From assembly GCA_902788975.1 (NCBI GenBank), contig CADAMI010000002.1, positions 1-51,967 on the forward strand: 51,967 nucleotides of DNA. Reading direction: 5' to 3'. The position numbers and the translations under genes are program-made. Numbering within the stretch: the stretch's first letter is position 1; the number at the start of each line of letters is the position of its first letter. This document shows positions 1-51,967 of the stretch, one piece after another. This DNA is from an uncultured Erysipelotrichaceae bacterium. Its GTDB lineage: Bacteria; Bacillota_I; Bacilli_A; RF39; UBA660. The notes beneath the pieces are model-generated. The model was given only the letters and a program-made list of their open reading frames with translations. It did not search any database and was not told where the DNA came from.

Positions 1-108
1 AATTTATCTATCAGAAATTGGGAATGTCCTAATTGTCATACACAACATGATAGAGATATCAATGCAGCAATAAATATAATGCAAGAAGGATTAAGAACAT
101 TACCTTAA
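1..108 (+). CDS. tnpB: IS200/IS605-family TnpB, C-terminal fragment (gene starts before the window)
   Basis: Frame 1 reads [35 protein letters not shown], the Zn-ribbon CPxC plus RuvC-III HDRDxNAAxNI signature of TnpB. Confidence 0.93.
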
Positions 109-224
109 TCGCATTATAAATATTTAGTAGGGATGGAATAGCCCGAATTTACGCTTGCGGAGACTGTAGGTTACGAAGTCTGAGAACCAAGAAGCCCATC
201 GGCTTTAGACTATGGGTAGTTCAC
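1..224 (+). mobile_element. Right end of an IS200/IS605 (IS605/IS1341-type) element
   Basis: tnpB tail followed by subterminal hairpin GAAGCCCATCGGCTTTAGACTATGGGTAG and terminal TTCAC ending at 224; host coding frame resumes at 225. Confidence 0.85.
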
Positions 225-240
225 GTAATACTTACTGATT
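109..240 (+). ncRNA. TnpB omegaRNA (reRNA): scaffold to 224, guide from 225
   Basis: GC-richer structured stretch between tnpB stop and IS end (GGGATGGAATAGCCC; CTTGCGGAGAC...GTCTGAGAACCAAG; CCCATCGG...ATGGG); 5' boundary and guide length uncertain. Confidence 0.7.
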
Positions 241-443
241 TGTCAGAAGAAACTGCTAAAAGATTAGCTATGAAGCATAAACCGCAAGGACTAACTGAAA
301 ATATTAAAGTTGCAAAACTTGGTGGACATGCTGCTAAAGTTGCTAGAGATGATATAGAGAAAAATTTGGGTGAAAATGTAGTAACAAAAAATAATAGATT
401 AAATTATGAATATAAAGATGAAAAATTAATAGATAGTAAATAA
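225..443 (+). pseudogene. 3' half of a Bro/antirepressor-family gene interrupted by the IS
   Basis: Open frame from 225 (VILTDLSEETAKRLA...GGHAAKVARDDIEKNLGENVVT) aligns with the C-terminus of 640..1473 (LVLNMLAEVTSTEI...IAANTRKQIEEETGKKIVT); no own RBS. Confidence 0.75.
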
Positions 444-532
444 ACTGTTTATATCATGTGTAGAAAAAATATGTCTAATAGCCACGATTATGTTATGCTG
501 AGTGTAGTTAAACTTATCTATAACGATAAATA

Positions 533-599
533 GTTAACTTATTGTTAACAACATTTGTTTGTTTTTAATCTTGACATGCCTTATTTTATATGGTATTAT
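533..599 (+). promoter_or_regulatory. Repeated element copy 1 (divergent) fused to sigma-A promoter
   Basis: GTTAAC-TTATT-GTTAAC-A-ACATTTGTTTG-N9-TTGACA(571-576), 17 nt, TGG-TATTAT(594-599). Confidence 0.7.
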
Positions 600-639
600 T
601 TATTTAGTAAAAAAATATTAGTATGTAGGAGGTAAAGGT

Positions 640-1473
640 ATGGATAAAGATTTCAAATTAGTAGCTAAAATATTTGATGGTAAAAAAGTAAGAACTGTAT
701 GGAGCAAAGAGGAAGAGAAGTTTTATGTGAGTGTTGTTGATATAATTTCAGTACTGACAGATAGTGAGTATCAAATAGCAAGAAACAATTGGAAAATAAT
801 AAAATATAGATTAGTAAAAGAGGGAAATGAAACGGTTACAAATTGTAACCAGTTGAAATTAAAATCGCAAGATGGTAAAATGCGTATGACAGATGTCGTT
901 GACATTGAAGGTATGTTTAGATTAATTGAATCTATTCCATCTAAAAAAGCAGAACCTGTTAAACTTTGGCTTGCTAGACTTGGAAAAGAGAGAATAGATG
1001 AAGAATATGATCCAGAAATCACGATTAATAGAGCACTTGAAGCATATAGAAGAAAAGGTTATTCAGATGATTGGATTAATCAACGATTAAAAACAATAGA
1101 TGCAAGACACGAATTTACAGATGAATTAAAAAATAAAGGAATAGAAAGTAGTAAAGATTTTGCTATATTAACTGATACATTAACCAAAATATGGAGTGGT
1201 TATTCAGTAAAAGAATATAAACAACTTAAAAACTTAAAAAAAGAAAATTTACGAGATAATATGACTAATATGGAACTGGTTCTAAATATGCTTGCTGAAG
1301 TAACATCTACTGAAATATCAAAAAATTCAAGTGAATTTGGATATAATGGCGCATTAAATTCTGTTGAAAAAGGCGAAAAAATTGCTGCTAATACTAGGAA
1401 ACAGATAGAAGAAGAAACTGGCAAAAAGATTGTTACTAATAGTAATAATAAAAGTATTAAACAAATTAAATAA
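640..1473 (+). CDS. Bro-N domain protein (antirepressor-like DNA-binding protein)
   Basis: N-terminal F.GKKVRTVW...YVSVVDII.VLTDS...QLKLKSQDGKMRMTD...IPSKKAEPVKLWL, C-terminal LRDNMT motif; RBS AGGAGG. Confidence 0.85.
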   Translation: MDKDFKLVAKIFDGKKVRTVWSKEEEKFYVSVVDIISVLTDSEYQIARNNWKIIKYRLVKEGNETVTNCNQLKLKSQDGKMRMTDVVDIEGMFRLIESIPSKKAEPVKLWLARLGKERIDEEYDPEITINRALEAYRRKGYSDDWINQRLKTIDARHEFTDELKNKGIESSKDFAILTDTLTKIWSGYSVKEYKQLKNLKKENLRDNMTNMELVLNMLAEVTSTEISKNSSEFGYNGALNSVEKGEKIAANTRKQIEEETGKKIVTNSNNKSIKQIK

Positions 1474-1534
1474 AATGATATTTTTAGTATCTATAGTTAT
1501 GCCGCATTCTGGTAGTTCAAAAGAAGGAAAGTGA

Positions 1535-1876
1535 GTGGATAATATATATAATTTTGATTTATTAAATGATGAAGAAATAAAACTTATTGATGATAATGTT
1601 TTGATTTATAAAGATAATAAATTATATACCTTTATAATAACTAATAAAAGATTATTAGTTTTAGACTATCCAAGTGGATTATATAATTCAATGGAAGACT
1701 TAAGAATATCTGGTAAAATGAATTATATAAGAATGAAAGAAATTATTTTTGAGAGAAATCTTGATGATATTAAGTTAATATCTAATGATAGTGGTAAAAT
1801 AAAGATAAGTTTTATGGATGATAATTTTATAGAATTTAAAAGTGATGATGTTTATAAAGCAATAATTAGAAATTAA
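1535..1876 (+). CDS. Hypothetical protein (possible PH-like fold)
   Basis: 113-aa ORF with RBS AAGGA; IITNKRLL motif reminiscent of bacterial PH domains. Confidence 0.55.
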   Translation: MDNIYNFDLLNDEEIKLIDDNVLIYKDNKLYTFIITNKRLLVLDYPSGLYNSMEDLRISGKMNYIRMKEIIFERNLDDIKLISNDSGKIKISFMDDNFIEFKSDDVYKAIIRN

Positions 1877-1897
1877 TTACATATAAGAGGCAAGAAT

Positions 1898-2023
1898 ATG
1901 AAAGAAATAATTTATAATTATGATTTATTAGATGATGCTTTAGAAATATTAGAGAAAAGTATTGGGGATGCTAAAAGGAAAAATCCAGTATTAGATATGA
2001 TTGAAGCCATAAAGAATATATAA
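1898..2023 (+). pseudogene. 41-codon ORF, probable internally deleted gene remnant
   Basis: RBS GAGG then MKEIIYNYDLLDDALEILEKSIGDAKRKNPVLDMIEAIKNI*. Confidence 0.3.
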
Positions 2024-2121
2024 AAATATGTGGTGATGATACTAGAAGAGCTGAATGGCGATAATTATCATATATTGTAAATATATTTATTTTATTATAT
2101 AATTATAATGAAAGTGAGGAT

Positions 2122-2646
2122 ATGATGAAAAAAGATTTTTGGAGTGAAGCATTGATGCTTTTATGTGTTTTAATATTAGGAGTATGTCTTACAGTTTGGG
2201 CAGATAAAGTTACTACTCTGGTATCTATTTTACTAGGATGCTTGGCAGTTATATATGGAATTAGTGCTTTTATTAGTTATTTTAGAAATCAAGATAGAAT
2301 TATGAATGATCGCATGCAATTTATATTTGGAATAATTGTGTTAGTAATTGGTTTTACCTTAATATTTAAAGTTGATTTCTTAAAAGGATTAATTTCTTTT
2401 GTGGTAGGTATTTATATACTTCTTTCTAGTATACTTAGATTACAAGAGTGTCTTGATATTAAGAAAACATTAAATGTTAAAATGACTTCAGCAATTGTTT
2501 TATCAATACTTGGAATACTTGTCGGTATTTTGTGTATTGCTGGTAAGTTCTTAGTTCCTGATATGATAGTTACATATATTGGAGTTATGTTAATTATTTA
2601 TAGTGTTATTAGTTTTGTTGAATTAATTATTATTAAGAGAAAGTAG
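2122..2646 (+). CDS. HdeD/DUF308-like membrane protein
   Basis: About six hydrophobic helices with G-rich DUF308-type pattern. Confidence 0.7.
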   Translation: MMKKDFWSEALMLLCVLILGVCLTVWADKVTTLVSILLGCLAVIYGISAFISYFRNQDRIMNDRMQFIFGIIVLVIGFTLIFKVDFLKGLISFVVGIYILLSSILRLQECLDIKKTLNVKMTSAIVLSILGILVGILCIAGKFLVPDMIVTYIGVMLIIYSVISFVELIIIKRK

Positions 2647-2652
2647 GCTTAT

Positions 2653-4248
2653 ATGAAAAAGAAAATATGGATTGTTAGAATACTAATTATTATATTATTT
2701 GCATTTTTACTATATTATGTAACATTACCCGCTATTAATTTACATAATCCAGGATTTTATGCTTATTTGTTTATGATATTTATTTGTTATCTTATAACAT
2801 CTGGGATTAGTTTGTTTGATGGAGAAAGAGTTATTAATAAAGTAAAAAGATTACCAAGAAATACATTAATAGTTGTAAGTAGTGTTACAACAGTTATTGT
2901 ATTAATTATTTTGGTAAATGTAATATCTAGTCCATTATTTAATTCCAAGTCATGGGCTAGTAGAATTACGATTCAAGATGATACAAGTTTTACAGATGAT
3001 ATTAAAGAAGTAGATTTCAATCAAGTACCATTATTAGATAAGGATTCTAGTCAAAAACTAGGAGATAGAGTAATGGGACAGATGAGTGAACTTGTTAGTC
3101 AGTATTATGTATCAGATTTATATACCCAAATTAATTATAATAATGAAATAGTTAGGGTTACACCAATTGAATATAATGGATTTATTAAATGGTTAAATAA
3201 TAAAAAACATGGAGTACTTGGATATATTAAAGTTAATTCAGTAACGGGAGCAAGTGAATTAGTTAAATTGAATAAGGGTATGAAATATATGCCTAGTGCT
3301 TATATTTTTAAAGATTTAGATAGAGCTCTTAGATTTAAGTATCCAACAACAATCTTCGGAACAATTAGTTTTGAAATTGATAATGAAGGAAATCCTTATT
3401 GGGTTGTACCAACTATTAAATATACAGGCGTTGGGTTAAAAGAAGAAATAAATGGAATTGTTTTATTAGATCCAGTTACTGGTAAGACTAATAAATATAA
3501 TATTGACGAAGTACCTAAATGGGTTGACCAAGTGTATTCAGCAAGTTTAATAATTGAACAAATAGATGACTGGGGAATGTATAAGAATGGATTCTTAAAT
3601 TCAGTATTTAGTCAAAATGGGGTAGTACAAACAACTGAAGGATACAACTACTTGGTTAAAGATGATGATGTTTATATGTATACGGGTATTACTTCGGTAT
3701 CTACGGATGAATCTAATATTGGGTTTGTACTTACGAATATGCGCACTAAAGAAACTAATTTTTATGGCGTTCCAGGAGCTGAAGAATATTCAGCAATGGC
3801 ATCAGCTGAAGGTCAAGTTCAACAAATGAAATATATTTCTTCATTCCCATTATTAATTAATTTAAATAATAGACCAACATATTTAATGAGTTTAAAAGAT
3901 AATGCTGGACTTGTTAAAATGTATGCTTTTGTCGATGTAACTGATTATCAAAAAGTAGTTGTCACTGATAGTACATTAGGTATAGATGTAGCTGCTAATA
4001 ACTATTTGAATAATGCTAATTTAGGTAGTGGAGTTGCTAATAATAGTAAAGAAATTATTGTTAAAGCAATAAGTACAGCAATTATTGATGGGAATACTTA
4101 TTATTATATTATCGACAATGATAATCAAAAATATAAAGTATCTATAAAAATTAATAGTAGTCTATTACCATTTATTAATGTTGGTGATAAGATAGAAGTA
4201 AGTTATAATAAGATATCTGATGTTATCGATATAGTTAAGATAAAATAG
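2653..4248 (+). CDS. Conserved membrane protein with large extracellular domain (function unknown)
   Basis: Three N-terminal TM helices, then conserved-looking motifs GAEEYSAMASAEG and LKDNAGLVKMYAFV. Confidence 0.75.
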   Translation: MKKKIWIVRILIIILFAFLLYYVTLPAINLHNPGFYAYLFMIFICYLITSGISLFDGERVINKVKRLPRNTLIVVSSVTTVIVLIILVNVISSPLFNSKSWASRITIQDDTSFTDDIKEVDFNQVPLLDKDSSQKLGDRVMGQMSELVSQYYVSDLYTQINYNNEIVRVTPIEYNGFIKWLNNKKHGVLGYIKVNSVTGASELVKLNKGMKYMPSAYIFKDLDRALRFKYPTTIFGTISFEIDNEGNPYWVVPTIKYTGVGLKEEINGIVLLDPVTGKTNKYNIDEVPKWVDQVYSASLIIEQIDDWGMYKNGFLNSVFSQNGVVQTTEGYNYLVKDDDVYMYTGITSVSTDESNIGFVLTNMRTKETNFYGVPGAEEYSAMASAEGQVQQMKYISSFPLLINLNNRPTYLMSLKDNAGLVKMYAFVDVTDYQKVVVTDSTLGIDVAANNYLNNANLGSGVANNSKEIIVKAISTAIIDGNTYYYIIDNDNQKYKVSIKINSSLLPFINVGDKIEVSYNKISDVIDIVKIK

Positions 4249-4278
4249 AATTTAAGATATTTCTTAAGTTCTTTTTTT
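4247..4278 (+). terminator. Rho-independent terminator
   Basis: AGAATTTAAGA-TATT-TCTTAAGTTCT followed by T run. Confidence 0.8.
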
Positions 4279-4345
4279 GTTAACTATAAGTTAATACATT
4301 TGTTTGAATTTATTATTGACAATATATGTTACTTATTGATATAAT
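4279..4345 (+). promoter_or_regulatory. Repeated element copy 2 fused to sigma-A promoter
   Basis: GTTAACTATAAGTTAATACATTTGTTTGAATTTATTA-TTGACA(4316-4321), 18 nt, TGA-TATAAT(4340-4345); 4280-4321 identical to 33868-33909. Confidence 0.85.
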
Positions 4346-4351
4346 TGTTAT

Positions 4352-4723
4352 ATGAAGAATGTAGATATAATGTTAGATAATTTAAGTAAATCAAAATTTA
4401 GAAGTAGTTTTCACTTAAATAATAAAATGAAAAATTATGTTAAAGAAAAAGGCTTTGATACGATAAGAAAACATGCATATGAAATTATAAGTAATAGATT
4501 AAAACCTGAATATATATCAAATGATGGTAAACAAACACCAATGAGACAAGTACATCCAGTGTTTATAGCGCAACATGCATGTGCTTGCTGTTGTCGTGGT
4601 TGTTTAGAAAAGTGGCATAAAATATCTAGAGGTAGAGAATTAAGTGATGGTGAGATAAATTACGTTGTAGATATTCTTATGACTTGGATTAAGAGAGAAT
4701 GTAATTATAGGGATGGTGATTAG
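4352..4723 (+). CDS. DUF4186 family protein
   Basis: Motifs NDGKQTPM, HPVFIAQHA, CCCRGCLEKWH. Confidence 0.9.
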   Translation: MKNVDIMLDNLSKSKFRSSFHLNNKMKNYVKEKGFDTIRKHAYEIISNRLKPEYISNDGKQTPMRQVHPVFIAQHACACCCRGCLEKWHKISRGRELSDGEINYVVDILMTWIKRECNYRDGD

Positions 4724-5689
4724 ATGAAAAATGAGATAATGATTATTGATGAGAAAACAATTGAGGATAAAATATATGTTGTTCGTGGTAAGCAAGTTAT
4801 GATCGATAGTGATTTGGCTGCAATCTACGGATATGAAACGAAGGATTTTAATAGACAAGTCAGAAATAATATTGAGCGATTTGATGATGATTTTATGTTT
4901 CAACTAACTGATGATGAAGTAAACGAATTATCGAGGTGCAAAAAATTCACCACGATGCAGACAAAAGGTATAAAAGGTGGAAGAGTCTATAATCCGTATG
5001 TATTTACCGAACAAGGCGTTTATATGTTAATGACGGTATTAAGGGGAGAACTAGCTATAAAGCAAAGCAAGGCACTCATAAGAGTGTTTAAAAAAATGAA
5101 AGATTATATAATAGAAACAAATAAGTTAACTGGTTATAATAATGTAATCGATTTGGCATTACAAACTAAGGAAAATACTGATGATATAAAAATTATTAAA
5201 AAAGAATTAAATACTATTCATAAATTTTTAGATATTGGCTATGATAAGGAAATTATAATATTAAATGGACAACAGGTTGAAGCAAATTTGGCTTATAAAA
5301 GAATATATAGTTTAGCTAAAGAAAGTATTTATATTGTTGATGATTATATAAGTTTAAAAACATTAGTTTTGTTAAAAGATATAGATAAAAAGGTTAAGAT
5401 AACTATATTTAGCGATAATGTAAGTAAAAAATTACATGCGATAGAGTATAATGATTTTGTAAATGAATATGATTATTTAAATATTTCTTTTAAAAGTACT
5501 AATAATAAGTTTCATGATAGATATATTATAATTGATTATGGTAAAAGTAATGAAAAAATATTTCATTGTGGTTCTTCGTCAAAAGATTCAGGTAAAAAAA
5601 TTACAACAATTATGGAAATAAATGATAAGAAATTATATTTTGAACCAATTGATGATTTATTTAAGAATGATGAACTTATATTAACATAA
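4724..5689 (+). CDS. ORF6N domain protein with C-terminal PLD-like domain
   Basis: KIYVVRGKQVMIDSDLAAIYG...FMFQLT...PYVFTEQGVYML (ORF6N); C-terminal IVDDY...HDRYIIID...HCGSSSK. Confidence 0.85.
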   Translation: MKNEIMIIDEKTIEDKIYVVRGKQVMIDSDLAAIYGYETKDFNRQVRNNIERFDDDFMFQLTDDEVNELSRCKKFTTMQTKGIKGGRVYNPYVFTEQGVYMLMTVLRGELAIKQSKALIRVFKKMKDYIIETNKLTGYNNVIDLALQTKENTDDIKIIKKELNTIHKFLDIGYDKEIIILNGQQVEANLAYKRIYSLAKESIYIVDDYISLKTLVLLKDIDKKVKITIFSDNVSKKLHAIEYNDFVNEYDYLNISFKSTNNKFHDRYIIIDYGKSNEKIFHCGSSSKDSGKKITTIMEINDKKLYFEPIDDLFKNDELILT

Positions 5690-5704
5690 TGGAGGAAATG
5701 AAGA

Positions 5705-6112
5705 ATGGATAATCAAAAAGAAATAGTTTACTTATTATCTTTGATGATGGGTATTGGTGGTATGAATAATAATCCTTATAATGACTTCTTAATATTTGGT
5801 GATGAGAAATTATTAAATTATTCAGTTAGCTTAGTTTTAGAAATAGATAATCTTTTAGAGTAAGGATATATGAAAGAAGTGATAACTGAATTAATTAATA
5901 AGAGTAATTTTTGTGAAAATGATTTAGAATTATCTAGTGAAGAAGGAGTTATATTAAAAGAACATGCATATCATATTTTAGATATTAGATATGAATTATT
6001 TATGGAAAGTAAAAAGGAAGAAAAAGTAAAAAAATACTTGTTTAATAAGCAAAAATATGCTAATATAATATTAGTTTTTGAAAGGCGTATAATAGAAGTA
6101 GTAATAAATTGA
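5705..6112 (+). pseudogene. Hypothetical gene split by an in-frame TAA at 5861-5863
   Basis: RBS GGAGG at 5691, ORF 5705..5863 continues in frame (TAA GGA TAT ATG) into 5870..6112. Confidence 0.45.
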
Positions 6113-6298
6113 ATATTTATAGAGAGAATATGGTTGGTGAAAATATTTGATATGAAATTTATGAACTTGTCTATTTAGCTGATTTTTATCCGCAGAAATG
6201 CGTTAAAGTTTAGAGTGTATAACAATAGTTATAAAGTAAGGTGGTACCGCGATTATTCGTCCTTATATTTATAACTATTTTTTTATGAGGAGGATACT
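6110..6298 (+). promoter_or_regulatory. T-box riboswitch leader of leuS (Leu specifier)
   Basis: T-box AAGGTGGTACCGCG at 6238-6251 with CGTCCTT partner; specifier GAA-CTT (Leu) at 6166-6168; stem III TATAAC/GTTATA. Confidence 0.92.
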
Positions 6299-8698
6299 AT
6301 GTATAATTTTACAAAAATTGAAAAAAAATGGCAGAAGTATTGGGAAGAAAATAAGACATTTAAAGCTATTAATGGAGGAGAAAAAGAACCTTATTATATA
6401 TTGGTTGAGTTTCCATATCCATCAGGGGCTGGATTACATGTAGGGCACGTACGTAGTTATACAGCGCAAGATGCTTTGGCTAGAGTTAAAAGAATGCAGG
6501 GATATAATGTGTTATTTCCAATGGGATGGGATGCTTTTGGGGCACCTGCAGAGCAGTATGCAATAAAGAATCATATACATCCAAAGGAAGCGGTTATGGA
6601 AAATATTAAAACATTTAAGGGACAAATGTTATCTTTAGGATTTTCATTTGACTGGGATCGTGAGTTTTCAACGACAGATCCAGAGTATTATAAATGGACG
6701 CAATGGCAATTCTTACAATTTTATAAACATGGACTAGCTTATAAAGCTAAGAAGGATGTCAATTGGTGTCCTAACTGCAAGATAGTTTTATCAAATGAAG
6801 ATGCGGCTGGTGGAGTATGTGAAAGATGTGGTAGTAAAGTAGTTCAAAAAGAGAAAAGTCAATGGATGCTTAAAATGAGTGATTATGCTGAAGATTTGAT
6901 TAAAGGACTTGAAGATACAAACTTTGCTGATAGAGTTAAATTAGGCCAAATTAATTGGATAGGGAAATCTAATGGAGCAGAAGTTGATTTTACAATAGCG
7001 GAAACGGGTGATAAATTAACAGTTTACACGACAAGATGCGATACGTTATTTGGAGTTACCTTTATGGTTTTAGCGCCTGAACATCCAATGCTTGAAAAAT
7101 TAAATAATGTTATTACTAATATGGATGAAGTAAAGAAATATCAAGAATTTGCTAAAACTAAGAGTGCTTTTGAAAGAACAGAGGTTAATAAGGATAAAAC
7201 TGGTGTTAAACTTGAAGGCATTACTGTTAAAAATCCACTTAATGGTAGAGATGTAGCGGTATTTATATCTGATTATGTTATGATGGGATATGGAACAGGT
7301 GCTATTATGGCTGTTCCAGCTCATGACCAAAGGGATTATGAATTTGCAAAAAAATTTGGATTAGAAATTATTCCAGTAATTAAAGGCGGGGATATATCTA
7401 AAGAAGCCTATACTGGGGATGGCGAGATGATTAACTCTGATTTCTTGAATGGCTTTACTAATAAAAAAGATTCAATAAAAAGAATGCTCGAGTACTTAGA
7501 AGAGCATAAATTAGGTAGAGCTAAGGTTAATTATAAACTTCAGGATTGGATATTCTCAAGACAAAGATTTTGGGGAGAACCAATTCCAATGATATATTGT
7601 GATAAATGTGGATGGCAACCAGTACCTGACGAAGATTTACCATTACTTTTACCTGATGTTGCAGAGTATGAGCCAACTGATGATGGGGAAAGTCCACTTG
7701 CAAAAATTGATTCATTTGTTAATACAACTTGTCCAAAGTGTGGAGGAAAAGCTAAAAGGGAAACAGATACAATGCCTAACTGGGCAGGATCTAGTTGGTA
7801 TTTCTTAAGATATATGGACCCACATAATGAGCATGAATTCGCATCAATGGATGCGATGAAATATTGGAAAAAAGTTGATTGGTATAATGGTGGAATGGAA
7901 CATACAGCAAGACATTTATTGTATGCAAGATTCTGGGTACAATTCTTATACAACGTTGGTTTAGTACCATCAAAAGAAATGATTTGGACAAGAGTTAGTC
8001 ATGGAATGGTACTTGGCTCTGATAATCAAAAAATGAGTAAATCTAAAGGAAATGTAATTAATCCAGATGAAATAGTTAGTGATTATGGGGCAGATGTTTT
8101 GAGAATATATGAAATGTTTATGGGAGATTATACACAAGATGCGCCATGGAATACTAATTCTTTAAGAGGATGTAAAAGATTTATCGATAGGATATATCGT
8201 TTAAAAGAAAAATTAAATAATAAAGATGGATATACAAAAGAACTTGAAGCAATTCAGAATAAAACTATTAAAGGTATTAGCTATGATTTAGAACATATGG
8301 GATATAACACATATATATCTAAATTAATGATTTTAACGAATGCTTATGAAGAAAAGGAAAGTATTACTAAAGAAGATTACAGATTATTATTAATCTTATT
8401 AAATCCAGTAGCTCCACATTTAACGGAAGAATTAAATCAAGAAATGGGTTATGACTTAATATCAAATGCGACATGGCCTAAATGTGATGAGACTAAAATT
8501 GTTGAAGAAGAAAAAGAAATTGCCGTGCAAGTAAATGGTAAAGTTAGAGCAACAATTAATATTTCAGTTAATGAAGATGAAGAATTAATAAAAGACAAGG
8601 CTCTTTCATGTGAAAATGTTAAGAAACATTTAGAGGGACTACAAATTTTAAAAATAATGGTAATAAAAAATAAAATAGTAACGATAGTTGCTAAATAA
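6299..8698 (+). CDS. leuS: Leucine--tRNA ligase
   Basis: FPYPSG.GLHVGH (HIGH), GTGAIMAVPAHDQRD editing motif, KMSKS; Leu T-box upstream. Confidence 0.98.
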   Translation: MYNFTKIEKKWQKYWEENKTFKAINGGEKEPYYILVEFPYPSGAGLHVGHVRSYTAQDALARVKRMQGYNVLFPMGWDAFGAPAEQYAIKNHIHPKEAVMENIKTFKGQMLSLGFSFDWDREFSTTDPEYYKWTQWQFLQFYKHGLAYKAKKDVNWCPNCKIVLSNEDAAGGVCERCGSKVVQKEKSQWMLKMSDYAEDLIKGLEDTNFADRVKLGQINWIGKSNGAEVDFTIAETGDKLTVYTTRCDTLFGVTFMVLAPEHPMLEKLNNVITNMDEVKKYQEFAKTKSAFERTEVNKDKTGVKLEGITVKNPLNGRDVAVFISDYVMMGYGTGAIMAVPAHDQRDYEFAKKFGLEIIPVIKGGDISKEAYTGDGEMINSDFLNGFTNKKDSIKRMLEYLEEHKLGRAKVNYKLQDWIFSRQRFWGEPIPMIYCDKCGWQPVPDEDLPLLLPDVAEYEPTDDGESPLAKIDSFVNTTCPKCGGKAKRETDTMPNWAGSSWYFLRYMDPHNEHEFASMDAMKYWKKVDWYNGGMEHTARHLLYARFWVQFLYNVGLVPSKEMIWTRVSHGMVLGSDNQKMSKSKGNVINPDEIVSDYGADVLRIYEMFMGDYTQDAPWNTNSLRGCKRFIDRIYRLKEKLNNKDGYTKELEAIQNKTIKGISYDLEHMGYNTYISKLMILTNAYEEKESITKEDYRLLLILLNPVAPHLTEELNQEMGYDLISNATWPKCDETKIVEEEKEIAVQVNGKVRATINISVNEDEELIKDKALSCENVKKHLEGLQILKIMVIKNKIVTIVAK

Positions 8699-8707
8699 TT
8701 ATTTTAT

Positions 8708-8738
8708 GAAATCTGTTTTATAATAGATTTCTTTTTTT
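8708..8738 (+). terminator. Terminator after leuS
   Basis: GAAATCTGTT...AATAGATTTC plus T run. Confidence 0.7.
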
Positions 8739-8834
8739 ATTAAATATTTTTAATTCTATTGTTTTTTCTAACTATTTATGATATCATTTATTATGATATA
8801 AGATAATGTATTAGTATAATCTCGAAAGGGGTAT

Positions 8835-11800
8835 TTGAATATGAAAAATAAAATTAAGATGTATATAATAGCAATATTTTTTGCAGTTTTGTTGATAGCT
8901 GGAGGAACGTTTGCTTTTTGGTCATTTACTAGTAATAATAAAAGCATTGTTTTTAATACAGCTTCAAATCTTAGAAAATATATAAATTATGATTCTGGTG
9001 AAAGCCATTTTTCTGGAACTCTTGTTGTCGGTGAAAACTATTCATATGGAATTCATTCAACAATTTCTGTATCCAAAAGTGAAGCAGCAAGTAATGTTAC
9101 TTTAATGGGCACTATTTATATGGATATTAATGAAATTGGCGAAAATATGCGTAATAGTAGTGCTTTAAAGTGGGCTTTGACAAGTGGAGATAGTACTAAT
9201 GTTGGAGCTTTGTTAGCGGAAGGTAATTTTATTGGCGCTCCGGTTGGCGATAGTTTAATACTACTTCCTTCATTTGAAGTTACAACTACAGTACAACAGT
9301 TTACAGTATGGATTTGGTTAGATCAGTCAGAACATCCAAGTGAAGCTTTATCAGGCGAAACACTTGATACGAATGTCTGGGTTGAAATTAATCAAGTTGA
9401 AGGTACTACAGAAGACTTTATTGTTACACAAATAAATGCTAATTATCAAATTATAACAGCAACTGCTGTTAATAATAGACATAATATTGATGGCTACAAA
9501 GTAACTACTAGTGCAGAAGAACCAAGTAGTTGGGAGCCAGTTGCCAGTCCATCAAGAATTTATAATATGCCTGAATATTCAGATACTCAAGTGGGACAAA
9601 CTTATTATGTTTGGTTTAAAGATACAGAAGGACATAAGGTTTATGAACCTATAGAAATAACTCAAAGTGATACAACAAGGCCATCATGTACATGGGGAAC
9701 ATTTAATTCAAATAGTATTGGTAATGGTGATACGGCAACAATATCATTAACATGTACTGATAGTGGCTCTGGAATAGTTAATAGTAATATAACAACAAGC
9801 AATATTACAACAACAAATGAAAAAATACAAGTTACTAATATTTCTAAAGAGGCTACAACTGGAGGATATATATATACAATAACTGTTACTGGTATTAGCG
9901 ATGTTGATGGTGTAGACAACTTAATATTAGCGGCTGATTCTGTAAAAGATGGCACTAAAAATGGCAATTTGTCAGAGACATCAGGAAATATAACAATTTC
10001 TAATGCTAGCGTAATTACAATAAATGCGGGTAATGGTATTTCTTCAATCACTGGAAATGGTTTAACGTATGATAGTAATACTGGAAAGGCAACTGGTACA
10101 TTTAATAATGGCAATACAATTGATTTGAGTTCACTAACAATTACTTATAAAAATGGATATAGTGGTACAAGTTATACTAAAGCAAGCGGGGAAGGTACTT
10201 TATCTGGCTCAACGTTTATCGTAGGAAGCGGAGCTGGAATTGTAACTATCGATGCAACCACGCTTGCTACACCACTATGTACACTTGGACTGGCTTCTTC
10301 TGTACATATTTATAATCAAAGCGATACAATTGTTCAAGCCAATAAAAATAATGCCTATGATAGTGGTGTTACTAAAACGTATGAATTTGGATATACTTCT
10401 AGTAGTACGGGGATATTGGGTAACTTTGAATCACCAAATGTAAATTCTAGCTTTTATTATGCGTATGGCGTTTCTAAGACACTGTATAGAGGAACAAGAT
10501 ACTACGGAGTAAGAGTAACCGTAACTGGTGATGGTGGACTTACTGCCACTTGTACAACACCTAGTGGATCATATGAAGAAGTTACATTCGTTAATGCAAG
10601 AATAGATTTTGATGCAGCAACGAATGAAGGAACTTTATTGGGAACAAGCCCTTTATATGTAAGTTATGATGCATCTAGTATATATACTGGAAGAACAAAT
10701 GCAACGGCTGGTACAATCCCAATAGCATCAAAAACGGGATATACATTTAATGGATGGTATACTGATGCTAGTGGTGGTACTAAAGTAATTAATGCTGATG
10801 GTACACTAGTTGCTTCTGTATCCGATTGGATAAATGAAAATGGTAATTGGATTCTTATTAATGATAGTGATGCAGTGAATACTAATAGATTATATGCGCA
10901 ATTTACTCCTCAATCATATACAGCGACTTTCTATTATCAAAGCGATACAACAAGCGGAAGTACAAAAGTTTCAAGTACGACTGTTTCATGTACAGTATCT
11001 AATACAGCAGGTAATTGTGATGTGACTATTCCAAGTACAGTAAAATCTAGTGTAGGTACTTATAATAATGCTTATGCTGGATTAAGTGAAAGTACTGGTA
11101 ATATGACAGAGGCTGTTGCATCATCTGATACGACAATTACTTTAAGTGCTAGCAAGACATACTATTGCATATATAGAACAGTAGTAACAGTTTACGAGCC
11201 AACAAGTACAACGGTTGCTGAAGCAAGGACTTATTATCGTAATCAATGGTTTACAAGTACTTCAGCATTAGCTACAACTGTTCTTTCTGATTCTCAAACA
11301 GGCACTAGTAATTGGGAATTCGTTTCAAATGTAAGTACGTATCCAGTTTTGGGAGGATATAATACTACTAAGGCTAATTCAACCACTATTAATTATTCAA
11401 CAGTTGCTTATTTAGCTGCTTCAAATAAGACTGTAGCATATCAGATATTAAGGGGTAATATAATAACTGCAACATATTATTATAATAGTAGTACTGCCGG
11501 CGATGGAACTATTATAATATCAACTGCAACTGCAGAATCGAGAAAACGTTTATATTGTACATCAAAAACTACGGCCGATACTTTTAATTCAACCTTTACA
11601 ATACCTGCTGTTGTTACAAGTAGTAAGGGTCCATATGGACAGGATTATCTTGGCACAGCAAGTGCGGTAAATAAAATTTCTCATTATAATAATACGGCCT
11701 CAACAACATATTATACTTATTATCAAAGCGAAGTAGCTAATAATTATTATAATGGTAGTGAGTATGCTGATAGAACTTTATATAGAACTTCAGTATTTAC

Positions 11801-13934
11801 TTCAAAAACGGCAATGAAGACAGTATTATCGACTTCTGCTACTGGATTAACTAATTATACTGGAGAAGCAGGACCTGGTAGTAGTGAATGGGCAGGATTA
11901 TCAACTGCACAGGATACGACAGCTGAATATGCTACGGTGGCTGCGGCAGCGACTTCAACTTCTGCTTCTTTATATACAATATATCAATTTAATGTCTCTT
12001 ATTTGACTGGATCTAATGTAAGTTCAGTTGGGGCAGCTAGTGGTAATTGTAAGGTAACGGCAAGCGATACTAGTTGTGCAGTAACATTACCAAGTATAAC
12101 TCCAAGTACTGGATATGCATCAGCTGGTTGGAATACGACAAATGGTGCAACAACTGGTACAGCAGCTGGTGGTAGTTATTCATTAGAAGCTAATAGTATA
12201 ACTTTATATGCAAATGCTATAAGTAATACATATACAATTACATTAGATAATCAGAGTGCTACAACAGCTGGGACTGGTACAATATATGAGAAATATGCTA
12301 GTGGTGTATGTTTGGATAGTAGTTGTACAACAGTTATGACTACAAGTACTAATCCAATAACAGTGCCAGAAAAAACGGGTTATACATTTGATGGATATTA
12401 TGATGGTACGACACAAATGATTGATGCTGATGGTCATATTACATCTTCATTTACTAGTAGCTCATTTAGTGCTAACAGTACATTGATTGCTCATTGGATA
12501 GATGATATTTCACCTACTGGTACTTTAGTTGCTACATTAAATGGTAGTGTAATTGAGGCTTCATTAACTGCTAGTGACTCTGGATCTGGATTGAAAACGA
12601 CAAATACTTACGGATGGTTTGTTTCGACCTCTTCAACTTGCGATCCATCAGTTGATGGAAATTTTAATGAGACAAGCAATAGTACATATAGTTTTTCTAT
12701 AACTTCAAATGGGTTATATTATGTGTGTGCTAGAGTTGTTGATAATGCCGGTAATAAAGCTTATTTTTCAACATCTGTTGAAAAGGCTGGCATTAGTACT
12801 TCTGATGTTTCATATTCTGGTACTTGGAGTGATGTCATTGAGGAGGATAGTGAAAATTGGTATGCTAAAATAACAGGCTCTGGAACTTTAACGTTGTTAT
12901 CTGCAGGAGATATTGAAGTCTTCTTAGTTGGTGGTGGTGCTAGCGGTGGTGCTGGTCAACAAAGTGATTATGCTGGCGGTGGTGGTGGTGGCTCTGGAGG
13001 AGCTATTGCTACTGGAACTATCTCTGTAACAGCTACAACATATAATCTGGTTATTGGCGATGGCGGAACTTATTATAACAATGGAAATGACACCACTGGT
13101 TTTGGTTTGACTGCTGCAGGTGGTGGCAAGGGTGGTCATTCTTCTCCTTCATATAGTGATGTTAATAGTGGTGGAACTGGTGGTACGATTACTAATGGTG
13201 CAAGTGGTGGAAAAGGTTCATCTATTAATAAGTATTCAAAATATTATTCTTCCGTTGCAGGTAATGATGGTACGATAGCATTTTCTGATATTAAATATGG
13301 ACAATATGGCGGCGGAGGCGGCGGTGGTTCTTCCATAACCAGTGGTTATATTACAGGATTTTATGGAACACGTGATTCTGGTGCTAATGCTCCTGGTGGT
13401 GCTGGTGGCGGTGGTACCGGTGGCGATAAACAAGGTGCAGGTGTTGCTGGAACTGCTAATACAGGCGGCGGCGGTGGCGGCGGAGGATCTGGCCAGGCCG
13501 GCGGTGCTGGTGGCTCTGGAATTATTATTATTCGTAATGCAAGAGATGGTTCTTCTGGCAGCAGTTCTTCAAGTAGCACTTCTTCTTCTTCAAGTAGTGG
13601 ATCATCTAATAGTGGAACTACATTATATAGCAAGACGACAACGACATGTAATAGAAGTACTTATACGGCTACATCGGCTGGTTCTTATACTACTTTAGGT
13701 CAATGTCAAAGTGCCTGCACAAACGTAACTGGTGGTACTTGTGTAAGTGTTGGATCGGGTTATTCATGTTATGGATGCCAAAATGGTGGATATTTGAGTG
13801 GCACACAGTGTGTAGTCCACAGTACTTACTCATTGACAGAACAAACTAGCAGCTGTGATGCACAATACGAATTTTATTCATGTACCTCTGGTTATGCTGG
13901 TAAGACAAACATTGAATGTACACCTCTTAATTAA
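8835..13934 (+). CDS. Large secreted/surface protein: SipW-type signal, TasA-like N-domain, InlB B-type repeats, glycine-rich domain, Cys-rich tip
   Basis: Signal ending AGGTFAFW; two KTGYTF[ND]G[WY]Y repeats; VFLVGGGASGG...GGSGIIIIR glycine-rich domain; Ser linker and Cys-rich C-terminus; Thr/Ser rich. Confidence 0.85.
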   Translation: MNMKNKIKMYIIAIFFAVLLIAGGTFAFWSFTSNNKSIVFNTASNLRKYINYDSGESHFSGTLVVGENYSYGIHSTISVSKSEAASNVTLMGTIYMDINEIGENMRNSSALKWALTSGDSTNVGALLAEGNFIGAPVGDSLILLPSFEVTTTVQQFTVWIWLDQSEHPSEALSGETLDTNVWVEINQVEGTTEDFIVTQINANYQIITATAVNNRHNIDGYKVTTSAEEPSSWEPVASPSRIYNMPEYSDTQVGQTYYVWFKDTEGHKVYEPIEITQSDTTRPSCTWGTFNSNSIGNGDTATISLTCTDSGSGIVNSNITTSNITTTNEKIQVTNISKEATTGGYIYTITVTGISDVDGVDNLILAADSVKDGTKNGNLSETSGNITISNASVITINAGNGISSITGNGLTYDSNTGKATGTFNNGNTIDLSSLTITYKNGYSGTSYTKASGEGTLSGSTFIVGSGAGIVTIDATTLATPLCTLGLASSVHIYNQSDTIVQANKNNAYDSGVTKTYEFGYTSSSTGILGNFESPNVNSSFYYAYGVSKTLYRGTRYYGVRVTVTGDGGLTATCTTPSGSYEEVTFVNARIDFDAATNEGTLLGTSPLYVSYDASSIYTGRTNATAGTIPIASKTGYTFNGWYTDASGGTKVINADGTLVASVSDWINENGNWILINDSDAVNTNRLYAQFTPQSYTATFYYQSDTTSGSTKVSSTTVSCTVSNTAGNCDVTIPSTVKSSVGTYNNAYAGLSESTGNMTEAVASSDTTITLSASKTYYCIYRTVVTVYEPTSTTVAEARTYYRNQWFTSTSALATTVLSDSQTGTSNWEFVSNVSTYPVLGGYNTTKANSTTINYSTVAYLAASNKTVAYQILRGNIITATYYYNSSTAGDGTIIISTATAESRKRLYCTSKTTADTFNSTFTIPAVVTSSKGPYGQDYLGTASAVNKISHYNNTASTTYYTYYQSEVANNYYNGSEYADRTLYRTSVFTSKTAMKTVLSTSATGLTNYTGEAGPGSSEWAGLSTAQDTTAEYATVAAAATSTSASLYTIYQFNVSYLTGSNVSSVGAASGNCKVTASDTSCAVTLPSITPSTGYASAGWNTTNGATTGTAAGGSYSLEANSITLYANAISNTYTITLDNQSATTAGTGTIYEKYASGVCLDSSCTTVMTTSTNPITVPEKTGYTFDGYYDGTTQMIDADGHITSSFTSSSFSANSTLIAHWIDDISPTGTLVATLNGSVIEASLTASDSGSGLKTTNTYGWFVSTSSTCDPSVDGNFNETSNSTYSFSITSNGLYYVCARVVDNAGNKAYFSTSVEKAGISTSDVSYSGTWSDVIEEDSENWYAKITGSGTLTLLSAGDIEVFLVGGGASGGAGQQSDYAGGGGGGSGGAIATGTISVTATTYNLVIGDGGTYYNNGNDTTGFGLTAAGGGKGGHSSPSYSDVNSGGTGGTITNGASGGKGSSINKYSKYYSSVAGNDGTIAFSDIKYGQYGGGGGGGSSITSGYITGFYGTRDSGANAPGGAGGGGTGGDKQGAGVAGTANTGGGGGGGGSGQAGGAGGSGIIIIRNARDGSSGSSSSSSTSSSSSSGSSNSGTTLYSKTTTTCNRSTYTATSAGSYTTLGQCQSACTNVTGGTCVSVGSGYSCYGCQNGGYLSGTQCVVHSTYSLTEQTSSCDAQYEFYSCTSGYAGKTNIECTPLN

Positions 13935-14030
13935 TAATTAAAAAGACTTTGAGTAAAAAAATACTCAAGTTTTTTTAATTATACTTTAAAAAAAAAGATA
14001 ATTATTATATAATATATGTAAGGTGATTGT

Positions 14031-14411
14031 ATGAATGATAAAGGTTTTACTTTAATTGAATTATTGGTTACAATTTCTTTATTGGCTATAATATCGTTAA
14101 TATCTTTTGTATCGATTAATAAAGTTATTCAACAAAGCAGAATTAATGATTGTGAGACATTGGTTAATAGTATTAAAATGGCTACAAGCGAATATATTAG
14201 TGATAATAGGTATAGAAATTTAGATATTAATAATTTTACAGCTAAAAAATTAATAGATGGAAAGTATTTATCTAGTCCAATAATTAATCCATTTACAAAA
14301 GAAGAAATTAATTCAGAATCTATTTTGATAAGTATTGAACTTAATAGTGATTATACGTTAAAAACTGCTACAATTAGTGAACCAGCCGTTTTAACAAATT
14401 GTGAAGGGTAA
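14031..14411 (+). CDS. Type IV prepilin-like protein
   Basis: MNDKG-FTLIELL class III signal followed by hydrophobic helix. Confidence 0.88.
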   Translation: MNDKGFTLIELLVTISLLAIISLISFVSINKVIQQSRINDCETLVNSIKMATSEYISDNRYRNLDINNFTAKKLIDGKYLSSPIINPFTKEEINSESILISIELNSDYTLKTATISEPAVLTNCEG

Positions 14412-14493
14412 TAAAATATAATATGATATATAATAAATTCTTGTGAATAAATTTATATTATGATAAAATATTATTATGGAGATAGGTGAATAT

Positions 14494-14700
14494 ATGGATA
14501 AAGATGAAATTAAACAAATTATTAAAGAAATAAGTAATAGTATGTCTAAAAAAGGATATGATCCAGTTAATCAAATAGTAGGGTACCTTATTAGTAATGA
14601 TTTAGGGTATATTCCTGATTTTGATGATAATCGTAATAAGATTGCAACATTAGATAGAACACTTATGTTAGAAAGTATGCTTCAGGATTATTTAAAATGA
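14494..14700 (+). CDS. ireB: IreB/ReoM family regulatory protein (DUF965)
   Basis: KGYDPVNQIVGYLISND.GYIP motif; position before ruvX; start chosen from RBS AGGTGA. Confidence 0.88.
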   Translation: MDKDEIKQIIKEISNSMSKKGYDPVNQIVGYLISNDLGYIPDFDDNRNKIATLDRTLMLESMLQDYLK

Positions 14701-15113
14701 GATGTTTGGGTTTAGATTTAGGAAGTAAAACTTTAGGAATATCAATTAGTGATAGAACTAATACTATTGCTTCAGTATATACGACATTATATTTTAAAAA
14801 TGAGGATTATCATAGTTTAATTTTATCACTTAAGGAAATAATAGAAAAAGAAGAAATAGATACTTTAGTTTTAGGCTTACCTAAGAATATGAATAATACT
14901 TTAGGAGAAAGGGCTATAATAACTTTAGAATTTAAAGATATGTTAGAAAAAGAATTTAGTATTCCAGTAATTATGGAAGATGAGAGACTTACATCAGTTA
15001 TATCAAATAATGTTTTGATTGAGGCTGATATTTCGAGAAAGAAAAGGAAGAAAAAAGTGGATGGAATGGCTGCAGTAATTATTCTTCAGGGATATTTAGA
15101 TAGGAATAGGTAG
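14697..15113 (+). CDS. ruvX: RuvX/YqgF pre-16S rRNA nuclease
   Basis: LGLDLGSKTLG, GLPKNM, DERLTS, VD..AA.IILQ.YL. Confidence 0.95.
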   Translation: MRCLGLDLGSKTLGISISDRTNTIASVYTTLYFKNEDYHSLILSLKEIIEKEEIDTLVLGLPKNMNNTLGERAIITLEFKDMLEKEFSIPVIMEDERLTSVISNNVLIEADISRKKRKKKVDGMAAVIILQGYLDRNR

Positions 15114-15120
15114 GGATAAT

Positions 15121-15399
15121 ATGAAAGATAAACAGAAATTTATAGTAGTAGATGAAAAAGGAAAAGAAATAGAGTGTGAACCATTATTTACTTTTGAGTC
15201 GGAAGAAACTAATAAGCAATATGTAGTATATACAGATAATACTAAAGATAAGAATGGTAATATAAGAGTTTTTGCATCAATATATGAAGTAACTGATAAG
15301 GGAAATAAATTATTGCCTATAAAGAGTGATAAAGAATGGAAAGTAATTGAAATGATCCTTGAATCAATTAAAGAAGAAACAAAAAAAGCTGAGGAGTAG
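15121..15399 (+). CDS. DUF1292 family protein
   Basis: DEKGKE...LFTFESEE..K.YVVY...PI.SD.EW; synteny with ruvX-mltG. Confidence 0.85.
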   Translation: MKDKQKFIVVDEKGKEIECEPLFTFESEETNKQYVVYTDNTKDKNGNIRVFASIYEVTDKGNKLLPIKSDKEWKVIEMILESIKEETKKAEE

Positions 15400-15405
15400 T
15401 TGGTA

Positions 15406-16491
15406 ATGAAGAAGTATAAGATAATCGTATTAATTCTTACGATAATACTTGCAGGAATTTTCCTTGTGGCTTTTTTATATAATTATAGTATATCAGCAGT
15501 ATCTAAAAATAATGAGCCGGTAGTTGTTGAGATAAAAGAAGGAAGTATCTACTCAATTGGAGATACATTGTATGAAAATAAACTTATTAGAAATACATTA
15601 ATATTTAAAATATATGTAAAATTAAATGGAGTTAAAGATTTAAAAGCTTCAACATACGAATTTAATCGTAATATGAAACTTAAGGAAATTATTTCAATGT
15701 TAGAAGAAGGTAATTCTTATAACCCAGATGAAGTAAGAATTACGTTTAAAGAAGGATTAAATGTTAGAAAGATTGCTAGGATTGTTGATGAAGAAACTAA
15801 TAATAGTTATGATGATTTTATAAATATAATGAGTGATACAGACTTTATTAATAGTTTAATTGATAAATATTGGTTTTTAACTGATAATATTAAGAATAGT
15901 AAAATATATTATCCGCTTGAAGGATATTTATTCCCTAATACATATGCTTTTTTAAATAAAGATGTTAGTGTAAAAGAAATTGTTATAACAATGTTAGATG
16001 AAACTAATAAACAATTAGAACCATATAAAAGTAAGATTGAAGAATTTACAAAAGATGGAGTGGTTGATAGCGTCCATAAATTTATGACATTAGCTTCAAT
16101 TGTTGAACTCGAGGGAGCTAGTGCTAATGATAGGGCAAGTGTGGCTGGAGTATTTTATAATCGTATTAAAGAAGGCTGGGTACTTGGTAGCGATGTAACA
16201 ACATACTACTACTTAAAGATTGATGATTTTAAACAATCATTAAATGGCAATCCTAATTTATATACTTGTGATAATGCTTATAACACAAGATGTACTAGTT
16301 TTGTTGGATTACCAGTTGGTCCAATATCTAATCCTGGCAAGGAATCAATTGAAGCAACAGCTAATTATACGAAACATAATTATTATTACTTTGTAGCTGA
16401 TTGTAAAGGAAAAACTTATTTAAGCAAAGATCCAACAGAGCATTATAATACAATACAAAGATTAAAAAATGAAGGTAATTGGTGTGTATAG
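15406..16491 (+). CDS. mltG: Endolytic transglycosylase MltG
   Basis: N-terminal TM, LEGYLFPNTY, LASIVELE, GLPVGPISNPG, YYFVAD. Confidence 0.95.
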   Translation: MKKYKIIVLILTIILAGIFLVAFLYNYSISAVSKNNEPVVVEIKEGSIYSIGDTLYENKLIRNTLIFKIYVKLNGVKDLKASTYEFNRNMKLKEIISMLEEGNSYNPDEVRITFKEGLNVRKIARIVDEETNNSYDDFINIMSDTDFINSLIDKYWFLTDNIKNSKIYYPLEGYLFPNTYAFLNKDVSVKEIVITMLDETNKQLEPYKSKIEEFTKDGVVDSVHKFMTLASIVELEGASANDRASVAGVFYNRIKEGWVLGSDVTTYYYLKIDDFKQSLNGNPNLYTCDNAYNTRCTSFVGLPVGPISNPGKESIEATANYTKHNYYYFVADCKGKTYLSKDPTEHYNTIQRLKNEGNWCV

Positions 16492-16776
16492 AGGTTACAA
16501 AAGTAATCTCTTTTTATATTATATAGTTTTATACAATTATTGTAAAATTAAAATAACTGCTATAATTATTTAATGATAAATAAATATAGTAGTTACTTAA
16601 TATATGTTGATTAGATTTTTTTGTAAATATGTAGATATTAATAATCTGTTATTTATTGGTATCTTTTTTTAATATTTTGTAGAATTTAAGAATTTTGTAT
16701 TTTGATTGACAAGATATATATTTCTGTTATTATGTCTATACATTGGGAAAATAATTAATAGAAATGGAGAGATATA

Positions 16777-17580
16777 ATGAATGAGATAATAAAAAGTATT
16801 AGTGTATTTGAGAATATTAAGCATATTGATGAATTTGGTAGTGAATATTGGAGCGCAAGGGAGTTAAGTAAAGTACTTGAATATAGTGAGTATAGAAAAT
16901 TTATGTCTGTAATTAAGAAAGCTATGGTTTCATGTAATACTAGTTTGCAAAATGTTAATTATCATTTCGCCCAATCGGACGGAATGATAGATTTAGGGAA
17001 AGGTGCTAAAAGAAAAGTAAGCAATTATAAATTAAGTCGTTATGCTTGCTATCTAATAGTTCAAAATGCAGATAGCAAAAAAGAAATTGTTGCGCTTGGT
17101 CAAACATACTTTGCTATACAAACGAGAAAACAAGAATTAAGAGAAAAACAATATGATGAACTTAGTGAAGATGAAAAAAGATTTTATAATCGCGAATTAA
17201 CTAAAAAAGGAAATTACTCATTAAATCAAACAGCTAGAAATGCGGGAGTCAGAAACTTTGATAAATTTCATAATTATGGATATAAGGGTTTATATAATGG
17301 AGAGACGGCTAATGATATTGCTAAAAGAAAAGGACTTAGATATCGTGAAGATATACTTGATAATATGGGAAGTGATGAATTAATTGCTAATTTGTTTAGA
17401 ATATCCCAAACGGATCAAAAGTTAAAAAATGAAAATGTTATTGGTGAAAATAAGGCTAATATAGTTCATTATAATATGGGGAAAGATATAAGAAAATTTA
17501 TAGCTGGTCAAGGTGGAAAGATGCCAGAAGAATTACCAACACCTGAAAAAAGTTTAAAGGAATTAGAAAAAAGATTATAA
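16777..17580 (+). CDS. dinD: DNA damage-inducible protein D-like (Bro-N related)
   Basis: EYWSAREL, LSRYACYLIVQNAD, GQTYFAIQTRKQE, DILDNMGSDELIANLFRI, MPEELPTP; own promoter TTGACA at 16706. Confidence 0.88.
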   Translation: MNEIIKSISVFENIKHIDEFGSEYWSARELSKVLEYSEYRKFMSVIKKAMVSCNTSLQNVNYHFAQSDGMIDLGKGAKRKVSNYKLSRYACYLIVQNADSKKEIVALGQTYFAIQTRKQELREKQYDELSEDEKRFYNRELTKKGNYSLNQTARNAGVRNFDKFHNYGYKGLYNGETANDIAKRKGLRYREDILDNMGSDELIANLFRISQTDQKLKNENVIGENKANIVHYNMGKDIRKFIAGQGGKMPEELPTPEKSLKELEKRL

Positions 17581-17659
17581 ATCGATTGATGATCAATAAT
17601 AATATCTAGTAAAAAGAGATAGTTTATGCTATAATTTAAGTGTTCTTGAGGTGATTAAT

Positions 17660-18232
17660 ATGTTTAAAGATATGGAAGAATATGCAAAAGAAAATAGAGT
17701 GCCTATTATGTTACCTGATGGTATTGATTATTTATGTAATTATATAAAAGAACATAATATAAAGAGAATATTAGAAATAGGTAGTGCTATTGGATATTCT
17801 GCTATACGTATGGCTTCAGTTAGCGATGATATACATATTGCTACTATTGAAAAAGATGAAGTTAGATATAATGAGGCTGTTAAAAATATTAATAAATATA
17901 ATTTAGTTGATAGAATTAATATTATTTTAGATGATGCTTTAAATACTGTAATAGGTGGAGAATTTGATTTAATATTTATCGATGCATCTAAAGGTAATAA
18001 TATTAATTTCTTTAAGAAATATAGTGCTAATTTAGCTAAGTATGGTATAATAATCACCGATAATTTATTTTTTCATGGTCTTGTTAATGATGAATCTTTG
18101 ATTCAGACAAAAAATCAAAGAGGAATAGTTAGAAAAATCAAAGAGTTTATTAAGTTTTTAGATACAAATGAAGATTTTGTTACGGAATATATATCTGTTG
18201 GTGATGGAATAGCAATAAGTAAAAGAAAATAA
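17660..18232 (+). CDS. trmR: O-methyltransferase YrrM/TrmR-like
   Basis: ILEIGSAIGYS, FDLIFIDA, GDG motif; synteny with mltG and U32 pair. Confidence 0.8.
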   Translation: MFKDMEEYAKENRVPIMLPDGIDYLCNYIKEHNIKRILEIGSAIGYSAIRMASVSDDIHIATIEKDEVRYNEAVKNINKYNLVDRINIILDDALNTVIGGEFDLIFIDASKGNNINFFKKYSANLAKYGIIITDNLFFHGLVNDESLIQTKNQRGIVRKIKEFIKFLDTNEDFVTEYISVGDGIAISKRK

Positions 18233-18239
18233 TTGTTTA

Positions 18240-19058
18240 ATGGTGGTTTTGGTGAAGATAATTAATGTTTATGATAAAAATAGTAATATTTTATGTCATG
18301 GTAAAAATGTATTTGATACGACAAAAAGATATTTATATAAATTTTCAAAAGAATATAGTGAATGCTATAACTATAATTTAGATGATTTATTATTATTTGA
18401 AGTTGACCGTATGACTGATGAGTCAATGTATGGTTACTATGATAGTGATGCTAATAAAATATTTTATATTGATAAAAACTCTTTAGGACATGAAATGTTT
18501 CATATGGCATCAAATGATATAGTAAATAATCAATATGCATTTGAGAGTAAGATGGATATTGAAACAGGTTTAATCGAAGGGATGACAGAGTATTTAGCAA
18601 TGAAGGCTTATGGACTTTCTAAACCTGAAAGTTATTTTTTTGAGGTTTTTTGTGTAACTATGCTTGAAGATATTCCTAATTTATTTAGACCATATTTTAT
18701 TCCTAATCATAAAGATTTTATTAATTTATTTCCTAACAGAAGAGATATTTATAGTTTGTTATATTCACTTAATGCTTATAATGATATTGAACTTGATTAT
18801 TTGGATTCAAAAAATAATGATAGTGATATTGCAATTGATCAAACGGTTTTAGTTGAGTCTATTCAAGATACCCTTAATAGTTTGATTACTATTGAATTAT
18901 CAGTAGAAAATGATCAAAAGAAATTAAAACTATATGGTAATAAATTTATGGATTACTTGAGTAGTGATTTTGTTAGACATATACTTAAAGATTTATATCC
19001 AGGATATTTAGGATATGCGGAAGAACTAGTAAAGAAAAAGATTAGAAAAAAGAGGTAA
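18240..19058 (+). CDS. Hypothetical HExxH metallopeptidase-like protein
   Basis: GHEMFH followed by EGMTEY (zincin-like third ligand); basic C-terminal tail. Confidence 0.6.
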   Translation: MVVLVKIINVYDKNSNILCHGKNVFDTTKRYLYKFSKEYSECYNYNLDDLLLFEVDRMTDESMYGYYDSDANKIFYIDKNSLGHEMFHMASNDIVNNQYAFESKMDIETGLIEGMTEYLAMKAYGLSKPESYFFEVFCVTMLEDIPNLFRPYFIPNHKDFINLFPNRRDIYSLLYSLNAYNDIELDYLDSKNNDSDIAIDQTVLVESIQDTLNSLITIELSVENDQKKLKLYGNKFMDYLSSDFVRHILKDLYPGYLGYAEELVKKKIRKKR

Positions 19059-19063
19059 TAATT

Positions 19064-19873
19064 ATGAAATTGATTGTTAGTGCTAATTCAAGAAAACATT
19101 TAAATAGTTTATTAGAAAAAAATATTGATGGAGTAATATTATCGATTGATAAGTTATCTGTCAATGATTCTTTTTATATAAATGTAGATGATTTAGTTGA
19201 TCTAGATTTTAAAGATAAGGAAGTATTTGTTAGTTTAAATAAACTTATGCATAATGGAGATTTAGATTATTTAAGAACTGTTTTATCTAAATTAAGAGAT
19301 AAGTGTGTTAGAATTATGTTTTATGATATGGCAGTATATAATATAGCAAAAGAATATGATATGGTAGATAAATTAGTAATTTGTCAGGATCATTTAAATG
19401 CAAGTGTACTTTCTAATAAGTTTTATTTAAATAGAGGAATAAAATCTAGTTATGTTACATCTGATATAACTAAGGATGAACTTTTAGAAATAAAAGATAA
19501 GAGTGGAATGGAAATATTCTTTTTAGGATATGGATATGCTCCCATCTTTTATTCAAGAAGATATTTAATTAGTAATTATTTAAAATATATTGATGAAAAT
19601 AATGATGGTAAAAAGTATGAAATAGTTAGTGATACAGGTGTTGTATATCCAATAGATGAAGAAAAGTTTGGAACTACTATTTATACGGAAAAACCAATTA
19701 ATTTAATTAATTATTTGGATGAATTAGATAAAATTGATTATTTGGTTTTAAAGAGTAACAAAATAGATGATTCCGAATTTAATAAGATGGTCGATAAATT
19801 TATTAATAGAGAACATATTGATAATGAATATATTGGATTTTTTAATAAAAAGACAATATATAAAGTAAAGTAG
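19064..19873 (+). CDS. U32 family protein YrrN/TrhP1-like
   Basis: U32-like fold fragments, FYSRR motif, C-terminal GFFNKKTIYK; directly upstream of YrrO homolog. Confidence 0.78.
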   Translation: MKLIVSANSRKHLNSLLEKNIDGVILSIDKLSVNDSFYINVDDLVDLDFKDKEVFVSLNKLMHNGDLDYLRTVLSKLRDKCVRIMFYDMAVYNIAKEYDMVDKLVICQDHLNASVLSNKFYLNRGIKSSYVTSDITKDELLEIKDKSGMEIFFLGYGYAPIFYSRRYLISNYLKYIDENNDGKKYEIVSDTGVVYPIDEEKFGTTIYTEKPINLINYLDELDKIDYLVLKSNKIDDSEFNKMVDKFINREHIDNEYIGFFNKKTIYKVK

Positions 19874-19880
19874 GTGAAGT

Positions 19881-21074
19881 ATGAAAAAAGTAGAGTTACT
19901 TGCTCCAGCTGGTAATTTAGAGAGGTTAAAAATTGCTTTGTTATATGGAGCAGATGCTGTATATTTTGGCGGTAGAAACTATAGTTTAAGAGCGAATGCT
20001 AAAAATTTAGATATTAGTGAGATAGATGAAGCTTGTAAATATGCCCATAATTTAGGTAAAAAAGTATATGTAACAGTCAATATTGTTTTTCATACTGAAG
20101 ATACTTTAGGAATTACTGATTATCTAAAAGATTTAGAAAAATGTGGCGTAGATGCGATAATTGTATCTGATCCATTGATTATAGATGTAATTCATGATAA
20201 TAAGATAAATATTCCAATACATATTTCAACACAATATTCAAGTGTTAATATAGAAACAGTTAAATTTTGGAAGTCTTTAGGAGTAGAAAGAGTTGTTTTA
20301 GGTAGAGAATGTAGTCGGGATGAAATAAAAGAGATTATTGATAAAACAGGTGTTGAAATAGAAACATTTATCCATGGAGCAATGTGTTCAAGCTATTCAG
20401 GTAGATGTGTTTTATCTAATTATTTTACGAATAGAGATGCTAATCGTGGTGGATGTGCACAGATATGTCGATGGAATTTTGATTTAATTAAAGATGGCAA
20501 AAAGCTAGATAATGATATTAAATTTACGATGTGTTCAAAAGATTTATGTATGTTAGAGTATTTAACTGATATGATAGATATTGGAATAAAAAGTTTAAAA
20601 GTTGAAGGAAGAATGCGTAGTATTTATTATATAGCTGTTGTTATTAATAATTATCGTAGAGCAATTGATGACTATTATAATGGTACTTTAACTGATGAAA
20701 ATTTGAGAATGTATCGTCATGAACTTGATAAGGTAGCAAATAGAGATAATGTAGCACAGTTTTATAATAAATTTCCGGGTATGGATGAACAATATTTCTT
20801 AGGGAGAGATGAGGTAAGTAATCAAGAATTTTTAGGTATCGTAGATGATTATGATGGGGAATATGTAACAGTCATTTCTAAGAATTTCTTTAAACCTGGT
20901 GATAAAGTAGAAATAATATCGCCAGATAGAGAAACATTTAGTTTTATATTGGGTGAAATTTATGATGAAGATGGAAATGTATTAGATGCAAGCAGACATC
21001 CAGAAAATAGGGTTAAATTTAAGTTAGATAAAGAAGTTAAAAGATTTGATATGTTAAGGAGTTATGAACTATAA
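19881..21074 (+). CDS. trhP: U32 family protein YrrO/TrhP2 (tRNA hydroxylation)
   Basis: ELLAPAG, HGAMCSSYSGRC.LS, NRGGCAQICRW, LKVEGRM. Confidence 0.92.
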   Translation: MKKVELLAPAGNLERLKIALLYGADAVYFGGRNYSLRANAKNLDISEIDEACKYAHNLGKKVYVTVNIVFHTEDTLGITDYLKDLEKCGVDAIIVSDPLIIDVIHDNKINIPIHISTQYSSVNIETVKFWKSLGVERVVLGRECSRDEIKEIIDKTGVEIETFIHGAMCSSYSGRCVLSNYFTNRDANRGGCAQICRWNFDLIKDGKKLDNDIKFTMCSKDLCMLEYLTDMIDIGIKSLKVEGRMRSIYYIAVVINNYRRAIDDYYNGTLTDENLRMYRHELDKVANRDNVAQFYNKFPGMDEQYFLGRDEVSNQEFLGIVDDYDGEYVTVISKNFFKPGDKVEIISPDRETFSFILGEIYDEDGNVLDASRHPENRVKFKLDKEVKRFDMLRSYEL

Positions 21075-21160
21075 AAAATAGTTCTAAGAAAATAAAAAAT
21101 ATACTTGACAAAATTATAAATAACTAGTAAAATGTTGAAATGTTAAAAGAGGTGAAGAAA

Positions 21161-21628
21161 GTGAGCAATAAAGTATATTTAACAAATGAAGGCTTTTTAG
21201 AAATAGAAGAAGAATTAAATCACTTAAAGGAGGTTAAAAGACCAGAAGTTATTAAAGCATTAAAAGATGCTAGGGCTTTAGGTGATCTATCAGAAAATGC
21301 TGACTATGATGCAGCTAGAAATGAGCAAGCACAAGTAGAAGGAAGAATTAAAGAGTTAGAACAACTACTTGAAAAAGCTGAATTAATTGAAAAACAAGAT
21401 ACAGATAAAGTTGGTTTAGGCGCAACAGTAACTATTAAATATATCGATGATGACGATGATGTTGAAGAATATCGTATTGTTGGTTCTAAAGAAGCTGATC
21501 CATCTAATGATAAAATTTCTAATGAAAGTCCACTTGCTAAAGCAGTAATGGGACATAAAGTTGGCGAAGTTTGTGTTGTTGAAAGTCCAAATGGCAATTA
21601 CAATGTAGAAATAATGGAAATTAAGTAA
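21161..21628 (+). CDS. greA: Transcription elongation factor GreA
   Basis: GDLSENADY, ISNESPLAKA; GTG start chosen from RBS GAGGTG. Confidence 0.97.
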   Translation: MSNKVYLTNEGFLEIEEELNHLKEVKRPEVIKALKDARALGDLSENADYDAARNEQAQVEGRIKELEQLLEKAELIEKQDTDKVGLGATVTIKYIDDDDDVEEYRIVGSKEADPSNDKISNESPLAKAVMGHKVGEVCVVESPNGNYNVEIMEIK

Positions 21629-21638
21629 GGAGTTAATA

Positions 21639-22907
21639 ATGAAACAAGAATTTAGTTTGGTTGTAAAAGGAAAAGAATGGGTTGAATTACAAGATGAAGC
21701 ATTTGAAAAAGTAAATAAAAAAGCTAAAATCGATGGCTTTAGACCTGGTAAAGCACCTAGAAGTGCTTATGAAAAGAAATATGGTAAACAAGATATTTTA
21801 TTCGAAGCAGCTGATATGGCTATAAAGAAAGAATATGAAAGATTATTAACTAAAGAAAAAGTTATGCCAGTTATTGAACCAAAGGTAGACTTAGTTAAAT
21901 GTGATGATAACGAATTAGAAGTCAAATTTATATTTGTTTTAGAACCAAAGGTAGAACTTGGTAAATATACAAATTTAGGTGTTAAGAAAGAAAAAGTAAA
22001 GGTTACAAAAGAAGAAATAGATCATCGTATTCATCATTTGCTTGAAGATTATGCTGAAATGATTGTTAAAGATGGTAAAGTTGAAAATGGAGATACAGCT
22101 ATTATCGATTTTAAAGGATTAAAAGATGGGGTAGCGTTCGATGGTGGAACAGCTGAAAATTATTCTTTAACAATTGGAAGTAATACATTTATTCCTGGAT
22201 TTGAAGATGCTTTAATTGGTATGAGTAAGGGAGAAGAAAAGGATATTGATTTAACTTTCCCAGAAGATTATATGGCAGAAGAATTAAAAGGTCAAAAAGT
22301 AGTATTTAAAGTAAAAGTAAATGAAATAAAGACAAGAGTAGTACCTAAACTAGATAAAGATTTCTTTGATGACTTAGGTATGGAAGGCGTTACTAATAAA
22401 GAAGAATTAGAACATGAAGTTAAGCATGAAATTGAACATCAAAAAGAACACGAAATGGAACATGTTTATGAAGAAAAATGTTTAGAAGCAGCATCTGAAA
22501 ATATGAAAGTGGAAATATGTGATGAACTTATTGATGACGAAGTAGAGCATATGTATAACGAATTTATGCAAAGAATGGCTATGCAAGGCGTTAGTGAAGA
22601 AATGTATTTTCAATATACTAAGGCTAAAAAAGAAGATATTACTAGTCAAATGAAAGAAGATGCTTTAAAGAGACTTAAATATCGTTATTTACTTAAAGAA
22701 ATTATTAATGTAGAAAAAATTAAGGTTACTGATAAAGAAGCAAAAGCCAGAGTTAAAGAAATGGCAAGTATGTATCAAGTAGATGAGGATACTATTTTAA
22801 AGGATGTAAGTTTAGAAAATATTAAATTTGATTTGATGTATACCAAGGCTTTAGAAATTGTTACTAATAACGAAGAAAAGAAAACAACAAAGAAAGAAGA
22901 AAAGTAG
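21639..22907 (+). CDS. tig: Trigger factor
   Basis: GFRPGKAP ribosome-binding motif, FKBP domain (IDF.G...FDGG...FIPGFE). Confidence 0.97.
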   Translation: MKQEFSLVVKGKEWVELQDEAFEKVNKKAKIDGFRPGKAPRSAYEKKYGKQDILFEAADMAIKKEYERLLTKEKVMPVIEPKVDLVKCDDNELEVKFIFVLEPKVELGKYTNLGVKKEKVKVTKEEIDHRIHHLLEDYAEMIVKDGKVENGDTAIIDFKGLKDGVAFDGGTAENYSLTIGSNTFIPGFEDALIGMSKGEEKDIDLTFPEDYMAEELKGQKVVFKVKVNEIKTRVVPKLDKDFFDDLGMEGVTNKEELEHEVKHEIEHQKEHEMEHVYEEKCLEAASENMKVEICDELIDDEVEHMYNEFMQRMAMQGVSEEMYFQYTKAKKEDITSQMKEDALKRLKYRYLLKEIINVEKIKVTDKEAKARVKEMASMYQVDEDTILKDVSLENIKFDLMYTKALEIVTNNEEKKTTKKEEK

Positions 22908-23003
22908 TTTATTAGACTGTCAATTTAAATTGATAGTCTTTTATTTTGCTTACTGGTGTGGTATACTTTAATAAATGCTAAATATAATTAAAGGAGTGAT
23001 ATT

Positions 23004-23519
23004 ATGGCAGGAAATTTAGCGCATACATTGGTAGAAGCTTTTAGTGGATTAACAAGTTTAAAATTTGGGAAAGAATTAATTGTTTTTATTATTTCTTTAA
23101 TGCCAATATTAGAACTTCGAGGAGGTTTAATTGCAGCTTCTTTACTCGGCCTTAGTGCTGTTAAAAGTTTTGTTATTTGTTTTATAGGAAATATTATTCC
23201 CATTCCATTTATTTTATGGTTAATTACACCAATATTTAATTATTTAAAGAAAACTAAATTATTTAAAGGTATAGTTACTAAACTAGAAAATAGAGCTATG
23301 AATAAGAAGGAACAGATAGAGAAAATGCAATATATTGGGCTTTTGCTATTTGTTGGGATTCCAATTCCTGGAACGGGTGCTTGGATGGGTTGTTTAATCG
23401 CGGCTTTACTAAATATGGAAAAGAAAAAAGCTATGCTATATGCAATACTTGGGGTGATAATGGCTGGAATTATTATGCTACTATTCTCTTATGGAATACT
23501 TGACAAAATAGTGCACTAA
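23004..23519 (+). CDS. Small multi-drug export family membrane protein
   Basis: P.LELRGG and FVGIP.PGTGAW motifs. Confidence 0.85.
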   Translation: MAGNLAHTLVEAFSGLTSLKFGKELIVFIISLMPILELRGGLIAASLLGLSAVKSFVICFIGNIIPIPFILWLITPIFNYLKKTKLFKGIVTKLENRAMNKKEQIEKMQYIGLLLFVGIPIPGTGAWMGCLIAALLNMEKKKAMLYAILGVIMAGIIMLLFSYGILDKIVH

Positions 23520-23534
23520 TCATATAATATCACC

Positions 23535-24470
23535 TTGGTGGTTTATATGGAAATGGATGTTGATGAAAAAATCAAATTAGCATTACAGGAATGTGGGGGA
23601 ATTTGGTGTTATAATATAGATAATAAATTTAAGTATCTTTATCCATTTACAACAGAAAATATAGCTGGTTATATTAATCAATTTGATTTAAAAGATAAAA
23701 CATTTCTTACAGTAGGATCTTCAGGTGATCAAGTATTAAATGCTATATTACATAATTGTAAAGATATATCGGTAATTGATTTATGTCCGTTTGCTAAAGA
23801 ATATTTTTATTTAAAGAAAGCAGCAGTAGAAGTGTTTAATAGAAAAGATTATTTAAAATTCTTTTGTTATTCTAAATACGATAAAAGGTATAATAACAAT
23901 AATGCTTTGTGTAAATATGAATATAATAAAATTAGAGAAGTATTAGATACTTATGATCAAGAGGTAGCATATTTCTGGAATACTTTATACAATAGATATA
24001 AAGGTTTAAAAATTAGAAAAAGATTGTTTAGTTTTGATGAGACAGAAGTTAAATTCTTATCTAGTTTAAATGAATATTTAGTGAGTGATATAGCTTATCA
24101 AAATTTAAGAAATAAAATATCTAATTCTTGTGTTAATTTTGAAGTTGATAATTTATTTTATTTTAATAGTGACAAAACATATGATTATATTAATTTATCT
24201 AATGTAATTGATTATTGTTCTTTTGAATTGTTTGGAAAGTTAATTAACCAATTAATTGATCATTTAAATGTTGAAGGAACATTATTGATTGCATATTTGT
24301 ATTTGGTTGATGGTAATAGTATAAGTAATCAATTAAGAATGGAAAAATTAAAAATTATTTTACCTGATGATGTTCAATATTTTAATTTTAGAAGTGTATC
24401 TGGCATAAGACTTGGCAAATTTGACTCACACGATAGTGTTGTTACTTATAAGAAAGTAAAAAAAATATAA
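23535..24470 (+). CDS. DUF3419/BtaA-like SAM-dependent transferase
   Basis: YPFTTEN, LTVGSSGDQ.LN, YD.I.LSN Rossmann motifs. Confidence 0.65.
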   Translation: MVVYMEMDVDEKIKLALQECGGIWCYNIDNKFKYLYPFTTENIAGYINQFDLKDKTFLTVGSSGDQVLNAILHNCKDISVIDLCPFAKEYFYLKKAAVEVFNRKDYLKFFCYSKYDKRYNNNNALCKYEYNKIREVLDTYDQEVAYFWNTLYNRYKGLKIRKRLFSFDETEVKFLSSLNEYLVSDIAYQNLRNKISNSCVNFEVDNLFYFNSDKTYDYINLSNVIDYCSFELFGKLINQLIDHLNVEGTLLIAYLYLVDGNSISNQLRMEKLKIILPDDVQYFNFRSVSGIRLGKFDSHDSVVTYKKVKKI

Positions 24471-24542
24471 AAATAGGTTGAAAAATAAATATTTATGTGC
24501 TATAATTTTAATTGTCTTTGTGAAGAACAATGATAATTAAAT

Positions 24543-24618
24543 GGGCTGTTAGCTCAGTTGGTAGAGCAACTGACTCTTAATCAGTGGGTCTAGGGTTCGA
24601 ATCCCTAACAGCCCACCA
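24543..24618 (+). tRNA. tRNA-Lys(CTT)
   Basis: Cloverleaf GGGCTGT/ACAGCCC, anticodon arm ACTGA-CTCTTAA-TCAGT, TTCGAA T-loop, CCA end. Confidence 0.97.
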
Positions 24619-24694
24619 TTTAATTATTAAATAGTTTTAAAAATGCTTGATATCTCATAAATTATATGATATAATCAATTAGCGAACACAAAAT

Positions 24695-24771
<77 letters not shown>

Positions 24772-24777
24772 TTTTGT

Positions 24778-24854
24778 GGCCCGTTGGTGAAGTGGTTCAA
24801 CACACATGCCTTTCACGCATGCATTCATGGGTTCAAATCCCGTACGGGTCACCA
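24778..24854 (+). tRNA. tRNA-Glu(TTC)
   Basis: Anticodon arm CATGC-CTTTCAC-GCATG, CCA end; terminator at about 24868-24887. Confidence 0.96.
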
Positions 24855-24974
24855 ATTTTTAAAACAAGCGAGTTTTACTCGTTTTTTCTTTTGTTTAAAT
24901 GATATGTAAAATTTATTATTATCTATAGATTTTTATTATGATATTTGATATTATTTTATTAGAGGTAGATAAGA

Positions 24975-26192
24975 ATGAATGAAAAATATTTAGTTGTTAA
25001 TTGTGGCAGTTCATCATTAAAGTTTTCTTTATATGAGATGCCTAATGAAGCTGTTATTGCTAAAGGATATATTGAAAAGATAGGTTTAGATGATAGTTTT
25101 TGGACTATTAGTTATAATGGTGAAAAGATTACTGGAAAGAAGAAATTAGATAATCATAAAGAAGCTGTTAATGTTATGACCAGTGAACTAGTTAATAATA
25201 ATATTATAAAGAATATGAATGAAATAAAAGGAATAGGTCATAGGGTATTACATGGTGGGGAAATATATAGTGATTCAGTTATTATTGATGATAAAGTATT
25301 AAATGATATTATTAATATGACTAATTTAGGGCCACTTCATCATCCGGGAGAAATTGATGGCATTAGAGCAATGATAGAATGTTTGCCGAAGACTAAACAG
25401 GTAGCAGTTTTTGATACGGCTTTTCATCAAACCATGCCTAAAGTTAGTTATATATATGCTGTTCCTTATGAGTGGTATACGAAATATAAAGTTAGGAAAT
25501 ATGGCTTTCATGGTACAAGCCATAAATATATAACTAATAAAATGCAAAAATTATTTAATAAAAATGATGTTAATTTAATTATATGTCATGTGGGAAGTGG
25601 CGCTAGTGTTACTTGTGTTAAGAATGGTAAATCATATGATACTTCAATGGGACTTACACCACTCGATGGTTTGGTTATGGGAACACGATCTGGCAGAATA
25701 GATCCATCAATTATTAAATTTATTAGTGACGAGAGCGGTAAGAGCCTTGATGAAATAACTACTGATTTAAATAAAAATAGTGGATTAAAAGGAATATGTG
25801 GTAAAAATGATTTTAGAGATGTCGTGGCACTAATAAATGAAGGAAATGAACAAGCAAAGCTTGCTTATGATATATTTATGGATGCGATAATTAAACATAT
25901 TGCCGAATATTATTTCGAACTAGACGGAAGAGTAGATGCGATAGTATTTACGGCAGGAATTCTTGAAAATAACACTTTAATTAGAGAAAATATTATTAAT
26001 AAATTATCAGGGCCCATCAATACTTATATTAATAAAGTAGCAAATGATAACATTGGATATGGTCACGATTTGAAAGAAGGAATAATTACAACGGAATCTT
26101 CAAAAGTTCCGGTATATGTAATTCCAACAGATGAAGAAGTAATGATTGTAAGAGATTGTTATAGATTAGTAAAAGAGGCTAATAATAATTAG
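24975..26192 (+). CDS. ackA: Acetate kinase
   Basis: NCGSSSLKF, GHRVLHGG, FDTAFH, YGFHGTSH, TPLDGL.MGTRSG, PTDEE. Confidence 0.97.
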   Translation: MNEKYLVVNCGSSSLKFSLYEMPNEAVIAKGYIEKIGLDDSFWTISYNGEKITGKKKLDNHKEAVNVMTSELVNNNIIKNMNEIKGIGHRVLHGGEIYSDSVIIDDKVLNDIINMTNLGPLHHPGEIDGIRAMIECLPKTKQVAVFDTAFHQTMPKVSYIYAVPYEWYTKYKVRKYGFHGTSHKYITNKMQKLFNKNDVNLIICHVGSGASVTCVKNGKSYDTSMGLTPLDGLVMGTRSGRIDPSIIKFISDESGKSLDEITTDLNKNSGLKGICGKNDFRDVVALINEGNEQAKLAYDIFMDAIIKHIAEYYFELDGRVDAIVFTAGILENNTLIRENIINKLSGPINTYINKVANDNIGYGHDLKEGIITTESSKVPVYVIPTDEEVMIVRDCYRLVKEANNN

Positions 26193-26197
26193 TCTCT

Positions 26198-27547
26198 TTA
26201 TCTTTTATTAATACTTTTGCTTTCAAGATATGCTTCAGTAGTATTATTTGGACTGTATATATATGGAAATGCTTTGTTTTTTATTTTGTGATTATCTTTT
26301 AAAGTTTGCTCTAACCATACTTTAATTTCTGAAATATTCATTTTATATACTTCTTTTTTTACTTCAATTACGGCTCTTAAAGTTGTTTCTAAAGTAACTT
26401 TATTGTTAGATAATGGCATTATATATTTTGCATAGTCTTTTAAAAAACTAGTCATAACTGGTTCTAAATCATTTGATGAAATTTTTTCTATATTGATGTT
26501 AATTTTATTATTATATTTACTGTATAATTCTTGGTATTCTTGTTTATCTGTTTCTCTTAAAATACTGATAATTTTTAAATATAGATCTTTATAACTTTTC
26601 TTTGTTAATTGTTCAATAGAATTAGCATCCATATTAGGGTGACTTACTTTTCTTTTGATATAAAATTTTATTTTTTCGATAAATTCATTGGTACTATGAA
26701 AATCTAATAAAAGATCTTCGTCTTCAAGCGTTTCTAAACGTTTTGCTTCTTTTTTTTCATCAAACGTTAAAAGACTATTTAGATATAAATCATATTTTGG
26801 ATTATTGTCCCAAGTACTATCAGCAAGATAATAACCATGAATATGATATTTATCATCATCAATTTTAACAAGATTTCTAGTGTGACCTAAATTATTAATT
26901 TTTATTTCTTCCTTGGTATATCCTTCGTTATAAGAACTATCAACACCGACATGGATACATATACTTGGTATATTAACACGACTAAGTAATTCTTTTAATA
27001 AATTGGCAAAACCTACGCAAACAATATAATCGTTATTATCTTCTAAAATATATTTTAAGTTGCGGCTTTCTTGCTGACTTTCATTATTATCCTTATAGGG
27101 CTTAAATTTTTTTACAATGTCATATATGGCTAAATATTTTTCTAAAGGTGATAATTTACTATTTCTAATTGGAGTTACTATTTTTTCTAGTTTGTTTTCT
27201 TCTTCAATGTATTCATGTATGTTGTATTCATAATCATTACTACAGATAATTAAGTTAATATTTTTAGGAACGCTTGAAAGAAGATTACTTTGTCTTAATA
27301 GTTCGCGGTTATTAATATATATACGTAAAGAATAATTCTTCTTACTATCTTTTAATTGATTAAAAATATTTTTAATATTATTTATATATATTTCATCATT
27401 ATGATTAGAAGAATCTGGTTTAATATTAATCAAGGCGTTGTTTTTTAATAATTTTATTTTAGAATAATCTTCTTCTTTTATTGTTCCAGTAATAGTTAAA
27501 TAATCTTTTTTGTTAATAAAATTTGCTATATTCATTTTATACCTCAC
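26198..27547 (-). CDS. Hypothetical protein with transglutaminase-like (Cys-His-Asp) domain
   Basis: VCVGFANLL, GHTRNLV, ADSTWD; likely start at ATG 27535 by RBS. Confidence 0.65.
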   Translation of the reverse strand: MRYKMNIANFINKKDYLTITGTIKEEDYSKIKLLKNNALINIKPDSSNHNDEIYINNIKNIFNQLKDSKKNYSLRIYINNRELLRQSNLLSSVPKNINLIICSNDYEYNIHEYIEEENKLEKIVTPIRNSKLSPLEKYLAIYDIVKKFKPYKDNNESQQESRNLKYILEDNNDYIVCVGFANLLKELLSRVNIPSICIHVGVDSSYNEGYTKEEIKINNLGHTRNLVKIDDDKYHIHGYYLADSTWDNNPKYDLYLNSLLTFDEKKEAKRLETLEDEDLLLDFHSTNEFIEKIKFYIKRKVSHPNMDANSIEQLTKKSYKDLYLKIISILRETDKQEYQELYSKYNNKININIEKISSNDLEPVMTSFLKDYAKYIMPLSNNKVTLETTLRAVIEVKKEVYKMNISEIKVWLEQTLKDNHKIKNKAFPYIYSPNNTTEAYLESKSINKR

Positions 27548-27706
27548 TATCTGTATTTAATTATAACATATTTTTCATGAATATAGATTGCTTTACATAT
27601 AAATATGTAATATAATAGTAGATGCAACTTAAAGTATGCATAAATAAACCTGTAGTTGGTAGATGGCAACCGGGTTATATTGTAAAATTGCGTCAGAGGT
27701 GAAAAA

Positions 27707-29116
27707 ATGAAATTTTGTGATAAGTTACAAAAAATAAGAAAAGAGAACAATGTAACACAAGAACAGTTGGCAGACAAACTTAATGTATCAAGGCAGGCTG
27801 TTAGTAAATGGGAAAGTGGAACGGCTTATCCGGATACAGAAAAATTAATTCAGATAAGTAAAATATTCAATATTAGTTTAGATGAACTTGTAAATGATAA
27901 TAAGAATAATAGCCAAAAAAAGAGTGACAAAAGATTTAATTTTATGGAAACATTTAATATGGTGTTTGAATTTTTTGGTAATATTTTTAGTATGTTTTCG
28001 GCAATGAAATTTAGTGAAAAGATTAAATTTATAATTGAAATGGGACTATTATTATTAATTGTAATTGGTTCATCAATCATATCTAAGGATATAATTTGTG
28101 AAATAGTAAGAAGATTATTTATTTTTATGCCTGATAATTTACTTCGTGGAATAATATATTTAGTTGATACATTACTATATATTGTGTGGATAATTTTAGG
28201 AGTAATTATTTTTGTTAGGGTAATTAAAACAAGATATTTGGATTATTATGTAATTATTAAAGATGATAATGTTAAAGAGAGAATAATTGAAGAGCCAATA
28301 AAAGAATTAAAGGAAAAAAAAGAATATAAAGTTGTTATTAGAGATCCAGAACATAGTAGTTATAATTTTATTAAAAAAATAGGCAAAATATTTATGTTTC
28401 TGTTAAAATGTATGGCAGTATTTATAGCAATACCAGTTGTGATGTCATTTATATTTTTTGTTATGCTTCTAGTTATTAGTTTGATGTATTTATTTAGTGG
28501 TATATTCTTTAATGGGATTACTATAGCTTTACTAGGGATTATATTATTTATATTCTTAATTATATATTTTATTTATAATTTAGCTTTTAATAGAAAAAAT
28601 AGTTACTCTAAAATGTTTATGATATTTATTTTGAGTATTACACTTGTTGGGGTAGGTATTGGTTTATCATTTGCGACACTAGCTACTTTTACAACATATG
28701 ATGATAATGAAATAGAAAGAGTTACTAAAACATATATCATTGATATGAAAGATAATTTAATTATTAATGATATTATGGATGTACCAAATGAAAAAATTGT
28801 TATTGATAATACATTATCTAATATTAAAATGGATATAACATCATGTGGAGATGGTGAAATATATACATATACATATTCAGTAAATAGATATGATGAAGAT
28901 ATAGATAAGTATAACTATAATGTATATGAAATTGCTAATACATATGTTGATTATGATGAAATAAATAGATTAAAAAGTGTTATTGAAGATTTGAAGAAAA
29001 AGAGAATTAATACGAATATTTTTTATAATAGTTGTAGTTATGAAATAGAAAAATTATATATATCAGAAGATAATTTGACAAAGTTAAGACAAAATTATTT
29101 AAACTTTAATGATTAA
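27707..29116 (+). CDS. Membrane-anchored XRE-family HTH regulator
   Basis: RKENNVTQEQLADKLNVSRQAVSKWESG..YPD followed by about five TM helices. Confidence 0.88.
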   Translation: MKFCDKLQKIRKENNVTQEQLADKLNVSRQAVSKWESGTAYPDTEKLIQISKIFNISLDELVNDNKNNSQKKSDKRFNFMETFNMVFEFFGNIFSMFSAMKFSEKIKFIIEMGLLLLIVIGSSIISKDIICEIVRRLFIFMPDNLLRGIIYLVDTLLYIVWIILGVIIFVRVIKTRYLDYYVIIKDDNVKERIIEEPIKELKEKKEYKVVIRDPEHSSYNFIKKIGKIFMFLLKCMAVFIAIPVVMSFIFFVMLLVISLMYLFSGIFFNGITIALLGIILFIFLIIYFIYNLAFNRKNSYSKMFMIFILSITLVGVGIGLSFATLATFTTYDDNEIERVTKTYIIDMKDNLIINDIMDVPNEKIVIDNTLSNIKMDITSCGDGEIYTYTYSVNRYDEDIDKYNYNVYEIANTYVDYDEINRLKSVIEDLKKKRINTNIFYNSCSYEIEKLYISEDNLTKLRQNYLNFND

Positions 29117-29158
29117 ATTGAATAATGGTTTATTATTGCTTATAATTGATGTGAAAGG

Positions 29159-31396
29159 ATGATAAGAATGCTAAAACTTAAGAATGTATCAAAATTTTAT
29201 TATAATAAGGGAGTTATTGCTTCGGGATTTAATAAAATTAATATTGAATTTAATATGGGCGAATTTGTTGCTATTGTTGGAGAATCTGGTAGTGGTAAAT
29301 CAACTCTTTTAAATGTTATTAGTGGGCTTGATAGTTATGAAGAAGGAGAAATGTATATTAATGGGGAGGAAACGAGCCATTATCGTGAAGTTGATTTTGA
29401 AGAATATCGAAAAAAATATGTATCAAATATCTTTCAGAATTTTAATCTAGTTAATAGTTATACGGTATATCAAAATATTGAGTTAGTTTTACTTTTAAAT
29501 GGTTACAAACGAAAAGAAGTAAAGACTAAAGTACTTGAATTAATTGATAAAGTAGGACTAAAAAAATATCGTAAAACAAAGGTATCTAAATTATCAGGAG
29601 GGCAAAAACAAAGGGTAGCAATAGCAAGAGCTTTAGCTAAAGATACCCCTATAATTGTTGCGGATGAACCAACAGGTAATTTGGATAGTAAATCAGCTAA
29701 AGATGTTATTAAATTGTTAAAAGATATTTCAAAAGATAAGTTAGTAATTGTGGTTACTCATAACTTTAGTGAAATAGAAGATATAGCTACGCGTATTGTT
29801 AAAATGCATGATGGTAAAATTGTATCTGATAAGACAGTTGTTGAGACAGATAAAGTAGAAGAAAATATAGAAAATAATAATAAAAATATTGGATTTTTCA
29901 ATATGATTAGATTAGGACTTAGAAATACCTTTAATATAATTCCTAAATTTGTTTTGATATTTATTGTTTTCTTATTTGTTACCGTTAGTCTATTAAGTGA
30001 ATATGGATCAATGCAAAAAGATGAATATGAAGAAGGCAAGCTAGGAGTAAACTATTTCTTTCATGATACGAGAGATACCAGAATTGTTATTAAGAAAAAA
30101 GATGGTAGTGCAATAAATAAAGAGGAATTTGATGAGATTAGAAAACTAGATAATGTTGATTTAGTTATTGAAAATGATATTATGTTAGATACCGATGTAT
30201 GGTTTCAAACGACTGATGATAGTTACTTTAATATGAATGGAACACTGCGTAATATTGACTCTTTTGATGGTAAACTAGATTATGGACGAATGCCGGAAGC
30301 TGATAATGAAGTTGTATATGTTGTAGATGAATATGATTATTATTTTAATGAGAAACAAACTGAAGCAATAAATAAAACTTATTATTATAATGGTGATAGT
30401 AGTAGCTATAGTATTAAAGTAGTGGGAGTTAAATATAAAAATGAAAGTGTCTTTTCGAATGGTTCTGGTAATTTAATATATGGCTCTAGTAATTTATTAA
30501 ATAAATATATGAAAGATATTAACCGAGCACATAGTAACGTTATAGTTAGTATTAATGGTAAAAATCATGAAAGTTATGATTCGCCAGGATCAAACTTTGA
30601 TATTAGAACGAGTGATCGAGTAGCTAAAGGAAATGTATACGTTCCTGAATCAATGAATTATTTATGTAAGGACTATGACTGTAGATGGGAATGGCTTGGT
30701 ATTAAAGTAAATAATCTATATTTTAATGATCGTATTGATTTATATATTACTAATACATACAACGACAAAAATATTAATAGTTTACTTTGGATAAATAAAG
30801 ATAGTGAAAATAATGGATCAATCTTTGTAAATCCAGATGACTTTAATTATTTATTTAATAAGGATAGTTATCAAGCATCAGTATTTGCTAAACATGTTAA
30901 TAATGTTGATGAAGTAAGTAATGAATTAGATAAACTTGGCTATAGTACATTACAAATTAGAAAAACGCTTGATAATATGCTAGGAGAAGCGGTAAAGGCA
31001 ATTAAGATACTAAAATTAGTAGTTACAGTAGTACTTGTTGTAACATTATTCTTTATTTCATACTTTGTTATTAAGTTAATACTTAAATCAAGAAATGTAT
31101 ACTTCTCAACATTACGTATTCTTGGAGCTAATGCTAAACATATTAAACGAATACTTGATATTGAATTATTCTTTGATGCATCACTAGCTTATTTAGCATA
31201 TATGATTGCAATACTACTAGTAAAATATAAAGTTATCTATGTCAAATTTATTAATAATATTTTAGAATACCTAGGTATGCGAGATTATATCTTAATGTAT
31301 GTTATTTTAATAATAATGTCTTATTTAATATCTACAAGATATGCCAGAAAGATATTTAATAAGAGTGCCATGAAGTCATATAGAGAGGAAGTGTAA
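29159..31396 (+). CDS. Fused ABC transporter ATPase/permease (MacB/FtsX-like)
   Basis: GESGSGKST, LSGGQKQR, ADEPTGNLD, then TM and FtsX-type C-terminus. Confidence 0.92.
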   Translation: MIRMLKLKNVSKFYYNKGVIASGFNKINIEFNMGEFVAIVGESGSGKSTLLNVISGLDSYEEGEMYINGEETSHYREVDFEEYRKKYVSNIFQNFNLVNSYTVYQNIELVLLLNGYKRKEVKTKVLELIDKVGLKKYRKTKVSKLSGGQKQRVAIARALAKDTPIIVADEPTGNLDSKSAKDVIKLLKDISKDKLVIVVTHNFSEIEDIATRIVKMHDGKIVSDKTVVETDKVEENIENNNKNIGFFNMIRLGLRNTFNIIPKFVLIFIVFLFVTVSLLSEYGSMQKDEYEEGKLGVNYFFHDTRDTRIVIKKKDGSAINKEEFDEIRKLDNVDLVIENDIMLDTDVWFQTTDDSYFNMNGTLRNIDSFDGKLDYGRMPEADNEVVYVVDEYDYYFNEKQTEAINKTYYYNGDSSSYSIKVVGVKYKNESVFSNGSGNLIYGSSNLLNKYMKDINRAHSNVIVSINGKNHESYDSPGSNFDIRTSDRVAKGNVYVPESMNYLCKDYDCRWEWLGIKVNNLYFNDRIDLYITNTYNDKNINSLLWINKDSENNGSIFVNPDDFNYLFNKDSYQASVFAKHVNNVDEVSNELDKLGYSTLQIRKTLDNMLGEAVKAIKILKLVVTVVLVVTLFFISYFVIKLILKSRNVYFSTLRILGANAKHIKRILDIELFFDASLAYLAYMIAILLVKYKVIYVKFINNILEYLGMRDYILMYVILIIMSYLISTRYARKIFNKSAMKSYREEV

Positions 31397-31398
31397 TT

Positions 31399-33828
31399 GT
31401 GATTAGAATAGAAAAACTTAATAAATATTATAATCGTCATAAGAAAAATCAAATTCATGTCATTAATGATACTTCTTTAGAACTTCCTGATAAAGGATTA
31501 GTCGCTTTACTTGGACCAAGTGGATGCGGTAAAACGACATTACTTAATGCAATAGGTGGTTTGGATAAAGCTAATAATGGTAAGATATTTATTGATGATA
31601 AAAAGATTACGACGTTTAACACTTATAAAAAAGATAAATTACGTAATTTAAAGATAGGATATATCTTTCAAGATTATAAGTTAATTGATAACAAGAGTGT
31701 TTATGATAATGTGGCAATGGTTCTAAGAATGATTGGTATCAAAGATAAAAATGAAGTTAAGAAGAGAGTCGAATATATCTTAGAAAGAGTTGGAATATAT
31801 AGATACCGTTATAGACCTTGTGGGATGCTATCGGGGGGAGAAAGACAGAGAGTTGGTATAGCTAGAGCATTAGTTAAAAATCCTGATATAATTTTGGCAG
31901 ATGAACCAACAGGTAATTTGGATAGTAAAAATACAATTGAAATAATGAATATTATTAAATCAATATCTAAAGATAAACTAGTAATATTAGTAACCCATGA
32001 AGTAGAACTAGCTAAATTTTATGCAACAAGAATCATTGAAGTAGTAGATGGAACTGTTGAAAAAGATTATCAAAATAAAAATAAAGATAATTTAGATTAT
32101 CGAATCGATAATAAGTTTTATCTAAAAGATTTTAAATATCATGAAGAAAATAAAGATAATAATATTAATATAGATATGTATAGTGATACTAAAGAGAAAC
32201 TTAATTTAGTAATAATATTTAAAAATGGTAATTTGTATATTAAGAATAAAGATAATGATAAAGTAGAAGTAATCGATAGTAGTTCTAATATAGAGTTAAT
32301 TAATGATAATTATAAACAATTAGATAAAAGTGTTTATGAAAAATATTCTTTTGATTTTGATAAGATTATCAATAATAATATTAAATTAAAATATTCATCA
32401 ATATTTAATATATTTACAATATTTAGTAATGGTTTTAAAAAAGTATTTGATTATTCTTTTGTAAAAAAATTACTATTAATCGGATTCTTCTTATCATCAT
32501 TATTTGTTACTTATTCAGTAAGTAATTTACTTGGAGTGGCGACAGTTAATGATAAAGATTTTATTAAAACAAATAAGAATTATTTGATGTTAGAAAGCAA
32601 GAAAGTATCAGTGAGTGACTATAATAAATATTCAGAAATGGATGGTATTAATTATATTCTTCCGGGGGATAGTAATGCAAACTTTAATATTGATACGAAG
32701 GGCTACTATCAGACTGAAAACGTAGGACTAATTATTGGTGGATCAATTGCAAGTACTAGTATGATTAGTAAAGATAATTTGGTATATGGAAGAATGCCTG
32801 AAAATGAATATGAAATCGTTATCGATAAAATGACTTATAAGAGAGCAGAGAATATTAAGATGGTCGGTTTATATGATATAGAAAGAATGCTTGATACAAA
32901 AGTTTATTTAGGTAATCATCTTCTTGAATATACAATTGTTGGTATAACTGATTTGGAAAGTCCATCAATATATGTAGATAATAATCAATTTATAAATATT
33001 ATTGATAATAGTTCTAGTGATGGTATGTTTTCATATAGAGAAGAAAGAGCTAATGGCGGTAGTGTATATGATTACACACTATATAAAGATAAGATAAGTA
33101 TTGTTAAAGGACGTACACCAGATAATGATTATGAAGTAATTGTTAATGAAAACTTAAAAGATACTTTTAAATTAGATAAATATATCGATGATTTAAAAGT
33201 TAATGGTGAAAAATTAAAAGTTGTTGGTTATTATACTTCTAGTGATGAAATTAATAGTTATTTTGTAAATACAAATACTAATAAATATGAATTAATTGGT
33301 AATAGTCAAAATTTGGTTATATATGCCAGTGATAAGGATAAAACAATTAGAGATTTTAAAGAACTAGATAGAAAGGTAATCGACGTGTATGATGCTGATA
33401 AAAAGGCTTATTTAAAGGAAAATAAGGAAAGTATGAATGCTAGTTTAATTGTAGCAGCTATTATGTTAGGTATATCTTTAGTTGAAATAATTTTGATGAC
33501 GCGTTCATCATTCTTATCAAGAATTAAAGAAGTAGGTATATATAGAGCTATTGGCGTTAAGAAAAGTGATATATATAAGATGTTTATGGGTGAAGCATTC
33601 GCGATTACAACATTAACAAGTATTCCAGGAGTATTATTTATGGGATACTGTATCAATGTTATTTCGGATATTAAGTATATAAGTAGAAATTATATTATGA
33701 ACTGGGGAGTAATTCTTTTATGTATAGTTATTATATATGTATTTAATATTGTTGTTTCCTTAATACCAGTATTTAACACGATGAGAAAAACACCTGCTCA
33801 AATTCTTGCTAGACATGATTTAGACTAA
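31399..33828 (+). CDS. Fused ABC transporter ATPase/permease (MacB/FtsX-like)
   Basis: GPSGCGKTT, LSGGERQR, ADEPTGNLD, RIKEVGIYRAIG FtsX motif. Confidence 0.92.
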   Translation: MIRIEKLNKYYNRHKKNQIHVINDTSLELPDKGLVALLGPSGCGKTTLLNAIGGLDKANNGKIFIDDKKITTFNTYKKDKLRNLKIGYIFQDYKLIDNKSVYDNVAMVLRMIGIKDKNEVKKRVEYILERVGIYRYRYRPCGMLSGGERQRVGIARALVKNPDIILADEPTGNLDSKNTIEIMNIIKSISKDKLVILVTHEVELAKFYATRIIEVVDGTVEKDYQNKNKDNLDYRIDNKFYLKDFKYHEENKDNNINIDMYSDTKEKLNLVIIFKNGNLYIKNKDNDKVEVIDSSSNIELINDNYKQLDKSVYEKYSFDFDKIINNNIKLKYSSIFNIFTIFSNGFKKVFDYSFVKKLLLIGFFLSSLFVTYSVSNLLGVATVNDKDFIKTNKNYLMLESKKVSVSDYNKYSEMDGINYILPGDSNANFNIDTKGYYQTENVGLIIGGSIASTSMISKDNLVYGRMPENEYEIVIDKMTYKRAENIKMVGLYDIERMLDTKVYLGNHLLEYTIVGITDLESPSIYVDNNQFINIIDNSSSDGMFSYREERANGGSVYDYTLYKDKISIVKGRTPDNDYEVIVNENLKDTFKLDKYIDDLKVNGEKLKVVGYYTSSDEINSYFVNTNTNKYELIGNSQNLVIYASDKDKTIRDFKELDRKVIDVYDADKKAYLKENKESMNASLIVAAIMLGISLVEIILMTRSSFLSRIKEVGIYRAIGVKKSDIYKMFMGEAFAITTLTSIPGVLFMGYCINVISDIKYISRNYIMNWGVILLCIVIIYVFNIVVSLIPVFNTMRKTPAQILARHDLD

Positions 33829-33831
33829 AAT

Positions 33832-33869
33832 AAAATACTAGATTTATAAAAAAGATCTAGTATTTTTTT
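33832..33869 (+). terminator. Terminator after ABC operon
   Basis: AAAATACTAGATTT...AGATCTAGTATTTT plus T run. Confidence 0.8.
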
Positions 33870-33933
33870 AACTATAAGTTAATACATTTGTTTGAATTTA
33901 TTATTGACATTAATAATGATGTTTTGTTATAAT
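33868..33933 (+). promoter_or_regulatory. Repeated element copy 3 fused to promoter of toxin-like locus A
   Basis: 42-nt identity with 4280-4321; TTGACA(33904-33909), 18 nt, TGT-TATAAT(33928-33933). Confidence 0.85.
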
Positions 33934-33996
33934 ATTATTTAGGAATATTTGATAGTTGGGTGATGCCTCCAATCTTAATAGATTGGAGGTGATGCG

Positions 33997-34089
33997 ATGA
34001 GTACCAAAGAATTAAAAAACTTGCTTAATATTTTACTTATCATCGTAATATTACTTATTGCATTACTATTCGTAGTGCTCATGAAATAA
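33997..34089 (+). CDS. Putative type I toxin peptide A (30 aa, single TM)
   Basis: MSTKELKNLLNILLIIVILLIALLFVVLMK; RBS GGAGGTG hidden in hairpin CCTCCAATC/GATTGGAGG; 5'-3' long-range pairing of the transcript. Confidence 0.8.
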   Translation: MSTKELKNLLNILLIIVILLIALLFVVLMK

Positions 34090-34203
34090 AAGATTGCCTA
34101 AATAAGCTTAGTTAGGCAATACCCAAAAAAATATTTTGAGGCATTACTCAACAGCGAAAAGTCAAGTATTCCTCTTTTTTAATATATGAAGTTTCCTTCA
34201 TCT
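34086..34203 (-). ncRNA. Putative antisense antitoxin RNA A
   Basis: Minus-strand promoter TTGTTT(34238-34233)-17-TATAAT(34215-34210); terminator hairpin 34093-34120 followed by U run on minus strand. Confidence 0.65.
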
Positions 34204-34316
34204 ATATACATTATATAATATAATAGATAAAAAAACAAGATTAAAAGTAAGATAAATTATTTAAATGCTCGTAATTTGTTTAAAATAATGGTATAATTAC
34301 TAACGAGGAAGATATT

Positions 34317-36116
34317 ATGGATATAAATAAGATAAGAAATTTCTGTATTATTGCACATATTGATCATGGTAAGAGTACTTTAGCTGATCGTATACTTGAA
34401 TATACGGGTGCGATTGATAAAAGAGAAATGAAAGATCAAATATTAGATAATATGGATTTAGAAAGAGAAAGAGGAATTACAATTAAATTAAATGCAGTTA
34501 GGTTAAATTATAAAGATTATATTCTTAATTTAATTGATACGCCAGGACATGTCGATTTTACTTACGAAGTAAGTAGAAGTATGGCGGCATGTGAAGGGGC
34601 TATTTTAATCGTAGATGCTGCTCAAGGAATTGAAGCTCAAACTCTATCAAATATATATTTAGCAATGGAAAATGATTTAGAGATAATACCAGTTATTAAT
34701 AAAATAGATTTACCTAGTGCTGATATTGAAAAAAGAATAGACGAACTTAATAAGATGTTCGGTTTTAAGAGAGAAGAAATTTTACTTACATCAGCAAAGA
34801 CTGGTGAGGGTATTCCAGAACTGGTTGATGCGATTGTCGAAAGAATTCCTAGTCCGAAAATAGAATATAACGATGAGAAATTAAGATGTTTAATATTTGA
34901 TAGTTATTTTGATTCTTATTTAGGGGTCGTTTCATTAATTAGAGTTGTTAGTGGTAAAGTATCAATGGGTGATAATATTAAGATGTTTACGACGGGTGCT
35001 AATTATGAAGTAACAGAGATAGGTTATCATACTCCAAAAAAAGAAAAAGTTAGTACTTTAAGTGCGGGTGAAGTAGGATTCTTGTCAGCAAGTATAAAAT
35101 CGATTGATAGTGTACGTGTAGGCGATACGATAACATTAAATAATAATCCTTGTTTGGTGGGATTACCTGGTTATAAACAATTGAAACCAATGGTATTTTG
35201 TGGAATATATCCAATTGACAGTAAGAAATATCCTAATTTAAGAGAAGCTTTAGAAAAATTAAAACTAAATGATGCGTCATTATCATTTGAACCCGAGACT
35301 TCACAGACTTTAGGTTTTGGCTTTAGAACTGGTTTTTTAGGATTGCTTCATTTAGATATTATTACGGAACGTATTGAAAGAGAATTTGGGGTAGATATTA
35401 TTGCCACAGCTCCATCGGTTATTTATGAAATAACCTTAACTGATGGAAGTGTAATCTATGTTGATAATCCATCAGAATTTCCACCTAAGGTAAGAATTAG
35501 TATGATAAAAGAACCATACATTAGAACTAATATCTATGTACCAAATGAATATATTGGTTCTATAATGGAACTTTGTCAAGATAAAAGAGGAACTTATATA
35601 AATACTGACTATATTGATACGACTAGAGTAAATATTCATTATGAGATACCTTTATCAGAAATCGTATATGATTTTTTTGATAAACTTAAGAGTTATACGA
35701 AGGGATATGCCTCTTTTGACTATGAGATAATTGGTTATAAGATAAGTGATCTTGTTAAGATGGATGTTATGTTAAATGGGGAAATTGTCGATGCATTATC
35801 AGTTATAGTTCATAAAGATTTTGCTTATAAGAGAGGAAGAGTAATTGTCGATAATTTAAAAGAAATTATTCCTAGACAATTATTTGAAGTACCAGTCCAA
35901 GCGGTAATTGGTAGTAAAGTAATTGCTCGTAGTGATATAAAAGCGATGAGAAAAGATGTCTTAGCTAAATGTTATGGTGGCGATATTACTAGAAAAAGAA
36001 AACTTTTGGAAAAACAAAAAGAAGGTAAGAAAAAAATGAAGACTATCGGTAAAGTAGATATACCTAAAGAAGCCTTCTTATCAGTATTAAAAGCAACAGA
36101 AATTAAGAAAGATTAA
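34317..36116 (+). CDS. lepA: Elongation factor 4
   Basis: [50 protein letters not shown]. Confidence 0.98.
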
Positions 36117-36150
36117 AAGAGAATTGAGTATGTTATCAATTCTCTTATTT
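36117..36150 (+). terminator. Terminator after lepA
   Basis: AAGAGAATTGA...TCAATTCTCTT. Confidence 0.75.
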
Positions 36151-36204
36151 TAATACATTTGTTTGATTTTATTATTGACTTTTCATTAATGCGTTTGATA
36201 TAAT
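36150..36204 (+). promoter_or_regulatory. Repeated element copy 4 (left palindrome arm missing) fused to promoter of toxin-like locus B
   Basis: TTAATACATTTGTTTGATTTTATTA-TTGACT(36175-36180), 18 nt, TGA-TATAAT(36199-36204). Confidence 0.8.
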
Positions 36205-36274
36205 TATATTGGAACATTTAGTGTGAGTGTCTGCCTTGAGTCGTTCTTACGAATAGATTGGAGGCTTGGTCAAT

Positions 36275-36367
36275 ATGAAAAAACGTGAATACAATATCAG
36301 GTTTTTAAGGTATATTTCGATCATTTTATTTCTGATTATCATTTTGATAATTGTTATAAAAAAATGA
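36275..36367 (+). CDS. Putative type I toxin peptide B (30 aa, single TM)
   Basis: MKKREYNIRFLRYISIILFLIIILIIVIKK; RBS GGAGG in hairpin; same RNA architecture as locus A. Confidence 0.8.
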   Translation: MKKREYNIRFLRYISIILFLIIILIIVIKK

Positions 36368-36484
36368 CATCCACTTTACTATGGATGTCCCCGTTTTATG
36401 CCATATGGCATTTAATTAGGTAGGCATTCACAAGGAAAACTGAATGTTCCACCTTTTTTAATATATGCAAGAACTCTTGCTTAC
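36358..36484 (-). ncRNA. Putative antisense antitoxin RNA B
   Basis: Minus-strand promoter TTGACA(36519-36514)-17-TATATT(36496-36491) with extended TG; terminator GACATCCA/TGGATGTC (36366-36389) plus U run on minus strand. Confidence 0.7.
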
Positions 36485-36578
36485 ATACTTAATATAGCAT
36501 ATTTATATTTTATTGTCAAAAGATTATTTACATATTTATAGATGATGATATAATAATTAATAATTATTGGGGGTAGTT

Positions 36579-37802
36579 ATGCATAATGTTGATGAAATGA
36601 AATTATATGAATTATATTATATCGTATATGTTTATAGTATATATGAAGATGATGATATTGTTCCTTATGATATGGAATATGTATGGCATAAAATTAATGA
36701 TTATTATTACCAAGAAAATGATATATTATTAGATATCAATAAAGAAGATGATAGAAGTATTTTATTTAATTGGATGAAAGAGAAATGTAGATATCAATTA
36801 CTAGATGAATTAATGGTTCATATGTTTAATAGATTTATTAATATAGAAGATAATGGCATAGATAATCGAGATGAATTCTTTATTAATAATATAGATATGA
36901 TGGAAAAAATTATGGGTACTGGTAATTATGATATGAAAATGGATGATAAAAATATATCGGAATTAAGTAAAGATAAAGTAATTACTTTAGTAAAAGAGAT
37001 ACTTTTAGAAATTGATCCATCTAGTGAATGGTTAAGAATATATGAAGAAGCCATTGATAAGAATAAAATTATTTATTTAAATGAATTAGATAAAAAAGGG
37101 ATAATTGATTTAAAGAAAGAATTAGTCGTTGATTCATTAAAATATATTGATAACTCTTGTTTGACTCTTGAGAATGGTGAGAAATATATATTCTTAAATT
37201 ATAAAGGGGATATTAGTGATGTATCTACGACAATTCATGAATTTACTCATTATGTTAGTAAATATAATCATAATGAAAAAGAGTCACCAATATTACGAGA
37301 ATTTCCAGCCATATTTTTTGAATTATATGCATTAGATTATTTAAAAGAAATAGGTTATGATGAAAATGATATAAAATTAGTTAATCAACATAGAGTAGCT
37401 GATACTTATATGGCAACGATGGAATCAAGAATATTTATTTATTATTTAAAAACGATAATGAATAATGGGGTAATTAATGAAGAAATAGACAGAGAATTAA
37501 TTAGAGATAAATATTATTTGTTTAATGATGTAAGAAAAAATTGTGATAATTGTATTAGAGATTTAATAATTAATCCGTATGCATTTTTTGAAATATATCC
37601 ATATGTTATTGGTAATTATTTAGCAGATAATGCTATAATAAAACTAAAAAATGATAGACAATTATTAGGGTTTATAAAATATATGAATGATAATTTATAT
37701 AGGATAAATCCATATGATGTATTTAATATCCTTGGTTGTGGAGATGTTGATTTAGTAAATACCAATGAAGAAAAACAAAAAGTAAAAAAAAGAAATAAAT
37801 AG
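36579..37802 (+). CDS. Hypothetical HExxH protein (M3 peptidase-like motif)
   Basis: TTIHEFTH...LREFPAIFFE...YPYVIG; basic C-terminal tail. Confidence 0.6.
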   Translation: MHNVDEMKLYELYYIVYVYSIYEDDDIVPYDMEYVWHKINDYYYQENDILLDINKEDDRSILFNWMKEKCRYQLLDELMVHMFNRFINIEDNGIDNRDEFFINNIDMMEKIMGTGNYDMKMDDKNISELSKDKVITLVKEILLEIDPSSEWLRIYEEAIDKNKIIYLNELDKKGIIDLKKELVVDSLKYIDNSCLTLENGEKYIFLNYKGDISDVSTTIHEFTHYVSKYNHNEKESPILREFPAIFFELYALDYLKEIGYDENDIKLVNQHRVADTYMATMESRIFIYYLKTIMNNGVINEEIDRELIRDKYYLFNDVRKNCDNCIRDLIINPYAFFEIYPYVIGNYLADNAIIKLKNDRQLLGFIKYMNDNLYRINPYDVFNILGCGDVDLVNTNEEKQKVKKRNK

Positions 37803-37929
37803 CTATATTTAAACTTTTGTTTTGTCTTTGTTTAACTGGAGTTCTTTTGTTCTAAGAAAAAATGAAGAAAAAATTCTATACAAAAAAAATATTTTATTGT
37901 ATAATTATTTAGCGAGTGGAGTTGGTCGT

Positions 37930-39342
37930 ATGAATTTACCTAATATGTTAGATGCTAAAAAGAGAACTAAAGAAGAGTCTAAAATATTATATGATGATTA
38001 TAATATTAATGAAATAAATGATCTTGGTAAAGATAAAAAATATCTTATATTAACATATGGATGCCAGATGAATGTTCATGATAGTGAATATATATCTGGT
38101 ATTATGGAAGATATAGGATATACCAAAACAGAAGATATGAATAAGGCTGATGTTATAATTGTTAATACTTGTGCGATAAGAGAAAATGCTCACAATAAAG
38201 CTGAAGGTATGCTTGGTAGAATTAAACATCTAAAAGAAACTAAAGAAGACATAATTGTAATATTCTGTGGATGTATGGCTCAAGAAGAAGGGCTTGTTAA
38301 TAAGATAAAAGATTATAAATGGATTGATATAATATGCGGAACTCATAATTATCATAAAATACCAGAATATTTATATGAGTATATGGATAAAGGGAAAGTA
38401 TGTGAAGTTTATAGCATAGAAGGTAATGTTATTGAAAATTTACCAGTTATAAGAGATTCTAAATATACAGCTTGGGTAAATATTCAATATGGATGTGATA
38501 AATTCTGTACTTATTGTATAGTTCCATATACAAGAGGAAAACAAAGAAGTAGAAAAAGTGAAGATATTATAGATGAAGTGAGAGAACTTTATAATAATGG
38601 TTATCAAGAAGTAACATTACTTGGACAAAATGTTAATGCTTATGGAAAAGACTTTAATAATGATTACGATTTTGCTGATTTATTAGGTGAAGTTAGTCAG
38701 ACAGGAATACCACGTATTAGATTTGTAACTAGTCATCCATGGGATTTTACAGATAAGATGGTTGAAGTTATTAGTAAATGTGATAATATTATGCCATATA
38801 TTCATCTTCCTATTCAATCTGGATCTGATCGTATTCTTAAACTAATGGGAAGAAAATATACCATAAAAGAATACTTAGAAATAGTAAGAAAACTTAGAGA
38901 AAAGATTCCTAATGTAAGTATTACAACCGATATTATTGTTGGCTTTCCAGGAGAAACTGAAGAAGATTTTCAAAAGACTTTAGATATTGTTAATCAAGTT
39001 AAATATGACTTGGCGTATACATTTATTTTTAGTCCAAGAGAGGGAACACCAGCTGCTAAAATGGAAGATAATACTCCGATGGAAGAAAAAAAAGAAAGAC
39101 TAGCCAGACTTAATGAACTAATTAATAAATATGCTTTGGAATCTAATCAGAAGATGTTAAATAAAACATATGATGTTTTAATACTTGGAGAATCAGATAA
39201 GGATGATAAGTATATGGGATATACCGATAATATGAAATTAGTTAATGTTAAATGTGATAAAGAATTAGTTGGTAAAATTATTCCCGTTAAGATTACAGGA
39301 GTTAAGACTTGGAGCTTAGATGGTGAAGTAAATGATAAATAG
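37930..39342 (+). CDS. miaB: tRNA methylthiotransferase MiaB
   Basis: TYGCQMNVHDSE, NTCAIRENA, radical SAM CDKFCTYC, TRAM domain; start at ATG 37930. Confidence 0.96.
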   Translation: MNLPNMLDAKKRTKEESKILYDDYNINEINDLGKDKKYLILTYGCQMNVHDSEYISGIMEDIGYTKTEDMNKADVIIVNTCAIRENAHNKAEGMLGRIKHLKETKEDIIVIFCGCMAQEEGLVNKIKDYKWIDIICGTHNYHKIPEYLYEYMDKGKVCEVYSIEGNVIENLPVIRDSKYTAWVNIQYGCDKFCTYCIVPYTRGKQRSRKSEDIIDEVRELYNNGYQEVTLLGQNVNAYGKDFNNDYDFADLLGEVSQTGIPRIRFVTSHPWDFTDKMVEVISKCDNIMPYIHLPIQSGSDRILKLMGRKYTIKEYLEIVRKLREKIPNVSITTDIIVGFPGETEEDFQKTLDIVNQVKYDLAYTFIFSPREGTPAAKMEDNTPMEEKKERLARLNELINKYALESNQKMLNKTYDVLILGESDKDDKYMGYTDNMKLVNVKCDKELVGKIIPVKITGVKTWSLDGEVNDK

Positions 39343-39661
39343 TAGTTTAGAAGAATTATTTAATACAATAGAAAATTCAACTTTATATAAAGAGTATTTA
39401 AAAATGAAAGATATTTTAAGTAAAGATAAGGAAATTAAATTATTGATTGATGAAATTAAAGAATTAGAAAAACAAGCTACTTATTTAGAAAATATCGGAG
39501 ATAATAAATATAAAGATATTGATGAAGAAATAAAAAGAAAAGCTGATGTATTAAATAATAAACAAGTATATCAAGAATATTTAAATAAGATGGAAGAATT
39601 TAATAATGAATTAGCTATTTCATCTAAAATGATAGAGAAATATGTTGAAGAAAAGGTTTAA
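39332..39661 (+). CDS. YlbF/YmcA (RicA-like) family protein
   Basis: Helical 109-aa protein overlapping miaB as in the Bacillus miaB-ymcA operon. Confidence 0.7.
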   Translation: MINSSLEELFNTIENSTLYKEYLKMKDILSKDKEIKLLIDEIKELEKQATYLENIGDNKYKDIDEEIKRKADVLNNKQVYQEYLNKMEEFNNELAISSKMIEKYVEEKV

Positions 39662-39679
39662 TGATTTAAATCTTTTTTT

Positions 39680-39746
39680 GTTAACTATATGTTAATACAT
39701 TTGTTTGTGATTATTATTGACATATGTAGTATTTATTTGTTATAAT
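39680..39746 (+). promoter_or_regulatory. Repeated element copy 5 fused to promoter of LPD3-like gene
   Basis: GTTAACTATATGTTAATACATTTGTTTGTGATTATTA-TTGACA(39717-39722), 18 nt, TGT-TATAAT(39741-39746); abuts terminator 39651-39679. Confidence 0.85.
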
Positions 39747-39756
39747 TAATATTAGA

Positions 39757-40452
39757 ATGGCTGGTGAACATATGGACTATGAACTAAAATGTGGTTATGA
39801 TTATTTAGAAATTTTCTTTTCAGTTAGAGAAGAAAGATTAGAATATTTAAATAATAATTACAAATATCAAGATATATTGTTTAGGCAAAATAAAGGTAAT
39901 ATTCCTGTTAAAAGTGAATTGTTAAATATATATGAAAATGATAGAGAAATATTTGATAGTGTTATAGGGACTTTTTGCAACATAAGGCTTGTAAGTAATT
40001 GTTTATATGAATTTAATATTGCTGATATATATAAATTAAAGATTAACGAAATAAAGAAAATTGCAAAAGAAATTTTTAACAGATATAATGCTACTAATAT
40101 ATTTTTTAATGATGGAAATAAAATCTTTATTAATAAAACTGGTATAGATGAAGTAATCACAAAAATTTATGAAAGTAGAGAGCAAAGAAAATATTTAATT
40201 CAGCATTTAATTATAATAGCAAATATGTGTAATATAGTGGAACATGGCATATTAGTAAATCAAGCATTAGAATTTAAAGGTAGAGACAAGTACAATAATT
40301 GGAATTATTATCTTGATGTAGTTAATATAACTGGTGAATTATACATTTTAGTATATGATGTCGTGTCAATGACAAATGGCGAAAATCATTATAGAGTACA
40401 AAAAATAGAAAAAATAAAAAAACAGAGATTTCCACTGGGAGTACAAAAATAG
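39757..40452 (+). CDS. Protein with C-terminal LPD3-like (BECR-fold) predicted RNase domain
   Basis: DGNKIFINKTGIDE...NIVEHG.LV...KGR...WNYY...V.I.GE.Y...DV....NGENHY pattern recalled as LPD3-like; needs HMM confirmation. Confidence 0.6.
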   Translation: MAGEHMDYELKCGYDYLEIFFSVREERLEYLNNNYKYQDILFRQNKGNIPVKSELLNIYENDREIFDSVIGTFCNIRLVSNCLYEFNIADIYKLKINEIKKIAKEIFNRYNATNIFFNDGNKIFINKTGIDEVITKIYESREQRKYLIQHLIIIANMCNIVEHGILVNQALEFKGRDKYNNWNYYLDVVNITGELYILVYDVVSMTNGENHYRVQKIEKIKKQRFPLGVQK

Positions 40453-40483
40453 CACCTTACCAGTTTCCAAAATCTCTGTTCTT
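40414..40483 (-). ncRNA. Convergent hairpin sRNA overlapping the 3' end of the LPD3-like gene
   Basis: Minus promoter TTGACT(40518-40513)-17-TATATT(40495-40490) with extended TG; 11-bp closing stem 40421-40431/40470-40480, inner stems that need G-U pairs on the minus strand, U tail. Confidence 0.65.
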
Positions 40484-40599
40484 GGTTATAATATAGCATA
40501 ATTAAATAAGAAAGTCAATGCTTAAAAATGAAATCATAATAGTCAAAAATGAATATATAAAAGATAATATAAATGCTGATAGGCTAGAAAAGATTTATG

Positions 40600-40645
40600 A
40601 AAAAAGAACCCAAGTACGAATATAACTTCGTAGTTGGATTCATCT
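40600..40645 (-). ncRNA. Second convergent hairpin sRNA unit (orphan)
   Basis: Minus promoter TTGACA(40680-40675)-17-CATATT(40657-40652) with extended TG; hairpin 40606-40641 plus U run; overlaps the stop of 35-codon ORF 40518..40625. Confidence 0.45.
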
Positions 40646-40766
40646 ATGTTCAATATGTCATAATCTAATATAAATGTCAATTATGATATATCTAATAATA
40701 GTAATATGCAAGAAAAAGAAAAAAAATACTTAAAAATAGTTTATAATAATTATATGAGGTGATTTA

Positions 40767-41447
40767 ATGAAGGTAATTACTAATATGTTATTTAAGAAAC
40801 AAGATCTTAAATATCGAGAATTTACGGCTAAATCAATACCTAATATAAGTATAGATAAGATTATTGGAGTACGTATTCCGGGTATTAGAGTATTAGCTAA
40901 AGAAATAAAAGATTGTGAATATATAGATGAATTTCTAAATGAATTACCTCATGGGTATCAGGAAGAGAATTTGTTACATGGAATAATACTTAGTTATTAT
41001 AAAGATATTGATTTATTACTTAAGAAATTAGATATATTCTTAAAGTATACAGATAATTGGGCAGTAACAGATATTATTAGTCCTAAGATATTTAAAAAGT
41101 ATCCGGATAAAGTATATAAATATATTGTTAAATGGGTAAATAGTAAAGATGAATATAAAATTAGATTTGGGGTAGTTAGTTTATTACAATTTTATTTAGA
41201 TGATAATTATAATAAAAATATTTTATGGTTAGTTAAAAATATTAAAAGTGAATCATATTATGTCAAGATGGCAATTGCTTGGTTTTATTCTTTTGCTTTG
41301 ATAAAACAATATGATGATACGATTATATTATTTCAGGATAAATGTTTAGATAAATGGATTCATAATAAGAGCATTCAGAAAGCAATAGAGAGTTATAGAA
41401 TTAGTGATGATAAAAAAGAATATTTAAAAAGTTTAAAAATAAAGTAG
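40767..41447 (+). CDS. DNA alkylation repair protein (AlkD-like HEAT fold)
   Basis: GVRIP, DNWAVTD, YYVKMAIAW, KAIESYRI. Confidence 0.88.
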   Translation: MKVITNMLFKKQDLKYREFTAKSIPNISIDKIIGVRIPGIRVLAKEIKDCEYIDEFLNELPHGYQEENLLHGIILSYYKDIDLLLKKLDIFLKYTDNWAVTDIISPKIFKKYPDKVYKYIVKWVNSKDEYKIRFGVVSLLQFYLDDNYNKNILWLVKNIKSESYYVKMAIAWFYSFALIKQYDDTIILFQDKCLDKWIHNKSIQKAIESYRISDDKKEYLKSLKIK

Positions 41448-41455
41448 GTGATATT

Positions 41456-42214
41456 ATGCCAGGATTTGTTAGCCATACAGTAATGGCTAGAGATGTATAT
41501 AATACTATAGATAAAAATAAAGTTGATATAGATTATATGATTTCTTATTCTTTAGGGGGAGATTTATGTAAATATGCTAAATGTCGATATGATAGTCATC
41601 ATAAAGATATGGATAAGTTTATTTATACGATGGCTGATTATATCAAAGAAAATAATTTAGTTAATAATAAAGAAATTATGGGAGTTTTATATGGACATAT
41701 CTGTCATTATGTTATGGATTGTATGATTCATCCATTAGTGAGAATGATCGATAAGGTTTGTATTAAGAATAAACATAATCATACTTTAATTGAAGAATAT
41801 TATGATAGTTATTTAGTTAAAGAAAGATATGAAATAGAAAAGAAAGAATACTTAAAGAAAAGAGTACTTAAGGCTAAAGCTAATAGAAAAATATCTAAGA
41901 TGTTAGATTATGTTTATACGAAAGTATATAATACTCAAAAAGTATCTATTTATTATAATCTTAATTTATTATTATATAGATTATTAAGTAAGATATATAT
42001 TATATTTAGTAAAGGATTTATTGAAAAGATAATTGGATTAAATAGGTTTTTAGATAATAATAAAAGTGTTGATATATTTAATGAGGATAATAAAATTATG
42101 TATAAAGATTATTTAAGAAATGAGTGTTCTAATAGTTTAATGTCTTTATATGAAGAAAGTATAGATGTAGCTAGGGAATATATTAAAAATATAAATAATT
42201 ATCTGAATATTTGA
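41456..42214 (+). CDS. Zinc-dependent phospholipase C family protein
   Basis: MP...SH, GHICHYVMD..IHP, H..IE metal motifs. Confidence 0.8.
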   Translation: MPGFVSHTVMARDVYNTIDKNKVDIDYMISYSLGGDLCKYAKCRYDSHHKDMDKFIYTMADYIKENNLVNNKEIMGVLYGHICHYVMDCMIHPLVRMIDKVCIKNKHNHTLIEEYYDSYLVKERYEIEKKEYLKKRVLKAKANRKISKMLDYVYTKVYNTQKVSIYYNLNLLLYRLLSKIYIIFSKGFIEKIIGLNRFLDNNKSVDIFNEDNKIMYKDYLRNECSNSLMSLYEESIDVAREYIKNINNYLNI

Positions 42215-42262
42215 CAAATGTTTGTTTTTATGGTAGAGTATATCACTCGAAAGAGGGGTATT

Positions 42263-42523
42263 ATGAATACTTTTAAGAAAGAAATAAAAAATAAAGATAA
42301 TAGTGTAGATATTGTTTTTGCTAAATCAAGTGATAATTATATTGTTATTATTAATGATAATTATAAATTAATTAGATTTAATAATAGTAAAAGTACATTT
42401 AAAAATTCAATATTAGGAACAGATATTGGAATACATAGTAAAGGATTTACCAGTGTAGTAGCTATATCAATAATAATTGCGGTTGGATTAATGGCAATAA
42501 TGCTTATTAATTTTAGAATATAA
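42263..42523 (+). CDS. Hypothetical membrane protein
   Basis: RBS GAGGGG, C-terminal TM helix. Confidence 0.55.
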   Translation: MNTFKKEIKNKDNSVDIVFAKSSDNYIVIINDNYKLIRFNNSKSTFKNSILGTDIGIHSKGFTSVVAISIIIAVGLMAIMLINFRI

Positions 42524-42532
42524 GGTGTAAGT

Positions 42533-42772
42533 ATGAATATTTATTTAAAATTTAGAGAATTATTAATTCAGAATGAACTAAAAAAAGTAGAGAGTGAAAT
42601 TTCTAATTTAGAAAAAGGATTAGATGCTATTACTAATAATCCATTATTAGTTAAAAATATAAAATCAAGAATGAACTTATTAATACGTAAATCTGAATTA
42701 CTTGAATATGATTTATCTTTAGTCATGCAGGAAATGGATAATAGTAATAAAGATATTAAAAATAATAAATAA
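42533..42772 (+). CDS. Hypothetical coiled-coil protein
   Basis: RBS AAGGTG, followed by terminator at about 42771-42804. Confidence 0.55.
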   Translation: MNIYLKFRELLIQNELKKVESEISNLEKGLDAITNNPLLVKNIKSRMNLLIRKSELLEYDLSLVMQEMDNSNKDIKNNK

Positions 42773-42852
42773 AGAATCGTTATTTGACAATGATTCTTTT
42801 TTTTGTTATAATTTCTTAGTCTTTATACTTTATTAATGAAGAAAGGAGAAAA

Positions 42853-44502
42853 ATGAGTAAAATTAATATATTTAGTCTAGGTGGACTAAATGAAAATGGT
42901 AAGAATATGTATGTTATCGAAGTTGATAACGATATATTTGTTTTTGAAGCGGGGTTGCAGTATGCTGATGAGCATACGTTAGGAATAGATTATTTTATTC
43001 CTAATATTGATTATTTAAAAGATAATAAAGAAAGAATAAAAGGAATATTTTTGACACATGGACATGATGAGAATGTTGGAGCTCTTACTGATATAGTTGA
43101 TGTACTTGATAATGTTAAGATTTATGGATCTAAATTTACTTTAAATATTGTTAGACATGAATTTGATAATTATAAAAAGAGTACTGATAATTTAATTGAA
43201 ATAAAAGAGAATAGAATTATTGATTTTGGTAATGTTAGAATTACTCCAATTAGTTTATCACATTCAATTCCAGATAATTTAGGATTTGCTGTGTATACAC
43301 CTGATGGAGTTATCTTTTATGCATCAGACTTTGTTTTTGATCAGACAATGCGTGGACCTTACAGAACAGATTTAGGAAGGCTTGCTTATGTCGGAAGACA
43401 AGGAGTTTTATGTTTAATGACCGAGTCATTATATGCGATGAATAAAGGATATACTTCACCAAATCATCGTATTAGTGGACTAATTAATAAGACACTTGCT
43501 AGAAATAAAGGAAGAATAATATTTAATGTCTTAAATTCCCATTTATATCGAATACAAGAATTATTTAATGAGGTATCAAAGACTGATCGTAAGATTGTGG
43601 TAATGGGAAAAAGGCTTCAAAATATTGTTAAATATTCATTAGAAAATAATTATTTAAAGATAGATAAAAAATTTATTGGTACTTTAGCTAATATAAATGA
43701 TCCTGATGTTGTAATACTTAATTCAAATGAAAGAGAAAAACCTTATGTTAATATGATTAAAATATTAGATGGTTATGATAAATTTATTAAAATTAATAAA
43801 GATGATACGATATTTTTAGCTACTCCTATATATGAAGGAAGAGAAAAAACATTTTATAGATTATTAGATAGAATAGCGATGATTGGAGCTAATGCGGTAA
43901 CATTACCACCAAAAGAGTATTTGTCATATCATGCATCTAGTGAAGACTTAATGATGATGATCGATTTAATGAATCCAAAATATTATTTTCCAATAAAAGG
44001 AGAATACTCAGAACAAGTAGCTAATGGAGACTTAGCTTATCAATTAGGTATTTCAAAGGAAAATATTATTCTTAAAGAAAATGGATATGTCGCTAGTTTT
44101 CAAGATGGGGAATTAGTTAATGACTTTAAACAAGTTCATACGGGAGTTATATCTATTGATGGAGAAAGTAGCGATGATGTTGGTGAACTTGTTTTAAGAG
44201 ATAGAGAAATGTTATCAGAAAATGGGATAATTATTATTAGTGCTACTCTTGATAAGAAAACAAAACATATATTATCAGGACCTGAAATATTAACAAGAGG
44301 ATTTATCTATGTAAGAGATAGTGCGGAACTAGTTGATGGAATTAAAAAGATATGTATTGAAATAATAACTAATAATGCCCATAATAATTATATTGATTAT
44401 AATAAAGTTAAATTGTTAATACGTGATAATTTATCTAAATATTTAATAGATGAGACTGGTAATAAACCAATGATTATTACGGTAATCCAAGAAATAGAAT
44501 AA
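42853..44502 (+). CDS. rnjB: Ribonuclease J (J2-like)
   Basis: LGGLNENGKNM, THGHDENVG (J2-type), HSIPD, GP.I.TRGF.Y. Confidence 0.88.
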   Translation: MSKINIFSLGGLNENGKNMYVIEVDNDIFVFEAGLQYADEHTLGIDYFIPNIDYLKDNKERIKGIFLTHGHDENVGALTDIVDVLDNVKIYGSKFTLNIVRHEFDNYKKSTDNLIEIKENRIIDFGNVRITPISLSHSIPDNLGFAVYTPDGVIFYASDFVFDQTMRGPYRTDLGRLAYVGRQGVLCLMTESLYAMNKGYTSPNHRISGLINKTLARNKGRIIFNVLNSHLYRIQELFNEVSKTDRKIVVMGKRLQNIVKYSLENNYLKIDKKFIGTLANINDPDVVILNSNEREKPYVNMIKILDGYDKFIKINKDDTIFLATPIYEGREKTFYRLLDRIAMIGANAVTLPPKEYLSYHASSEDLMMMIDLMNPKYYFPIKGEYSEQVANGDLAYQLGISKENIILKENGYVASFQDGELVNDFKQVHTGVISIDGESSDDVGELVLRDREMLSENGIIIISATLDKKTKHILSGPEILTRGFIYVRDSAELVDGIKKICIEIITNNAHNNYIDYNKVKLLIRDNLSKYLIDETGNKPMIITVIQEIE

Positions 44503-44610
44503 ATAACATTGTCTTATTTGACAATGTTATTATTTTTTTAAAAAAATAATTGTTATTATTCTTACATTTTGATATAATTATTTTAGATTTTATGATAGAG
44601 GTGTAATTAT

Positions 44611-45396
44611 ATGGACAATAAAAAGAAATTAATTATATTGATAGTTTCAATCATTGCTTTAATATTATTAATAATTGGTGGAACATATGCATTTATAACT
44701 TGGTCATCAAATGAGAATCAAGCAACAAATGTAGTCTTTACTGTAACACCAGATTTTAGTTGTAGTGCGGATGCGGGTGGACATATAACTAGTAATGATC
44801 GAATGCTAGCACCAACGGACTGTATGGATCCAGAGTATGCCATCCAAAGAACAATTAGTACAGGCTTAACAAATGAAAGTGATGGAAAAGTTTATTATGA
44901 TTTATGGCTGGATGTCAATAACATTGGATCTGGTTTATCAGGAAGCCAAAACTTTAAATATGCTTTAACACAACAAGCTGACAATTGTGTTGCTAACCCT
45001 ATAGTAACAGGTACGTTTAATGGCGTAACTAATGGTGATGTAATAACGTTACTCATAGGTATTAATAATAGTTATTTATCGAGTGCAACCGGTACTTATT
45101 ATTTATATATTTGGTTAGATGAGGCTGAGACTGACATTAATACGCAAAATCAAAATTTTGATTTTTCAATAAATGGAAGATGCTCTAATATACTTTATGG
45201 TGATGCTAATGGCGATGGTGAAATTAACAGTAAGGATATAACACGTATAAATAGGTATATTAATGGTAGTACTACAGAAATAATTTATGATGCTGCCGAT
45301 GTTAATGTGGACGGCGTAATAGATAGTACAGATTCAACTATTCTACAAAATTATATTAATAATAATGGAAAAAATATTATATTGGGTCCACATTAA
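44611..45396 (+). CDS. Secreted TasA-like protein with C-terminal type I dockerin
   Basis: Signal ending GGTYAF; duplicated dockerin loops GDANGDGEINSKD and ADVNVDGVIDSTD. Confidence 0.82.
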   Translation: MDNKKKLIILIVSIIALILLIIGGTYAFITWSSNENQATNVVFTVTPDFSCSADAGGHITSNDRMLAPTDCMDPEYAIQRTISTGLTNESDGKVYYDLWLDVNNIGSGLSGSQNFKYALTQQADNCVANPIVTGTFNGVTNGDVITLLIGINNSYLSSATGTYYLYIWLDEAETDINTQNQNFDFSINGRCSNILYGDANGDGEINSKDITRINRYINGSTTEIIYDAADVNVDGVIDSTDSTILQNYINNNGKNIILGPH

Positions 45397-45436
45397 TTTT
45401 AATGAAAGTTTATATATTCAGTTATTTAAAAAAAAT

Positions 45437-45468
45437 AAAAATCGTTTCATTTCATTGAGACGATTTTT
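45437..45468. terminator. Bidirectional terminator
   Basis: AAAATCGTTTCA...TGAGACGATTTT between convergent genes. Confidence 0.7.
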
Positions 45469-46385
45469 TATCTGTATTCAGCTTTTACCATTTTAGCATG
45501 GATGACAGCCCTTTTAGTACCATCATCGGAGCAGGTTGAGAGAGTTAATATTTTATCGTTTGTGGTTAATTCTTCATTAAAGTTATAGATACTTCTATTT
45601 TTTAAGGTATCTAAGAATTCTTGATGTTCTTCAGTAGTTTCAAAGTATGTTTTTAAATAATAGACTTCGGGTTTTATTTGATAGATAGAAAATATTTTCC
45701 ATATCGTGTTTGATGTTGGGGTAGATATTTTAATATATTGATTTTCTTCATTTGTGTACCATGATTCTTTTTGACACCATATTAATGAACCAAACATGGT
45801 TCTATTTATTAGATTGTGTCCATAGAGGATAGTGTTATTTCCAAAATAAGTAAAGTCATCACGATAGTCACCATAGACCCAACCACCGAAGTTACTATTT
45901 TTATTAAAGTCATGTTTTAGATAATATTCGTTATCATCTGCTTGAACAACTGAATAATTAACATTAGTGTTATTGACTTTTATCCAAGCGACTGTATCAC
46001 TATTTTTTTGTAATAGTTCAGTAAAATCAACATTTAGAAAACTTATATTGGAATATTTATCATTATCAGTAGGGGTATACTCTGTTTGATCTATTTCTTC
46101 TGCTTTTTCGTTTTCTAATATTTTAGTAGCTTCTAGAATGCTGGCTGTTAGTTCATTTATTTTTAATTTTTGGACATACCATCTAGTTGAAAGAAAGATA
46201 CATATAAAGTATATCGTTAAAGTAAGAGAAATCATTATTACTGGGATTATTGGTTTACCTTTATAAGTTAATTCTCTTCCTCTTTTAGGATCAATAATAC
46301 ACATAATACCTATAAAAAGATAGCGAGGTATAAGAGTAAAAATATTATATACACCTAGATAAAACCAACGACAAATATTAATCAT
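45468..46385 (-). CDS. srtB: Class B sortase
   Basis: N.DTVAWI, VVQADDNEYYL.HDF, YGHN, LTLSTC...R. Confidence 0.92.
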   Translation of the reverse strand: MINICRWFYLGVYNIFTLIPRYLFIGIMCIIDPKRGRELTYKGKPIIPVIMISLTLTIYFICIFLSTRWYVQKLKINELTASILEATKILENEKAEEIDQTEYTPTDNDKYSNISFLNVDFTELLQKNSDTVAWIKVNNTNVNYSVVQADDNEYYLKHDFNKNSNFGGWVYGDYRDDFTYFGNNTILYGHNLINRTMFGSLIWCQKESWYTNEENQYIKISTPTSNTIWKIFSIYQIKPEVYYLKTYFETTEEHQEFLDTLKNRSIYNFNEELTTNDKILTLSTCSDDGTKRAVIHAKMVKAEYR

Positions 46386-46495
46386 TTCATATACCTCCTA
46401 GTATCTTAATTATAGCATATATTAAGAAAAAATAATATAATACTTTGAAAAAAAATAAAATAATGTTATAATATGTTGTAGTTATTGGAAAGAAG

Positions 46496-47044
46496 GTGAA
46501 TCAAGTGAATATTAATGATATAAAAGTTGGAGATAGATTACAGATACAATGTTATAAACACGATGGTAGTTTACATAGAAGATGGGATGAAGCCGTTGTT
46601 TTAGATATATTTGATGATTATATGGTCTTTGGTAATAATAGAACAACAGTAGTTGATGCTGATGGAAAAATATGGAAAACGAGAGAACCAGCGGTAATGT
46701 TTTTCTTTAAAGATAGATGGTTTAATATAATTGGGCAACTTAAGGATTATGGAATATATTTTTATTGTAATATAGCAACACCAGCCTTGATAGATAATAG
46801 AGTAATTAAATATATTGATTATGATCTAGATTTAAGAGTATTCCCTAATGGTAGTTTTAAAATACTTGATAGAATGGAATATAAATATCATAAAAGACAA
46901 ATGCATTATTCAAATAGACTTGATTTTATACTTAAATATGAGCTTGGTAATTTAATTGATATGGTAAGAGTTAGAGAAATGCCATTTGATAAAGAAACAA
47001 TTAATAAATATTATGAAAAATATGTTAGTTTAGTGAAGGAATAG
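46496..47044 (+). CDS. DUF402 family nucleoside tri/diphosphate phosphatase (YgaC-like)
   Basis: YKHDGSLHRRW, YCNIA.P, YIDYDLD. Confidence 0.9.
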   Translation: MNQVNINDIKVGDRLQIQCYKHDGSLHRRWDEAVVLDIFDDYMVFGNNRTTVVDADGKIWKTREPAVMFFFKDRWFNIIGQLKDYGIYFYCNIATPALIDNRVIKYIDYDLDLRVFPNGSFKILDRMEYKYHKRQMHYSNRLDFILKYELGNLIDMVRVREMPFDKETINKYYEKYVSLVKE

Positions 47045-47133
47045 ATTATGTTCTATTTTTTCTTTCATTTAGGACTTGAATATAACTTTGTTAATTGATA
47101 TAATTATTCTAGCAATACGAAAGGAAGATAATA

Positions 47134-47586
47134 ATGGAAGAATATAAATTGACAATGCGTAGTGAAGAAGATACTGTACATTTAGCACAAAATATTGAAT
47201 CAGAGAAGTTTCCTAATATGGTAATTTGTTTATATGGTGAACTTGGTAGTGGCAAGACTGTTTTTGCTAAATCATTTGGACATGCCATGGGAATTGATGG
47301 CGTTACTTCATCTACTTTTAATATAATTAAGGAATATAATGGAGAATTACCACTATACCATATGGATGTATATAGATTAGAGGATGGCAATGTAGATAAT
47401 TTAGGACTTGAAGAATACTTTGAAAAGGGTGGCGTTACCATTATTGAATGGGCTGACTTAATCAAAGATTATTTACCAGAAGAGAGACTAGATATTAAAT
47501 TTAAAGTTATTGATGAAAATACTAGAGTATTAATACTTAGACCACATGGGGAAGAGTATCAACGAGTATGTGAGGATATTTTATGA
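47134..47586 (+). CDS. tsaE: t6A biosynthesis ATPase TsaE
   Basis: GELGSGKT, YHMDVYRL, IIEW. Confidence 0.95.
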   Translation: MEEYKLTMRSEEDTVHLAQNIESEKFPNMVICLYGELGSGKTVFAKSFGHAMGIDGVTSSTFNIIKEYNGELPLYHMDVYRLEDGNVDNLGLEEYFEKGGVTIIEWADLIKDYLPEERLDIKFKVIDENTRVLILRPHGEEYQRVCEDIL

Positions 47587-48209
47587 TAAGTTTATTTATA
47601 GATACATCGATGGCTAATGTATCTATTTCTGTTGTTAAGGATAATAAAATTCTTTCTTTAATTGAGAAAGATATTCCTAATATGCATTCAGCTTATGCGA
47701 CTAAATATGTTAAAGATGCTTTAGATACGGCTAATATTGATGCGAATGATGTCGATAATATTATGGTTGTTAATGGGCCGGGATCATTTACGGGAGTTAG
47801 AATTGGGGTAACGATTGCTAAAACTTATGGATATTTAATAAAAAAAGATATTACACCAATATCTAGTTTAAAAAGTTTGGCAATAAGTAGTAATTATAAT
47901 GATATGGTTATGAGTATTATACCAGCTAATAAAAGTAGTTATTATGTTGGAATATATGATAAAGATTATAATGTTATTTATGATGAATGTTTTATGAAAA
48001 AAGAAGATATTTTAGTTTTGTGTGATAAATATAATCCTTATATTGTAGGATTAGATCAAAGTATTATTGGTAAGTATAAGATTAATAAACAGAATTTAGA
48101 TATCCTTAAGATAGTTAATTATTATATGGATAAAGAAAAAGTTAATTCACATAAAATAGTTCCTAACTATTTAAAATTACCTCAAGCATTAGAAGGTAAA
48201 AATGATTAA
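47583..48209 (+). CDS. tsaB: t6A biosynthesis protein TsaB
   Basis: IDTS, GPGSFTGVRIG, P.YL. Confidence 0.95.
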   Translation: MISLFIDTSMANVSISVVKDNKILSLIEKDIPNMHSAYATKYVKDALDTANIDANDVDNIMVVNGPGSFTGVRIGVTIAKTYGYLIKKDITPISSLKSLAISSNYNDMVMSIIPANKSSYYVGIYDKDYNVIYDECFMKKEDILVLCDKYNPYIVGLDQSIIGKYKINKQNLDILKIVNYYMDKEKVNSHKIVPNYLKLPQALEGKND

Positions 48210-48555
48210 AGAAATAGATATTATTAGTACTAATCCATTTGGGAGAAGAATTGAATATTTTATTGATGAAGAAAGTGTTGGTTATTTAGAGTATTCACTG
48301 ATATATGATCGAATGGAAATAGATAATATTAAAGTTTTGGAAGAATATAGGGGACAAGGAATAGGTACTAAACTTATGGCTTATCTAGTTAGTTTAGCGA
48401 TAGATTATAAGGTAGATAATATTACTTTAGAAGTAAGAGTTAGTAATGAGATAGCTAGAAATTTATATAAAAAGTTTGGCTTTAGAGAGGTAGCATTAAG
48501 AAAATACTATTACGGGGATGAAGATGGTATTTTAATGGAAAAAAATTTTATGTAG
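48202..48555 (+). CDS. rimI: RimI-like N-acetyltransferase
   Basis: YRGQGIG, LEVRVSN..A..LY.KFGF...RK.YY..ED. Confidence 0.88.
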   Translation: MIKEIDIISTNPFGRRIEYFIDEESVGYLEYSLIYDRMEIDNIKVLEEYRGQGIGTKLMAYLVSLAIDYKVDNITLEVRVSNEIARNLYKKFGFREVALRKYYYGDEDGILMEKNFM

Positions 48556-48570
48556 TAAGAAGGTGAAGAT

Positions 48571-49572
48571 ATGTATATTTTAGCAATTGAATCAAGTTGT
48601 GATGAAACTAGTATGAGTATTATTAAAGATGGGATAGAAGAAATATGTACAGTTACGAATACTCAAATAGATATTCATAAAAAGTTTGGAGGCGTAGTTC
48701 CAGAAGTAGCTAGTCGTAGTCATATTGAAAATGTTACAATAGTTTTGGATGAATTACTAGAAAGAAGTGGTTTTACAATCGATATGATTGATGCGATTGG
48801 GGTTACTTATGGTCCAGGATTAATTGGATCTTTAATGATTGGCCTTCAGTGCGCTAAAACAATTTCTTTGGTAACTGGTAAGCCTTTAATACCAGTACAT
48901 CATATTGCTGGACATATCTACGCTAATAATTTAGAAAAAAGATTAGAATTTCCATTAATTGCTTTAGTCGTATCTGGAGGACATACTGATTTAGTATATA
49001 TGAAAGAAGATTATTCTTTTAAGCGTATTGGATCAACTTTAGATGATGCCGTTGGAGAAGCATATGATAAAGTAGCTAAAGTATGTGGACTTGAATATCC
49101 TGGTGGTCCTAAAGTAGATAAATTAGCTAAATTAGGTAAAGATACATATGATTTACCATATCCACTAGATGATGATAGTTATAATTTTAGTTTTAGTGGC
49201 ATAAAATCAGCGGTAGTTAATCTTGTTCACAATGAAGAACAAAGAGGTAATAAAATCAGAGTTAATGATATGTGTACTTCATTTCAAAATAGAGTAGTAA
49301 ATGTTATTACAAAGAAAACAATTAGAGCATTAAAGGAATATAACTGTAATAATTTAGTTTTAGCTGGGGGAGTAGCTGCTAATAGTTATTTAAGAGAAGA
49401 ATTAACTAAGGCATGTAAAGATAATAATATTAATTTTAGTTATCCAAGAATGGCATATTGTACTGATAATGGAGCGATGATTGGAGCGGCAGCTTATTAT
49501 GCATATAAAAAGGGAATTATGGCTGACTTAACTTTAAATGCGGTAGCAGTTGAAACATTATATAATGAATAA
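48571..49572 (+). CDS. tsaD: t6A transferase TsaD
   Basis: IESSCDET, GGVVPE.ASR.H, HH.AGH, VSGGHT, DDAVGEAYDK, CTDNGAMI. Confidence 0.97.
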   Translation: MYILAIESSCDETSMSIIKDGIEEICTVTNTQIDIHKKFGGVVPEVASRSHIENVTIVLDELLERSGFTIDMIDAIGVTYGPGLIGSLMIGLQCAKTISLVTGKPLIPVHHIAGHIYANNLEKRLEFPLIALVVSGGHTDLVYMKEDYSFKRIGSTLDDAVGEAYDKVAKVCGLEYPGGPKVDKLAKLGKDTYDLPYPLDDDSYNFSFSGIKSAVVNLVHNEEQRGNKIRVNDMCTSFQNRVVNVITKKTIRALKEYNCNNLVLAGGVAANSYLREELTKACKDNNINFSYPRMAYCTDNGAMIGAAAYYAYKKGIMADLTLNAVAVETLYNE

Positions 49573-49709
49573 GAATGTTAATAAATGACATTCTTTTATT
49601 ATAATTAATAATAAAAATTAACACGAAGTTAAGTTCGTTAAAATTCCAGAAAAAGTATTGACAAATATGATTATAAATGGTATTATTAAGACACATAAGA
49701 AATTATGTA

Positions 49710-49830
49710 TAAAAAAGTGAGTGAAGCCAGCTCTATAAATGGCAATTAAAAAAGTGAGTGAAGCCAGCTCTATAAATGGCAATTAAAAAAGTGAGTGAAG
49801 CCAGCTCTATAAATGGCAATTAAAAAAGTG
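49710..49830 (+). ncRNA. toxI: Type III antitoxin ToxI: 3 perfect 37-nt tandem repeats plus a partial copy
   Basis: Unit AAAAAAGTGAGTGAAGCCAGCTCTATAAATGGCAATT at 49711, 49748, 49785; H-type pseudoknot GAGU/GCUC and GCCA/UGGC; promoter TTGACA(49658)-17-TATTAT(49681). Confidence 0.93.
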
Positions 49831-49856
49831 GATTAGAGAAATTACTCTAATCCTTT
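49830..49856 (+). terminator. Terminator between toxI and toxN
   Basis: GGATTAGAG-AAATTA-CTCTAATCC-TTT. Confidence 0.88.
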
Positions 49857-49884
49857 ATTCTCTATTTTATGTGAGGTGGTGCAG

Positions 49885-50409
49885 ATGTATAAGAGTTTAA
49901 AAATAGTAAAAATTGATTCAAAGTATTGTGATTTTTTAAGACATTTTGATAATAAAGTTCCATATAATATAGGTAATAAAGAACTAAGACCATTCATTGG
50001 TGTTCTATTTAATGTTGGAAAATATGAATATTTTGCTCCACTATCCAGTCCAAAAGAAAAACATAAAAGAATTAAAAACACTTTGGATTTAATAAAAATA
50101 CAAGATGGTGAATTAGGGGTAATTAATTTCAATAATATGATTCCAGTTGTGAATAATAATTATATTGAATTTGATTTAAGTAAAAAAGGTAAGGATAAAT
50201 TTAATTTGTATAGAATAGAATTATTAACTAATCAATTAAGATGGTTAACTGCCAACAAAAAAATTATTTATACTAAATCAAGATTGTTATATAATTTATA
50301 TAAATTTGATAAATTACCTAAGAATGTTAGAAATAGATGTTGTAACTTTCCTTTGTTGGAAGAAAAATGTATGGAATATAATGAAAGTAAGATTCCACAA
50401 GAAGTATAA
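49885..50409 (+). CDS. toxN: Type III toxin ToxN/AbiQ family endoribonuclease
   Basis: D.KVPYN...RPFIGVL...YFAPLSSPK...INFNNMIPV...CCNF.LLEEKC; follows repeat array and terminator; ATG chosen from RBS GAGGTG. Confidence 0.94.
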   Translation: MYKSLKIVKIDSKYCDFLRHFDNKVPYNIGNKELRPFIGVLFNVGKYEYFAPLSSPKEKHKRIKNTLDLIKIQDGELGVINFNNMIPVVNNNYIEFDLSKKGKDKFNLYRIELLTNQLRWLTANKKIIYTKSRLLYNLYKFDKLPKNVRNRCCNFPLLEEKCMEYNESKIPQEV

Positions 50410-50412
50410 ATA

Positions 50413-50443
50413 AGAAAACTGATATTTTTATATCAGTTTTCTA
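50413..50443. terminator. Bidirectional terminator between toxN and clpP
   Basis: AGAAAACTGATA...TATCAGTTTTCT. Confidence 0.75.
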
Positions 50444-51005
50444 GTATTTTATCAATGATACCGTAATCTAGAGCTTCGTCTGATGACATATAATAATCTC
50501 TATCGGTATCTTTTTCTATTTGTTTTAATGTTTTTTTAGTATTCTTAGCAAGAATAGTATTTAATTTTTTTCTTAGATTGATGATTCTTTTTGCGACAAT
50601 GTCAATTTCAGTTGCTTGACCTTGAACACCACCTAGAGGTTGATGAATCATGACTTCACTATTAGGTAAACAATAACGTTTACCTTTTTTACCACATGAA
50701 AGTAAGAAAGCAGCCATTGATGCAGCCATACCAACACAAGTAGTTGAGACATCTGACTTAATAAAATTCATCGTATCATATATAGCCATACCAGATGTAA
50801 TAGATCCACCTGGGGAATTAATATATAATTGAATATCATTTTGATTTAAACTATCTAAATACAACAACTGTGCTATTATAACATTAGCTGTATCATCATT
50901 TATTTCACCACTTAAAAGAATAATTCTATTTTTTAAAAGTCTTGAGTAAATGTCATAAGCTCTTTCTCCTTGACTACTTTTTTCAATGACAGTTGGAATT
51001 AACAT
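50433..51005 (-). CDS. clpP: ATP-dependent Clp protease proteolytic subunit
   Basis: DIYSRLL..RII, YINSPGG, GMAASM, MIHQP, DRD. Confidence 0.97.
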
Positions 51006-51092
51006 AGTATCACCTAATAATATATTAAGTGATATTTTATATTTTATTATAAAAAGTATACGACAAATTTATCTAAATATGATACAATATTA

Positions 51093-51635
51093 TTGATAAT
51101 TATGAAAATAGAGAAAGTAGTTGTTGGTAAGCTTCATTGTAATTGTTATATTTTAAGTATTAATAATGAAGTTTTAGTAATAGATCCTGGTGATGATGGA
51201 AATAAAATTATTAAACTTATTGGTAATAGAAGGGTTTTAGGAATTATTATTACACATTATCATTTTGATCATATTGGAGCAGTTAATGATTTGATATTTA
51301 AGTACAATACCATTGTCTATGATAAGAATAATTTATCTGAAGGAATAAATAGAATAGGCAAATTTAAATTTGAGGTTATATATACACCCGGACATAAAGA
51401 TGATTTAATAACTATTTATTTTAAAGAAAGTAAAGTTATGTTTTGTGGGGATTTTATATTTAGGGATAGTATTGGTAGATGTGATTTAGATGATGGTAGT
51501 ATTTCTGATATGATAACATCTATTAATAAAATTAAAAAATATGATAAAGATGTTATTGTATATCCTGGGCATGGAGATATAACTACTTTAGGTTATGAAA
51601 TAAATAATAATCCGTATTTTAAAAATTATTTATAA
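51093..51635 (+). CDS. MBL-fold metallo-hydrolase (glyoxalase II-like)
   Basis: IDPG, THYHFDHIG, TPGH, GD..F...GR.D, YPGHG. Confidence 0.9.
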   Translation: MIIMKIEKVVVGKLHCNCYILSINNEVLVIDPGDDGNKIIKLIGNRRVLGIIITHYHFDHIGAVNDLIFKYNTIVYDKNNLSEGINRIGKFKFEVIYTPGHKDDLITIYFKESKVMFCGDFIFRDSIGRCDLDDGSISDMITSINKIKKYDKDVIVYPGHGDITTLGYEINNNPYFKNYL

Positions 51636-51645
51636 GGAGGTATTT

Positions 51646-51967
51646 ATGGAATTTCTAAATAAATATAAATATTACTTGATATTTGGAATTATCTTTATAA
51701 TTGGAATTATTGTCTTAATTATAGGAATTTATGCAAGAAATAATGTTGATATAGTTGATAACTATACATTATATTATATTGAATTAATGGGTGATAATAA
51801 AATTACTATCTATCAGGGAGAAGACTATTTAGAACCTGGATATAGGGGATATGATGATAATAACAATAATTTAACTAGTCAAGTAGAAGTAACTAATAAT
51901 ATTAATACTGATAATGTAGGAATATATAAAGTTATCTATAGTTTAAAAGATATAGTAAAGGAAAGAA
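51646..51967 (+). CDS. Membrane-anchored protein with DUF5011 Ig-like domain (runs off window end)
   Basis: RBS AGGAGG, N-terminal TM, then I.L.G...I.I..GE.Y.EPG..G.D....NLT..V......NT..VG.Y.V.Y. Confidence 0.75.
   Translation, partial: MEFLNKYKYYLIFGIIFIIGIIVLIIGIYARNNVDIVDNYTLYYIELMGDNKITIYQGEDYLEPGYRGYDDNNNNLTSQVEVTNNINTDNVGIYKVIYSLKDIVKER

Follow-up and report, generated by a model that had tools for sequence, protein, structure and literature searches.

Why should almost the same few dozen nucleotides stand in front of genes that have nothing evident in common? The window considered here, a stretch of 51,967 nucleotides on one contig (C2) of an uncultured Erysipelotrichaceae bacterium (source genome G000), holds five copies of such an element, and a sequence-only reading had offered two explanations: a LexA-type operator governing a stress-induced toxin/defence regulon, or the end of small inserted cassettes. 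The answer favored here, with confidence well short of certainty, is that the element combines a strong sigma-A promoter with an SOS operator, a putative LexA box, and has been reused before unrelated genes. Judged from sequence, it most likely puts its genes under the DNA-damage repressor LexA, and it is most likely SOS control of a known kind in a lineage-specific form, not a new type of system; what had been called an undescribed regulon would belong instead to the SOS regulon in the form it takes in this lineage.

The element, its copies and the genes behind them

The element runs from a palindrome, TTAAC-N5-GTTAA, through a box, AATAC-ATTT-GTTTG, and an N9 stretch to TTGACA. An exact 11-mer, ACATTTGTTTG, recurs in the window at 551, 4296, 33884, 36155 and 39697, each time on the + strand. 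With one mismatch allowed the 11-mer is a weak signature (shuffled sequences average 2.0 matches, and 7 of 100 reach five); the longer pattern ACATTTGTTTG-N9-TTGAC finds the same five sites and is matched in 0 of 100 shuffles. The five places and their common strand, as first read from the sequence, thus hold good, and both the 42-of-42 nt identity between 4280–4321 and 33868–33909 and, in the alignment, the missing left arm of copy 4 were reproduced.

534–599, +: copy 1 (type-2 version), driving the Bro-N gene; palindrome TTAACTTATTGTTAA 534–548, LexA-like box ACAACATTTGTTTG 548–561, −35 TTGACA 571–576, −10 TATTAT 594–599
4280–4345, +: copy 2, 3' of a terminator hairpin at 4240–4279; palindrome 4280–4294, box AATACATTTGTTTG 4293–4306, −35 4316–4321, −10 4340–4345
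33868–33933, +: copy 3; palindrome 33868–33882, box 33881–33894, −35 33904–33909, −10 33928–33933
36150–36204, +: copy 4, without left arm, 3' of the lepA terminator at 36117–36146; box 36152–36165, −35 TTGACT 36175–36180, −10 36199–36204
39681–39746, +: copy 5, left junction of an insertion of ~1045 bp relative to G001, G009 and G003; palindrome 39681–39695, box 39694–39707, −35 39717–39722, −10 39741–39746

Elsewhere in the source genome there are five further copies, at C11:986(−), C28:5796(−), C58:2776(+), C49:1908(−) and C7:12240(+), so that at least ten stand before unrelated accessory or toxin-like genes: modules resembling type I toxins (five), Bro-N paralogues (three), a DUF4186+ORF6N pair and an LPD3 gene. 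Copy counts and regulon lists for this genome are minimum figures, because the assembly is ~71% complete. A search for RNA runs containing the stretch gave none.

As a promoter the element is compact and strong, of the sigma-A class. Copies 2–5 share an 18-nt spacer and a TGn-TATAAT extended −10, and are the best sigma-70 matches of their regions (12/12, 12/12, 11/12 and 12/12). Directly 5' of each of these four lies a hairpin with a T-run (z −4.5 to −5.8), of which a simple terminator scan flagged only that at copy 4 because the stems at the others are A+T-rich. Spacer, extended −10 and abutting terminators had all been noticed in the initial reading. Its further remark that similarity stops after the −35 is right in that conservation falls sharply there, the spacers and −10 regions being much less alike between copies than the element upstream of them, but goes too far in that these parts are still recognizably related among some copies (e.g. 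TTATTGATATAAT in 4296 and C11). When 13 copies are aligned the palindrome arms prove as well conserved as the box; changes within the box sit in the N4 spacer (C7) or yield GTTC (C49); the N9 stretch and the spacer inside the palindrome are free to vary.

640–1473, +: Bro-N domain protein, 277 aa (Pfam), paralogue of the C11 and C58 genes
4352–4723, +: DUF4186 gene (Pfam)
4724–5689, +: ORF6N-domain gene (Pfam), its C-terminus giving only a weak NCBIfam match, VPA1262_N_dom
33934–34245, +: type I toxin-antitoxin-like module 1, with a 30-aa hydrophobic peptide at 33997–34089
36205–36480, +: type I toxin-like module 2, divergent, encoding a 30-aa peptide (36275–36367)
39757–40452, +: stand-alone LPD3-domain protein, 231 aa (Pfam)

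Pfam thus upholds the Bro-N, DUF4186, ORF6N and LPD3 assignments made from the sequence; the labels 'PLD' and 'RNase' attached to two of the products found no confirmation. The peptides of the toxin modules are hydrophobic and of 30–31 aa, and the modules match nothing in Rfam or Pfam. Module 1, which has paralogues within the genome and homologues throughout the family, hides its ribosome-binding site in a 5' UTR hairpin (z = −4.0) and carries another hairpin 3' of the stop codon, then a second terminator; a predicted promoter and terminator on the minus strand would give a convergent antisense RNA at ~34090–34225. The UTR fold of module 2 is weak (z = −1.5). LPD3 homologues in G012 and G002 sit within a very large polyvalent ORF. 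An NCBIfam search assigned the Bro-N-type proteins to no family, and one source labels a Bro-N homologue 'phage antirepressor'.

The box as a putative LexA site

The source genome has a lexA gene (PF01726, 68.9 bits; TIGR00498 equivalog, 208.5 bits, cut-off 110.95), and, as the operator proposal would have it, boxes are present in the promoters of both recA and lexA. That of recA reads CAAACGATTGTTTG-N9-TTGACA and that of lexA has AAACAAATGTTTGACA plus a second box, AAACAAATGTTC; upstream of lexA there are two occurrences of ACATTTGTTTA itself. The genus box at these two genes is YAAAC-N4-GTTTG. Among 11 congeners, ten have a recA promoter with CAAAC-N4-GTTYR followed by N9 and TTGACA, and the eleventh (G005) has AGAACAAATGTATG-N8-TTGACA, bearing an ATAC/GTAT half-site; in all 11, TAAAC-N4-GTTTG is fused to the −35 of lexA. 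The layout of box, N9 and TTGACA is thus common to the element, to recA of the source genome and to 10/11 congener recA promoters. A third lexA box, CATAC-N4-GTTTG with a variable spacer, is found in the source genome and 6/11 congeners, and the ATAC variant of the putative half-site is in this sense conserved at the lexA locus. Further, in sister species the element's own 13-mer, ATACATTTGTTTG, occupies the LexA slot abutting the −10, in the homologous toxin promoter G003:C27 and in that of a Bro-N homologue in L149.

The left half of the box is its unusual part. AAC-N4-GTT, with the AAC by which Gram-positive LexA boxes are defined, is the core in only two of the ten copies in the source genome (C2:551 and C58) and TAC-N4-GTT in eight, which tells against a LexA site; the box of the Bro-N-type copies is A[C/T]AAC-ATTT-GTTTG. 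When Bro-N-like and toxin promoters were anchored by right half-site and −10 alone (33 promoters, all outside the source genome, one of them from congener G003), the left half-sites were GAAC in 23, AAAC in six, ATAC in two and other in two; ATAC is a minority half-site there (2/33), and its frequency in the source-genome background is 1/808. A weight matrix made from 32 boxes of other genera gives the element box 9.28 bits, a score equaled or passed at only 98 of 2,456,134 genome positions, and gives the genome's own boxes 11.78 (recA) and 9.31 and 5.04 (lexA). With a matrix built from strict AAC-N4-GTT boxes only, the element box is not listed above 8 bits, which follows from how that matrix was made. 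All 13 ATAC-N4-GTTTG sites of the genome are intergenic (the genome is 85.6% ORF), against 1/12, 0/6, 1/7, 0/12 and 1/6, or 3/43 in total, for controls with altered half-site or spacing; the six of them outside the element lie at the lexA-divergent promoter, at RhuM-Fic, at C23:9206 and at three IS200 tnpA promoters.

Homologous promoters point the same way. AAC-N4-GTT lies within 120 nt upstream at 28/78 Bro-N homologue loci compared with 49/527 control windows, and the boxes of Bro-N homologues span −37 to −91, with 26/29 between −37 and −48. In toxin modules of other genera AGAACAAATGTTTG abuts the −10 in ~11/17 by eye and 7/17 by strict anchor, as it does in three more toxin copies of the source genome. 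Position, on the other hand, counts against the reading: the box of the element is upstream of the −35, and in homologous promoters of other genera the LexA box mostly overlaps the −10.

From these observations LexA binding, its mode of repression and the route of copying are what we infer. The 14-mer AATAC-ATTT-GTTTG would be a lineage-specific LexA box, placed, like the recA box in the genus, with 9 bp between it and the −35. In undamaged cells LexA would sit on the region where RNA polymerase alpha docks, ~−45 to −58, and so hold the promoter silent; on DNA damage, RecA-stimulated self-cleavage of LexA would let the downstream genes be transcribed, releasing small type I membrane toxins, the Bro-N 'antirepressor'-like proteins, DUF4186+ORF6N and the LPD3 domain protein. 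The module would have originated inside the genus and then been copied in front of unrelated genes, at least ten promoters thereby joining an existing SOS regulon rich in ORF6N, RhuM-Fic, PemK, CdiA_C-like and IS200 transposase genes.

Promoter reuse and competing explanations

The composite element was found in this genus only, and amplified in the source genome only. C2:4275–4324 and 33863–33912 are 96% identical over 50 nt, and C11:961–1007 shows 96% identity over 47 nt, before genes for DUF4186, a toxin peptide and Bro-N; on this footing they count as putative mobile promoters, the threshold for which is ≥80% identity over ≥50 nt before non-paralogous genes. In G001 the orthologous DUF4186 gene (78% identity) sits at the corresponding place, preceded by nothing more than a T-run and ctgtttatgTTATAAT, the indel there being ~58 nt of promoter alone before a resident gene. 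Since the element is an indel at two orthologous loci, the promoter has been reused.

Is this the work of a site-specific tyrosine recombinase, the element being the core site at the end of small cassettes that insert behind terminators? There is indeed empty/filled variation: the LPD3 unit is lacking from the same site in G001, G009 and G003, the DUF4186/ORF6N site is empty in G009, toxin modules differ in presence among congeners, and at both alignable loci the left junction falls exactly at the T-run/GTTAAC border. However, the right junctions lie at no shared motif and the units have no second end in common, the DUF4186 indel is promoter only, and at the ABC-lepA site G006 retains half a toxin module with its junction elsewhere than the motif. 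Target-site duplications were not observed, the genome (71% complete) yielded just two tyrosine recombinases, both Xer-like, contigs from four studies span copies 4 and 5 unchanged, and the search for empty-site reads in four metagenomes gave no well-supported joint at the element borders. Cassettes, the second proposal of the sequence-only reading, are thus very improbable, and little of it survives beyond the presence/absence variation and the left junction.

A further point against the LexA reading is that the putative box covers just 14 of the 42 conserved bases. The palindrome beside it might bind a second protein or assist LexA; among the canonical SOS promoters examined none has it, for it is absent from the upstream regions of all 78 Bro-N homologues and was not seen at recA or lexA. 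That a dedicated regulator other than LexA binds it, either as a palindrome or as a direct repeat TTAAY-N6-TTAAY of 11-bp period, with the 14-mer a relic of LexA-regulated ancestry, is unlikely, though it has matter in its favor: the arms are conserved in 12/13 copies about a variable 5-nt spacer, N5 is the commonest spacing in the source genome (17 sites against 0–6 for N2–N9), non-element N5 sites are intergenic in 8/10 cases compared with 1/19 for other spacings and 7/48 for arm-permuted controls, and the −10-proximal LexA boxes have decayed in element-bearing toxin promoter copies. An XRE-HTH+S24 protein (C6:37486–38148) and, on C19, the only OmpR-type response regulator are candidates, yet no regulator gene adjoins any copy. 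Nor is the palindrome enriched in 13 congeners, where it has 49 sites and the reversed control 64, and the non-element sites are a mixed lot, several conserved for other reasons, one probably within a structured RNA and another a fixed sequence ahead of dnaG. Despite the loss of its left arm, copy 4 still has the 14-mer, N9 stretch and −35, the right-arm G is lost in C58 and C7, and the 14-mer is under a LexA-like constraint of its own.

The 42/42 identity could in part reflect recent copying or gene conversion instead of selection, and a more austere account, to our minds rather unlikely, makes youth the whole cause of conservation: a strong promoter without operator function, recently duplicated by recombination or gene conversion. 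Identity of 96–100% over 42–50 nt before unrelated genes fits the 'putative mobile promoters' described previously (PMC3575422). Confinement to one genus with amplification in a single genome also speaks for this account. Against it, C2:33884 and C28 are identical at 42/42 positions in the element and 82% identical over the toxin module, divergent copies and congeners retain arms, box and −35 as the spacers drift, and the box agrees with the LexA sites of the genus in sequence and position. An SOS-controlled, reused promoter is accordingly the reading we retain. A bolder form of it, decidedly speculative and improbable as it stands, is that the whole module of ~60 bp, from palindrome through LexA box to −35, spacer and −10, propagates as a 'mobile SOS promoter', which a dedicated palindrome-recognizing protein, either a LexA co-repressor or a recombination/insertion factor, targets to the 3' side of terminator T-runs, so wiring downstream genes into the DNA-damage response.

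Significance and relation to known systems

If LexA binds, a ruminant-gut lineage has an SOS regulon in which toxins and regulators of phage type, not repair genes, predominate (type I toxins, Bro-N, ORF6N, RhuM-Fic, PemK, CdiA_C-like and IS200 transposase), and there is a dated example of a regulon growing by the copying of one promoter-operator module before unrelated genes, with the empty orthologous promoter still visible in a sister species. The variant LexA half-site, ATAC, could be taken into motif models of the SOS response in such bacteria. Should LexA not bind, the element points to some other regulator of toxin-like genes. An unclassified, putative toxin family, widespread in the bacterial family and probably LexA-controlled, is in addition defined.

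Escherichia coli has SOS-induced type I toxins in tisB/istR-1, symE/symR and dinQ/agrB. Small hydrophobic toxin, antisense RNA antitoxin and LexA-box promoter are common ground, the antisense RNA here being a prediction, and an antisense RNA overlapping the 3' end of the toxin gene resembles txpA/RatA of Bacillus. Unlike the E. coli cases, the present modules form a different, unclassified toxin/RNA family with neither Rfam nor Pfam match, their hosts are uncultured small-genome gut Bacilli, and one genome has two alternative LexA-box positions. E. coli dinD is a LexA-regulated Bro-N-type gene, a likeness to the SOS control predicted here for Bro-N domain proteins.

The Gram-positive LexA (DinR) 'Cheo box' has, in the account drawn on here, the consensus GAAC-N4-GTTC/T (PMC4234289). 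With Cheo box promoters as presented there, such as those of recA in Bacillus and Clostridium, the element shares a 14-bp inverted repeat, N4 and a GTTT/GTTC right half; it departs from them in a left half of ATAC, not GAAC/AAAC, in 8/10 copies, in the fusion of the box to an extra conserved palindrome, and in the near-identical repetition of the whole 42-nt unit before unrelated accessory genes. Phage GIL01, as far as the cited description extends, has a composite LexA operator of dinBox1 and a non-canonical half-site, dinBox1b, with assistance from gp7 (PMC4551915), and so provides a precedent for LexA at a poorly conserved site beside other sequence with an accessory factor stabilizing binding. 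Unlike GIL01, no gp7-like partner was identified in the source genome, and the extra motif is N5-spaced with no recognizable LexA half-site arrangement of the kind described there. Closest in another sense is the promoter reuse reported by Nijveen, Matus-Garcia and van Passel, in which highly similar upstream sequence (here 96% over 50 nt) precedes unrelated CDSs of one genome and no known mobile element accompanies it (PMC3575422). Unlike those putative mobile promoters, the piece reused here has identifiable content, a LexA-type box plus a −35, and the event can be placed within the genus, since a congener still has the orthologous promoter empty.

A promoter element in ten copies and the toxin-like modules behind it

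The sequence-only reading had described five copies of a composite element (the palindrome TTAAC-N5-GTTAA, the LexA-like 14-mer AATAC-ATTT-GTTTG, N9 and a TTGACA −35 box), and all five are there: the exact 11-mer ACATTTGTTTG stands at 551, 4296, 33884, 36155 and 39697, always on the + strand, and 4280-4321 and 33868-33909 are indeed identical over 42 nt. With up to one mismatch, 7 of 100 shuffles also reached five matches, so the 11-mer search is weak on its own; the 25-nt ACATTTGTTTG-N9-TTGAC found the same five window sites and no match in any of 100 shuffles. Copies 2-5, all of which have the TG and a spacer of 18 nt, match a sigma-A promoter at 12/12, 12/12, 11/12 and 12/12 (−10 sites at 4345, 33933, 36204 and 39746), and copy 1 at 11/12. 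The terminators claimed for copies 2-5 were borne out as a stable hairpin and T-run directly 5' of each (z = −4.5 to −5.8), and Pfam upholds Bro-N, DUF4186, ORF6N and LPD3 for genes 3' of the copies.

The host genome, G000, is that of one of the uncultured small-genome gut Bacilli (1.23 Mb, 26.6% G+C, ~71% complete); the window is its contig C2. The stretch was found in DNA of bovine and sheep gut metagenomes, and a look for RNA data covering window 33700-36700 gave no match, which speaks neither for nor against expression. A search of the genome brought the number of element copies to ten.

Further element copies in G000 (contig:position)
C11:986, minus strand, element copy
C28:5796, minus strand, element copy
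C58:2776, plus strand, element copy
C49:1908, minus strand, element copy
C7:12240, plus strand, element copy

Toxin modules of ~380 nt lie behind five of the ten, paralogous Bro-N genes behind three (the one on C58 frameshifted and interrupted by an IS200/IS605 element), and DUF4186+ORF6N and the LPD3 gene behind one each. The five modules resemble type I toxin-antitoxin units: each has an RBS-hiding hairpin, a 30-31-aa hydrophobic peptide and two further hairpins, and a predicted antisense promoter converges on it.

Matches to the toxin module occur in 129 of 201 genomes of the family, many to its 3' part alone. In other genera the homology begins at the −10, and the promoter there is TTGATT..AGAACAAATGTTTG-N-TATAAT, a layout recognized by eye at about 11 of 17 loci, and at 7 of them when a strict anchor is required; two congeners (G003:C27 and G013:C12) have ATACATTTGTT(T)G in the same −10-abutting slot. 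Three more toxin copies with the classic layout are present in G000 itself, on C20, C38 and C45; they are listed here with one on C62, the classic AGAACAAAAGTTTG box abutting the −10.

Further toxin-module copies in G000
C20:5980-6280, toxin module, classic box abutting the −10
C38:1670-1990, toxin module, classic box abutting the −10
C45:360-670, toxin module, classic box abutting the −10
C62:203-407, toxin module, classic box abutting the −10

Since classic-box copies coexist with element copies, one genome holds this toxin family under two promoter architectures. The module has no match in Rfam, which in the window reports only a T-box leader (6079-6267, before a 799-aa gene at 6299-8698) and a three-tRNA cluster (24543-24851); the peptides have none in Pfam or NCBIfam, from which no 'DinD' name was returned. 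Part of the interest here is a toxin family that is unclassified, widespread in this family of bacteria and probably LexA-controlled.

The LexA-like box and the palindrome beside it

G000 encodes LexA (C15:20710-21369, minus strand; PF01726, 68.9 bits; TIGR00498, 208.5 bits). Its lexA promoter is AAACAAATGTTTGACA, with AAACAAATGTTC as second box, and its recA promoter is CAAACGATTGTTTG-N9-TTGACA. Congener recA promoters have CAAAC-N4-GTTYR exactly N9 from TTGACA in 10 of 11 cases, the eleventh (G005) being AGAACAAATGTATG-N8-TTGACA, and TAAAC-N4-GTTTG is fused to the −35 of lexA in 11 of 11. A third box at the lexA locus, CATAC-N4-GTTTG, shared by G000 and 6 of 11 congeners with half-sites fixed and spacer variable, occupies the −35/−10 interval of a small lexA-divergent gene (C15:21500-21620 in G000, reading CAAAC-N4-GTATG), an arrangement resembling lexA/yneA of Bacillus subtilis. 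Against these congener patterns AATAC-ATTT-GTTTG-N9-TTGACA is the recA geometry with the ATAC half-site used at accepted SOS promoters.

Bro-N homologues provide an independent view. AAC-N4-GTT is present within 120 nt upstream at 28 of 78 named MAG loci; the figure for control windows is 49 of 527. Counted from the start codon, the boxes range from −37 to −91, with 26 of 29 falling at −37 to −48. Most overlap the −10, and at one locus, L149, ATACATTTGTTTG fills that slot. With promoters anchored on the right half-site and the −10 only, left half-sites were GAAC 23 times, AAAC 6, ATAC 2 and other 2 (n=33), the background frequency of ATAC as left half-site in G000 being 1/808. A weight matrix built on 32 boxes taken from other genera gives the element box 9.28 bits, a score that only 98 of 2,456,134 genome positions reach; on the same scale the recA box of G000 stands at 11.78 and those of lexA at 9.31 and 5.04. 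These anchor-based statistics and this matrix supersede one made from strict AAC-N4-GTT boxes alone, dropped because the way it was built penalized a T in position three and so scored the element box unfairly. A genome-wide 4-mer enrichment ratio before N4-GTTTG was uninformative, the counts being small.

All 13 ATAC-N4-GTTTG sites of G000 are intergenic, compared with 3 of 43 for five control motifs of altered half-site or spacing; ORFs make up 85.6% of this genome. Six of the 13 belong to no element copy: three are in IS200 tnpA promoters, and the others are at the lexA-divergent promoter, at a RhuM-Fic gene and at C23:9206. On these grounds the element more probably than not behaves as LexA-controlled promoters of Gram-positive bacteria do. 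As a LexA operator in the strict sense it is putative, since the AAC core is TAC in eight of the ten copies and LexA binding is a prediction; that a regulator other than LexA reads the element we consider unlikely. In an alignment of 13 copies (the ten, with one each from congeners G004, G006 and G007) the only changes to the box are in its N4 spacer (C7) and, in C49, to GTTC; drift is seen in the N9 stretch and in the spacer of the palindrome. A plain duplicated promoter, with which the long identity of copies 2 and 3 is compatible, appears a shade less likely again.

What of the palindrome? In 12 of the 13 copies its arms are conserved and its spacer is free, which argues for a function. It is absent from the promoters of Bro-N homologues (0/78), and from recA and lexA. 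Non-element sites in G000 are intergenic in 8 of 10 cases, versus 1 of 19 for other spacings and 7 of 48 for arm-permuted controls.

TTAAC-N5-GTTAA sites outside the element
Window 49618-49632, palindrome
C3:19591, palindrome
C6:8050, palindrome
C14:8381, palindrome
C14:16247, palindrome
C22:16142, palindrome
C35:11138, palindrome
C36:3997, palindrome

They are a mixed set, several being just before an RBS or promoters (pncA-pncB, secDF, dnaG), and in the 13 congeners the palindrome is not enriched (49 sites versus 64 for the reversed control). A second regulon was accordingly rejected, the intergenic bias in G000 being offset by the mixed contexts and the lack of congener enrichment. Candidate binders of the palindrome are an XRE-S24 protein (C6:37486-38148), an OmpR-type regulator on C19, and the Bro-N and ORF6N proteins. 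We know of no system that fits the N5 spacing among the PrfA box (TTAAC-N4-GTTAA), PhoP direct repeats, TnrA/GlnR sites or Type I/IIB restriction sites, and a conserved palindrome of unexplained function beside a LexA-like box is of interest in itself.

Distribution and spread of the element

A 32-nt pattern with at most 3 mismatches is found in 3 of 41 relatives' genomes: eight sites in G000, one in G006 and a doubtful one in G008, set aside as probably chance and with no recognizable downstream gene. An exact shorter pattern occurs in one of 401 family genomes, G000 itself, in a sample that included just two congeners. BLAST within the genus added diverged copies.

Diverged element copies in congeners
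G007:C90, before a toxin module, with the type-2 version of the element, as at copy 1
G004:C16, module truncated
G006:C62, before a Bro-N gene

By these pattern and BLAST searches the composite element was found in this genus alone, with amplification in G000.

Orthologous loci differ in what they hold. Between ymcA and an alkylation-repair gene, G000 has ~1045 nt with the LPD3 gene, versus gaps of 70 (G001), 10 (G009) and 1 nt (G003), the left junction falling exactly at the T-run/GTTAAC border. LPD3 homologues of G012 and G002 are within a huge polyvalent ORF elsewhere in those genomes, and since non-coding window sequence 3' of the LPD3 gene (40650-40740) still matches a coding part of that ORF, the G000 gene looks cut out of a large polyvalent gene. 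Beside the 531-aa gene, the DUF4186 site is empty in G009, and G001 has an orthologue (78% identity) preceded by a T-run and ctgtttatgTTATAAT alone, so that in G000 ~58 nt (element and spacer) are an indel before a resident gene; DUF4186 of G010 also has a box upstream of the −35, CAAACAAATGTACT-N8-TTGACT. At the ABC/toxin module/lepA locus G006 has the antitoxin half only, and no second module after lepA.

In contigs from four metagenome studies copies 4 and 5 are bridged unchanged and copy 3 coincides with a break, as expected for a repeat. Those contigs have no well-supported joint at the element borders; the joints they do have show short sides of 21-33 letters and probably come from other organisms or repeats. 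Immediately past the −35 of copy 3, at window 33909, contigs of three of four runs (X5, X13, X11) branch and continue downstream with different sequence, suggestive of additional copies or variants in populations beyond the 71%-complete assembly.

The exact LPD3 junction might recall the recombination cassettes that had been proposed with the element as their end. Yet the units share no second end, nor any inverted or direct repeat common to both ends; in the ~71% of the genome assembled two Xer-like recombinases were found and no dedicated one, and contigs of the four studies have no circular or empty-site joints. The cassette proposal thus lacks support and is very improbable. In one possible route of spread, toxin modules would land behind terminators, after which a deletion running from the module's TGnTATAAT to the one before the next gene would place that gene directly under the SOS promoter. 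The toxin-less G004 copy could be an intermediate in such a route. The element is also of interest as a dated case of probable regulon growth through promoter copying.

A wider predicted SOS regulon and its precedents

LexA-like boxes also precede other genes of G000.

Genes with predicted boxes upstream
C48:3027, ORF6N protein, canonical LexA-like box
C21:11149, ORF6N+PemK, canonical LexA-like box
C28:9357, CdiA_C-like 141-aa protein, canonical box, again box-N9-TTGACA
C62:2597, priA, canonical LexA-like box
C47:5040, RhuM+Fic protein, LexA-like box
MvaI/BcnI nuclease, weaker box

Because canonical boxes also precede the ORF6N, ORF6N+PemK, CdiA_C-like and priA genes, the stress-induced toxin/defence regulon first suggested for the window's copies agrees, by predicted boxes, with the genome at large: a putative SOS regulon rich in toxins in an uncultured lineage. 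Three tnpA promoters of IS200-like elements (Y1 transposase; C58:3588, C49:8648, C54:236) have CAAAC-ATAT-GTAT between a TTTACA −35 and an TATATAAT −10, and the transposase may be under SOS control. The promoters at C18:12498 and C31:2508 both read TTGAC(T/A)-AAA(A/G)CAAACAAA(T/C)GTGCTA, a CAAAC-N4-GTGC box between −35 and −10; the genes behind them (323 and 206 aa) have no Pfam family.

In the literature outside most subscription journals (LexA and type I toxins in Firmicutes, DUF4186, Bro-N/ORF6N) no description of the element was found, nor of LexA control of type I toxin, DUF4186 or Bro-N/ORF6N families in such bacteria. By the operational criteria for 'putative mobile promoters' (PMC3575422) the element counts as reused or mobile, and its spread fits promoter reuse. 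For a LexA-like box with an adjoining motif one precedent is phage GIL01, where LexA, assisted by a helper protein, uses an adjacent site that departs from the canonical one (PMC4551915).

What the first reader, a model, noticed from the sequence alone, without database searches (positions are those of the whole stretch)
33904..34238. Unannotated type I toxin-antitoxin-like locus A between the ABC operon and lepA
Seen: strong promoter and a 30-aa hydrophobic peptide. The RBS is locked in hairpin 33966-33974/33981-33989. The transcript ends pair long-range (33941-33952 with 34162-34173; 33955-33969 with 34138-34152), and that pairing competes for the anti-SD strand. A convergent promoter and terminator define a ~118-nt antisense RNA over the 3' UTR. 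Established: these are hallmarks of type I systems such as txpA/RatA and aapA/IsoA. I do not recognise the peptide as a named family.
Basis: partly seen in the sequence, partly recalled or inferred. Interest (0 to 1): 0.75.

Follow-up and report, generated by a model that had tools for sequence, protein, structure and literature searches.

The report
New multicopy type I toxin-antitoxin family
This short stretch encodes a tiny membrane peptide on a tightly folded mRNA, with a small RNA gene on the opposite strand, and it is one copy of an undescribed, many-copy toxin-antitoxin-like family found in small-genome gut bacteria.

Summary

- **Family size.** The locus is one of 10 full-length copies, plus 1 truncated copy, in its own 1.23-Mb genome, which is 70% complete. 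I collected 103 distinct full-length relatives from uncultured gut Bacilli.
- **Peptide.** The 23-38 aa hydrophobic ORF is under purifying selection (pN/pS 0.19).
- **mRNA fold.** The pairing between the mRNA's 5' and 3' ends, the hairpin after the stop codon and the mRNA terminator hairpin all show compensatory base changes.
- **Antisense gene.** Its promoter, a 5' stem-loop with a GAAA loop, and a terminator that works only on the minus strand are conserved.
- **Known families.** Nothing matches in Rfam, Pfam or NCBIfam. No copy was found in the plasmid, phage or viral collections searched. Ten peptides tested are absent from a 15-billion-protein collection.

Best reading: a new type I toxin-antitoxin family. 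Its layout resembles the Bacillus bsrG/SR4 and txpA/RatA systems. It adds an end-to-end mRNA lock like those of hok and aapA1, and a third alternative pairing that I cannot explain.

Transcription, toxicity and neutralisation are not shown.

The parts
33904..33933 (+). Promoter of the toxin mRNA: -35 TTGACA (33904-33909), 18-nt spacer with TGn (33925-33927), -10 TATAAT (33928-33933). The start site is inferred at about 33940-33941.
   Evidence: 12 of 12 matches, TG present. Family level: 98 of 99 members have a -10-like hexamer (58 are TATAAT), 67 have TGn and 66 have a TTG -35.
33941..33969 (+). 5' arms of the mRNA. Arm 1 (33941-33952) and arm 2 (33955-33969) pair with the 3' end. The last bases (GCCTC) are also the anti-SD strand.
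   Evidence: Covariation: helix 1 has 9 of 11 compensatory pairs and helix 2 has 4 of 6. extends the helix.
33966..33989 (+). Hairpin that sequesters the SD: CCTCCAATCT / AGATTGGAGG, loop TAAT. The SD GGAGG lies at 33985-33989.
   Evidence: Modelling over 82 members gives a median SD unpaired probability of 0.14.
33997..34089 (+). ORF of the 30-aa hydrophobic peptide, the putative toxin: MSTKELKNLLNILLIIVILLIALLFVVLMK.
   Evidence: The copy on contig C7 differs by 5 synonymous and 0 non-synonymous changes. pN/pS is 0.19 over 163 pairs. No Pfam or NCBIfam family matches.
34094..34119 (.). Post-stop hairpin: TTGCCTAA, a 10-nt loop, TTAGGCAA. With the T-run 34093-34084 on the minus strand, it is the terminator of the antisense RNA. 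Its 5' half is also complementary to mRNA arm 2.
   Evidence: 7 of 7 pairs compensatory; a T-rich tail on the minus strand in 70 of 82 members, on the plus strand in 1 of 82. Searches support the alternative pairing.
34138..34180 (+). 3' arms of the mRNA: arm 2' (34138-34152) and arm 1' (34162-34173), followed by a T-run (34175-34180). The two arms can also pair with each other to form the mRNA's intrinsic terminator.
   Evidence: terminator helix 82.9% paired, 8 of 10 pairs compensatory.
34186..34201 (-). 5'-terminal stem-loop of the antisense RNA: AUGAAG-GAAA-CUUCAU. The loop is a GNRA tetraloop on the minus strand. The sequence is nearly invariant across the family.
   Evidence: an exact match in 15 of 18 sequences that were not selected by this motif. 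The variants keep the stem..
34210..34238 (-). Promoter of the antisense RNA: -35 TTGTTT (34238-34233), 17-nt spacer, -10 TATAAT (34215-34210). The start site is inferred at about 34203.
   Evidence: 101 of 103 members have a -10-like hexamer and 90 of 103 have a TTG -35 (17-nt spacer in 89 of 101). The scan does not list it.
34086..34203 (-). Predicted antisense RNA (putative antitoxin) of about 118 nt. It is complementary to the mRNA from the stop codon to its 3' end, an overlap of about 95 nt.
   Evidence: The ends are inferred. No transcript data.

Best explanation
**What it is.** The locus is one copy of a previously undescribed type I toxin-antitoxin family.

**The toxin mRNA.** A strong sigma-70-type promoter makes an mRNA of about 240 nt (about 33941-34180) for a 30-aa single-helix membrane peptide. 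Two features keep the message closed. A local hairpin covers the Shine-Dalgarno sequence, and the 5' end pairs with the 3' end over about 26 bp.

**Terminator and lock share sequence.** The two 3' arms first pair with each other to form the mRNA's own terminator hairpin. They then swap partners to form the end-to-end lock.

**The antisense RNA.** A convergent promoter makes an antisense RNA of about 118 nt. It has a 5' GAAA-capped stem-loop and an intrinsic terminator just after the toxin stop codon. It is fully complementary to the mRNA's 3' untranslated region (UTR).

**Inferred action, as for Bacillus SR4 on bsrG.**
1. The duplex of about 95 bp is cut by RNase III, so the message is degraded.
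2. Capture of the 3' arms releases the 5' arm. Its GCC(UC) then completes the anti-SD hairpin and closes the ribosome site further.

**Shown here.** All sequence elements, their conservation, the covariation of the helices, and selection on the peptide.

**Inferred.** Transcription of both RNAs, peptide toxicity, neutralisation, the role of RNase III, and how the peptide is ever translated.
For: **Anatomy in the window.**

**Copy number and spread.**
- 10 full-length copies and 1 truncated copy in the own genome.
- DNA matches in 16 of 41 related genomes including the own one; in the same genus 11 of 13.
- Three tandem copies 358 nt apart in G011.
- With up to 1 mismatch the motif occurs in 52 of 401 genomes of the order sample. 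The reversed-pattern control gave 2 hits.
- 103 distinct full-length members were collected.

**The peptide is real.**
- By strict rules, 82 of 103 members have an SD-preceded hydrophobic ORF. Most of the rest have one behind an AAGGTGGTGAT-type SD.
- pN/pS is 0.19 over 163 pairs. Entropy by codon position is 0.90, 0.51 and 1.09.

**RNA structure, on 44 sequences that are less than 85% identical.**
- 95.9% of cells are paired, against 89.2% in shuffles and 37-44% in slid controls.
- 117 cells change on both sides, against 34.3 in shuffles; 0 of 500 shuffles reach this.
- The many G-U pairs in the long-range helices would be A-C mismatches on the other strand. The structure therefore belongs to the plus-strand RNA.
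- The end-to-end helix extends into the anti-SD.
- The terminator hairpin is supported.

**Antisense gene.**
- Promoter conserved: 90 of 103 members have a TTG -35.
- T-tail after the post-stop hairpin on the minus strand in 70 of 82 members, on the plus strand in 1 of 82.
- The 5' stem-loop is conserved, with compensatory variants.

**Remnants.** Toxin-less copies that keep the antisense half occur at C62 and at the syntenic ABC-lepA site in G006.

**RNase III.** The gene is present: 229.6 bits against a cut-off of 166.

**Modelling.** The median SD unpaired probability falls from 0.14 to 0.06 when the 3' UTR is blocked.

**Literature.**
- Passages of PMC5848175 describe how SR4 acts.
- Passages of PMC8594479 describe the 3'-overlap layout of Gram-positive families.
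Against: **No expression data.**
- The only RNA-library signal is one 213-nt contig of a relative. It carries no strand information.
- DNA-run contigs also break inside this repeated locus.

**Toxicity and neutralisation are untested.**

**The window's own antisense elements are weak by the consensus scan.**
- The -35 matches only 3 of 6.
- The scan flags neither the antisense promoter nor any terminator.

**Modelling leaves a gap.**
- The SD is predicted to be closed in every state modelled.
- The fall from 0.14 to 0.06 is small and rests on related, non-independent sequences.
- How the peptide is ever translated is therefore unexplained.

**Alignment and sampling limits.**
- Most sequences in alignment A3 were found through the 23-nt motif, so conservation of that motif in A3 is partly by construction.
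- The shuffle controls do not account for relatedness.

**Distribution.** The family is patchy: the marker is in 52 of 401 genomes, and the copies are chromosomal. Neither points to a specific biological role.
Confidence: 0.75

Rival explanations
1. A harmless small membrane protein gene under cis-antisense control. On this reading the peptide is a regulatory or accessory membrane peptide, not a toxin. The RNA folds and the antisense RNA merely tune its level.
For: All the evidence here concerns sequence and structure and does not address toxicity. Weak, sub-threshold hits go to small membrane-protein models: Ecr family E 0.026, MgtR E 0.13, MacP E 0.13, and YncL at score 0.78. These show only that the peptide looks like a generic single transmembrane helix.
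Against: - Ten or more diverged copies in a genome of about 1.2 Mb, tandem arrays, and remnants that keep only the antisense half are typical of type I TA loci. They are unusual for a housekeeping small protein.
- A 12 of 12 promoter combined with multi-layer translational silencing fits a product that must not be made freely.
- All hits to small-protein models lie far below their cut-offs.
Confidence: 0.15
2. A repeated, structured, non-coding intergenic element, such as a selfish repeat or a terminator/insulator cassette. On this reading the short ORF is incidental.
For: The unit of about 350 nt is multicopy and sits between genes. It begins with a conserved stretch of about 30 nt upstream of the -35. 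It contains terminator-like hairpins on both strands.
Against: - The ORF is kept, with an SD, across members whose DNA is only about 56% identical on average.
- pN/pS is 0.19, and variability by codon position follows 3 > 1 > 2.
- Two conserved promoters face each other.
- No terminal inverted repeats or transposase were seen. The element was not found in the plasmid, phage or viral collections searched.
Confidence: 0.06
3. A secreted or signalling peptide, such as a leaderless bacteriocin or a pheromone, whose mRNA happens to be structured.
For: The peptide is short, cationic at the N-terminus and hydrophobic.
Against: - The loci seen carry no associated immunity, transporter or processing genes. 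Each unit is self-contained and its neighbours differ between copies.
- The hydrophobic run of about 20 residues reaches the C-terminus, as in membrane-inserted type I toxins.
- A dedicated, conserved antisense RNA is not a known feature of bacteriocin loci (from my own knowledge).
Confidence: 0.03

Closest known systems
bsrG/SR4 and bsrE/SR5 (Bacillus subtilis type I TA)
   Same: [quoted passage not shown]
- SR4 recruits RNase III and also changes the fold around the ribosome site (PMC5848175, passages).
- The present locus has the same layout.
- It also has a plausible route to the second effect: the anti-SD CC is shared between the 3' arm and the SD.
   Different: - The peptides are not homologous; no family matched.
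- The peptides are shorter: 23-38 aa here against 38 aa for BsrG.
- No Rfam match.
- Here the 5' end pairs with the 3' end, and the same 3' arms form the terminator.
- The copies are chromosomal and numerous, not prophage-borne; no copy was found in the phage or viral collections.
txpA/RatA and yonT/SR6 (Bacillus subtilis)
   Same: [quoted passage not shown] T1TAdb groups these among the Gram-positive families whose antisense RNA lies on the 3' side (PMC8594479, passages).
   Different: - Their toxins are about twice as long: 58 aa for YonT and 59 aa for TxpA (recalled).
- There is no sequence or Rfam similarity.
- The present antisense RNA barely reaches the ORF; only its U-tail covers the stop region.
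aapA1/IsoA1 (Helicobacter pylori) and hok/Sok (plasmid R1)
   Same: The full-length toxin mRNA is translationally closed by its fold (abstract of PMC5416894). In hok this involves pairing between the 5' and 3' ends (recalled). AapA1 is also 30 aa.
   Different: - In those systems the antisense RNA targets the 5' or translation-initiation region of a 3'-processed mRNA, and 3' trimming opens the SD.
- Here the antisense RNA covers the 3' UTR. Modelling predicts that removing or blocking the 3' UTR closes the SD further.
- The host phylum differs, and there is no sequence similarity.
Fst/RNAII (par of pAD1) and SprA1/SprA1as
   Same: A Gram-positive small hydrophobic toxin of about 30 aa, with the SD held in a 5' stem-loop and a convergent small RNA.
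   Different: - In that family the two RNAs share one bidirectional terminator and interact outside the overlap (PMC8594479, passages).
- Here the mRNA reads through the antisense terminator to its own terminator about 60 nt further on.
- No hit to an Fst-type model.
- Charge orientation is reversed (recalled for Fst): here the N-terminus is charged and the C-terminus hydrophobic.

Membership tests
Type I toxin-antitoxin systems (the class) | Small (under 60 aa) hydrophobic protein encoded on a short mRNA | tested here: met
   A 30-aa ORF. The family's ORFs are 23-38 aa and under purifying selection.
Type I toxin-antitoxin systems (the class) | An antisense RNA gene complementary to the toxin mRNA | tested here: inconclusive
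   A conserved promoter, 5' stem-loop and strand-specific terminator define the gene on sequence grounds. No transcript was observed; one search gave only an unstranded contig.
Type I toxin-antitoxin systems (the class) | The peptide is toxic when overexpressed, and the RNA neutralises it | not testable with these tools
   Needs expression experiments.
Fst/RNAII (par) and SprA1 | Toxin matches the Fst-type protein family | tested here: not met
   0 of 30 family peptides hit any toxin model in Pfam or NCBIfam at E up to 1. That these libraries hold Fst models is recalled, not checked.
Fst/RNAII (par) and SprA1 | The two RNAs share a bidirectional terminator and interact outside the overlap | tested here: not met
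   The post-stop hairpin has a T-tail on the minus strand only (70 of 82 against 1 of 82). The mRNA has its own terminator downstream. The feature is as described in PMC8594479 passages.
Antitoxin RNA families held in Rfam (13 type I families, per PMC8594479) | Match to the family's covariance model | tested here: not met
   No match at the locus at gathering thresholds. With E up to 10 there were only 3 chance-level hits, E 5.5-9.1: two snoRNA families and ncr1241.
bsrG/SR4, bsrE/SR5, txpA/RatA, yonT/SR6 | [quoted passage not shown] | tested here: met
   The predicted overlap is about 34086-34180. This is a likeness of layout, not homology.
bsrG/SR4, bsrE/SR5, txpA/RatA, yonT/SR6 | Sequence homology of the toxin or the RNA | tested here: not met
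   No protein-family or Rfam hit.
hok/Sok and aapA/IsoA | Antisense RNA acts on the 5' or translation-initiation region of a 3'-processed mRNA | tested here: not met
   Here the antisense gene lies over the 3' UTR. Blocking the 3' UTR lowers predicted SD accessibility.

The most novel reading that the evidence does not exclude
**Three competing pairings.** The mRNA may be a three-state device built from six related segments, three of one kind and three of its complement. The segments can pair as:
- (a) the terminator hairpin;
- (b) the 5'-3' lock plus the post-stop hairpin;
- (c) 5' arm 2 with the 5' half of the post-stop hairpin.

All three pairings show cognate-specific covariation.

**How the antisense RNA would act.** It carries copies of the mRNA's own 5' arms. 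It would act as a mimic of the mRNA's 5' end and take over its 3' partner. It may also dock on arm 2 through its terminator stem.

**Why this would be new.** It would be a new regulatory logic for type I systems. The family would also be the dominant RNA-controlled killer module of a whole order of uncultured, small-genome gut Bacilli, at about one copy per 120 kb in this genome.
Probability: 0.35. Interest if true: 0.8.

Novelty: new variant of a known kind. Interest (0 to 1): 0.68.

Why it matters
**A new family in an unsurveyed lineage.**
- This family is absent from Rfam, Pfam and NCBIfam, and gene callers do not call its peptides.
- It is abundant in gut Bacilli known almost only from metagenome-assembled genomes of cattle, sheep, chicken, rabbit, mouse and human gut.

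**A ready comparative data set.** About 100 diverged members give strong covariation. They show an mRNA whose terminator, end-to-end lock and a third pairing compete for the same segments. This is a natural system for studying sequential RNA folding.

**Practical use.**
- The members can seed a covariance model for annotation.
- They offer compact regulatory parts that need no added protein factor.
- The peptides can be tested as membrane-active agents in laboratory strains.

Tried and rejected
**Expression evidence (inconclusive).**
- One search found 20 runs holding the stretch, from 9 studies of bovine and sheep gut. Only 1 is on record as RNA.
- I laid 4 runs. The RNA-Seq run X18 gave one 213-nt contig lying wholly on 33955-34172, with 14 other letters and 7 gaps, so it comes from a relative or paralogue.
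- Contigs show neither strand nor ends. The DNA run X1 also breaks into 90-168-nt contigs inside this repeated locus. I draw nothing from this.
- X19 and X20 are probably DNA.

- A DNA alignment is not accepted by the genome search, so I used the 23-nt motif instead. The motif undercounts the family: members with a variant stem-loop, such as those in G017, G024 and the window's second copy, do not match it.
- The search for homologous proteins refuses queries under 40 aa. An exact look-up of 10 peptides found none in the collection.

**Searches that gave nothing.**
- The ESM Atlas gave nothing usable; the best score was 0.78.
- No match in plasmids or phages (blastn) or in viral contigs (motif).
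- Literature: 'type I toxin-antitoxin' + 'antisense RNA' + 'Erysipelotrichaceae', 'T1TAdb', 'type I toxin' + 'Mollicutes' + 'antisense', and bsrG/SR4. None turned up a description of this family.
- Supplementary tables of Fozo et al. 2010 and of T1TAdb were not read and could list related ORFs.

**Hypotheses tested and dropped.**
- A local 5' hairpin between arm 1 and arm 2 as a metastable structure is not supported. Cognate and swapped duplex energies are -3.7 and -3.5 kcal/mol.
- Synteny is not conserved. Only 2 other loci have lepA nearby.

Full report
**1. The observation**

- **mRNA promoter.** TTGACA at 33904-33909, an 18-nt spacer with TG, and TATAAT at 33928-33933. It matches 12 of 12 consensus positions.
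- **ORF.** 33997-34089 encodes MSTKELKNLLNILLIIVILLIALLFVVLMK. A GGAGG Shine-Dalgarno (SD) sequence lies at 33985-33989.
- **SD hairpin.** The SD is the 3' strand of the hairpin CCTCCAATCT/AGATTGGAGG.
- **End pairing.** 33941-33952 and 33955-33969 are complementary, with G-U pairs, to 34162-34173 and 34138-34152.
  - Folding 33941-34182 gives this end-to-end pairing in the minimum-free-energy structure.
  - The fold has -76 kcal/mol and z = -8.18; 0 of 200 shuffles fold as well.
- **Antisense gene.** On the minus strand, TTGTTT, 17 nt, then TATAAT (34238-34210). This precedes a stem-loop, the complement of the 3' UTR, and the hairpin 34119-34094 followed by TCTTTTATTT. The predicted RNA is about 118 nt and folds at -31.2 kcal/mol, z = -3.76.

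The count of promoter-like sites in the region is at chance (5 against 5.0 +/- 2.2). The minus-strand promoter is not listed, and no terminator-like site passes its rules. The antisense gene therefore rests on the comparative data below.

**2. It is a family, not a single locus**

- **Own genome.** BLAST against the own genome (1.23 Mb, 72 contigs, 70.6% complete) found several copies. A profile built from 103 relatives found 10 full-length members:
  - C20, C45, C49, C7, C28, C38, C24 and C16;
  - two in this window, 33913-34248 and 36185-36532;
  - plus a truncated copy on C62 that keeps only the 3' half.
- **Related genomes.**
  - The DNA matched in 16 of 41 genomes, counting the own one.
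  - Without it, 11 of 13 in the genus and 14 of 24 in the family matched.
  - Of 16 genomes from other families, 1 matched. That match is 23 nt at E 8e-4, which I take as chance.
  - G011 has three tandem copies 358 nt apart.
  - The records are titled uncultured Bacilli, Tenericutes, Mollicutes or Erysipelotrichaceae, Candidatus Coprosoma, Candidatus Ventrenecus, Mycoplasma sp. CAG:611 and Coprobacillus sp. CAG:605.
  - A few are titled Muribaculaceae or Clostridium.
- **Order sample.** The motif, with up to 1 mismatch, is in 52 of 401 genomes and 36 of 145 genera, with up to 8 copies per genome. The reversed-pattern control gave 2 hits. The distribution is patchy, and the motif undercounts the family.
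- **Collected members.** nhmmer over the 147 loci held gave 169 hits. Of these, 123 were near full length, and they reduced to 103 distinct full-length members.
- **Habitat.** The window's own DNA occurs in bovine and sheep gut metagenomes from 9 studies.

**3. The peptide is a real, selected coding sequence**

- By a strict rule (a listed SD motif, a start codon 2-12 nt behind it, hydrophobic fraction at least 0.55), 82 of 103 members carry an ORF of 23-38 aa. There are 71 distinct peptides.
- Most of the other 21 members have an SD of the AAGGTGGTGAT type, which my rule did not list. It is followed by a similar ORF. A few look frame-shifted or were mis-started by the script.
- Typical peptides are MSKKDFLISSLIIIILLLIGLLFVTLK, MNKKDFLILSLVIIIFLLLLLLFIVLI and MKKRDFIIKVLRYIAIILFLLIILIVVIKK. 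Each has a short charged N-terminus and then about 20 hydrophobic residues to the C-terminus.
- Over 163 same-length pairs, pN/pS is 0.19. The pairs are not independent.
- The window copy and the C7 copy differ by 5 synonymous and 0 non-synonymous changes.
- In 28 distinct 27-codon ORFs, entropy by codon position is 0.90, 0.51 and 1.09.

**4. The RNA structure is under selection**

I clustered the members at 85% identity, which gave 70 representatives. I aligned 44 of them. The 23 lowest-scoring were left out, as were L081, L044:719 and L055, to keep the alignment reliable.

RNAalifold recovers four elements:
- the end-to-end pairing, columns 3-13 with 295-305 and 19-24 with 277-282;
- the post-stop hairpin, columns 196-202 with 227-233;
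- an invariant stem-loop, columns 322-337;
- two pairs between the anti-SD CC and the SD GG.

Pair counts:

| Measure | Observed | Control |
|---|---|---|
| Cells paired | 95.9% | 89.2% in shuffles; 37-44% when partners are slid |
| Cells with changes on both sides | 117 | 34.3 in shuffles |
| Shuffles reaching the observed value | 0 of 500 | - |

By helix, 9 of 11, 4 of 6 and 7 of 7 pairs have compensatory changes.

- The long-range helices hold many G-U pairs; for example, column pair 21/280 is G-U in 29 sequences. On the other strand these would be A-C mismatches, so the fold belongs to the plus-strand RNA.
- The end-to-end helix continues into columns 28-31 with 272-275: 84.1% paired, 4 of 4 pairs compensatory.
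- Columns 30-31 are the same CC that pairs with the SD.

**5. Two further pairings compete for the same segments**

- **mRNA terminator.**
  - Folded alone, the 3' segment of all 44 members gives a hairpin just before the U-run.
  - Energies range from -2.3 to -14.0 kcal/mol and are weak in a few members.
  - The two 3' arms pair with each other to form it.
  - This terminator helix is 82.9% paired, with 8 of 10 pairs compensatory.
  - Terminator and end-to-end lock are therefore mutually exclusive uses of the same sequence.
- **An unexpected third pairing.**
  - 5' arm 2 (columns 18-25) is complementary to the 5' half of the post-stop hairpin (columns 196-203). It is 93.9% paired, with 6 of 8 pairs compensatory.
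  - Column 25 with 196 varies four ways: AU 14, CG 10, UA 8, GC 7.
  - Column 25 is not consistently paired in the end-to-end lock: it faces an A-A or C-A mismatch in the members I read.
- **Partner-swap test.** Duplex energies with the cognate partner against a partner from another member:

| Pairing | Cognate (kcal/mol) | Swapped (kcal/mol) |
|---|---|---|
| arm 2 with hairpin 5' half | -11.1 | -7.3 |
| arm 1 with arm 1' | -12.4 | -8.4 |
| arm 2 with arm 2' | -14.6 | -9.1 |
| hairpin, the two halves | -10.0 | -6.0 |
| nine other segment combinations | differ by 0 to 1.7 | - |

The data cannot tell whether the third pairing forms within the mRNA or between mRNA arm 2 and the antisense RNA's terminator stem. 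The stem carries the same sequence.

**6. The antisense gene**

- Of 103 members, 101 have a -10-like hexamer 6-12 nt before the stem-loop. Ninety have a -35 hexamer beginning TTG at 16-18 nt; the spacer is 17 nt in 89 of the 101. The rest of the -35 varies, as expected for a promoter rather than a frozen repeat.
- The post-stop hairpin starts a median of 5 nt after the stop codon. It is followed by at least 6 T in 10 on the minus strand in 70 of 82 members, and on the plus strand in 1 of 82. It is a terminator for the antisense RNA only.
- The antisense RNA begins with AUGAAG-GAAA-CUUCAU.
  - On the minus strand the loop is a GNRA tetraloop; on the plus strand it is UUUC.
  - In the 18 sequences found by similarity rather than by the motif, 15 have the exact stem-loop, 1 has two changes, and 2 have variants that keep a stem.
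  - The window's second copy has GCAAG...CTTGC instead.
- Conservation of this block in the larger set is partly by construction, because those loci were found with it.
- The mRNA promoter is also conserved: 98 of 99 members with enough upstream sequence have a -10-like hexamer (58 are TATAAT), 67 have TGn and 66 have a TTG -35.

**7. Mechanism**

*Shown:* the elements and their conservation.

*Inferred:*
1. The mRNA is made from a strong promoter and terminates at the arm 2'/arm 1' hairpin.
2. It refolds so that its 5' end pairs with its 3' end. The predicted probability of this lock averages 0.96 over 82 members.
3. The SD stays mostly paired, with a median unpaired probability of 0.14.
4. 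The antisense RNA pairs with the whole 3' UTR. By analogy with SR4, SR5, SR6 and RatA (PMC5848175, passages), RNase III cuts the duplex. The genome encodes RNase III (229.6 bits, cut-off 166).
5. Blocking the 3' UTR in the model releases the 5' arm and lowers SD accessibility to a median of 0.06 (Wilcoxon p 0.007 on related sequences). The effect is small but in the direction of SR4's second function.

Unlike hok and aapA1 (abstract of PMC5416894), removing the 3' end does not open the SD in the model; the 5'-UTR-plus-ORF form has a median of 0.08. How the peptide is ever translated is open. Processing at the 5' end is one possibility.

Remnants that keep only the antisense half occur at C62 and at the syntenic ABC-lepA site of G006. 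They fit loci in which the toxin is lost first.

**8. Comparison with known systems**

- No Rfam family matches at gathering thresholds. At E up to 10 there are three chance-level hits.
- None of 30 family peptides hits a toxin family in Pfam or NCBIfam at E up to 1. The only hits are sub-threshold matches to assorted membrane segments.
- The ESM Atlas gives nothing above 0.78.
- Ten peptides are absent, by exact sequence, from a collection of about 15 billion proteins. Gene callers evidently do not call them.
- Nothing matches in plasmid, phage or viral-contig collections.
- The layout is that of the Gram-positive families whose antisense RNA lies on the 3' side (PMC8594479, passages). The nearest is bsrG/SR4. 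The end-to-end lock works like those of hok and aapA1.
- The locus is a member of none of these families. See the membership table.
- Four literature searches found no description of it. Supplementary tables of the large surveys were not read.

**9. Verdict**

- The finding is a new, widespread, multicopy type I toxin-antitoxin-like family with an unusually well-supported RNA architecture.
- It includes a third covarying pairing that no current model explains.
- Confidence that it is a type I TA system in function is about 0.75. The remainder goes mainly to a non-toxic small membrane protein under antisense control.
- Expression and toxicity remain to be shown.

Noticed in passing
window 36185-36532 (+): A second, more diverged copy of the same module lies just downstream of lepA, so lepA is flanked by two copies. 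It has a TTGACT promoter with a TGn and a TATAAT -10. Its ORF at 36275-36367 encodes MKKREYNIRFLRYISIILFLIIILIIVIKK. Its post-stop hairpin is at 36366-36391. Its 3' arms and T-run end near 36459. Its antisense stem-loop is the variant GCAAG...CTTGC, and its antisense promoter has TTGACA at 36518-36513.
   Followed up: partly
G000 contig C62:195-419 (L005) and L016:1485-1646 (G006): Truncated copies keep only the 3' half: the post-stop hairpin, the 3' arms and the antisense gene. They lack the toxin promoter and the 5' part. The G006 remnant sits at the same ABC-transporter/lepA junction as the window's copy. These may be orphan antitoxins or decaying loci.
   Followed up: partly
L021 (G011:C3, about 184235-185083); also L015, L068, L107, L134, L137, L147: Tandem arrays of two or three copies occur. 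The period is 358 nt in G011, which equals one unit length.
   Followed up: partly
window 33880-33903 and 36152-36175: About 25-30 nt upstream of the -35 (TAATACATTTGTTTGA.TTTATTATTGAC) is shared by both window copies and by the C7, C28 and C49 copies. It may be an UP-like element or the left edge of the duplicated unit.
   Followed up: no
window 6079-6267 (+) and 24543-24851 (+): Rfam finds a T-box leader (105.7 bits) and three tRNA genes elsewhere in the window. They are unrelated to the finding.
   Followed up: no
L042, L064, L069, L076, L086, L093, L105 (record titles); L104: Several public metagenome-assembled genomes that carry the module are titled 'uncultured Muribaculaceae', and one is titled Clostridium. 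All other carriers are titled Bacilli-type lineages. These may be mislabelled or mixed bins.
   Followed up: no
window 36567-37802 (+): A 411-aa ORF of unknown function follows the second copy. It was not examined.
   Followed up: no

Follow-up and report, generated by a model that had tools for sequence, protein, structure and literature searches.

A candidate type I toxin-antitoxin family with an end-to-end closed mRNA in uncultured RF39 bacteria

Introduction

On either side of the lepA gene of an uncultured RF39 bacterium (assembly GCA_902788975.1) lies a short locus of the same layout and different sequence, which raises the question of what such a locus encodes. The locus considered here, locus B, is found at positions 36150-36519 of the window, that is, of the whole stretch of 51,967 nucleotides of contig CADAMI010000002.1 that was analysed. 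On reading of the sequence it holds a sigma-70 promoter, a predicted mRNA of ~249 nt and a convergent promoter on the minus strand. A first-pass annotation had described locus B as a twin of locus A across lepA, had argued for selection on RNA structure, and had put the two forward as a candidate new type I toxin-antitoxin family. This last proposal is supported by the analysis below, in which no match was found in Rfam, Pfam or NCBIfam and a conserved candidate antisense gene was recognised. Locus B is probably a functional member of a chromosomal type I family not described before, one in which an organisation of the Gram-positive type is combined with a closing helix resembling that of hok and AapA.

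Organisation of locus B and its predicted mRNA

The plus-strand features of locus B, in window coordinates, are as follows.

36175-36204, plus strand: toxin promoter, TTGACT, 18-nt spacer and TG-extended TATAAT (11 of 12 in the promoter scan)
36211-36459, plus strand: predicted toxin mRNA of ~249 nt, with a U-run at its end (36454-36459)
36211-36222, plus strand: 5' arm of helix 1, partner 36439-36450, 12 bp (11 Watson-Crick and one G-U)
36223-36236, plus strand: 5' arm of helix 2, partner 36418-36431, 14 bp (11 Watson-Crick and three G-U)
36233-36265, plus strand: hairpin sequestering the Shine-Dalgarno (SD) sequence, GGAGG at 36260-36264, seen in the minimum free energy (MFE) structure
36275-36367, plus strand: predicted toxin open reading frame (ORF) of 30 codons, from the translation
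36418-36450, plus strand: 3' arms of helix 2 (36418-36431) and helix 1 (36439-36450), with a purine bulge between them

Transcription from the toxin promoter, the position of which is kept among homologs, is predicted to start near 36210-36211, and the covariance model R1 described below matches the locus at 36209-36458 with 152.4 bits. The predicted mRNA (36211-36459) folds at -81.3 kcal/mol in RNAfold with z = -7.81, and none of 200 shuffles was as stable. Two long-range helices joining its ends had been claimed from the letters, and both could be read as 12 and 14 bp, which together make an interrupted closing 5'-3' helix of 26 bp. The GAAAA bulge claimed between them was also found, as part of a 7-nt purine bulge (36432-36438) on the 3' side of the closing helix.

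In the MFE structure nucleotides 1-22 of the RNA are likewise paired to the 3' end, and the fold departs from the claimed helix 2 solely at its inner end, where nucleotides 23-27 (GCCUU, 36233-36237) pair with the SD. The last 4 nt of the helix 2 5' arm are thus also an anti-SD, the same bases serving as the end of a helix and as the partner of GGAGG. Over 55 homologs the mean probability of the SD being unpaired is 0.19. The two 3' arms can in addition pair with each other, in a local hairpin that abuts the U-run, and this holds for all copies of the genome except that on contig C24; folded as 60-nt 3' segments, the copies of the genome (C24 excepted) give -5.7 to -14.9 kcal/mol. In the model proposed here this local hairpin could act as a terminator and as a transient state accessible to the antisense RNA, preceding the long-range helix.

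The corresponding features of locus A are the following.

33879-34215, plus strand: locus A, the paralogous module across lepA, with cassette 33879-33908, promoter 33904-33933 and mRNA 33942-34180
33997-34089, plus strand: ORF of locus A
~34206 to 34085, minus strand: antisense RNA of locus A

Locus A follows the same plan as locus B in different letters, and it folds similarly in RNAfold (z = -8.06). The sequences that the two loci had been said to share were confirmed: AATAGATTGGAGG has just two occurrences in the window, those at A and B, where 0.14 would be expected, and TTTTTTAATATATG followed by a small hairpin is common to both. The description of locus B as a twin was borne out insofar as the loci are paralogous, but they are not just a pair, as A and B are two of 11 copies that fall into several groups.

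A small ORF with a coding signature

The predicted peptide of locus B has 30 residues, with a K/R-rich N-terminus, a single hydrophobic helix and a C-terminal KK. An ORF of 30 codons in both loci had been noted earlier, and the translations of A and B agree with this. Of the 61 unique full-length copies, 57 retain a start codon that is preceded by an SD and opens a frame of 25-37 codons; 50 of these ORFs start with ATG, four with GTG and three with TTG, and 26 are exactly 30 codons long. The B-type peptide is conserved across many genera, and at least three peptide types occur in the family, with A and B being of different types.

Among 23 distinct B-type ORFs, codon position 3 accounted for 2803 differences, position 1 for 1864 and position 2 for 1419. 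Of the differing codon pairs 31% were synonymous, a share that falls to 11% and 8% when the frame is shifted. Judged by these patterns of substitution, the ORF is evolving as a coding sequence under purifying selection.

Searches with the peptide returned nothing near any cut-off in Pfam and NCBIfam, merely sub-threshold transmembrane-like noise, and the Fst toxin profile was among those that it did not match. The exact peptides of locus A, locus B and the copy on contig C28 (n = 3) were not among the 15 billion proteins of a large collection, and the ESM Atlas gave no usable match. Peptides of this family escape gene callers, and the family was discovered through RNA structure alone.

Covariation of the RNA structure

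The selection on structure that had been claimed for A and B was looked for in alignments of homologs. In an unfitted MAFFT alignment of 30 copies, RNAalifold alone recovered helix 1 and the post-stop hairpin, a total of 18 pairs. In this alignment 92.6% of cells were paired, compared with 83.2% in shuffled alignments (reached in 0 of 500) and 37-42% when the partner was slid. There were 69 double-change cells vs 22.4 in the shuffles (0 of 500), and the covariation score was 0.410 vs 0.222 (0 of 500). By a weaker measure, the number of pairs with a double change, the values were 11 and 7.9 (6 of 500), and further pair types (22 vs 23.4) were not above the shuffles (467 of 500).

Because MAFFT had set helix 2 out of register between subfamilies, a covariance model was built, for which a structure of 43 pairs was set by hand on 32 B-type copies, and with it 71 matches (70 distinct sequences) were aligned. 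In the fitted alignment 88.2% of cells were paired vs 74.1% in shuffles (0 of 500) and 37-45% when slid, with double changes in 42 of 43 pairs and 394 double-change cells vs 110.8. A fitted alignment leans towards its own structure, thus the unfitted result is the cleaner of the two. For alignment A4, three of 34 B-type copies were left out (the C24 copy and two without a 5' arm) and the copy L053 was re-added.

Of the individual helices, helix 3 of the fitted structure, which covers helix 2 above, is paired in 93.3% of cells with double changes in 11 of 12 pairs. Helix 6, which is the post-stop hairpin, has double changes in 10 of 10 pairs with G-U pairs almost absent. A tally of the pair table gives a G-U share of ~11% of cells in the long-range helices vs ~1% in the post-stop hairpin, which fits long-range helices that are used on the plus strand only and a post-stop hairpin that is used on both strands. 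The ~70 natural sequence variants are a ready-made data set for covariation.

Closure of the RNA is also seen without any alignment, the MFE structure joining the 5' end to the 3' end in 53 of 59 unique full-length copies. Duplexes between the 5' and 3' arms have energies of -32.3 +/- 6.1 kcal/mol for cognate arms, -23.0 +/- 7.5 for non-cognate arms and -12.9 +/- 3.6 for shuffled ones; these fold and duplex counts leave out the C24 copy, which has a 3' deletion, and the mis-trimmed copy L053. The first-pass annotation had tied its proposal to covariation among homologs and to conservation of the ORF. Covariation was found, in the unfitted and the fitted alignment alike, and the homologs keep the ORF, which shows a coding signature.

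A fold that is exceptionally stable and covarying could mean that the structured plus-strand RNA is itself the main product, a non-coding regulator to which the small ORF is secondary. This is considered very improbable, for what the helices surround is a conserved ORF with a consensus SD and they have no other recognisable role, the ORF shows protein-level selection, and the RNA matches no Rfam family: a search of Rfam 15 with positions 33700-36700 on both strands (E <= 10) found none save a chance match inside lepA.

The predicted antisense RNA

Three further features lie wholly or partly on the minus strand.

36491-36519, minus strand: antisense promoter, TTGACA, 17-nt spacer and TATATT (11 of 12 in the scan)
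36357-36485, minus strand: predicted antisense (antitoxin) RNA of ~130 nt, with a 5' hairpin at 36467-36480
36366-36389, both strands: post-stop hairpin, on the minus strand an intrinsic terminator with the tail ATTTTTTTAT (terminator scan)

In a promoter scan the antisense promoter of locus B ranks second among the 31 promoter-like sites listed for 33800-36620. The RNA predicted from it folds with z = -5.38. Its complement in the mRNA runs from the last codons through the entire 3' UTR and takes in the two 3' arms of the closing helix. A hairpin following the stop codon had been claimed, and it is present at 36366-36389 and covaries; the U-run of the antisense terminator that it forms is the complement of the A-run in the Lys-Lys-stop codons. 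Downstream of locus B there is a 411-codon ORF without a Pfam match (window 36527-37802), and the promoter-like site of this ORF (TTTACA, 16 nt, TATAAT; 36527-36554) stands back to back with the antisense promoter.

The antisense layout of promoter, 5' hairpin and terminator is kept in homologs. Of 61 copies, 55 have the pattern TTGnnn-17-TAnnnT on the minus strand in a constant position immediately past the mRNA U-run, and some of the six misses have -35 boxes of the TTTACA type, which lie outside the search pattern. The plus strand of that stretch has the pattern in two of 61, with 4.4 expected from shuffles. The 5' hairpin has at least 4 bp in 52 of 55 copies, its loop is GAAA in 33, and its stem occurs in compensating versions among homologs.

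From the predicted folds it appears that most of the antisense target is double-helical in the closed mRNA, the purine bulge being the sole single-stranded stretch within it, and that the loop of an internal hairpin of the antisense RNA carries the complement of this bulge. The bulge is thus the likely first contact for the antisense RNA.

Predicted duplexes between antisense RNA and mRNA lie between -160 and -184 kcal/mol for cognate pairs. For the antitoxin of A with the toxin mRNA of B, A against B, the value is -34/-35 kcal/mol, compared with -176/-184 for the cognate pairs. Non-cross-reacting pairs, as the first-pass annotation had supposed, are made plausible by this weak duplex as compared with the cognate ones. 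Locus A groups with three other copies, with which the predicted duplexes reach -98 to -125 kcal/mol, and locus B has no close partner, its best non-cognate duplex being predicted at -56 kcal/mol.

The promoter cassette and possible LexA control

Upstream, the toxin promoter of locus B is joined by one further element.

36150-36179, plus strand: proximal 30 nt of a promoter cassette, running into the -35, with a LexA-box-like 12-mer at 36153-36164

A repeated element of 42 bp had been placed over both loci; in locus B its proximal 30 nt are present, but the rest is absent and the element is not specific to these loci. The 30-nt core is found four times in the window and, with at most two mismatches allowed, eight times in the genome, and three of the eight genomic copies precede ordinary genes, namely a DUF4186-ORF6N pair, a gene with an LPD3 domain and an unannotated gene on contig C11. 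The element is thus better described as a promoter cassette, neither specific to the module nor part of it.

Related promoter cassettes are seen at window 4270-4320 and 39671-39721 and on other contigs at C11:962-991, C2:~520-600 and C58:~2750-2830, with the order inverted repeat GTTAAC-N5-GTTAA, LexA-box-like core, 10 nt, TTGACA. They also precede a Bro-N gene (C2:640-1473) and an unannotated gene on C58. By reading, the N-terminus of the C11 gene product resembles those encoded by the cassette genes of C2 and C58, of which only that of C2 is annotated (Bro-N). The genes behind the cassettes may form a small SOS-type regulon of genes of the mobile-element type.

The box of locus B, AtAC-N4-GTTT, has one mismatch in its left half-site, and the same is true of the box in the locus A cassette. 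lexA is encoded in the genome, and in 20 of 20 lexA loci examined in relatives [AG]AAC-N4-GTT[TC] overlaps the -35. The strict LexA pattern gives 12 sites in the genome, five of them intergenic, and of these five two belong to lexA and a third is found immediately before recA; the cassette box stands 10 nt from TTGACA, the same distance as the recA box. Among the homologs, an intact AAC-N4-GTT is present within 95 nt upstream in 13 of 54, mostly between -35 and -10, where a base-composition estimate would expect ~1.6 of 54 by chance. The copy on contig C38 is an example with an intact box in the promoter spacer. No LexA box was read in the region upstream of uvrB.

The upstream region of lexA itself (contig C15:21325-21620, L188) carries two LexA-type boxes, one of which overlaps the -35, and the distal box is ~20 nt away from a consensus promoter that points in the divergent direction, an arrangement that is conserved in the genus. 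In the B-type promoters of many genera (e.g. L103, L092, L084, L095) the motif GTTCG(C/A)TTGTTT overlaps the toxin -35, and a matching left half-site to this motif was not seen.

A LexA box near consensus in the cassette makes SOS induction possible. Going by the motifs, SOS control is likely for part of the family, and LexA may repress the toxin promoter of locus B. The suggestion of a stress induction like that of tisB gains a concrete footing in the LexA-box-like core, but for A and B themselves, with one half-site mismatch each, such induction is no more than possible. To our knowledge no LexA-regulated type I toxin family was described earlier in Firmicute-like bacteria, and a literature search, judged by titles and the openings of abstracts, found no LexA-controlled type I system in Gram-positives. 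A link to the DNA-damage response, if true, would tie the family to persistence-type physiology in gut commensals.

Copies, spread and genomic setting

A copy-profile search found the 11 copies in an assembly of 1.23 Mb (72 contigs, 70.6% complete, 26.6% G+C). With locus A as a BLAST query, 11 of 24 other genomes of the same family had relatives, as against none of 16 genomes of other families. With locus B, 53 of 200 further genera of the family, each represented by one genome, gave matches. In a class-wide sample searched with the covariance model under strict filters, three of seven genomes of the family were matched, and outside the family one of 93 gave a marginal partial match (E = 7e-4). 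The nearest named relatives of the host LepA are in gut metagenome-assembled genomes called "uncultured Bacilli" and in CAG-type bins labelled as Clostridium or Mycoplasma sp., which we take to be RF39-like Bacilli with small genomes. The family occupies an unusual share of the intergenic space of this lineage, a large group of uncultured gut bacteria whose genomes are reduced.

Modules stand in tandem arrays in some relatives. L057 (G011:C3:184095-185045) has three identical or near-identical tandem modules with a period of 358 nt, and L087 (G091:C11) has four modules of three peptide types in ~1.7 kb. The B-type copy at C24:8061-8297 (L043), when set against L053, has lost ~35 nt by deletion, and with them the helix 1 3' arm, the U-run and the 5' hairpin of the antisense RNA; the ORF and the antisense promoter are retained, and this copy may be decaying or deregulated. 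Five remnants (L054, L061, L101, L050:845-1191 and C62:186-348) keep the antisense gene and its target, that is the 3' half, and are without the promoter, the 5' arm and most of the ORF, the pattern that decay to an orphan antitoxin would give.

The flanks of lepA in relatives (1.5 kb) contained the module in none of 80 loci, so the position beside lepA is specific to this lineage. This bears on whether the peptide might be no toxin at all but a small membrane protein that does no harm and whose level is adjusted by an antisense RNA in cis, the copies then serving dosage or the diversification of a membrane function. Such a protein would go unmatched to toxin families, as the peptide does, and its ORF would be under purifying selection like that of any useful protein. 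It is nevertheless considered unlikely, given features more typical of type I toxins than of ordinary small membrane proteins, namely that the copies, dispersed and in tandem, have private antisense specificities, that the translational locking is very heavy, that the insertion is non-syntenic, as at lepA, and that decayed copies lose the ORF and retain the antisense half.

Many intergenic, non-syntenic copies, with an upstream region that is partly the promoter cassette of other genes too, could also be expected of a selfish or structural repeat, either a promoter-plus-terminator cassette or something MITE-like, in which the ORF and the antisense promoter would be by-products. Very little credence is given to this, as the ORF has a coding signature with a peptide conserved over many genera and the antisense promoter is fixed in its position and its 17-nt spacing. 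Terminal inverted repeats or target duplications were not seen on reading the copies, phage and plasmid collections held no match to the module, and a conserved 27-mer of the antisense 5' region had none in viral contigs.

A proposed mechanism

Taking locus B as a type I module, the following course of events is proposed. The plus strand would give a ~249-nt mRNA for a 30-residue membrane peptide with a single helix, and this mRNA would be inert and stable, with its 5' end zipped to its 3' end and its SD buried in a local hairpin. From the convergent promoter beyond the mRNA U-run a ~130-nt antisense RNA would be made, ending at the post-stop hairpin. Pairing would probably nucleate at the purine bulge, which is conserved and faces its complement in the antisense loop, and would extend to a long duplex, which RNase III would cut and so remove the toxin mRNA, by analogy with txpA/RatA and bsrG/SR4.

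RNase III (rnc) is encoded in the genome and, together with the Gram-positive layout described in reviews, this favours decay after duplex formation. With the 3' arm as part of its complement, the antisense RNA would have the 5' end of the same mRNA as a competitor. A tightening of the SD stem like that in bsrG/SR4 was considered and rejected as a general feature: when the 3' 100 nt were masked in silico, SD accessibility was 0.190 vs 0.187 over 55 homologs.

A more specific proposal can be framed, in which the family is restricted to this lineage, controlled by the SOS response and present in ~10 copies per genome of ~1.2-1.7 Mb, with an antisense RNA that attacks the 3' arm of the closing helix. 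Taken with all of its parts, this proposal is put forward tentatively.

Comparison with known systems

The class of type I systems has been defined by hydrophobic peptides of 20-60 residues and mRNAs of 150-400 nt, in the portions consulted of a review (PMC8594479). Locus B lies within these sizes with its 30-residue peptide and predicted mRNA of ~249 nt, and a gene for a complementary RNA is predicted from the conserved promoter, 5' hairpin and terminator. A full-text literature search found nothing on type I systems in RF39. The genomes of this lineage post-date Fozo et al. 2010. A new family within the known type I class, unmatched in Rfam, Pfam and NCBIfam, is thus credible, within the limit that the supplementary tables of Fozo et al. 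2010 and the lists of T1TAdb could hold similar peptides.

In the portions of two reviews that were consulted, all Gram-positive type I systems are described as convergent RNAs with a 3' overlap of ~120 nt, RatA as acting through RNase III-dependent decay, and SR4 through decay together with tightening of the SD stem (PMC4147584; PMC8594479). The closest likeness in organisation is to txpA/RatA, bsrG/SR4 and bsrE/SR5 of Bacillus subtilis, which as far as these accounts go have convergent genes with an antisense overlap of ~100-120 nt at the 3' end, a small hydrophobic peptide and an SD within a stem, RNase III being the likely effector here as there. With txpA/RatA and BsrE-G-H/as-Bsr the genetic organisation alone is in common, as there is no similarity of sequence or profile. 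The peptides here are shorter than those of txpA/RatA, bsrG/SR4 and bsrE/SR5, at 25-37 residues and mostly 30. Those systems also differ in that the mRNA here has a 26-bp end-to-end closure with an antisense RNA complementary to the 3' arm of that helix, and in that the antisense terminator here is the post-stop hairpin, with its U-run derived from the Lys-Lys-stop codons.

Fst/RNAII (par of pAD1) is likewise from Firmicutes, with convergent RNAs that have a common terminator region and a 5' stem-loop over the SD. It differs in that the interaction takes place outside the overlap, according to the portion consulted of a review (PMC8594479), and in that the locus here has no Rfam match and no Pfam or NCBIfam match above cut-off.

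The tisB/IstR-1 and dinQ/AgrB systems of E. coli have small single-helix peptides too, of 29 and 27 residues, and a LexA operator at the toxin promoter, in the part consulted of another review (PMC8309996). For the family described here LexA control is suggested by motifs. Unlike here, the antitoxin genes of tisB and dinQ lie on the 5' side of the toxin mRNA, with no overlap between the two, as stated in the consulted part of PMC8594479.

With hok/Sok and aapA1/IsoA1 of Proteobacteria the family has in common a long-distance 5'-3' lock of the full-length mRNA and a local structure that hides the SD. AapA1, too, is a peptide of 30 residues, and activation of the hok and aapA1 mRNAs requires 3' trimming. 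In hok/Sok and AapA/IsoA the antisense RNA is encoded within the mRNA and acts at its 5' or translation-initiation region, whereas here it would start past the 3' end of the mRNA and cover the 3' UTR, and the phylum is a different one. It is this design that sets the family apart, with the antisense RNA and the 5' end of the mRNA probably competing for the same 3' arm.

Follow-up and report, generated by a model that had tools for sequence, protein, structure and literature searches.

Our analysis supported that a short structured RNA, predicted from sequence to be read convergently to the end of an LPD3 gene, is a real conserved element travelling with LPD3. The best reading is that it represents a new family of cis-antisense small RNAs tied to this domain. 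Its most likely function, to which we assign a probability of about 0.5, would be to repress LPD3 in cis as an antisense RNA, which in phages would extend to the whole polyvalent message. We infer that the RNA is produced, that it represses its partner and that LPD3 is toxic, and a toxin-antitoxin interpretation of the pair is plausible.

The LPD3 locus and its convergent RNA element

The window, i.e. the whole 51,967-nt stretch of DNA that was analysed, is AT-rich and belongs to an incomplete genome (1.23 Mb, 70.6% complete). The sequencing runs containing the stretch carry labels of bovine or sheep gut metagenomes. The gene for a stand-alone LPD3 protein (Table 1) is preceded by miaB and a ymcA/ylbF-like gene (Com_YlbF in Pfam, E 7e-10) and followed by a DNA-alkylation-repair gene and a PLC-like gene. 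Among genomes of the same genus, G003 has the alkylation-repair gene directly after ymcA, with no insertion, G011 has the PLC-like gene directly after ymcA, and three others carry different DNA after ymcA at the same spot. Such neighbour differences marked the segment holding the LPD3 gene as accessory DNA inserted at a variable spot.

Table 1. Features of the LPD3 locus (coordinates refer to the window)
Feature	Position	Strand	Basis or remark
Accessory insertion, ~1.1 kb	39662..40766		Between the ymcA/ylbF-like gene and the DNA-alkylation-repair gene
Promoter-like site of the LPD3 gene	39717..39746	+	TTGACA-18-TATAAT, TG; 12/12 in consensus scan; pattern match only
Stand-alone LPD3 protein gene, 231 aa	39757..40452	+	ORF listing and Pfam PF18798
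Pfam LPD3 domain, residues 98-212	40048..40392	+	PF18798
Predicted small RNA, ~69 nt	40416..40484	-	Hairpin 40421-40480, then U-tract; ends predicted, not mapped
Promoter-like site of the antisense RNA	40490..40518	-	TTGACT-17-TATATT, TG
Second promoter-like site (40680-40652), simple hairpin (40641-40606) and T-run	40600..40680	-	Membership in the system uncertain

Besides the LPD3 ORF, no second plus-strand ORF of at least 40 aa was found between ymcA and the downstream gene, and the ORF listing thus bore out the claim of an earlier note that no protein antitoxin is adjacent. A 45-aa minus-strand ORF (40543-40680) was rejected as a gene, because a 1-nt indel in the near-identical metagenome copy L012 breaks its frame. 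The -10 box of the LPD3 promoter-like site lies about 10 nt from the ATG of the ORF; an ATG at 39772, preceded by GGTGA, may be an alternative start of the gene.

Near-consensus promoter-like sites of the LPD3 gene and of the RNA face each other. The earlier note had proposed that a near-consensus minus-strand promoter drives a convergent structured RNA across the gene end, and we found both elements in place. The site comprises a -35 box at 40518-40513 and a -10 box at 40495-40490, scores 10/12 in the consensus scan and has a TG before the -10 box. About 5 nt beyond this box on the minus strand starts the hairpin (arms AACAGAGATTT at 40480-40470(-) and 40431-40421), which is composed of P1, an A-rich internal loop, P2 and the apical hairpin P3. 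A T-run lies behind the hairpin on the minus strand, and the LPD3 stop codon (40450-40452) falls inside the predicted RNA.

On the minus strand, the element folded with -26.7 kcal/mol (z -4.97) and none of 200 shuffles was as good, whereas the plus-strand fold reached -16.9 kcal/mol and lost the inner helix. This agreed with the proposal that the inner helix needs minus-strand G-U pairs, which made up 5 of the 25 pairs on the RNA strand and 0 of the 16 on the complement. The GGAAA described on both sides of the internal loop is present in the window but is not conserved in relatives. Rfam 15 returned no match to the element, either at E<=10 (window 39000-41500) or at E<=1 in 16 related loci. 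A below-threshold match to RF03531 in locus L013 (43.7 bits vs a gathering score of 65.2) was discarded as unrelated, being ~2 kb away inside another gene.

Two other candidates were considered in the same region. The simple hairpin behind the second minus-strand promoter-like site has a folding energy of -16.8 kcal/mol (z -4.70) and gave no match at E up to 1 with the RNA covariance model described below. Programmed frameshifting at the A-run was rejected, since no spacer separates the hairpin from the A-run, the hairpin is more stable on the other strand, and the promoter and the U-tract fit the minus strand.

Conservation of the RNA and its linkage to LPD3

The survey of LPD3 homologues comprised 21 distinct loci from an AT-rich clade of Bacilli and gut phages. 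Besides the window, these were two loci from same-genus genomes, six from species-representative genomes, seven from 401 genomes of the order (8 matched, including the window's own genome), four from IMG/VR viral contigs and one from 401 genomes of the phylum (2 matched PF18798, again including the window's own). The loci are not all independent, as L014 and L016 belong to one MAG and the RNAs of L023 and L026 are almost the same. L012, the sole metagenome match, is 99% identical to the window; it brings no covariation information and stands outside the count of 21.

A regular expression (promoter, 40-95 nt, T-run) placed the element opposite LPD3 in 14 loci. The -35 box lay 69-110 nt beyond the end of the protein match, with the exception of L025 (188 nt), which has a degenerate LPD3 of 84 aa. 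The covariance model R1, built from 16 RNA copies, then gave 22 copies in 19 of the 21 distinct LPD3 loci (E<=1e-3), antisense to LPD3 and placed where the domain ends. The model brought the copies of L024 to four and detected one in L026, and all four viral contigs were positive. The window copy scored 63.9 bits (E 1.5e-9) and was the sole RNA copy of the source genome at E<0.1. In L040, from another bacterial family, the match was weak (12.9 bits, E 0.25); it was nevertheless the best of its locus and lay on the opposite strand directly after the LPD3 domain, with TTGACA upstream. L018 kept a promoter-like stretch, and the hairpin was absent. The LPD3/RNA fragments of L023 and L018 are flanked by CRISPR repeats and could be assembly chimeras.

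We have examined the conservation of structure in these copies. In the model-fitted alignment, which leans towards structure, 91.8% of the cells could pair vs 45-53% with slid partners, both-side (compensatory) changes occurred in 16 of the 18 modelled pairs, and the observed pairing values were reached by 0/500 shuffles. The unfitted MAFFT alignment still had both-side changes in 15/18 pairs. All 22 copies contained the apical hairpin in their own minimum-energy fold. The RNA strand gave the more stable fold in 19 of the 22 (mean difference 7.6 kcal/mol), and G-U pairs amounted to 87 of 607 on this strand vs 27 of 518 on the complement. The promoter was conserved as well: in the 16 copies recovered with the regular expression, TTGAC[AT]-17-TAnnnT preceded the RNA by 5 nt, and 10 of the 11 copies found by R1 alone, which has no promoter columns, presented the same layout and distance.

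The reading frames around the RNA differed between the loci. The LPD3 frame stops inside the RNA in seven loci, including the window, and the LPD3 gene of L022 is a pseudogene interrupted by stops. Twelve loci have a frame that remains open past the RNA: eight of these run off the locus ends, the frame of L015 extends a further 2,886 nt, and those of L020, L023 and L017 extend 162-399 nt. Open frames carrying the RNA measured 1,749, 1,814 and 2,599 aa in the genome search and 1,843 aa in L015. The A-run behind the terminator U-tract encodes lysines in the LPD3 reading direction, and in polyvalent genes the promoter DNA also encodes a linker peptide (e.g., DNIPQSNNNV). The LPD3/RNA pair is usually housed in a phage polyvalent protein gene, and the window copy is a stand-alone insertion. 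That the antisense position is kept despite sitting inside a reading frame argues that complementarity matters.

These data bear on the simplest alternative, namely that there is no RNA gene, the hairpin being a terminator or a structure of the LPD3 mRNA and the hexamers a chance product of AT-rich DNA. Promoter-like sites are indeed common in the window (23 found vs 16.4 expected in shuffles), and no run of RNA type was recorded among the sequencing runs containing the stretch. However, the combined pattern (TTGAC[AT]-17-TAnnnT, 5 nt, then 40-95 nt with a terminal T5+, and a folding energy of -20 kcal/mol or lower) matched a single time across the two strands of the window, at the LPD3-end site, and gave 0 matches in 42,574 nt of unrelated control loci. 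The U-tract exists on the minus strand only, and both the G-U pairs and the fold energy favour that strand. The hexamers and their 17-nt spacing are kept while the spacer sequences differ, also in non-coding DNA. Moreover, with the hairpin located mid-gene in the long polyvalent frames of the 12 loci above, a terminator-only reading cannot hold. Altogether, we consider the lack of an RNA gene highly improbable. With respect to transcripts, four runs were compared with the stretch. One labelled metatranscriptomic, X20, which is probably DNA, contained a 214-nt contig equal to window positions 40291-40504, and X24 yielded nothing; such contigs give neither strand nor ends and thus carry no information on the small RNA.

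The unpaired nucleotides of the RNA were conserved too. In the P1/P2 internal loop, the two As of the 5' side were A in 20 and 21 of the 22 copies, and the 3' side had a G in 16/20 and a purine in 18/20 copies. Since the loop of the window copy falls beyond the stop codon, a coding constraint does not account for these conserved positions there. Base pairing with the mRNA would not by itself demand conserved unpaired nucleotides either, which counts against a purely antisense reading.

An RNA-first search of 151 genomes of the family matched four, including the window's own, and yielded five new copies. Only L045 has the RNA beside an intact LPD3 domain (E 2e-69). In L046, the RNA adjoins a C-terminal LPD3 remnant with stops; a remnant of the same kind occurs in L043 within a second unit, some 120 nt away from the RNA; and L042 and L044 showed no recognisable LPD3 at E<=1e-3. 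The promoter-coded peptide is repeated four times in L042. L024 contains four tandem RNA units, each with its own promoter, in which P2 and the loop sequence are common and P1 and P3 differ. The description of the system as one without tandem repeats is therefore valid for the single unit of the window but not for L024. RNA units without an intact LPD3, together with the L024 array, are as compatible with an independent function of the RNA as with an antisense partner.

Two further explanations draw on these observations. In one, the RNA is a ligand of LPD3 that neutralises it by binding (type III-like or substrate mimic) or serves it as a partner or cofactor, the antisense position reflecting co-inheritance. 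Such a role would be compatible with the conserved A-A and G-purine of an internal loop whose stems covary, with the tandem units of L024 that keep P2 and loop while varying P1 and P3, and with orphan RNA copies persisting after LPD3 decay. Nonetheless, co-inheritance alone needs no RNA inside coding sequence, yet this is seen in 12 loci, an argument that complementarity or exact position counts; in addition, the window has neither same-strand upstream tandem repeats nor a ToxN-like toxin. We regard the ligand role, which is the chief competitor of antisense repression, as tentative and somewhat unlikely.

In the other, the RNA would act in trans and independently of LPD3, as a phage regulator or as antisense immunity against an incoming polyvalent gene, with LPD3 as the encoding site only. 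The units that lack an intact LPD3 or form arrays (L024, L042, L043), the insertion of the chromosomal stand-alone copy in a variable spot, and the usual context of phage-type polyvalent genes and IMG/VR viral contigs all speak for it. The position fixed at the LPD3 domain end in 19 of the 21 loci and the retention of the RNA by intact stand-alone LPD3 genes speak against it, and a role wholly in trans appears quite doubtful.

Identity and fold of the LPD3 protein

The earlier note had recognised an LPD3-like C-terminal domain, and this recognition was right: PF18798 matched residues 98-212 above its curated gathering score (32.1 bits vs a cut-off of 27, E 1.5e-7), and the profile search of the genome gave 33.4 bits, also above the cut-off. 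No other Pfam family matched the 231-aa protein at E<=1. Its homologues were 33-52% identical, and a profile of seven close homologues retrieved 177 cluster representatives at E<=0.001, in which stand-alone proteins of ~150-300 aa were mixed with polyvalent proteins of 1,000-3,100 aa. In a Pfam scan of six long relatives, LPD3 appeared beside LPD38, a pol-beta nucleotidyltransferase, ART-PolyVal and DnaJ, and clusters of a protein atlas contained LPD3 fusions to portal and Mu-F-like head proteins. The atlas and BFVD searches also brought up phages of Proteobacteria and Campylobacterota. According to the available part of Iyer et al. 2017 (PMC5512222), LPDs are domains of elusive function, LPD3 is one of 40 such domains and is absent from the seven listed as possible enzymes, PBECR is treated separately from the LPDs, and LPD38 is restricted to phage-type polyvalent proteins.

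Searches of functional and phage collections were less informative. The LPD3 protein had 0 matches to PADLOC defence families and only weak matches in PHROGs, all of unknown function. A tblastn search of phage and plasmid record collections with the window protein gave no match at E<=1e-3, and the distant polyvalent protein P0133 matched phage records through its methylase/helicase part only, none through LPD3. Scanning viral contigs with the distant stand-alone LPD3 proteins P0087 and P0130 retrieved no relatives. Apparent mentions of LPD3 in PMC10910872 and in the CRISPRi-ART preprint refer in fact to LPD39 and LPD38.

We have modelled residues 43-231 with AlphaFold2, using 48 sequences. The model was of high confidence (pLDDT 92.6, pTM 0.88) and displayed an alpha/beta topology with helices followed by a four-stranded antiparallel sheet. 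A search of BFVD returned 14 proteins at E<=0.001, most of them named LPD3 or polyvalent, and the best matches were phage LPD3/polyvalent proteins with E down to 9e-8. The window protein thus shares the fold of the LPD3 domains of phage polyvalent proteins.

The proposal that this is a BECR-fold RNase was weakly supported. The best solved-structure matches of the model were BECR-fold RNase toxins, all with Z <8, where Z ~8 is the level at which a structural match exceeds a common arrangement and lower values may mean a common arrangement only. They included CdiA-CT Kp342 (6cp9_A; Z 5.2, rmsd 3.6, 99 aligned), BrnT (Z 4.6), MqsR (Z 4.0), CdiA-CT EC3006 (Z 3.7), colicin D and RelE (Z 3.5 each) and ParE, XendoU and the colicin E5 domain (Z about 3). 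Many BECR entries were present among the best 50 structure matches listed, with Z <8 throughout; an earlier and poorer model had given Z 5.5 for 6cp9_A and Z 4.9 for RelE. Foldseek found nothing in the PDB at E<=0.001 with either model, no sequence-profile match to BECR families (RelE/ParE, PBECR1-5 and others) was obtained in Pfam at E<=1, and a profile of the 48 LPD3 sequences had no match among PDB sequences at E<=10.

The conserved polar residues of LPD3 are E132, K136, Q143 and K174, to which H150, R176, H211 and R213 are added in close relatives; these candidate residues are compatible with RNA cleavage. The model weakly suggests a BECR-like fold, which makes it a reasonable lead rather than a result. 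The resemblance to RNA-cleaving toxins, at these weak scores, would also suit an RNA that acts as a ligand of LPD3. For antisense repression of a toxic protein, the same weak resemblance (Z <=5.2) and the lack of a PADLOC family argue against the toxic-LPD3 part.

Proposed function and relation to known systems

In the preferred reading, cis-antisense repression, an RNA of ~65-80 nt would be read from its own sigma-70-type promoter opposite LPD3 and would end at its own hairpin and U-tract. Such an RNA would be fully complementary to the LPD3 coding end or, where the domain belongs to a polyvalent gene, to the linker that follows it, and would pair with the matching hairpin of the LPD3 mRNA. 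Duplex formation would make this mRNA less stable or less well translated, with the effect that a probably harmful, RNA-targeting LPD3 domain is held down in the carrier cell. The stand-alone gene of the window would derive from phage polyvalent-protein genes and would have brought the RNA gene along.

The layout matches that of lambda OOP and of the Gram-positive type I antitoxins, which favours cis-antisense repression. Conversely, a target at the 3' end or in the middle of a gene offers a less direct block of translation than a target at the 5' end, and this argues against it. The conserved loop, the arrays and the orphan copies keep protein-binding and trans or immunity roles alive, and these roles could combine. 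In a hybrid of types I and III, the RNA would be the dedicated immunity factor of a BECR-like RNase, LPD3, silencing its message and binding the protein through the internal loop, while orphan copies and arrays would also protect against incoming phages with a matching polyvalent gene. We consider such a combination unlikely; if true, one and the same DNA would regulate, as promoter and hairpin, and be translated as an inter-domain linker.

Lambda OOP is an RNA of ~77 nt with its own promoter and hairpin terminator, convergent to cII and complementary to its 3' end, and acts through cleavage of the RNA duplex. Like OOP, the predicted LPD3 RNA is short, has its own promoter-like site and terminator hairpin, and is convergent with and complementary to a gene end. 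It differs in having no sequence or Rfam relation to OOP, in its conserved unpaired loop nucleotides, and in a partner, the LPD3 domain, that often lies mid-gene in a giant polyvalent gene; the likeness is one of layout, and a shared mechanism would be putative.

The Gram-positive type I pairs txpA/RatA and bsrG/SR4 consist of 3'-overlapping RNA antitoxins and small hydrophobic peptide toxins. The LPD3 system has in common with them the convergent promoters, the overlap of the RNA with the mRNA 3' end and the lack of a protein antitoxin, and the predicted layout renders the RNA complementary to its partner mRNA, as in type I systems, in 19/21 LPD3 loci. In contrast to a small hydrophobic peptide, LPD3 is a 231-aa soluble alpha/beta domain protein of phage origin and a putative toxin. 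SymE/SymR and RalR/RalA are type I pairs with nuclease-like toxins; SymR covers the 5' end of the message it controls, and RalA is a trans-acting RNA. They resemble the LPD3 pair in that an RNA is coupled to a non-membrane, nucleic-acid-directed protein (putatively so for LPD3), but the LPD3 RNA lies across the end of the gene and the proteins belong to unrelated families.

In type III systems (ToxIN, CptIN, TenpIN), the repeats precede the toxin gene on its own strand and are excised by the toxin. A structured RNA that might neutralise an endoribonuclease by binding, and the four tandem units of L024, recall this arrangement. Each LPD3 RNA unit, however, is antisense and has its own promoter-like site and terminator, LPD3 has no ToxN-like Pfam match, and the window presents a single convergent downstream unit instead of same-strand upstream tandem repeats with a terminator.

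We have placed the LPD3-linked RNA among the cis-antisense small RNAs, a known kind, as a new family found in an unusual setting. The window protein is a member of the LPD3 family of Iyer et al. 2017 (PMC5512222), and the available part of that article mentions no associated RNA. Our literature search, which covered openly accessible article texts on LPD3, polyvalent proteins and antisense RNA, retrieved no description of such an RNA. These results point to an undescribed pairing of an RNA with a protein.

A conserved RNA partner is the first concrete handle on the function of LPD3. A small RNA gene with promoter and terminator is kept inside the frame of a giant phage protein, where the same DNA encodes a peptide linker on one strand and the predicted RNA on the other. 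Should the RNA hold a toxic RNase-like domain in check, RNA-antitoxin logic would extend to phage-injected effector domains, and this would explain how carriers tolerate such genes.

Tandem and orphan copies of the predicted antisense RNA

Beyond the LPD3 gene and its predicted antisense RNA in the window, further features were noted in the window and in several other loci (see table).

Features in the window and in related loci
Feature	Location	Strand	Details
Contig of sequencing run X20	window 40291-40504		214 nt, identical to the window
Second promoter-like site, hairpin and T-run	window 40600-40680	-	TTGACA-17-CATATT with TG
Rfam RF03531 match	L013:1033-1119	-	43.7 bits (threshold 65.2)
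LPD3 C-terminal fragment	L018:3001-3300		no hairpin
Stretch with a polyvalent-gene piece	L023:453-1427		piece of 903 nt
Four tandem antisense RNAs	L024:1022-1516

In L024, the LPD3 gene is divergent and stands alone; the tandem RNA copies follow on its downstream side, each with its own promoter. P1 and P3 vary among these copies, while P2 and the loop are kept. Four loci (L042, L043, L044 and L046) carry antisense RNA copies without an intact LPD3 gene. In two of these (L043 and L046), LPD3 C-terminal remnants with stop codons are retained. L043 contains two units of different RNA subtypes, and in L042 the promoter-coded peptide NSTTTNQNSQI occurs four times.

A second hairpin, an Rfam match and a sequencing run

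The hairpin that follows the second minus-strand promoter-like site of the window is a simple one of 36 nt (-16.8 kcal/mol, z -4.70), to which the covariance model built from 16 antisense RNA copies gave no match. The site is perhaps the remnant of a second unit, or it may encode a small transcript of its own. The Rfam match in L013, below threshold, falls within an ORF of 693 aa, upstream of LPD3, and probably reflects conserved coding sequence. RF03531 itself is a C. difficile small RNA lying inside a helicase gene.

The single X20 contig spans the LPD3 3' end, the antisense RNA and part of the RNA promoter, and reveals neither strand nor ends. The library is labeled as metatranscriptomic, yet it was flagged as probably DNA.

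CRISPR arrays and the ymcA-like gene spot

The L023 piece, which comprises the LPD3 C-terminal half and the antisense RNA, has a repeat directly on either side, both belonging to a CRISPR array of 26 repeats, and the L018 fragment adjoins a CRISPR repeat. Such fragments could be genuine insertions, or else assembly chimeras that arose via spacers with a match to the phage gene. A third locus, L026, was grouped with these two in the CRISPR-repeat observation.

The region 3' of the ymcA-like gene varies across the genus, with four arrangements among five genomes (window 39662 and 40766; L035-L039).
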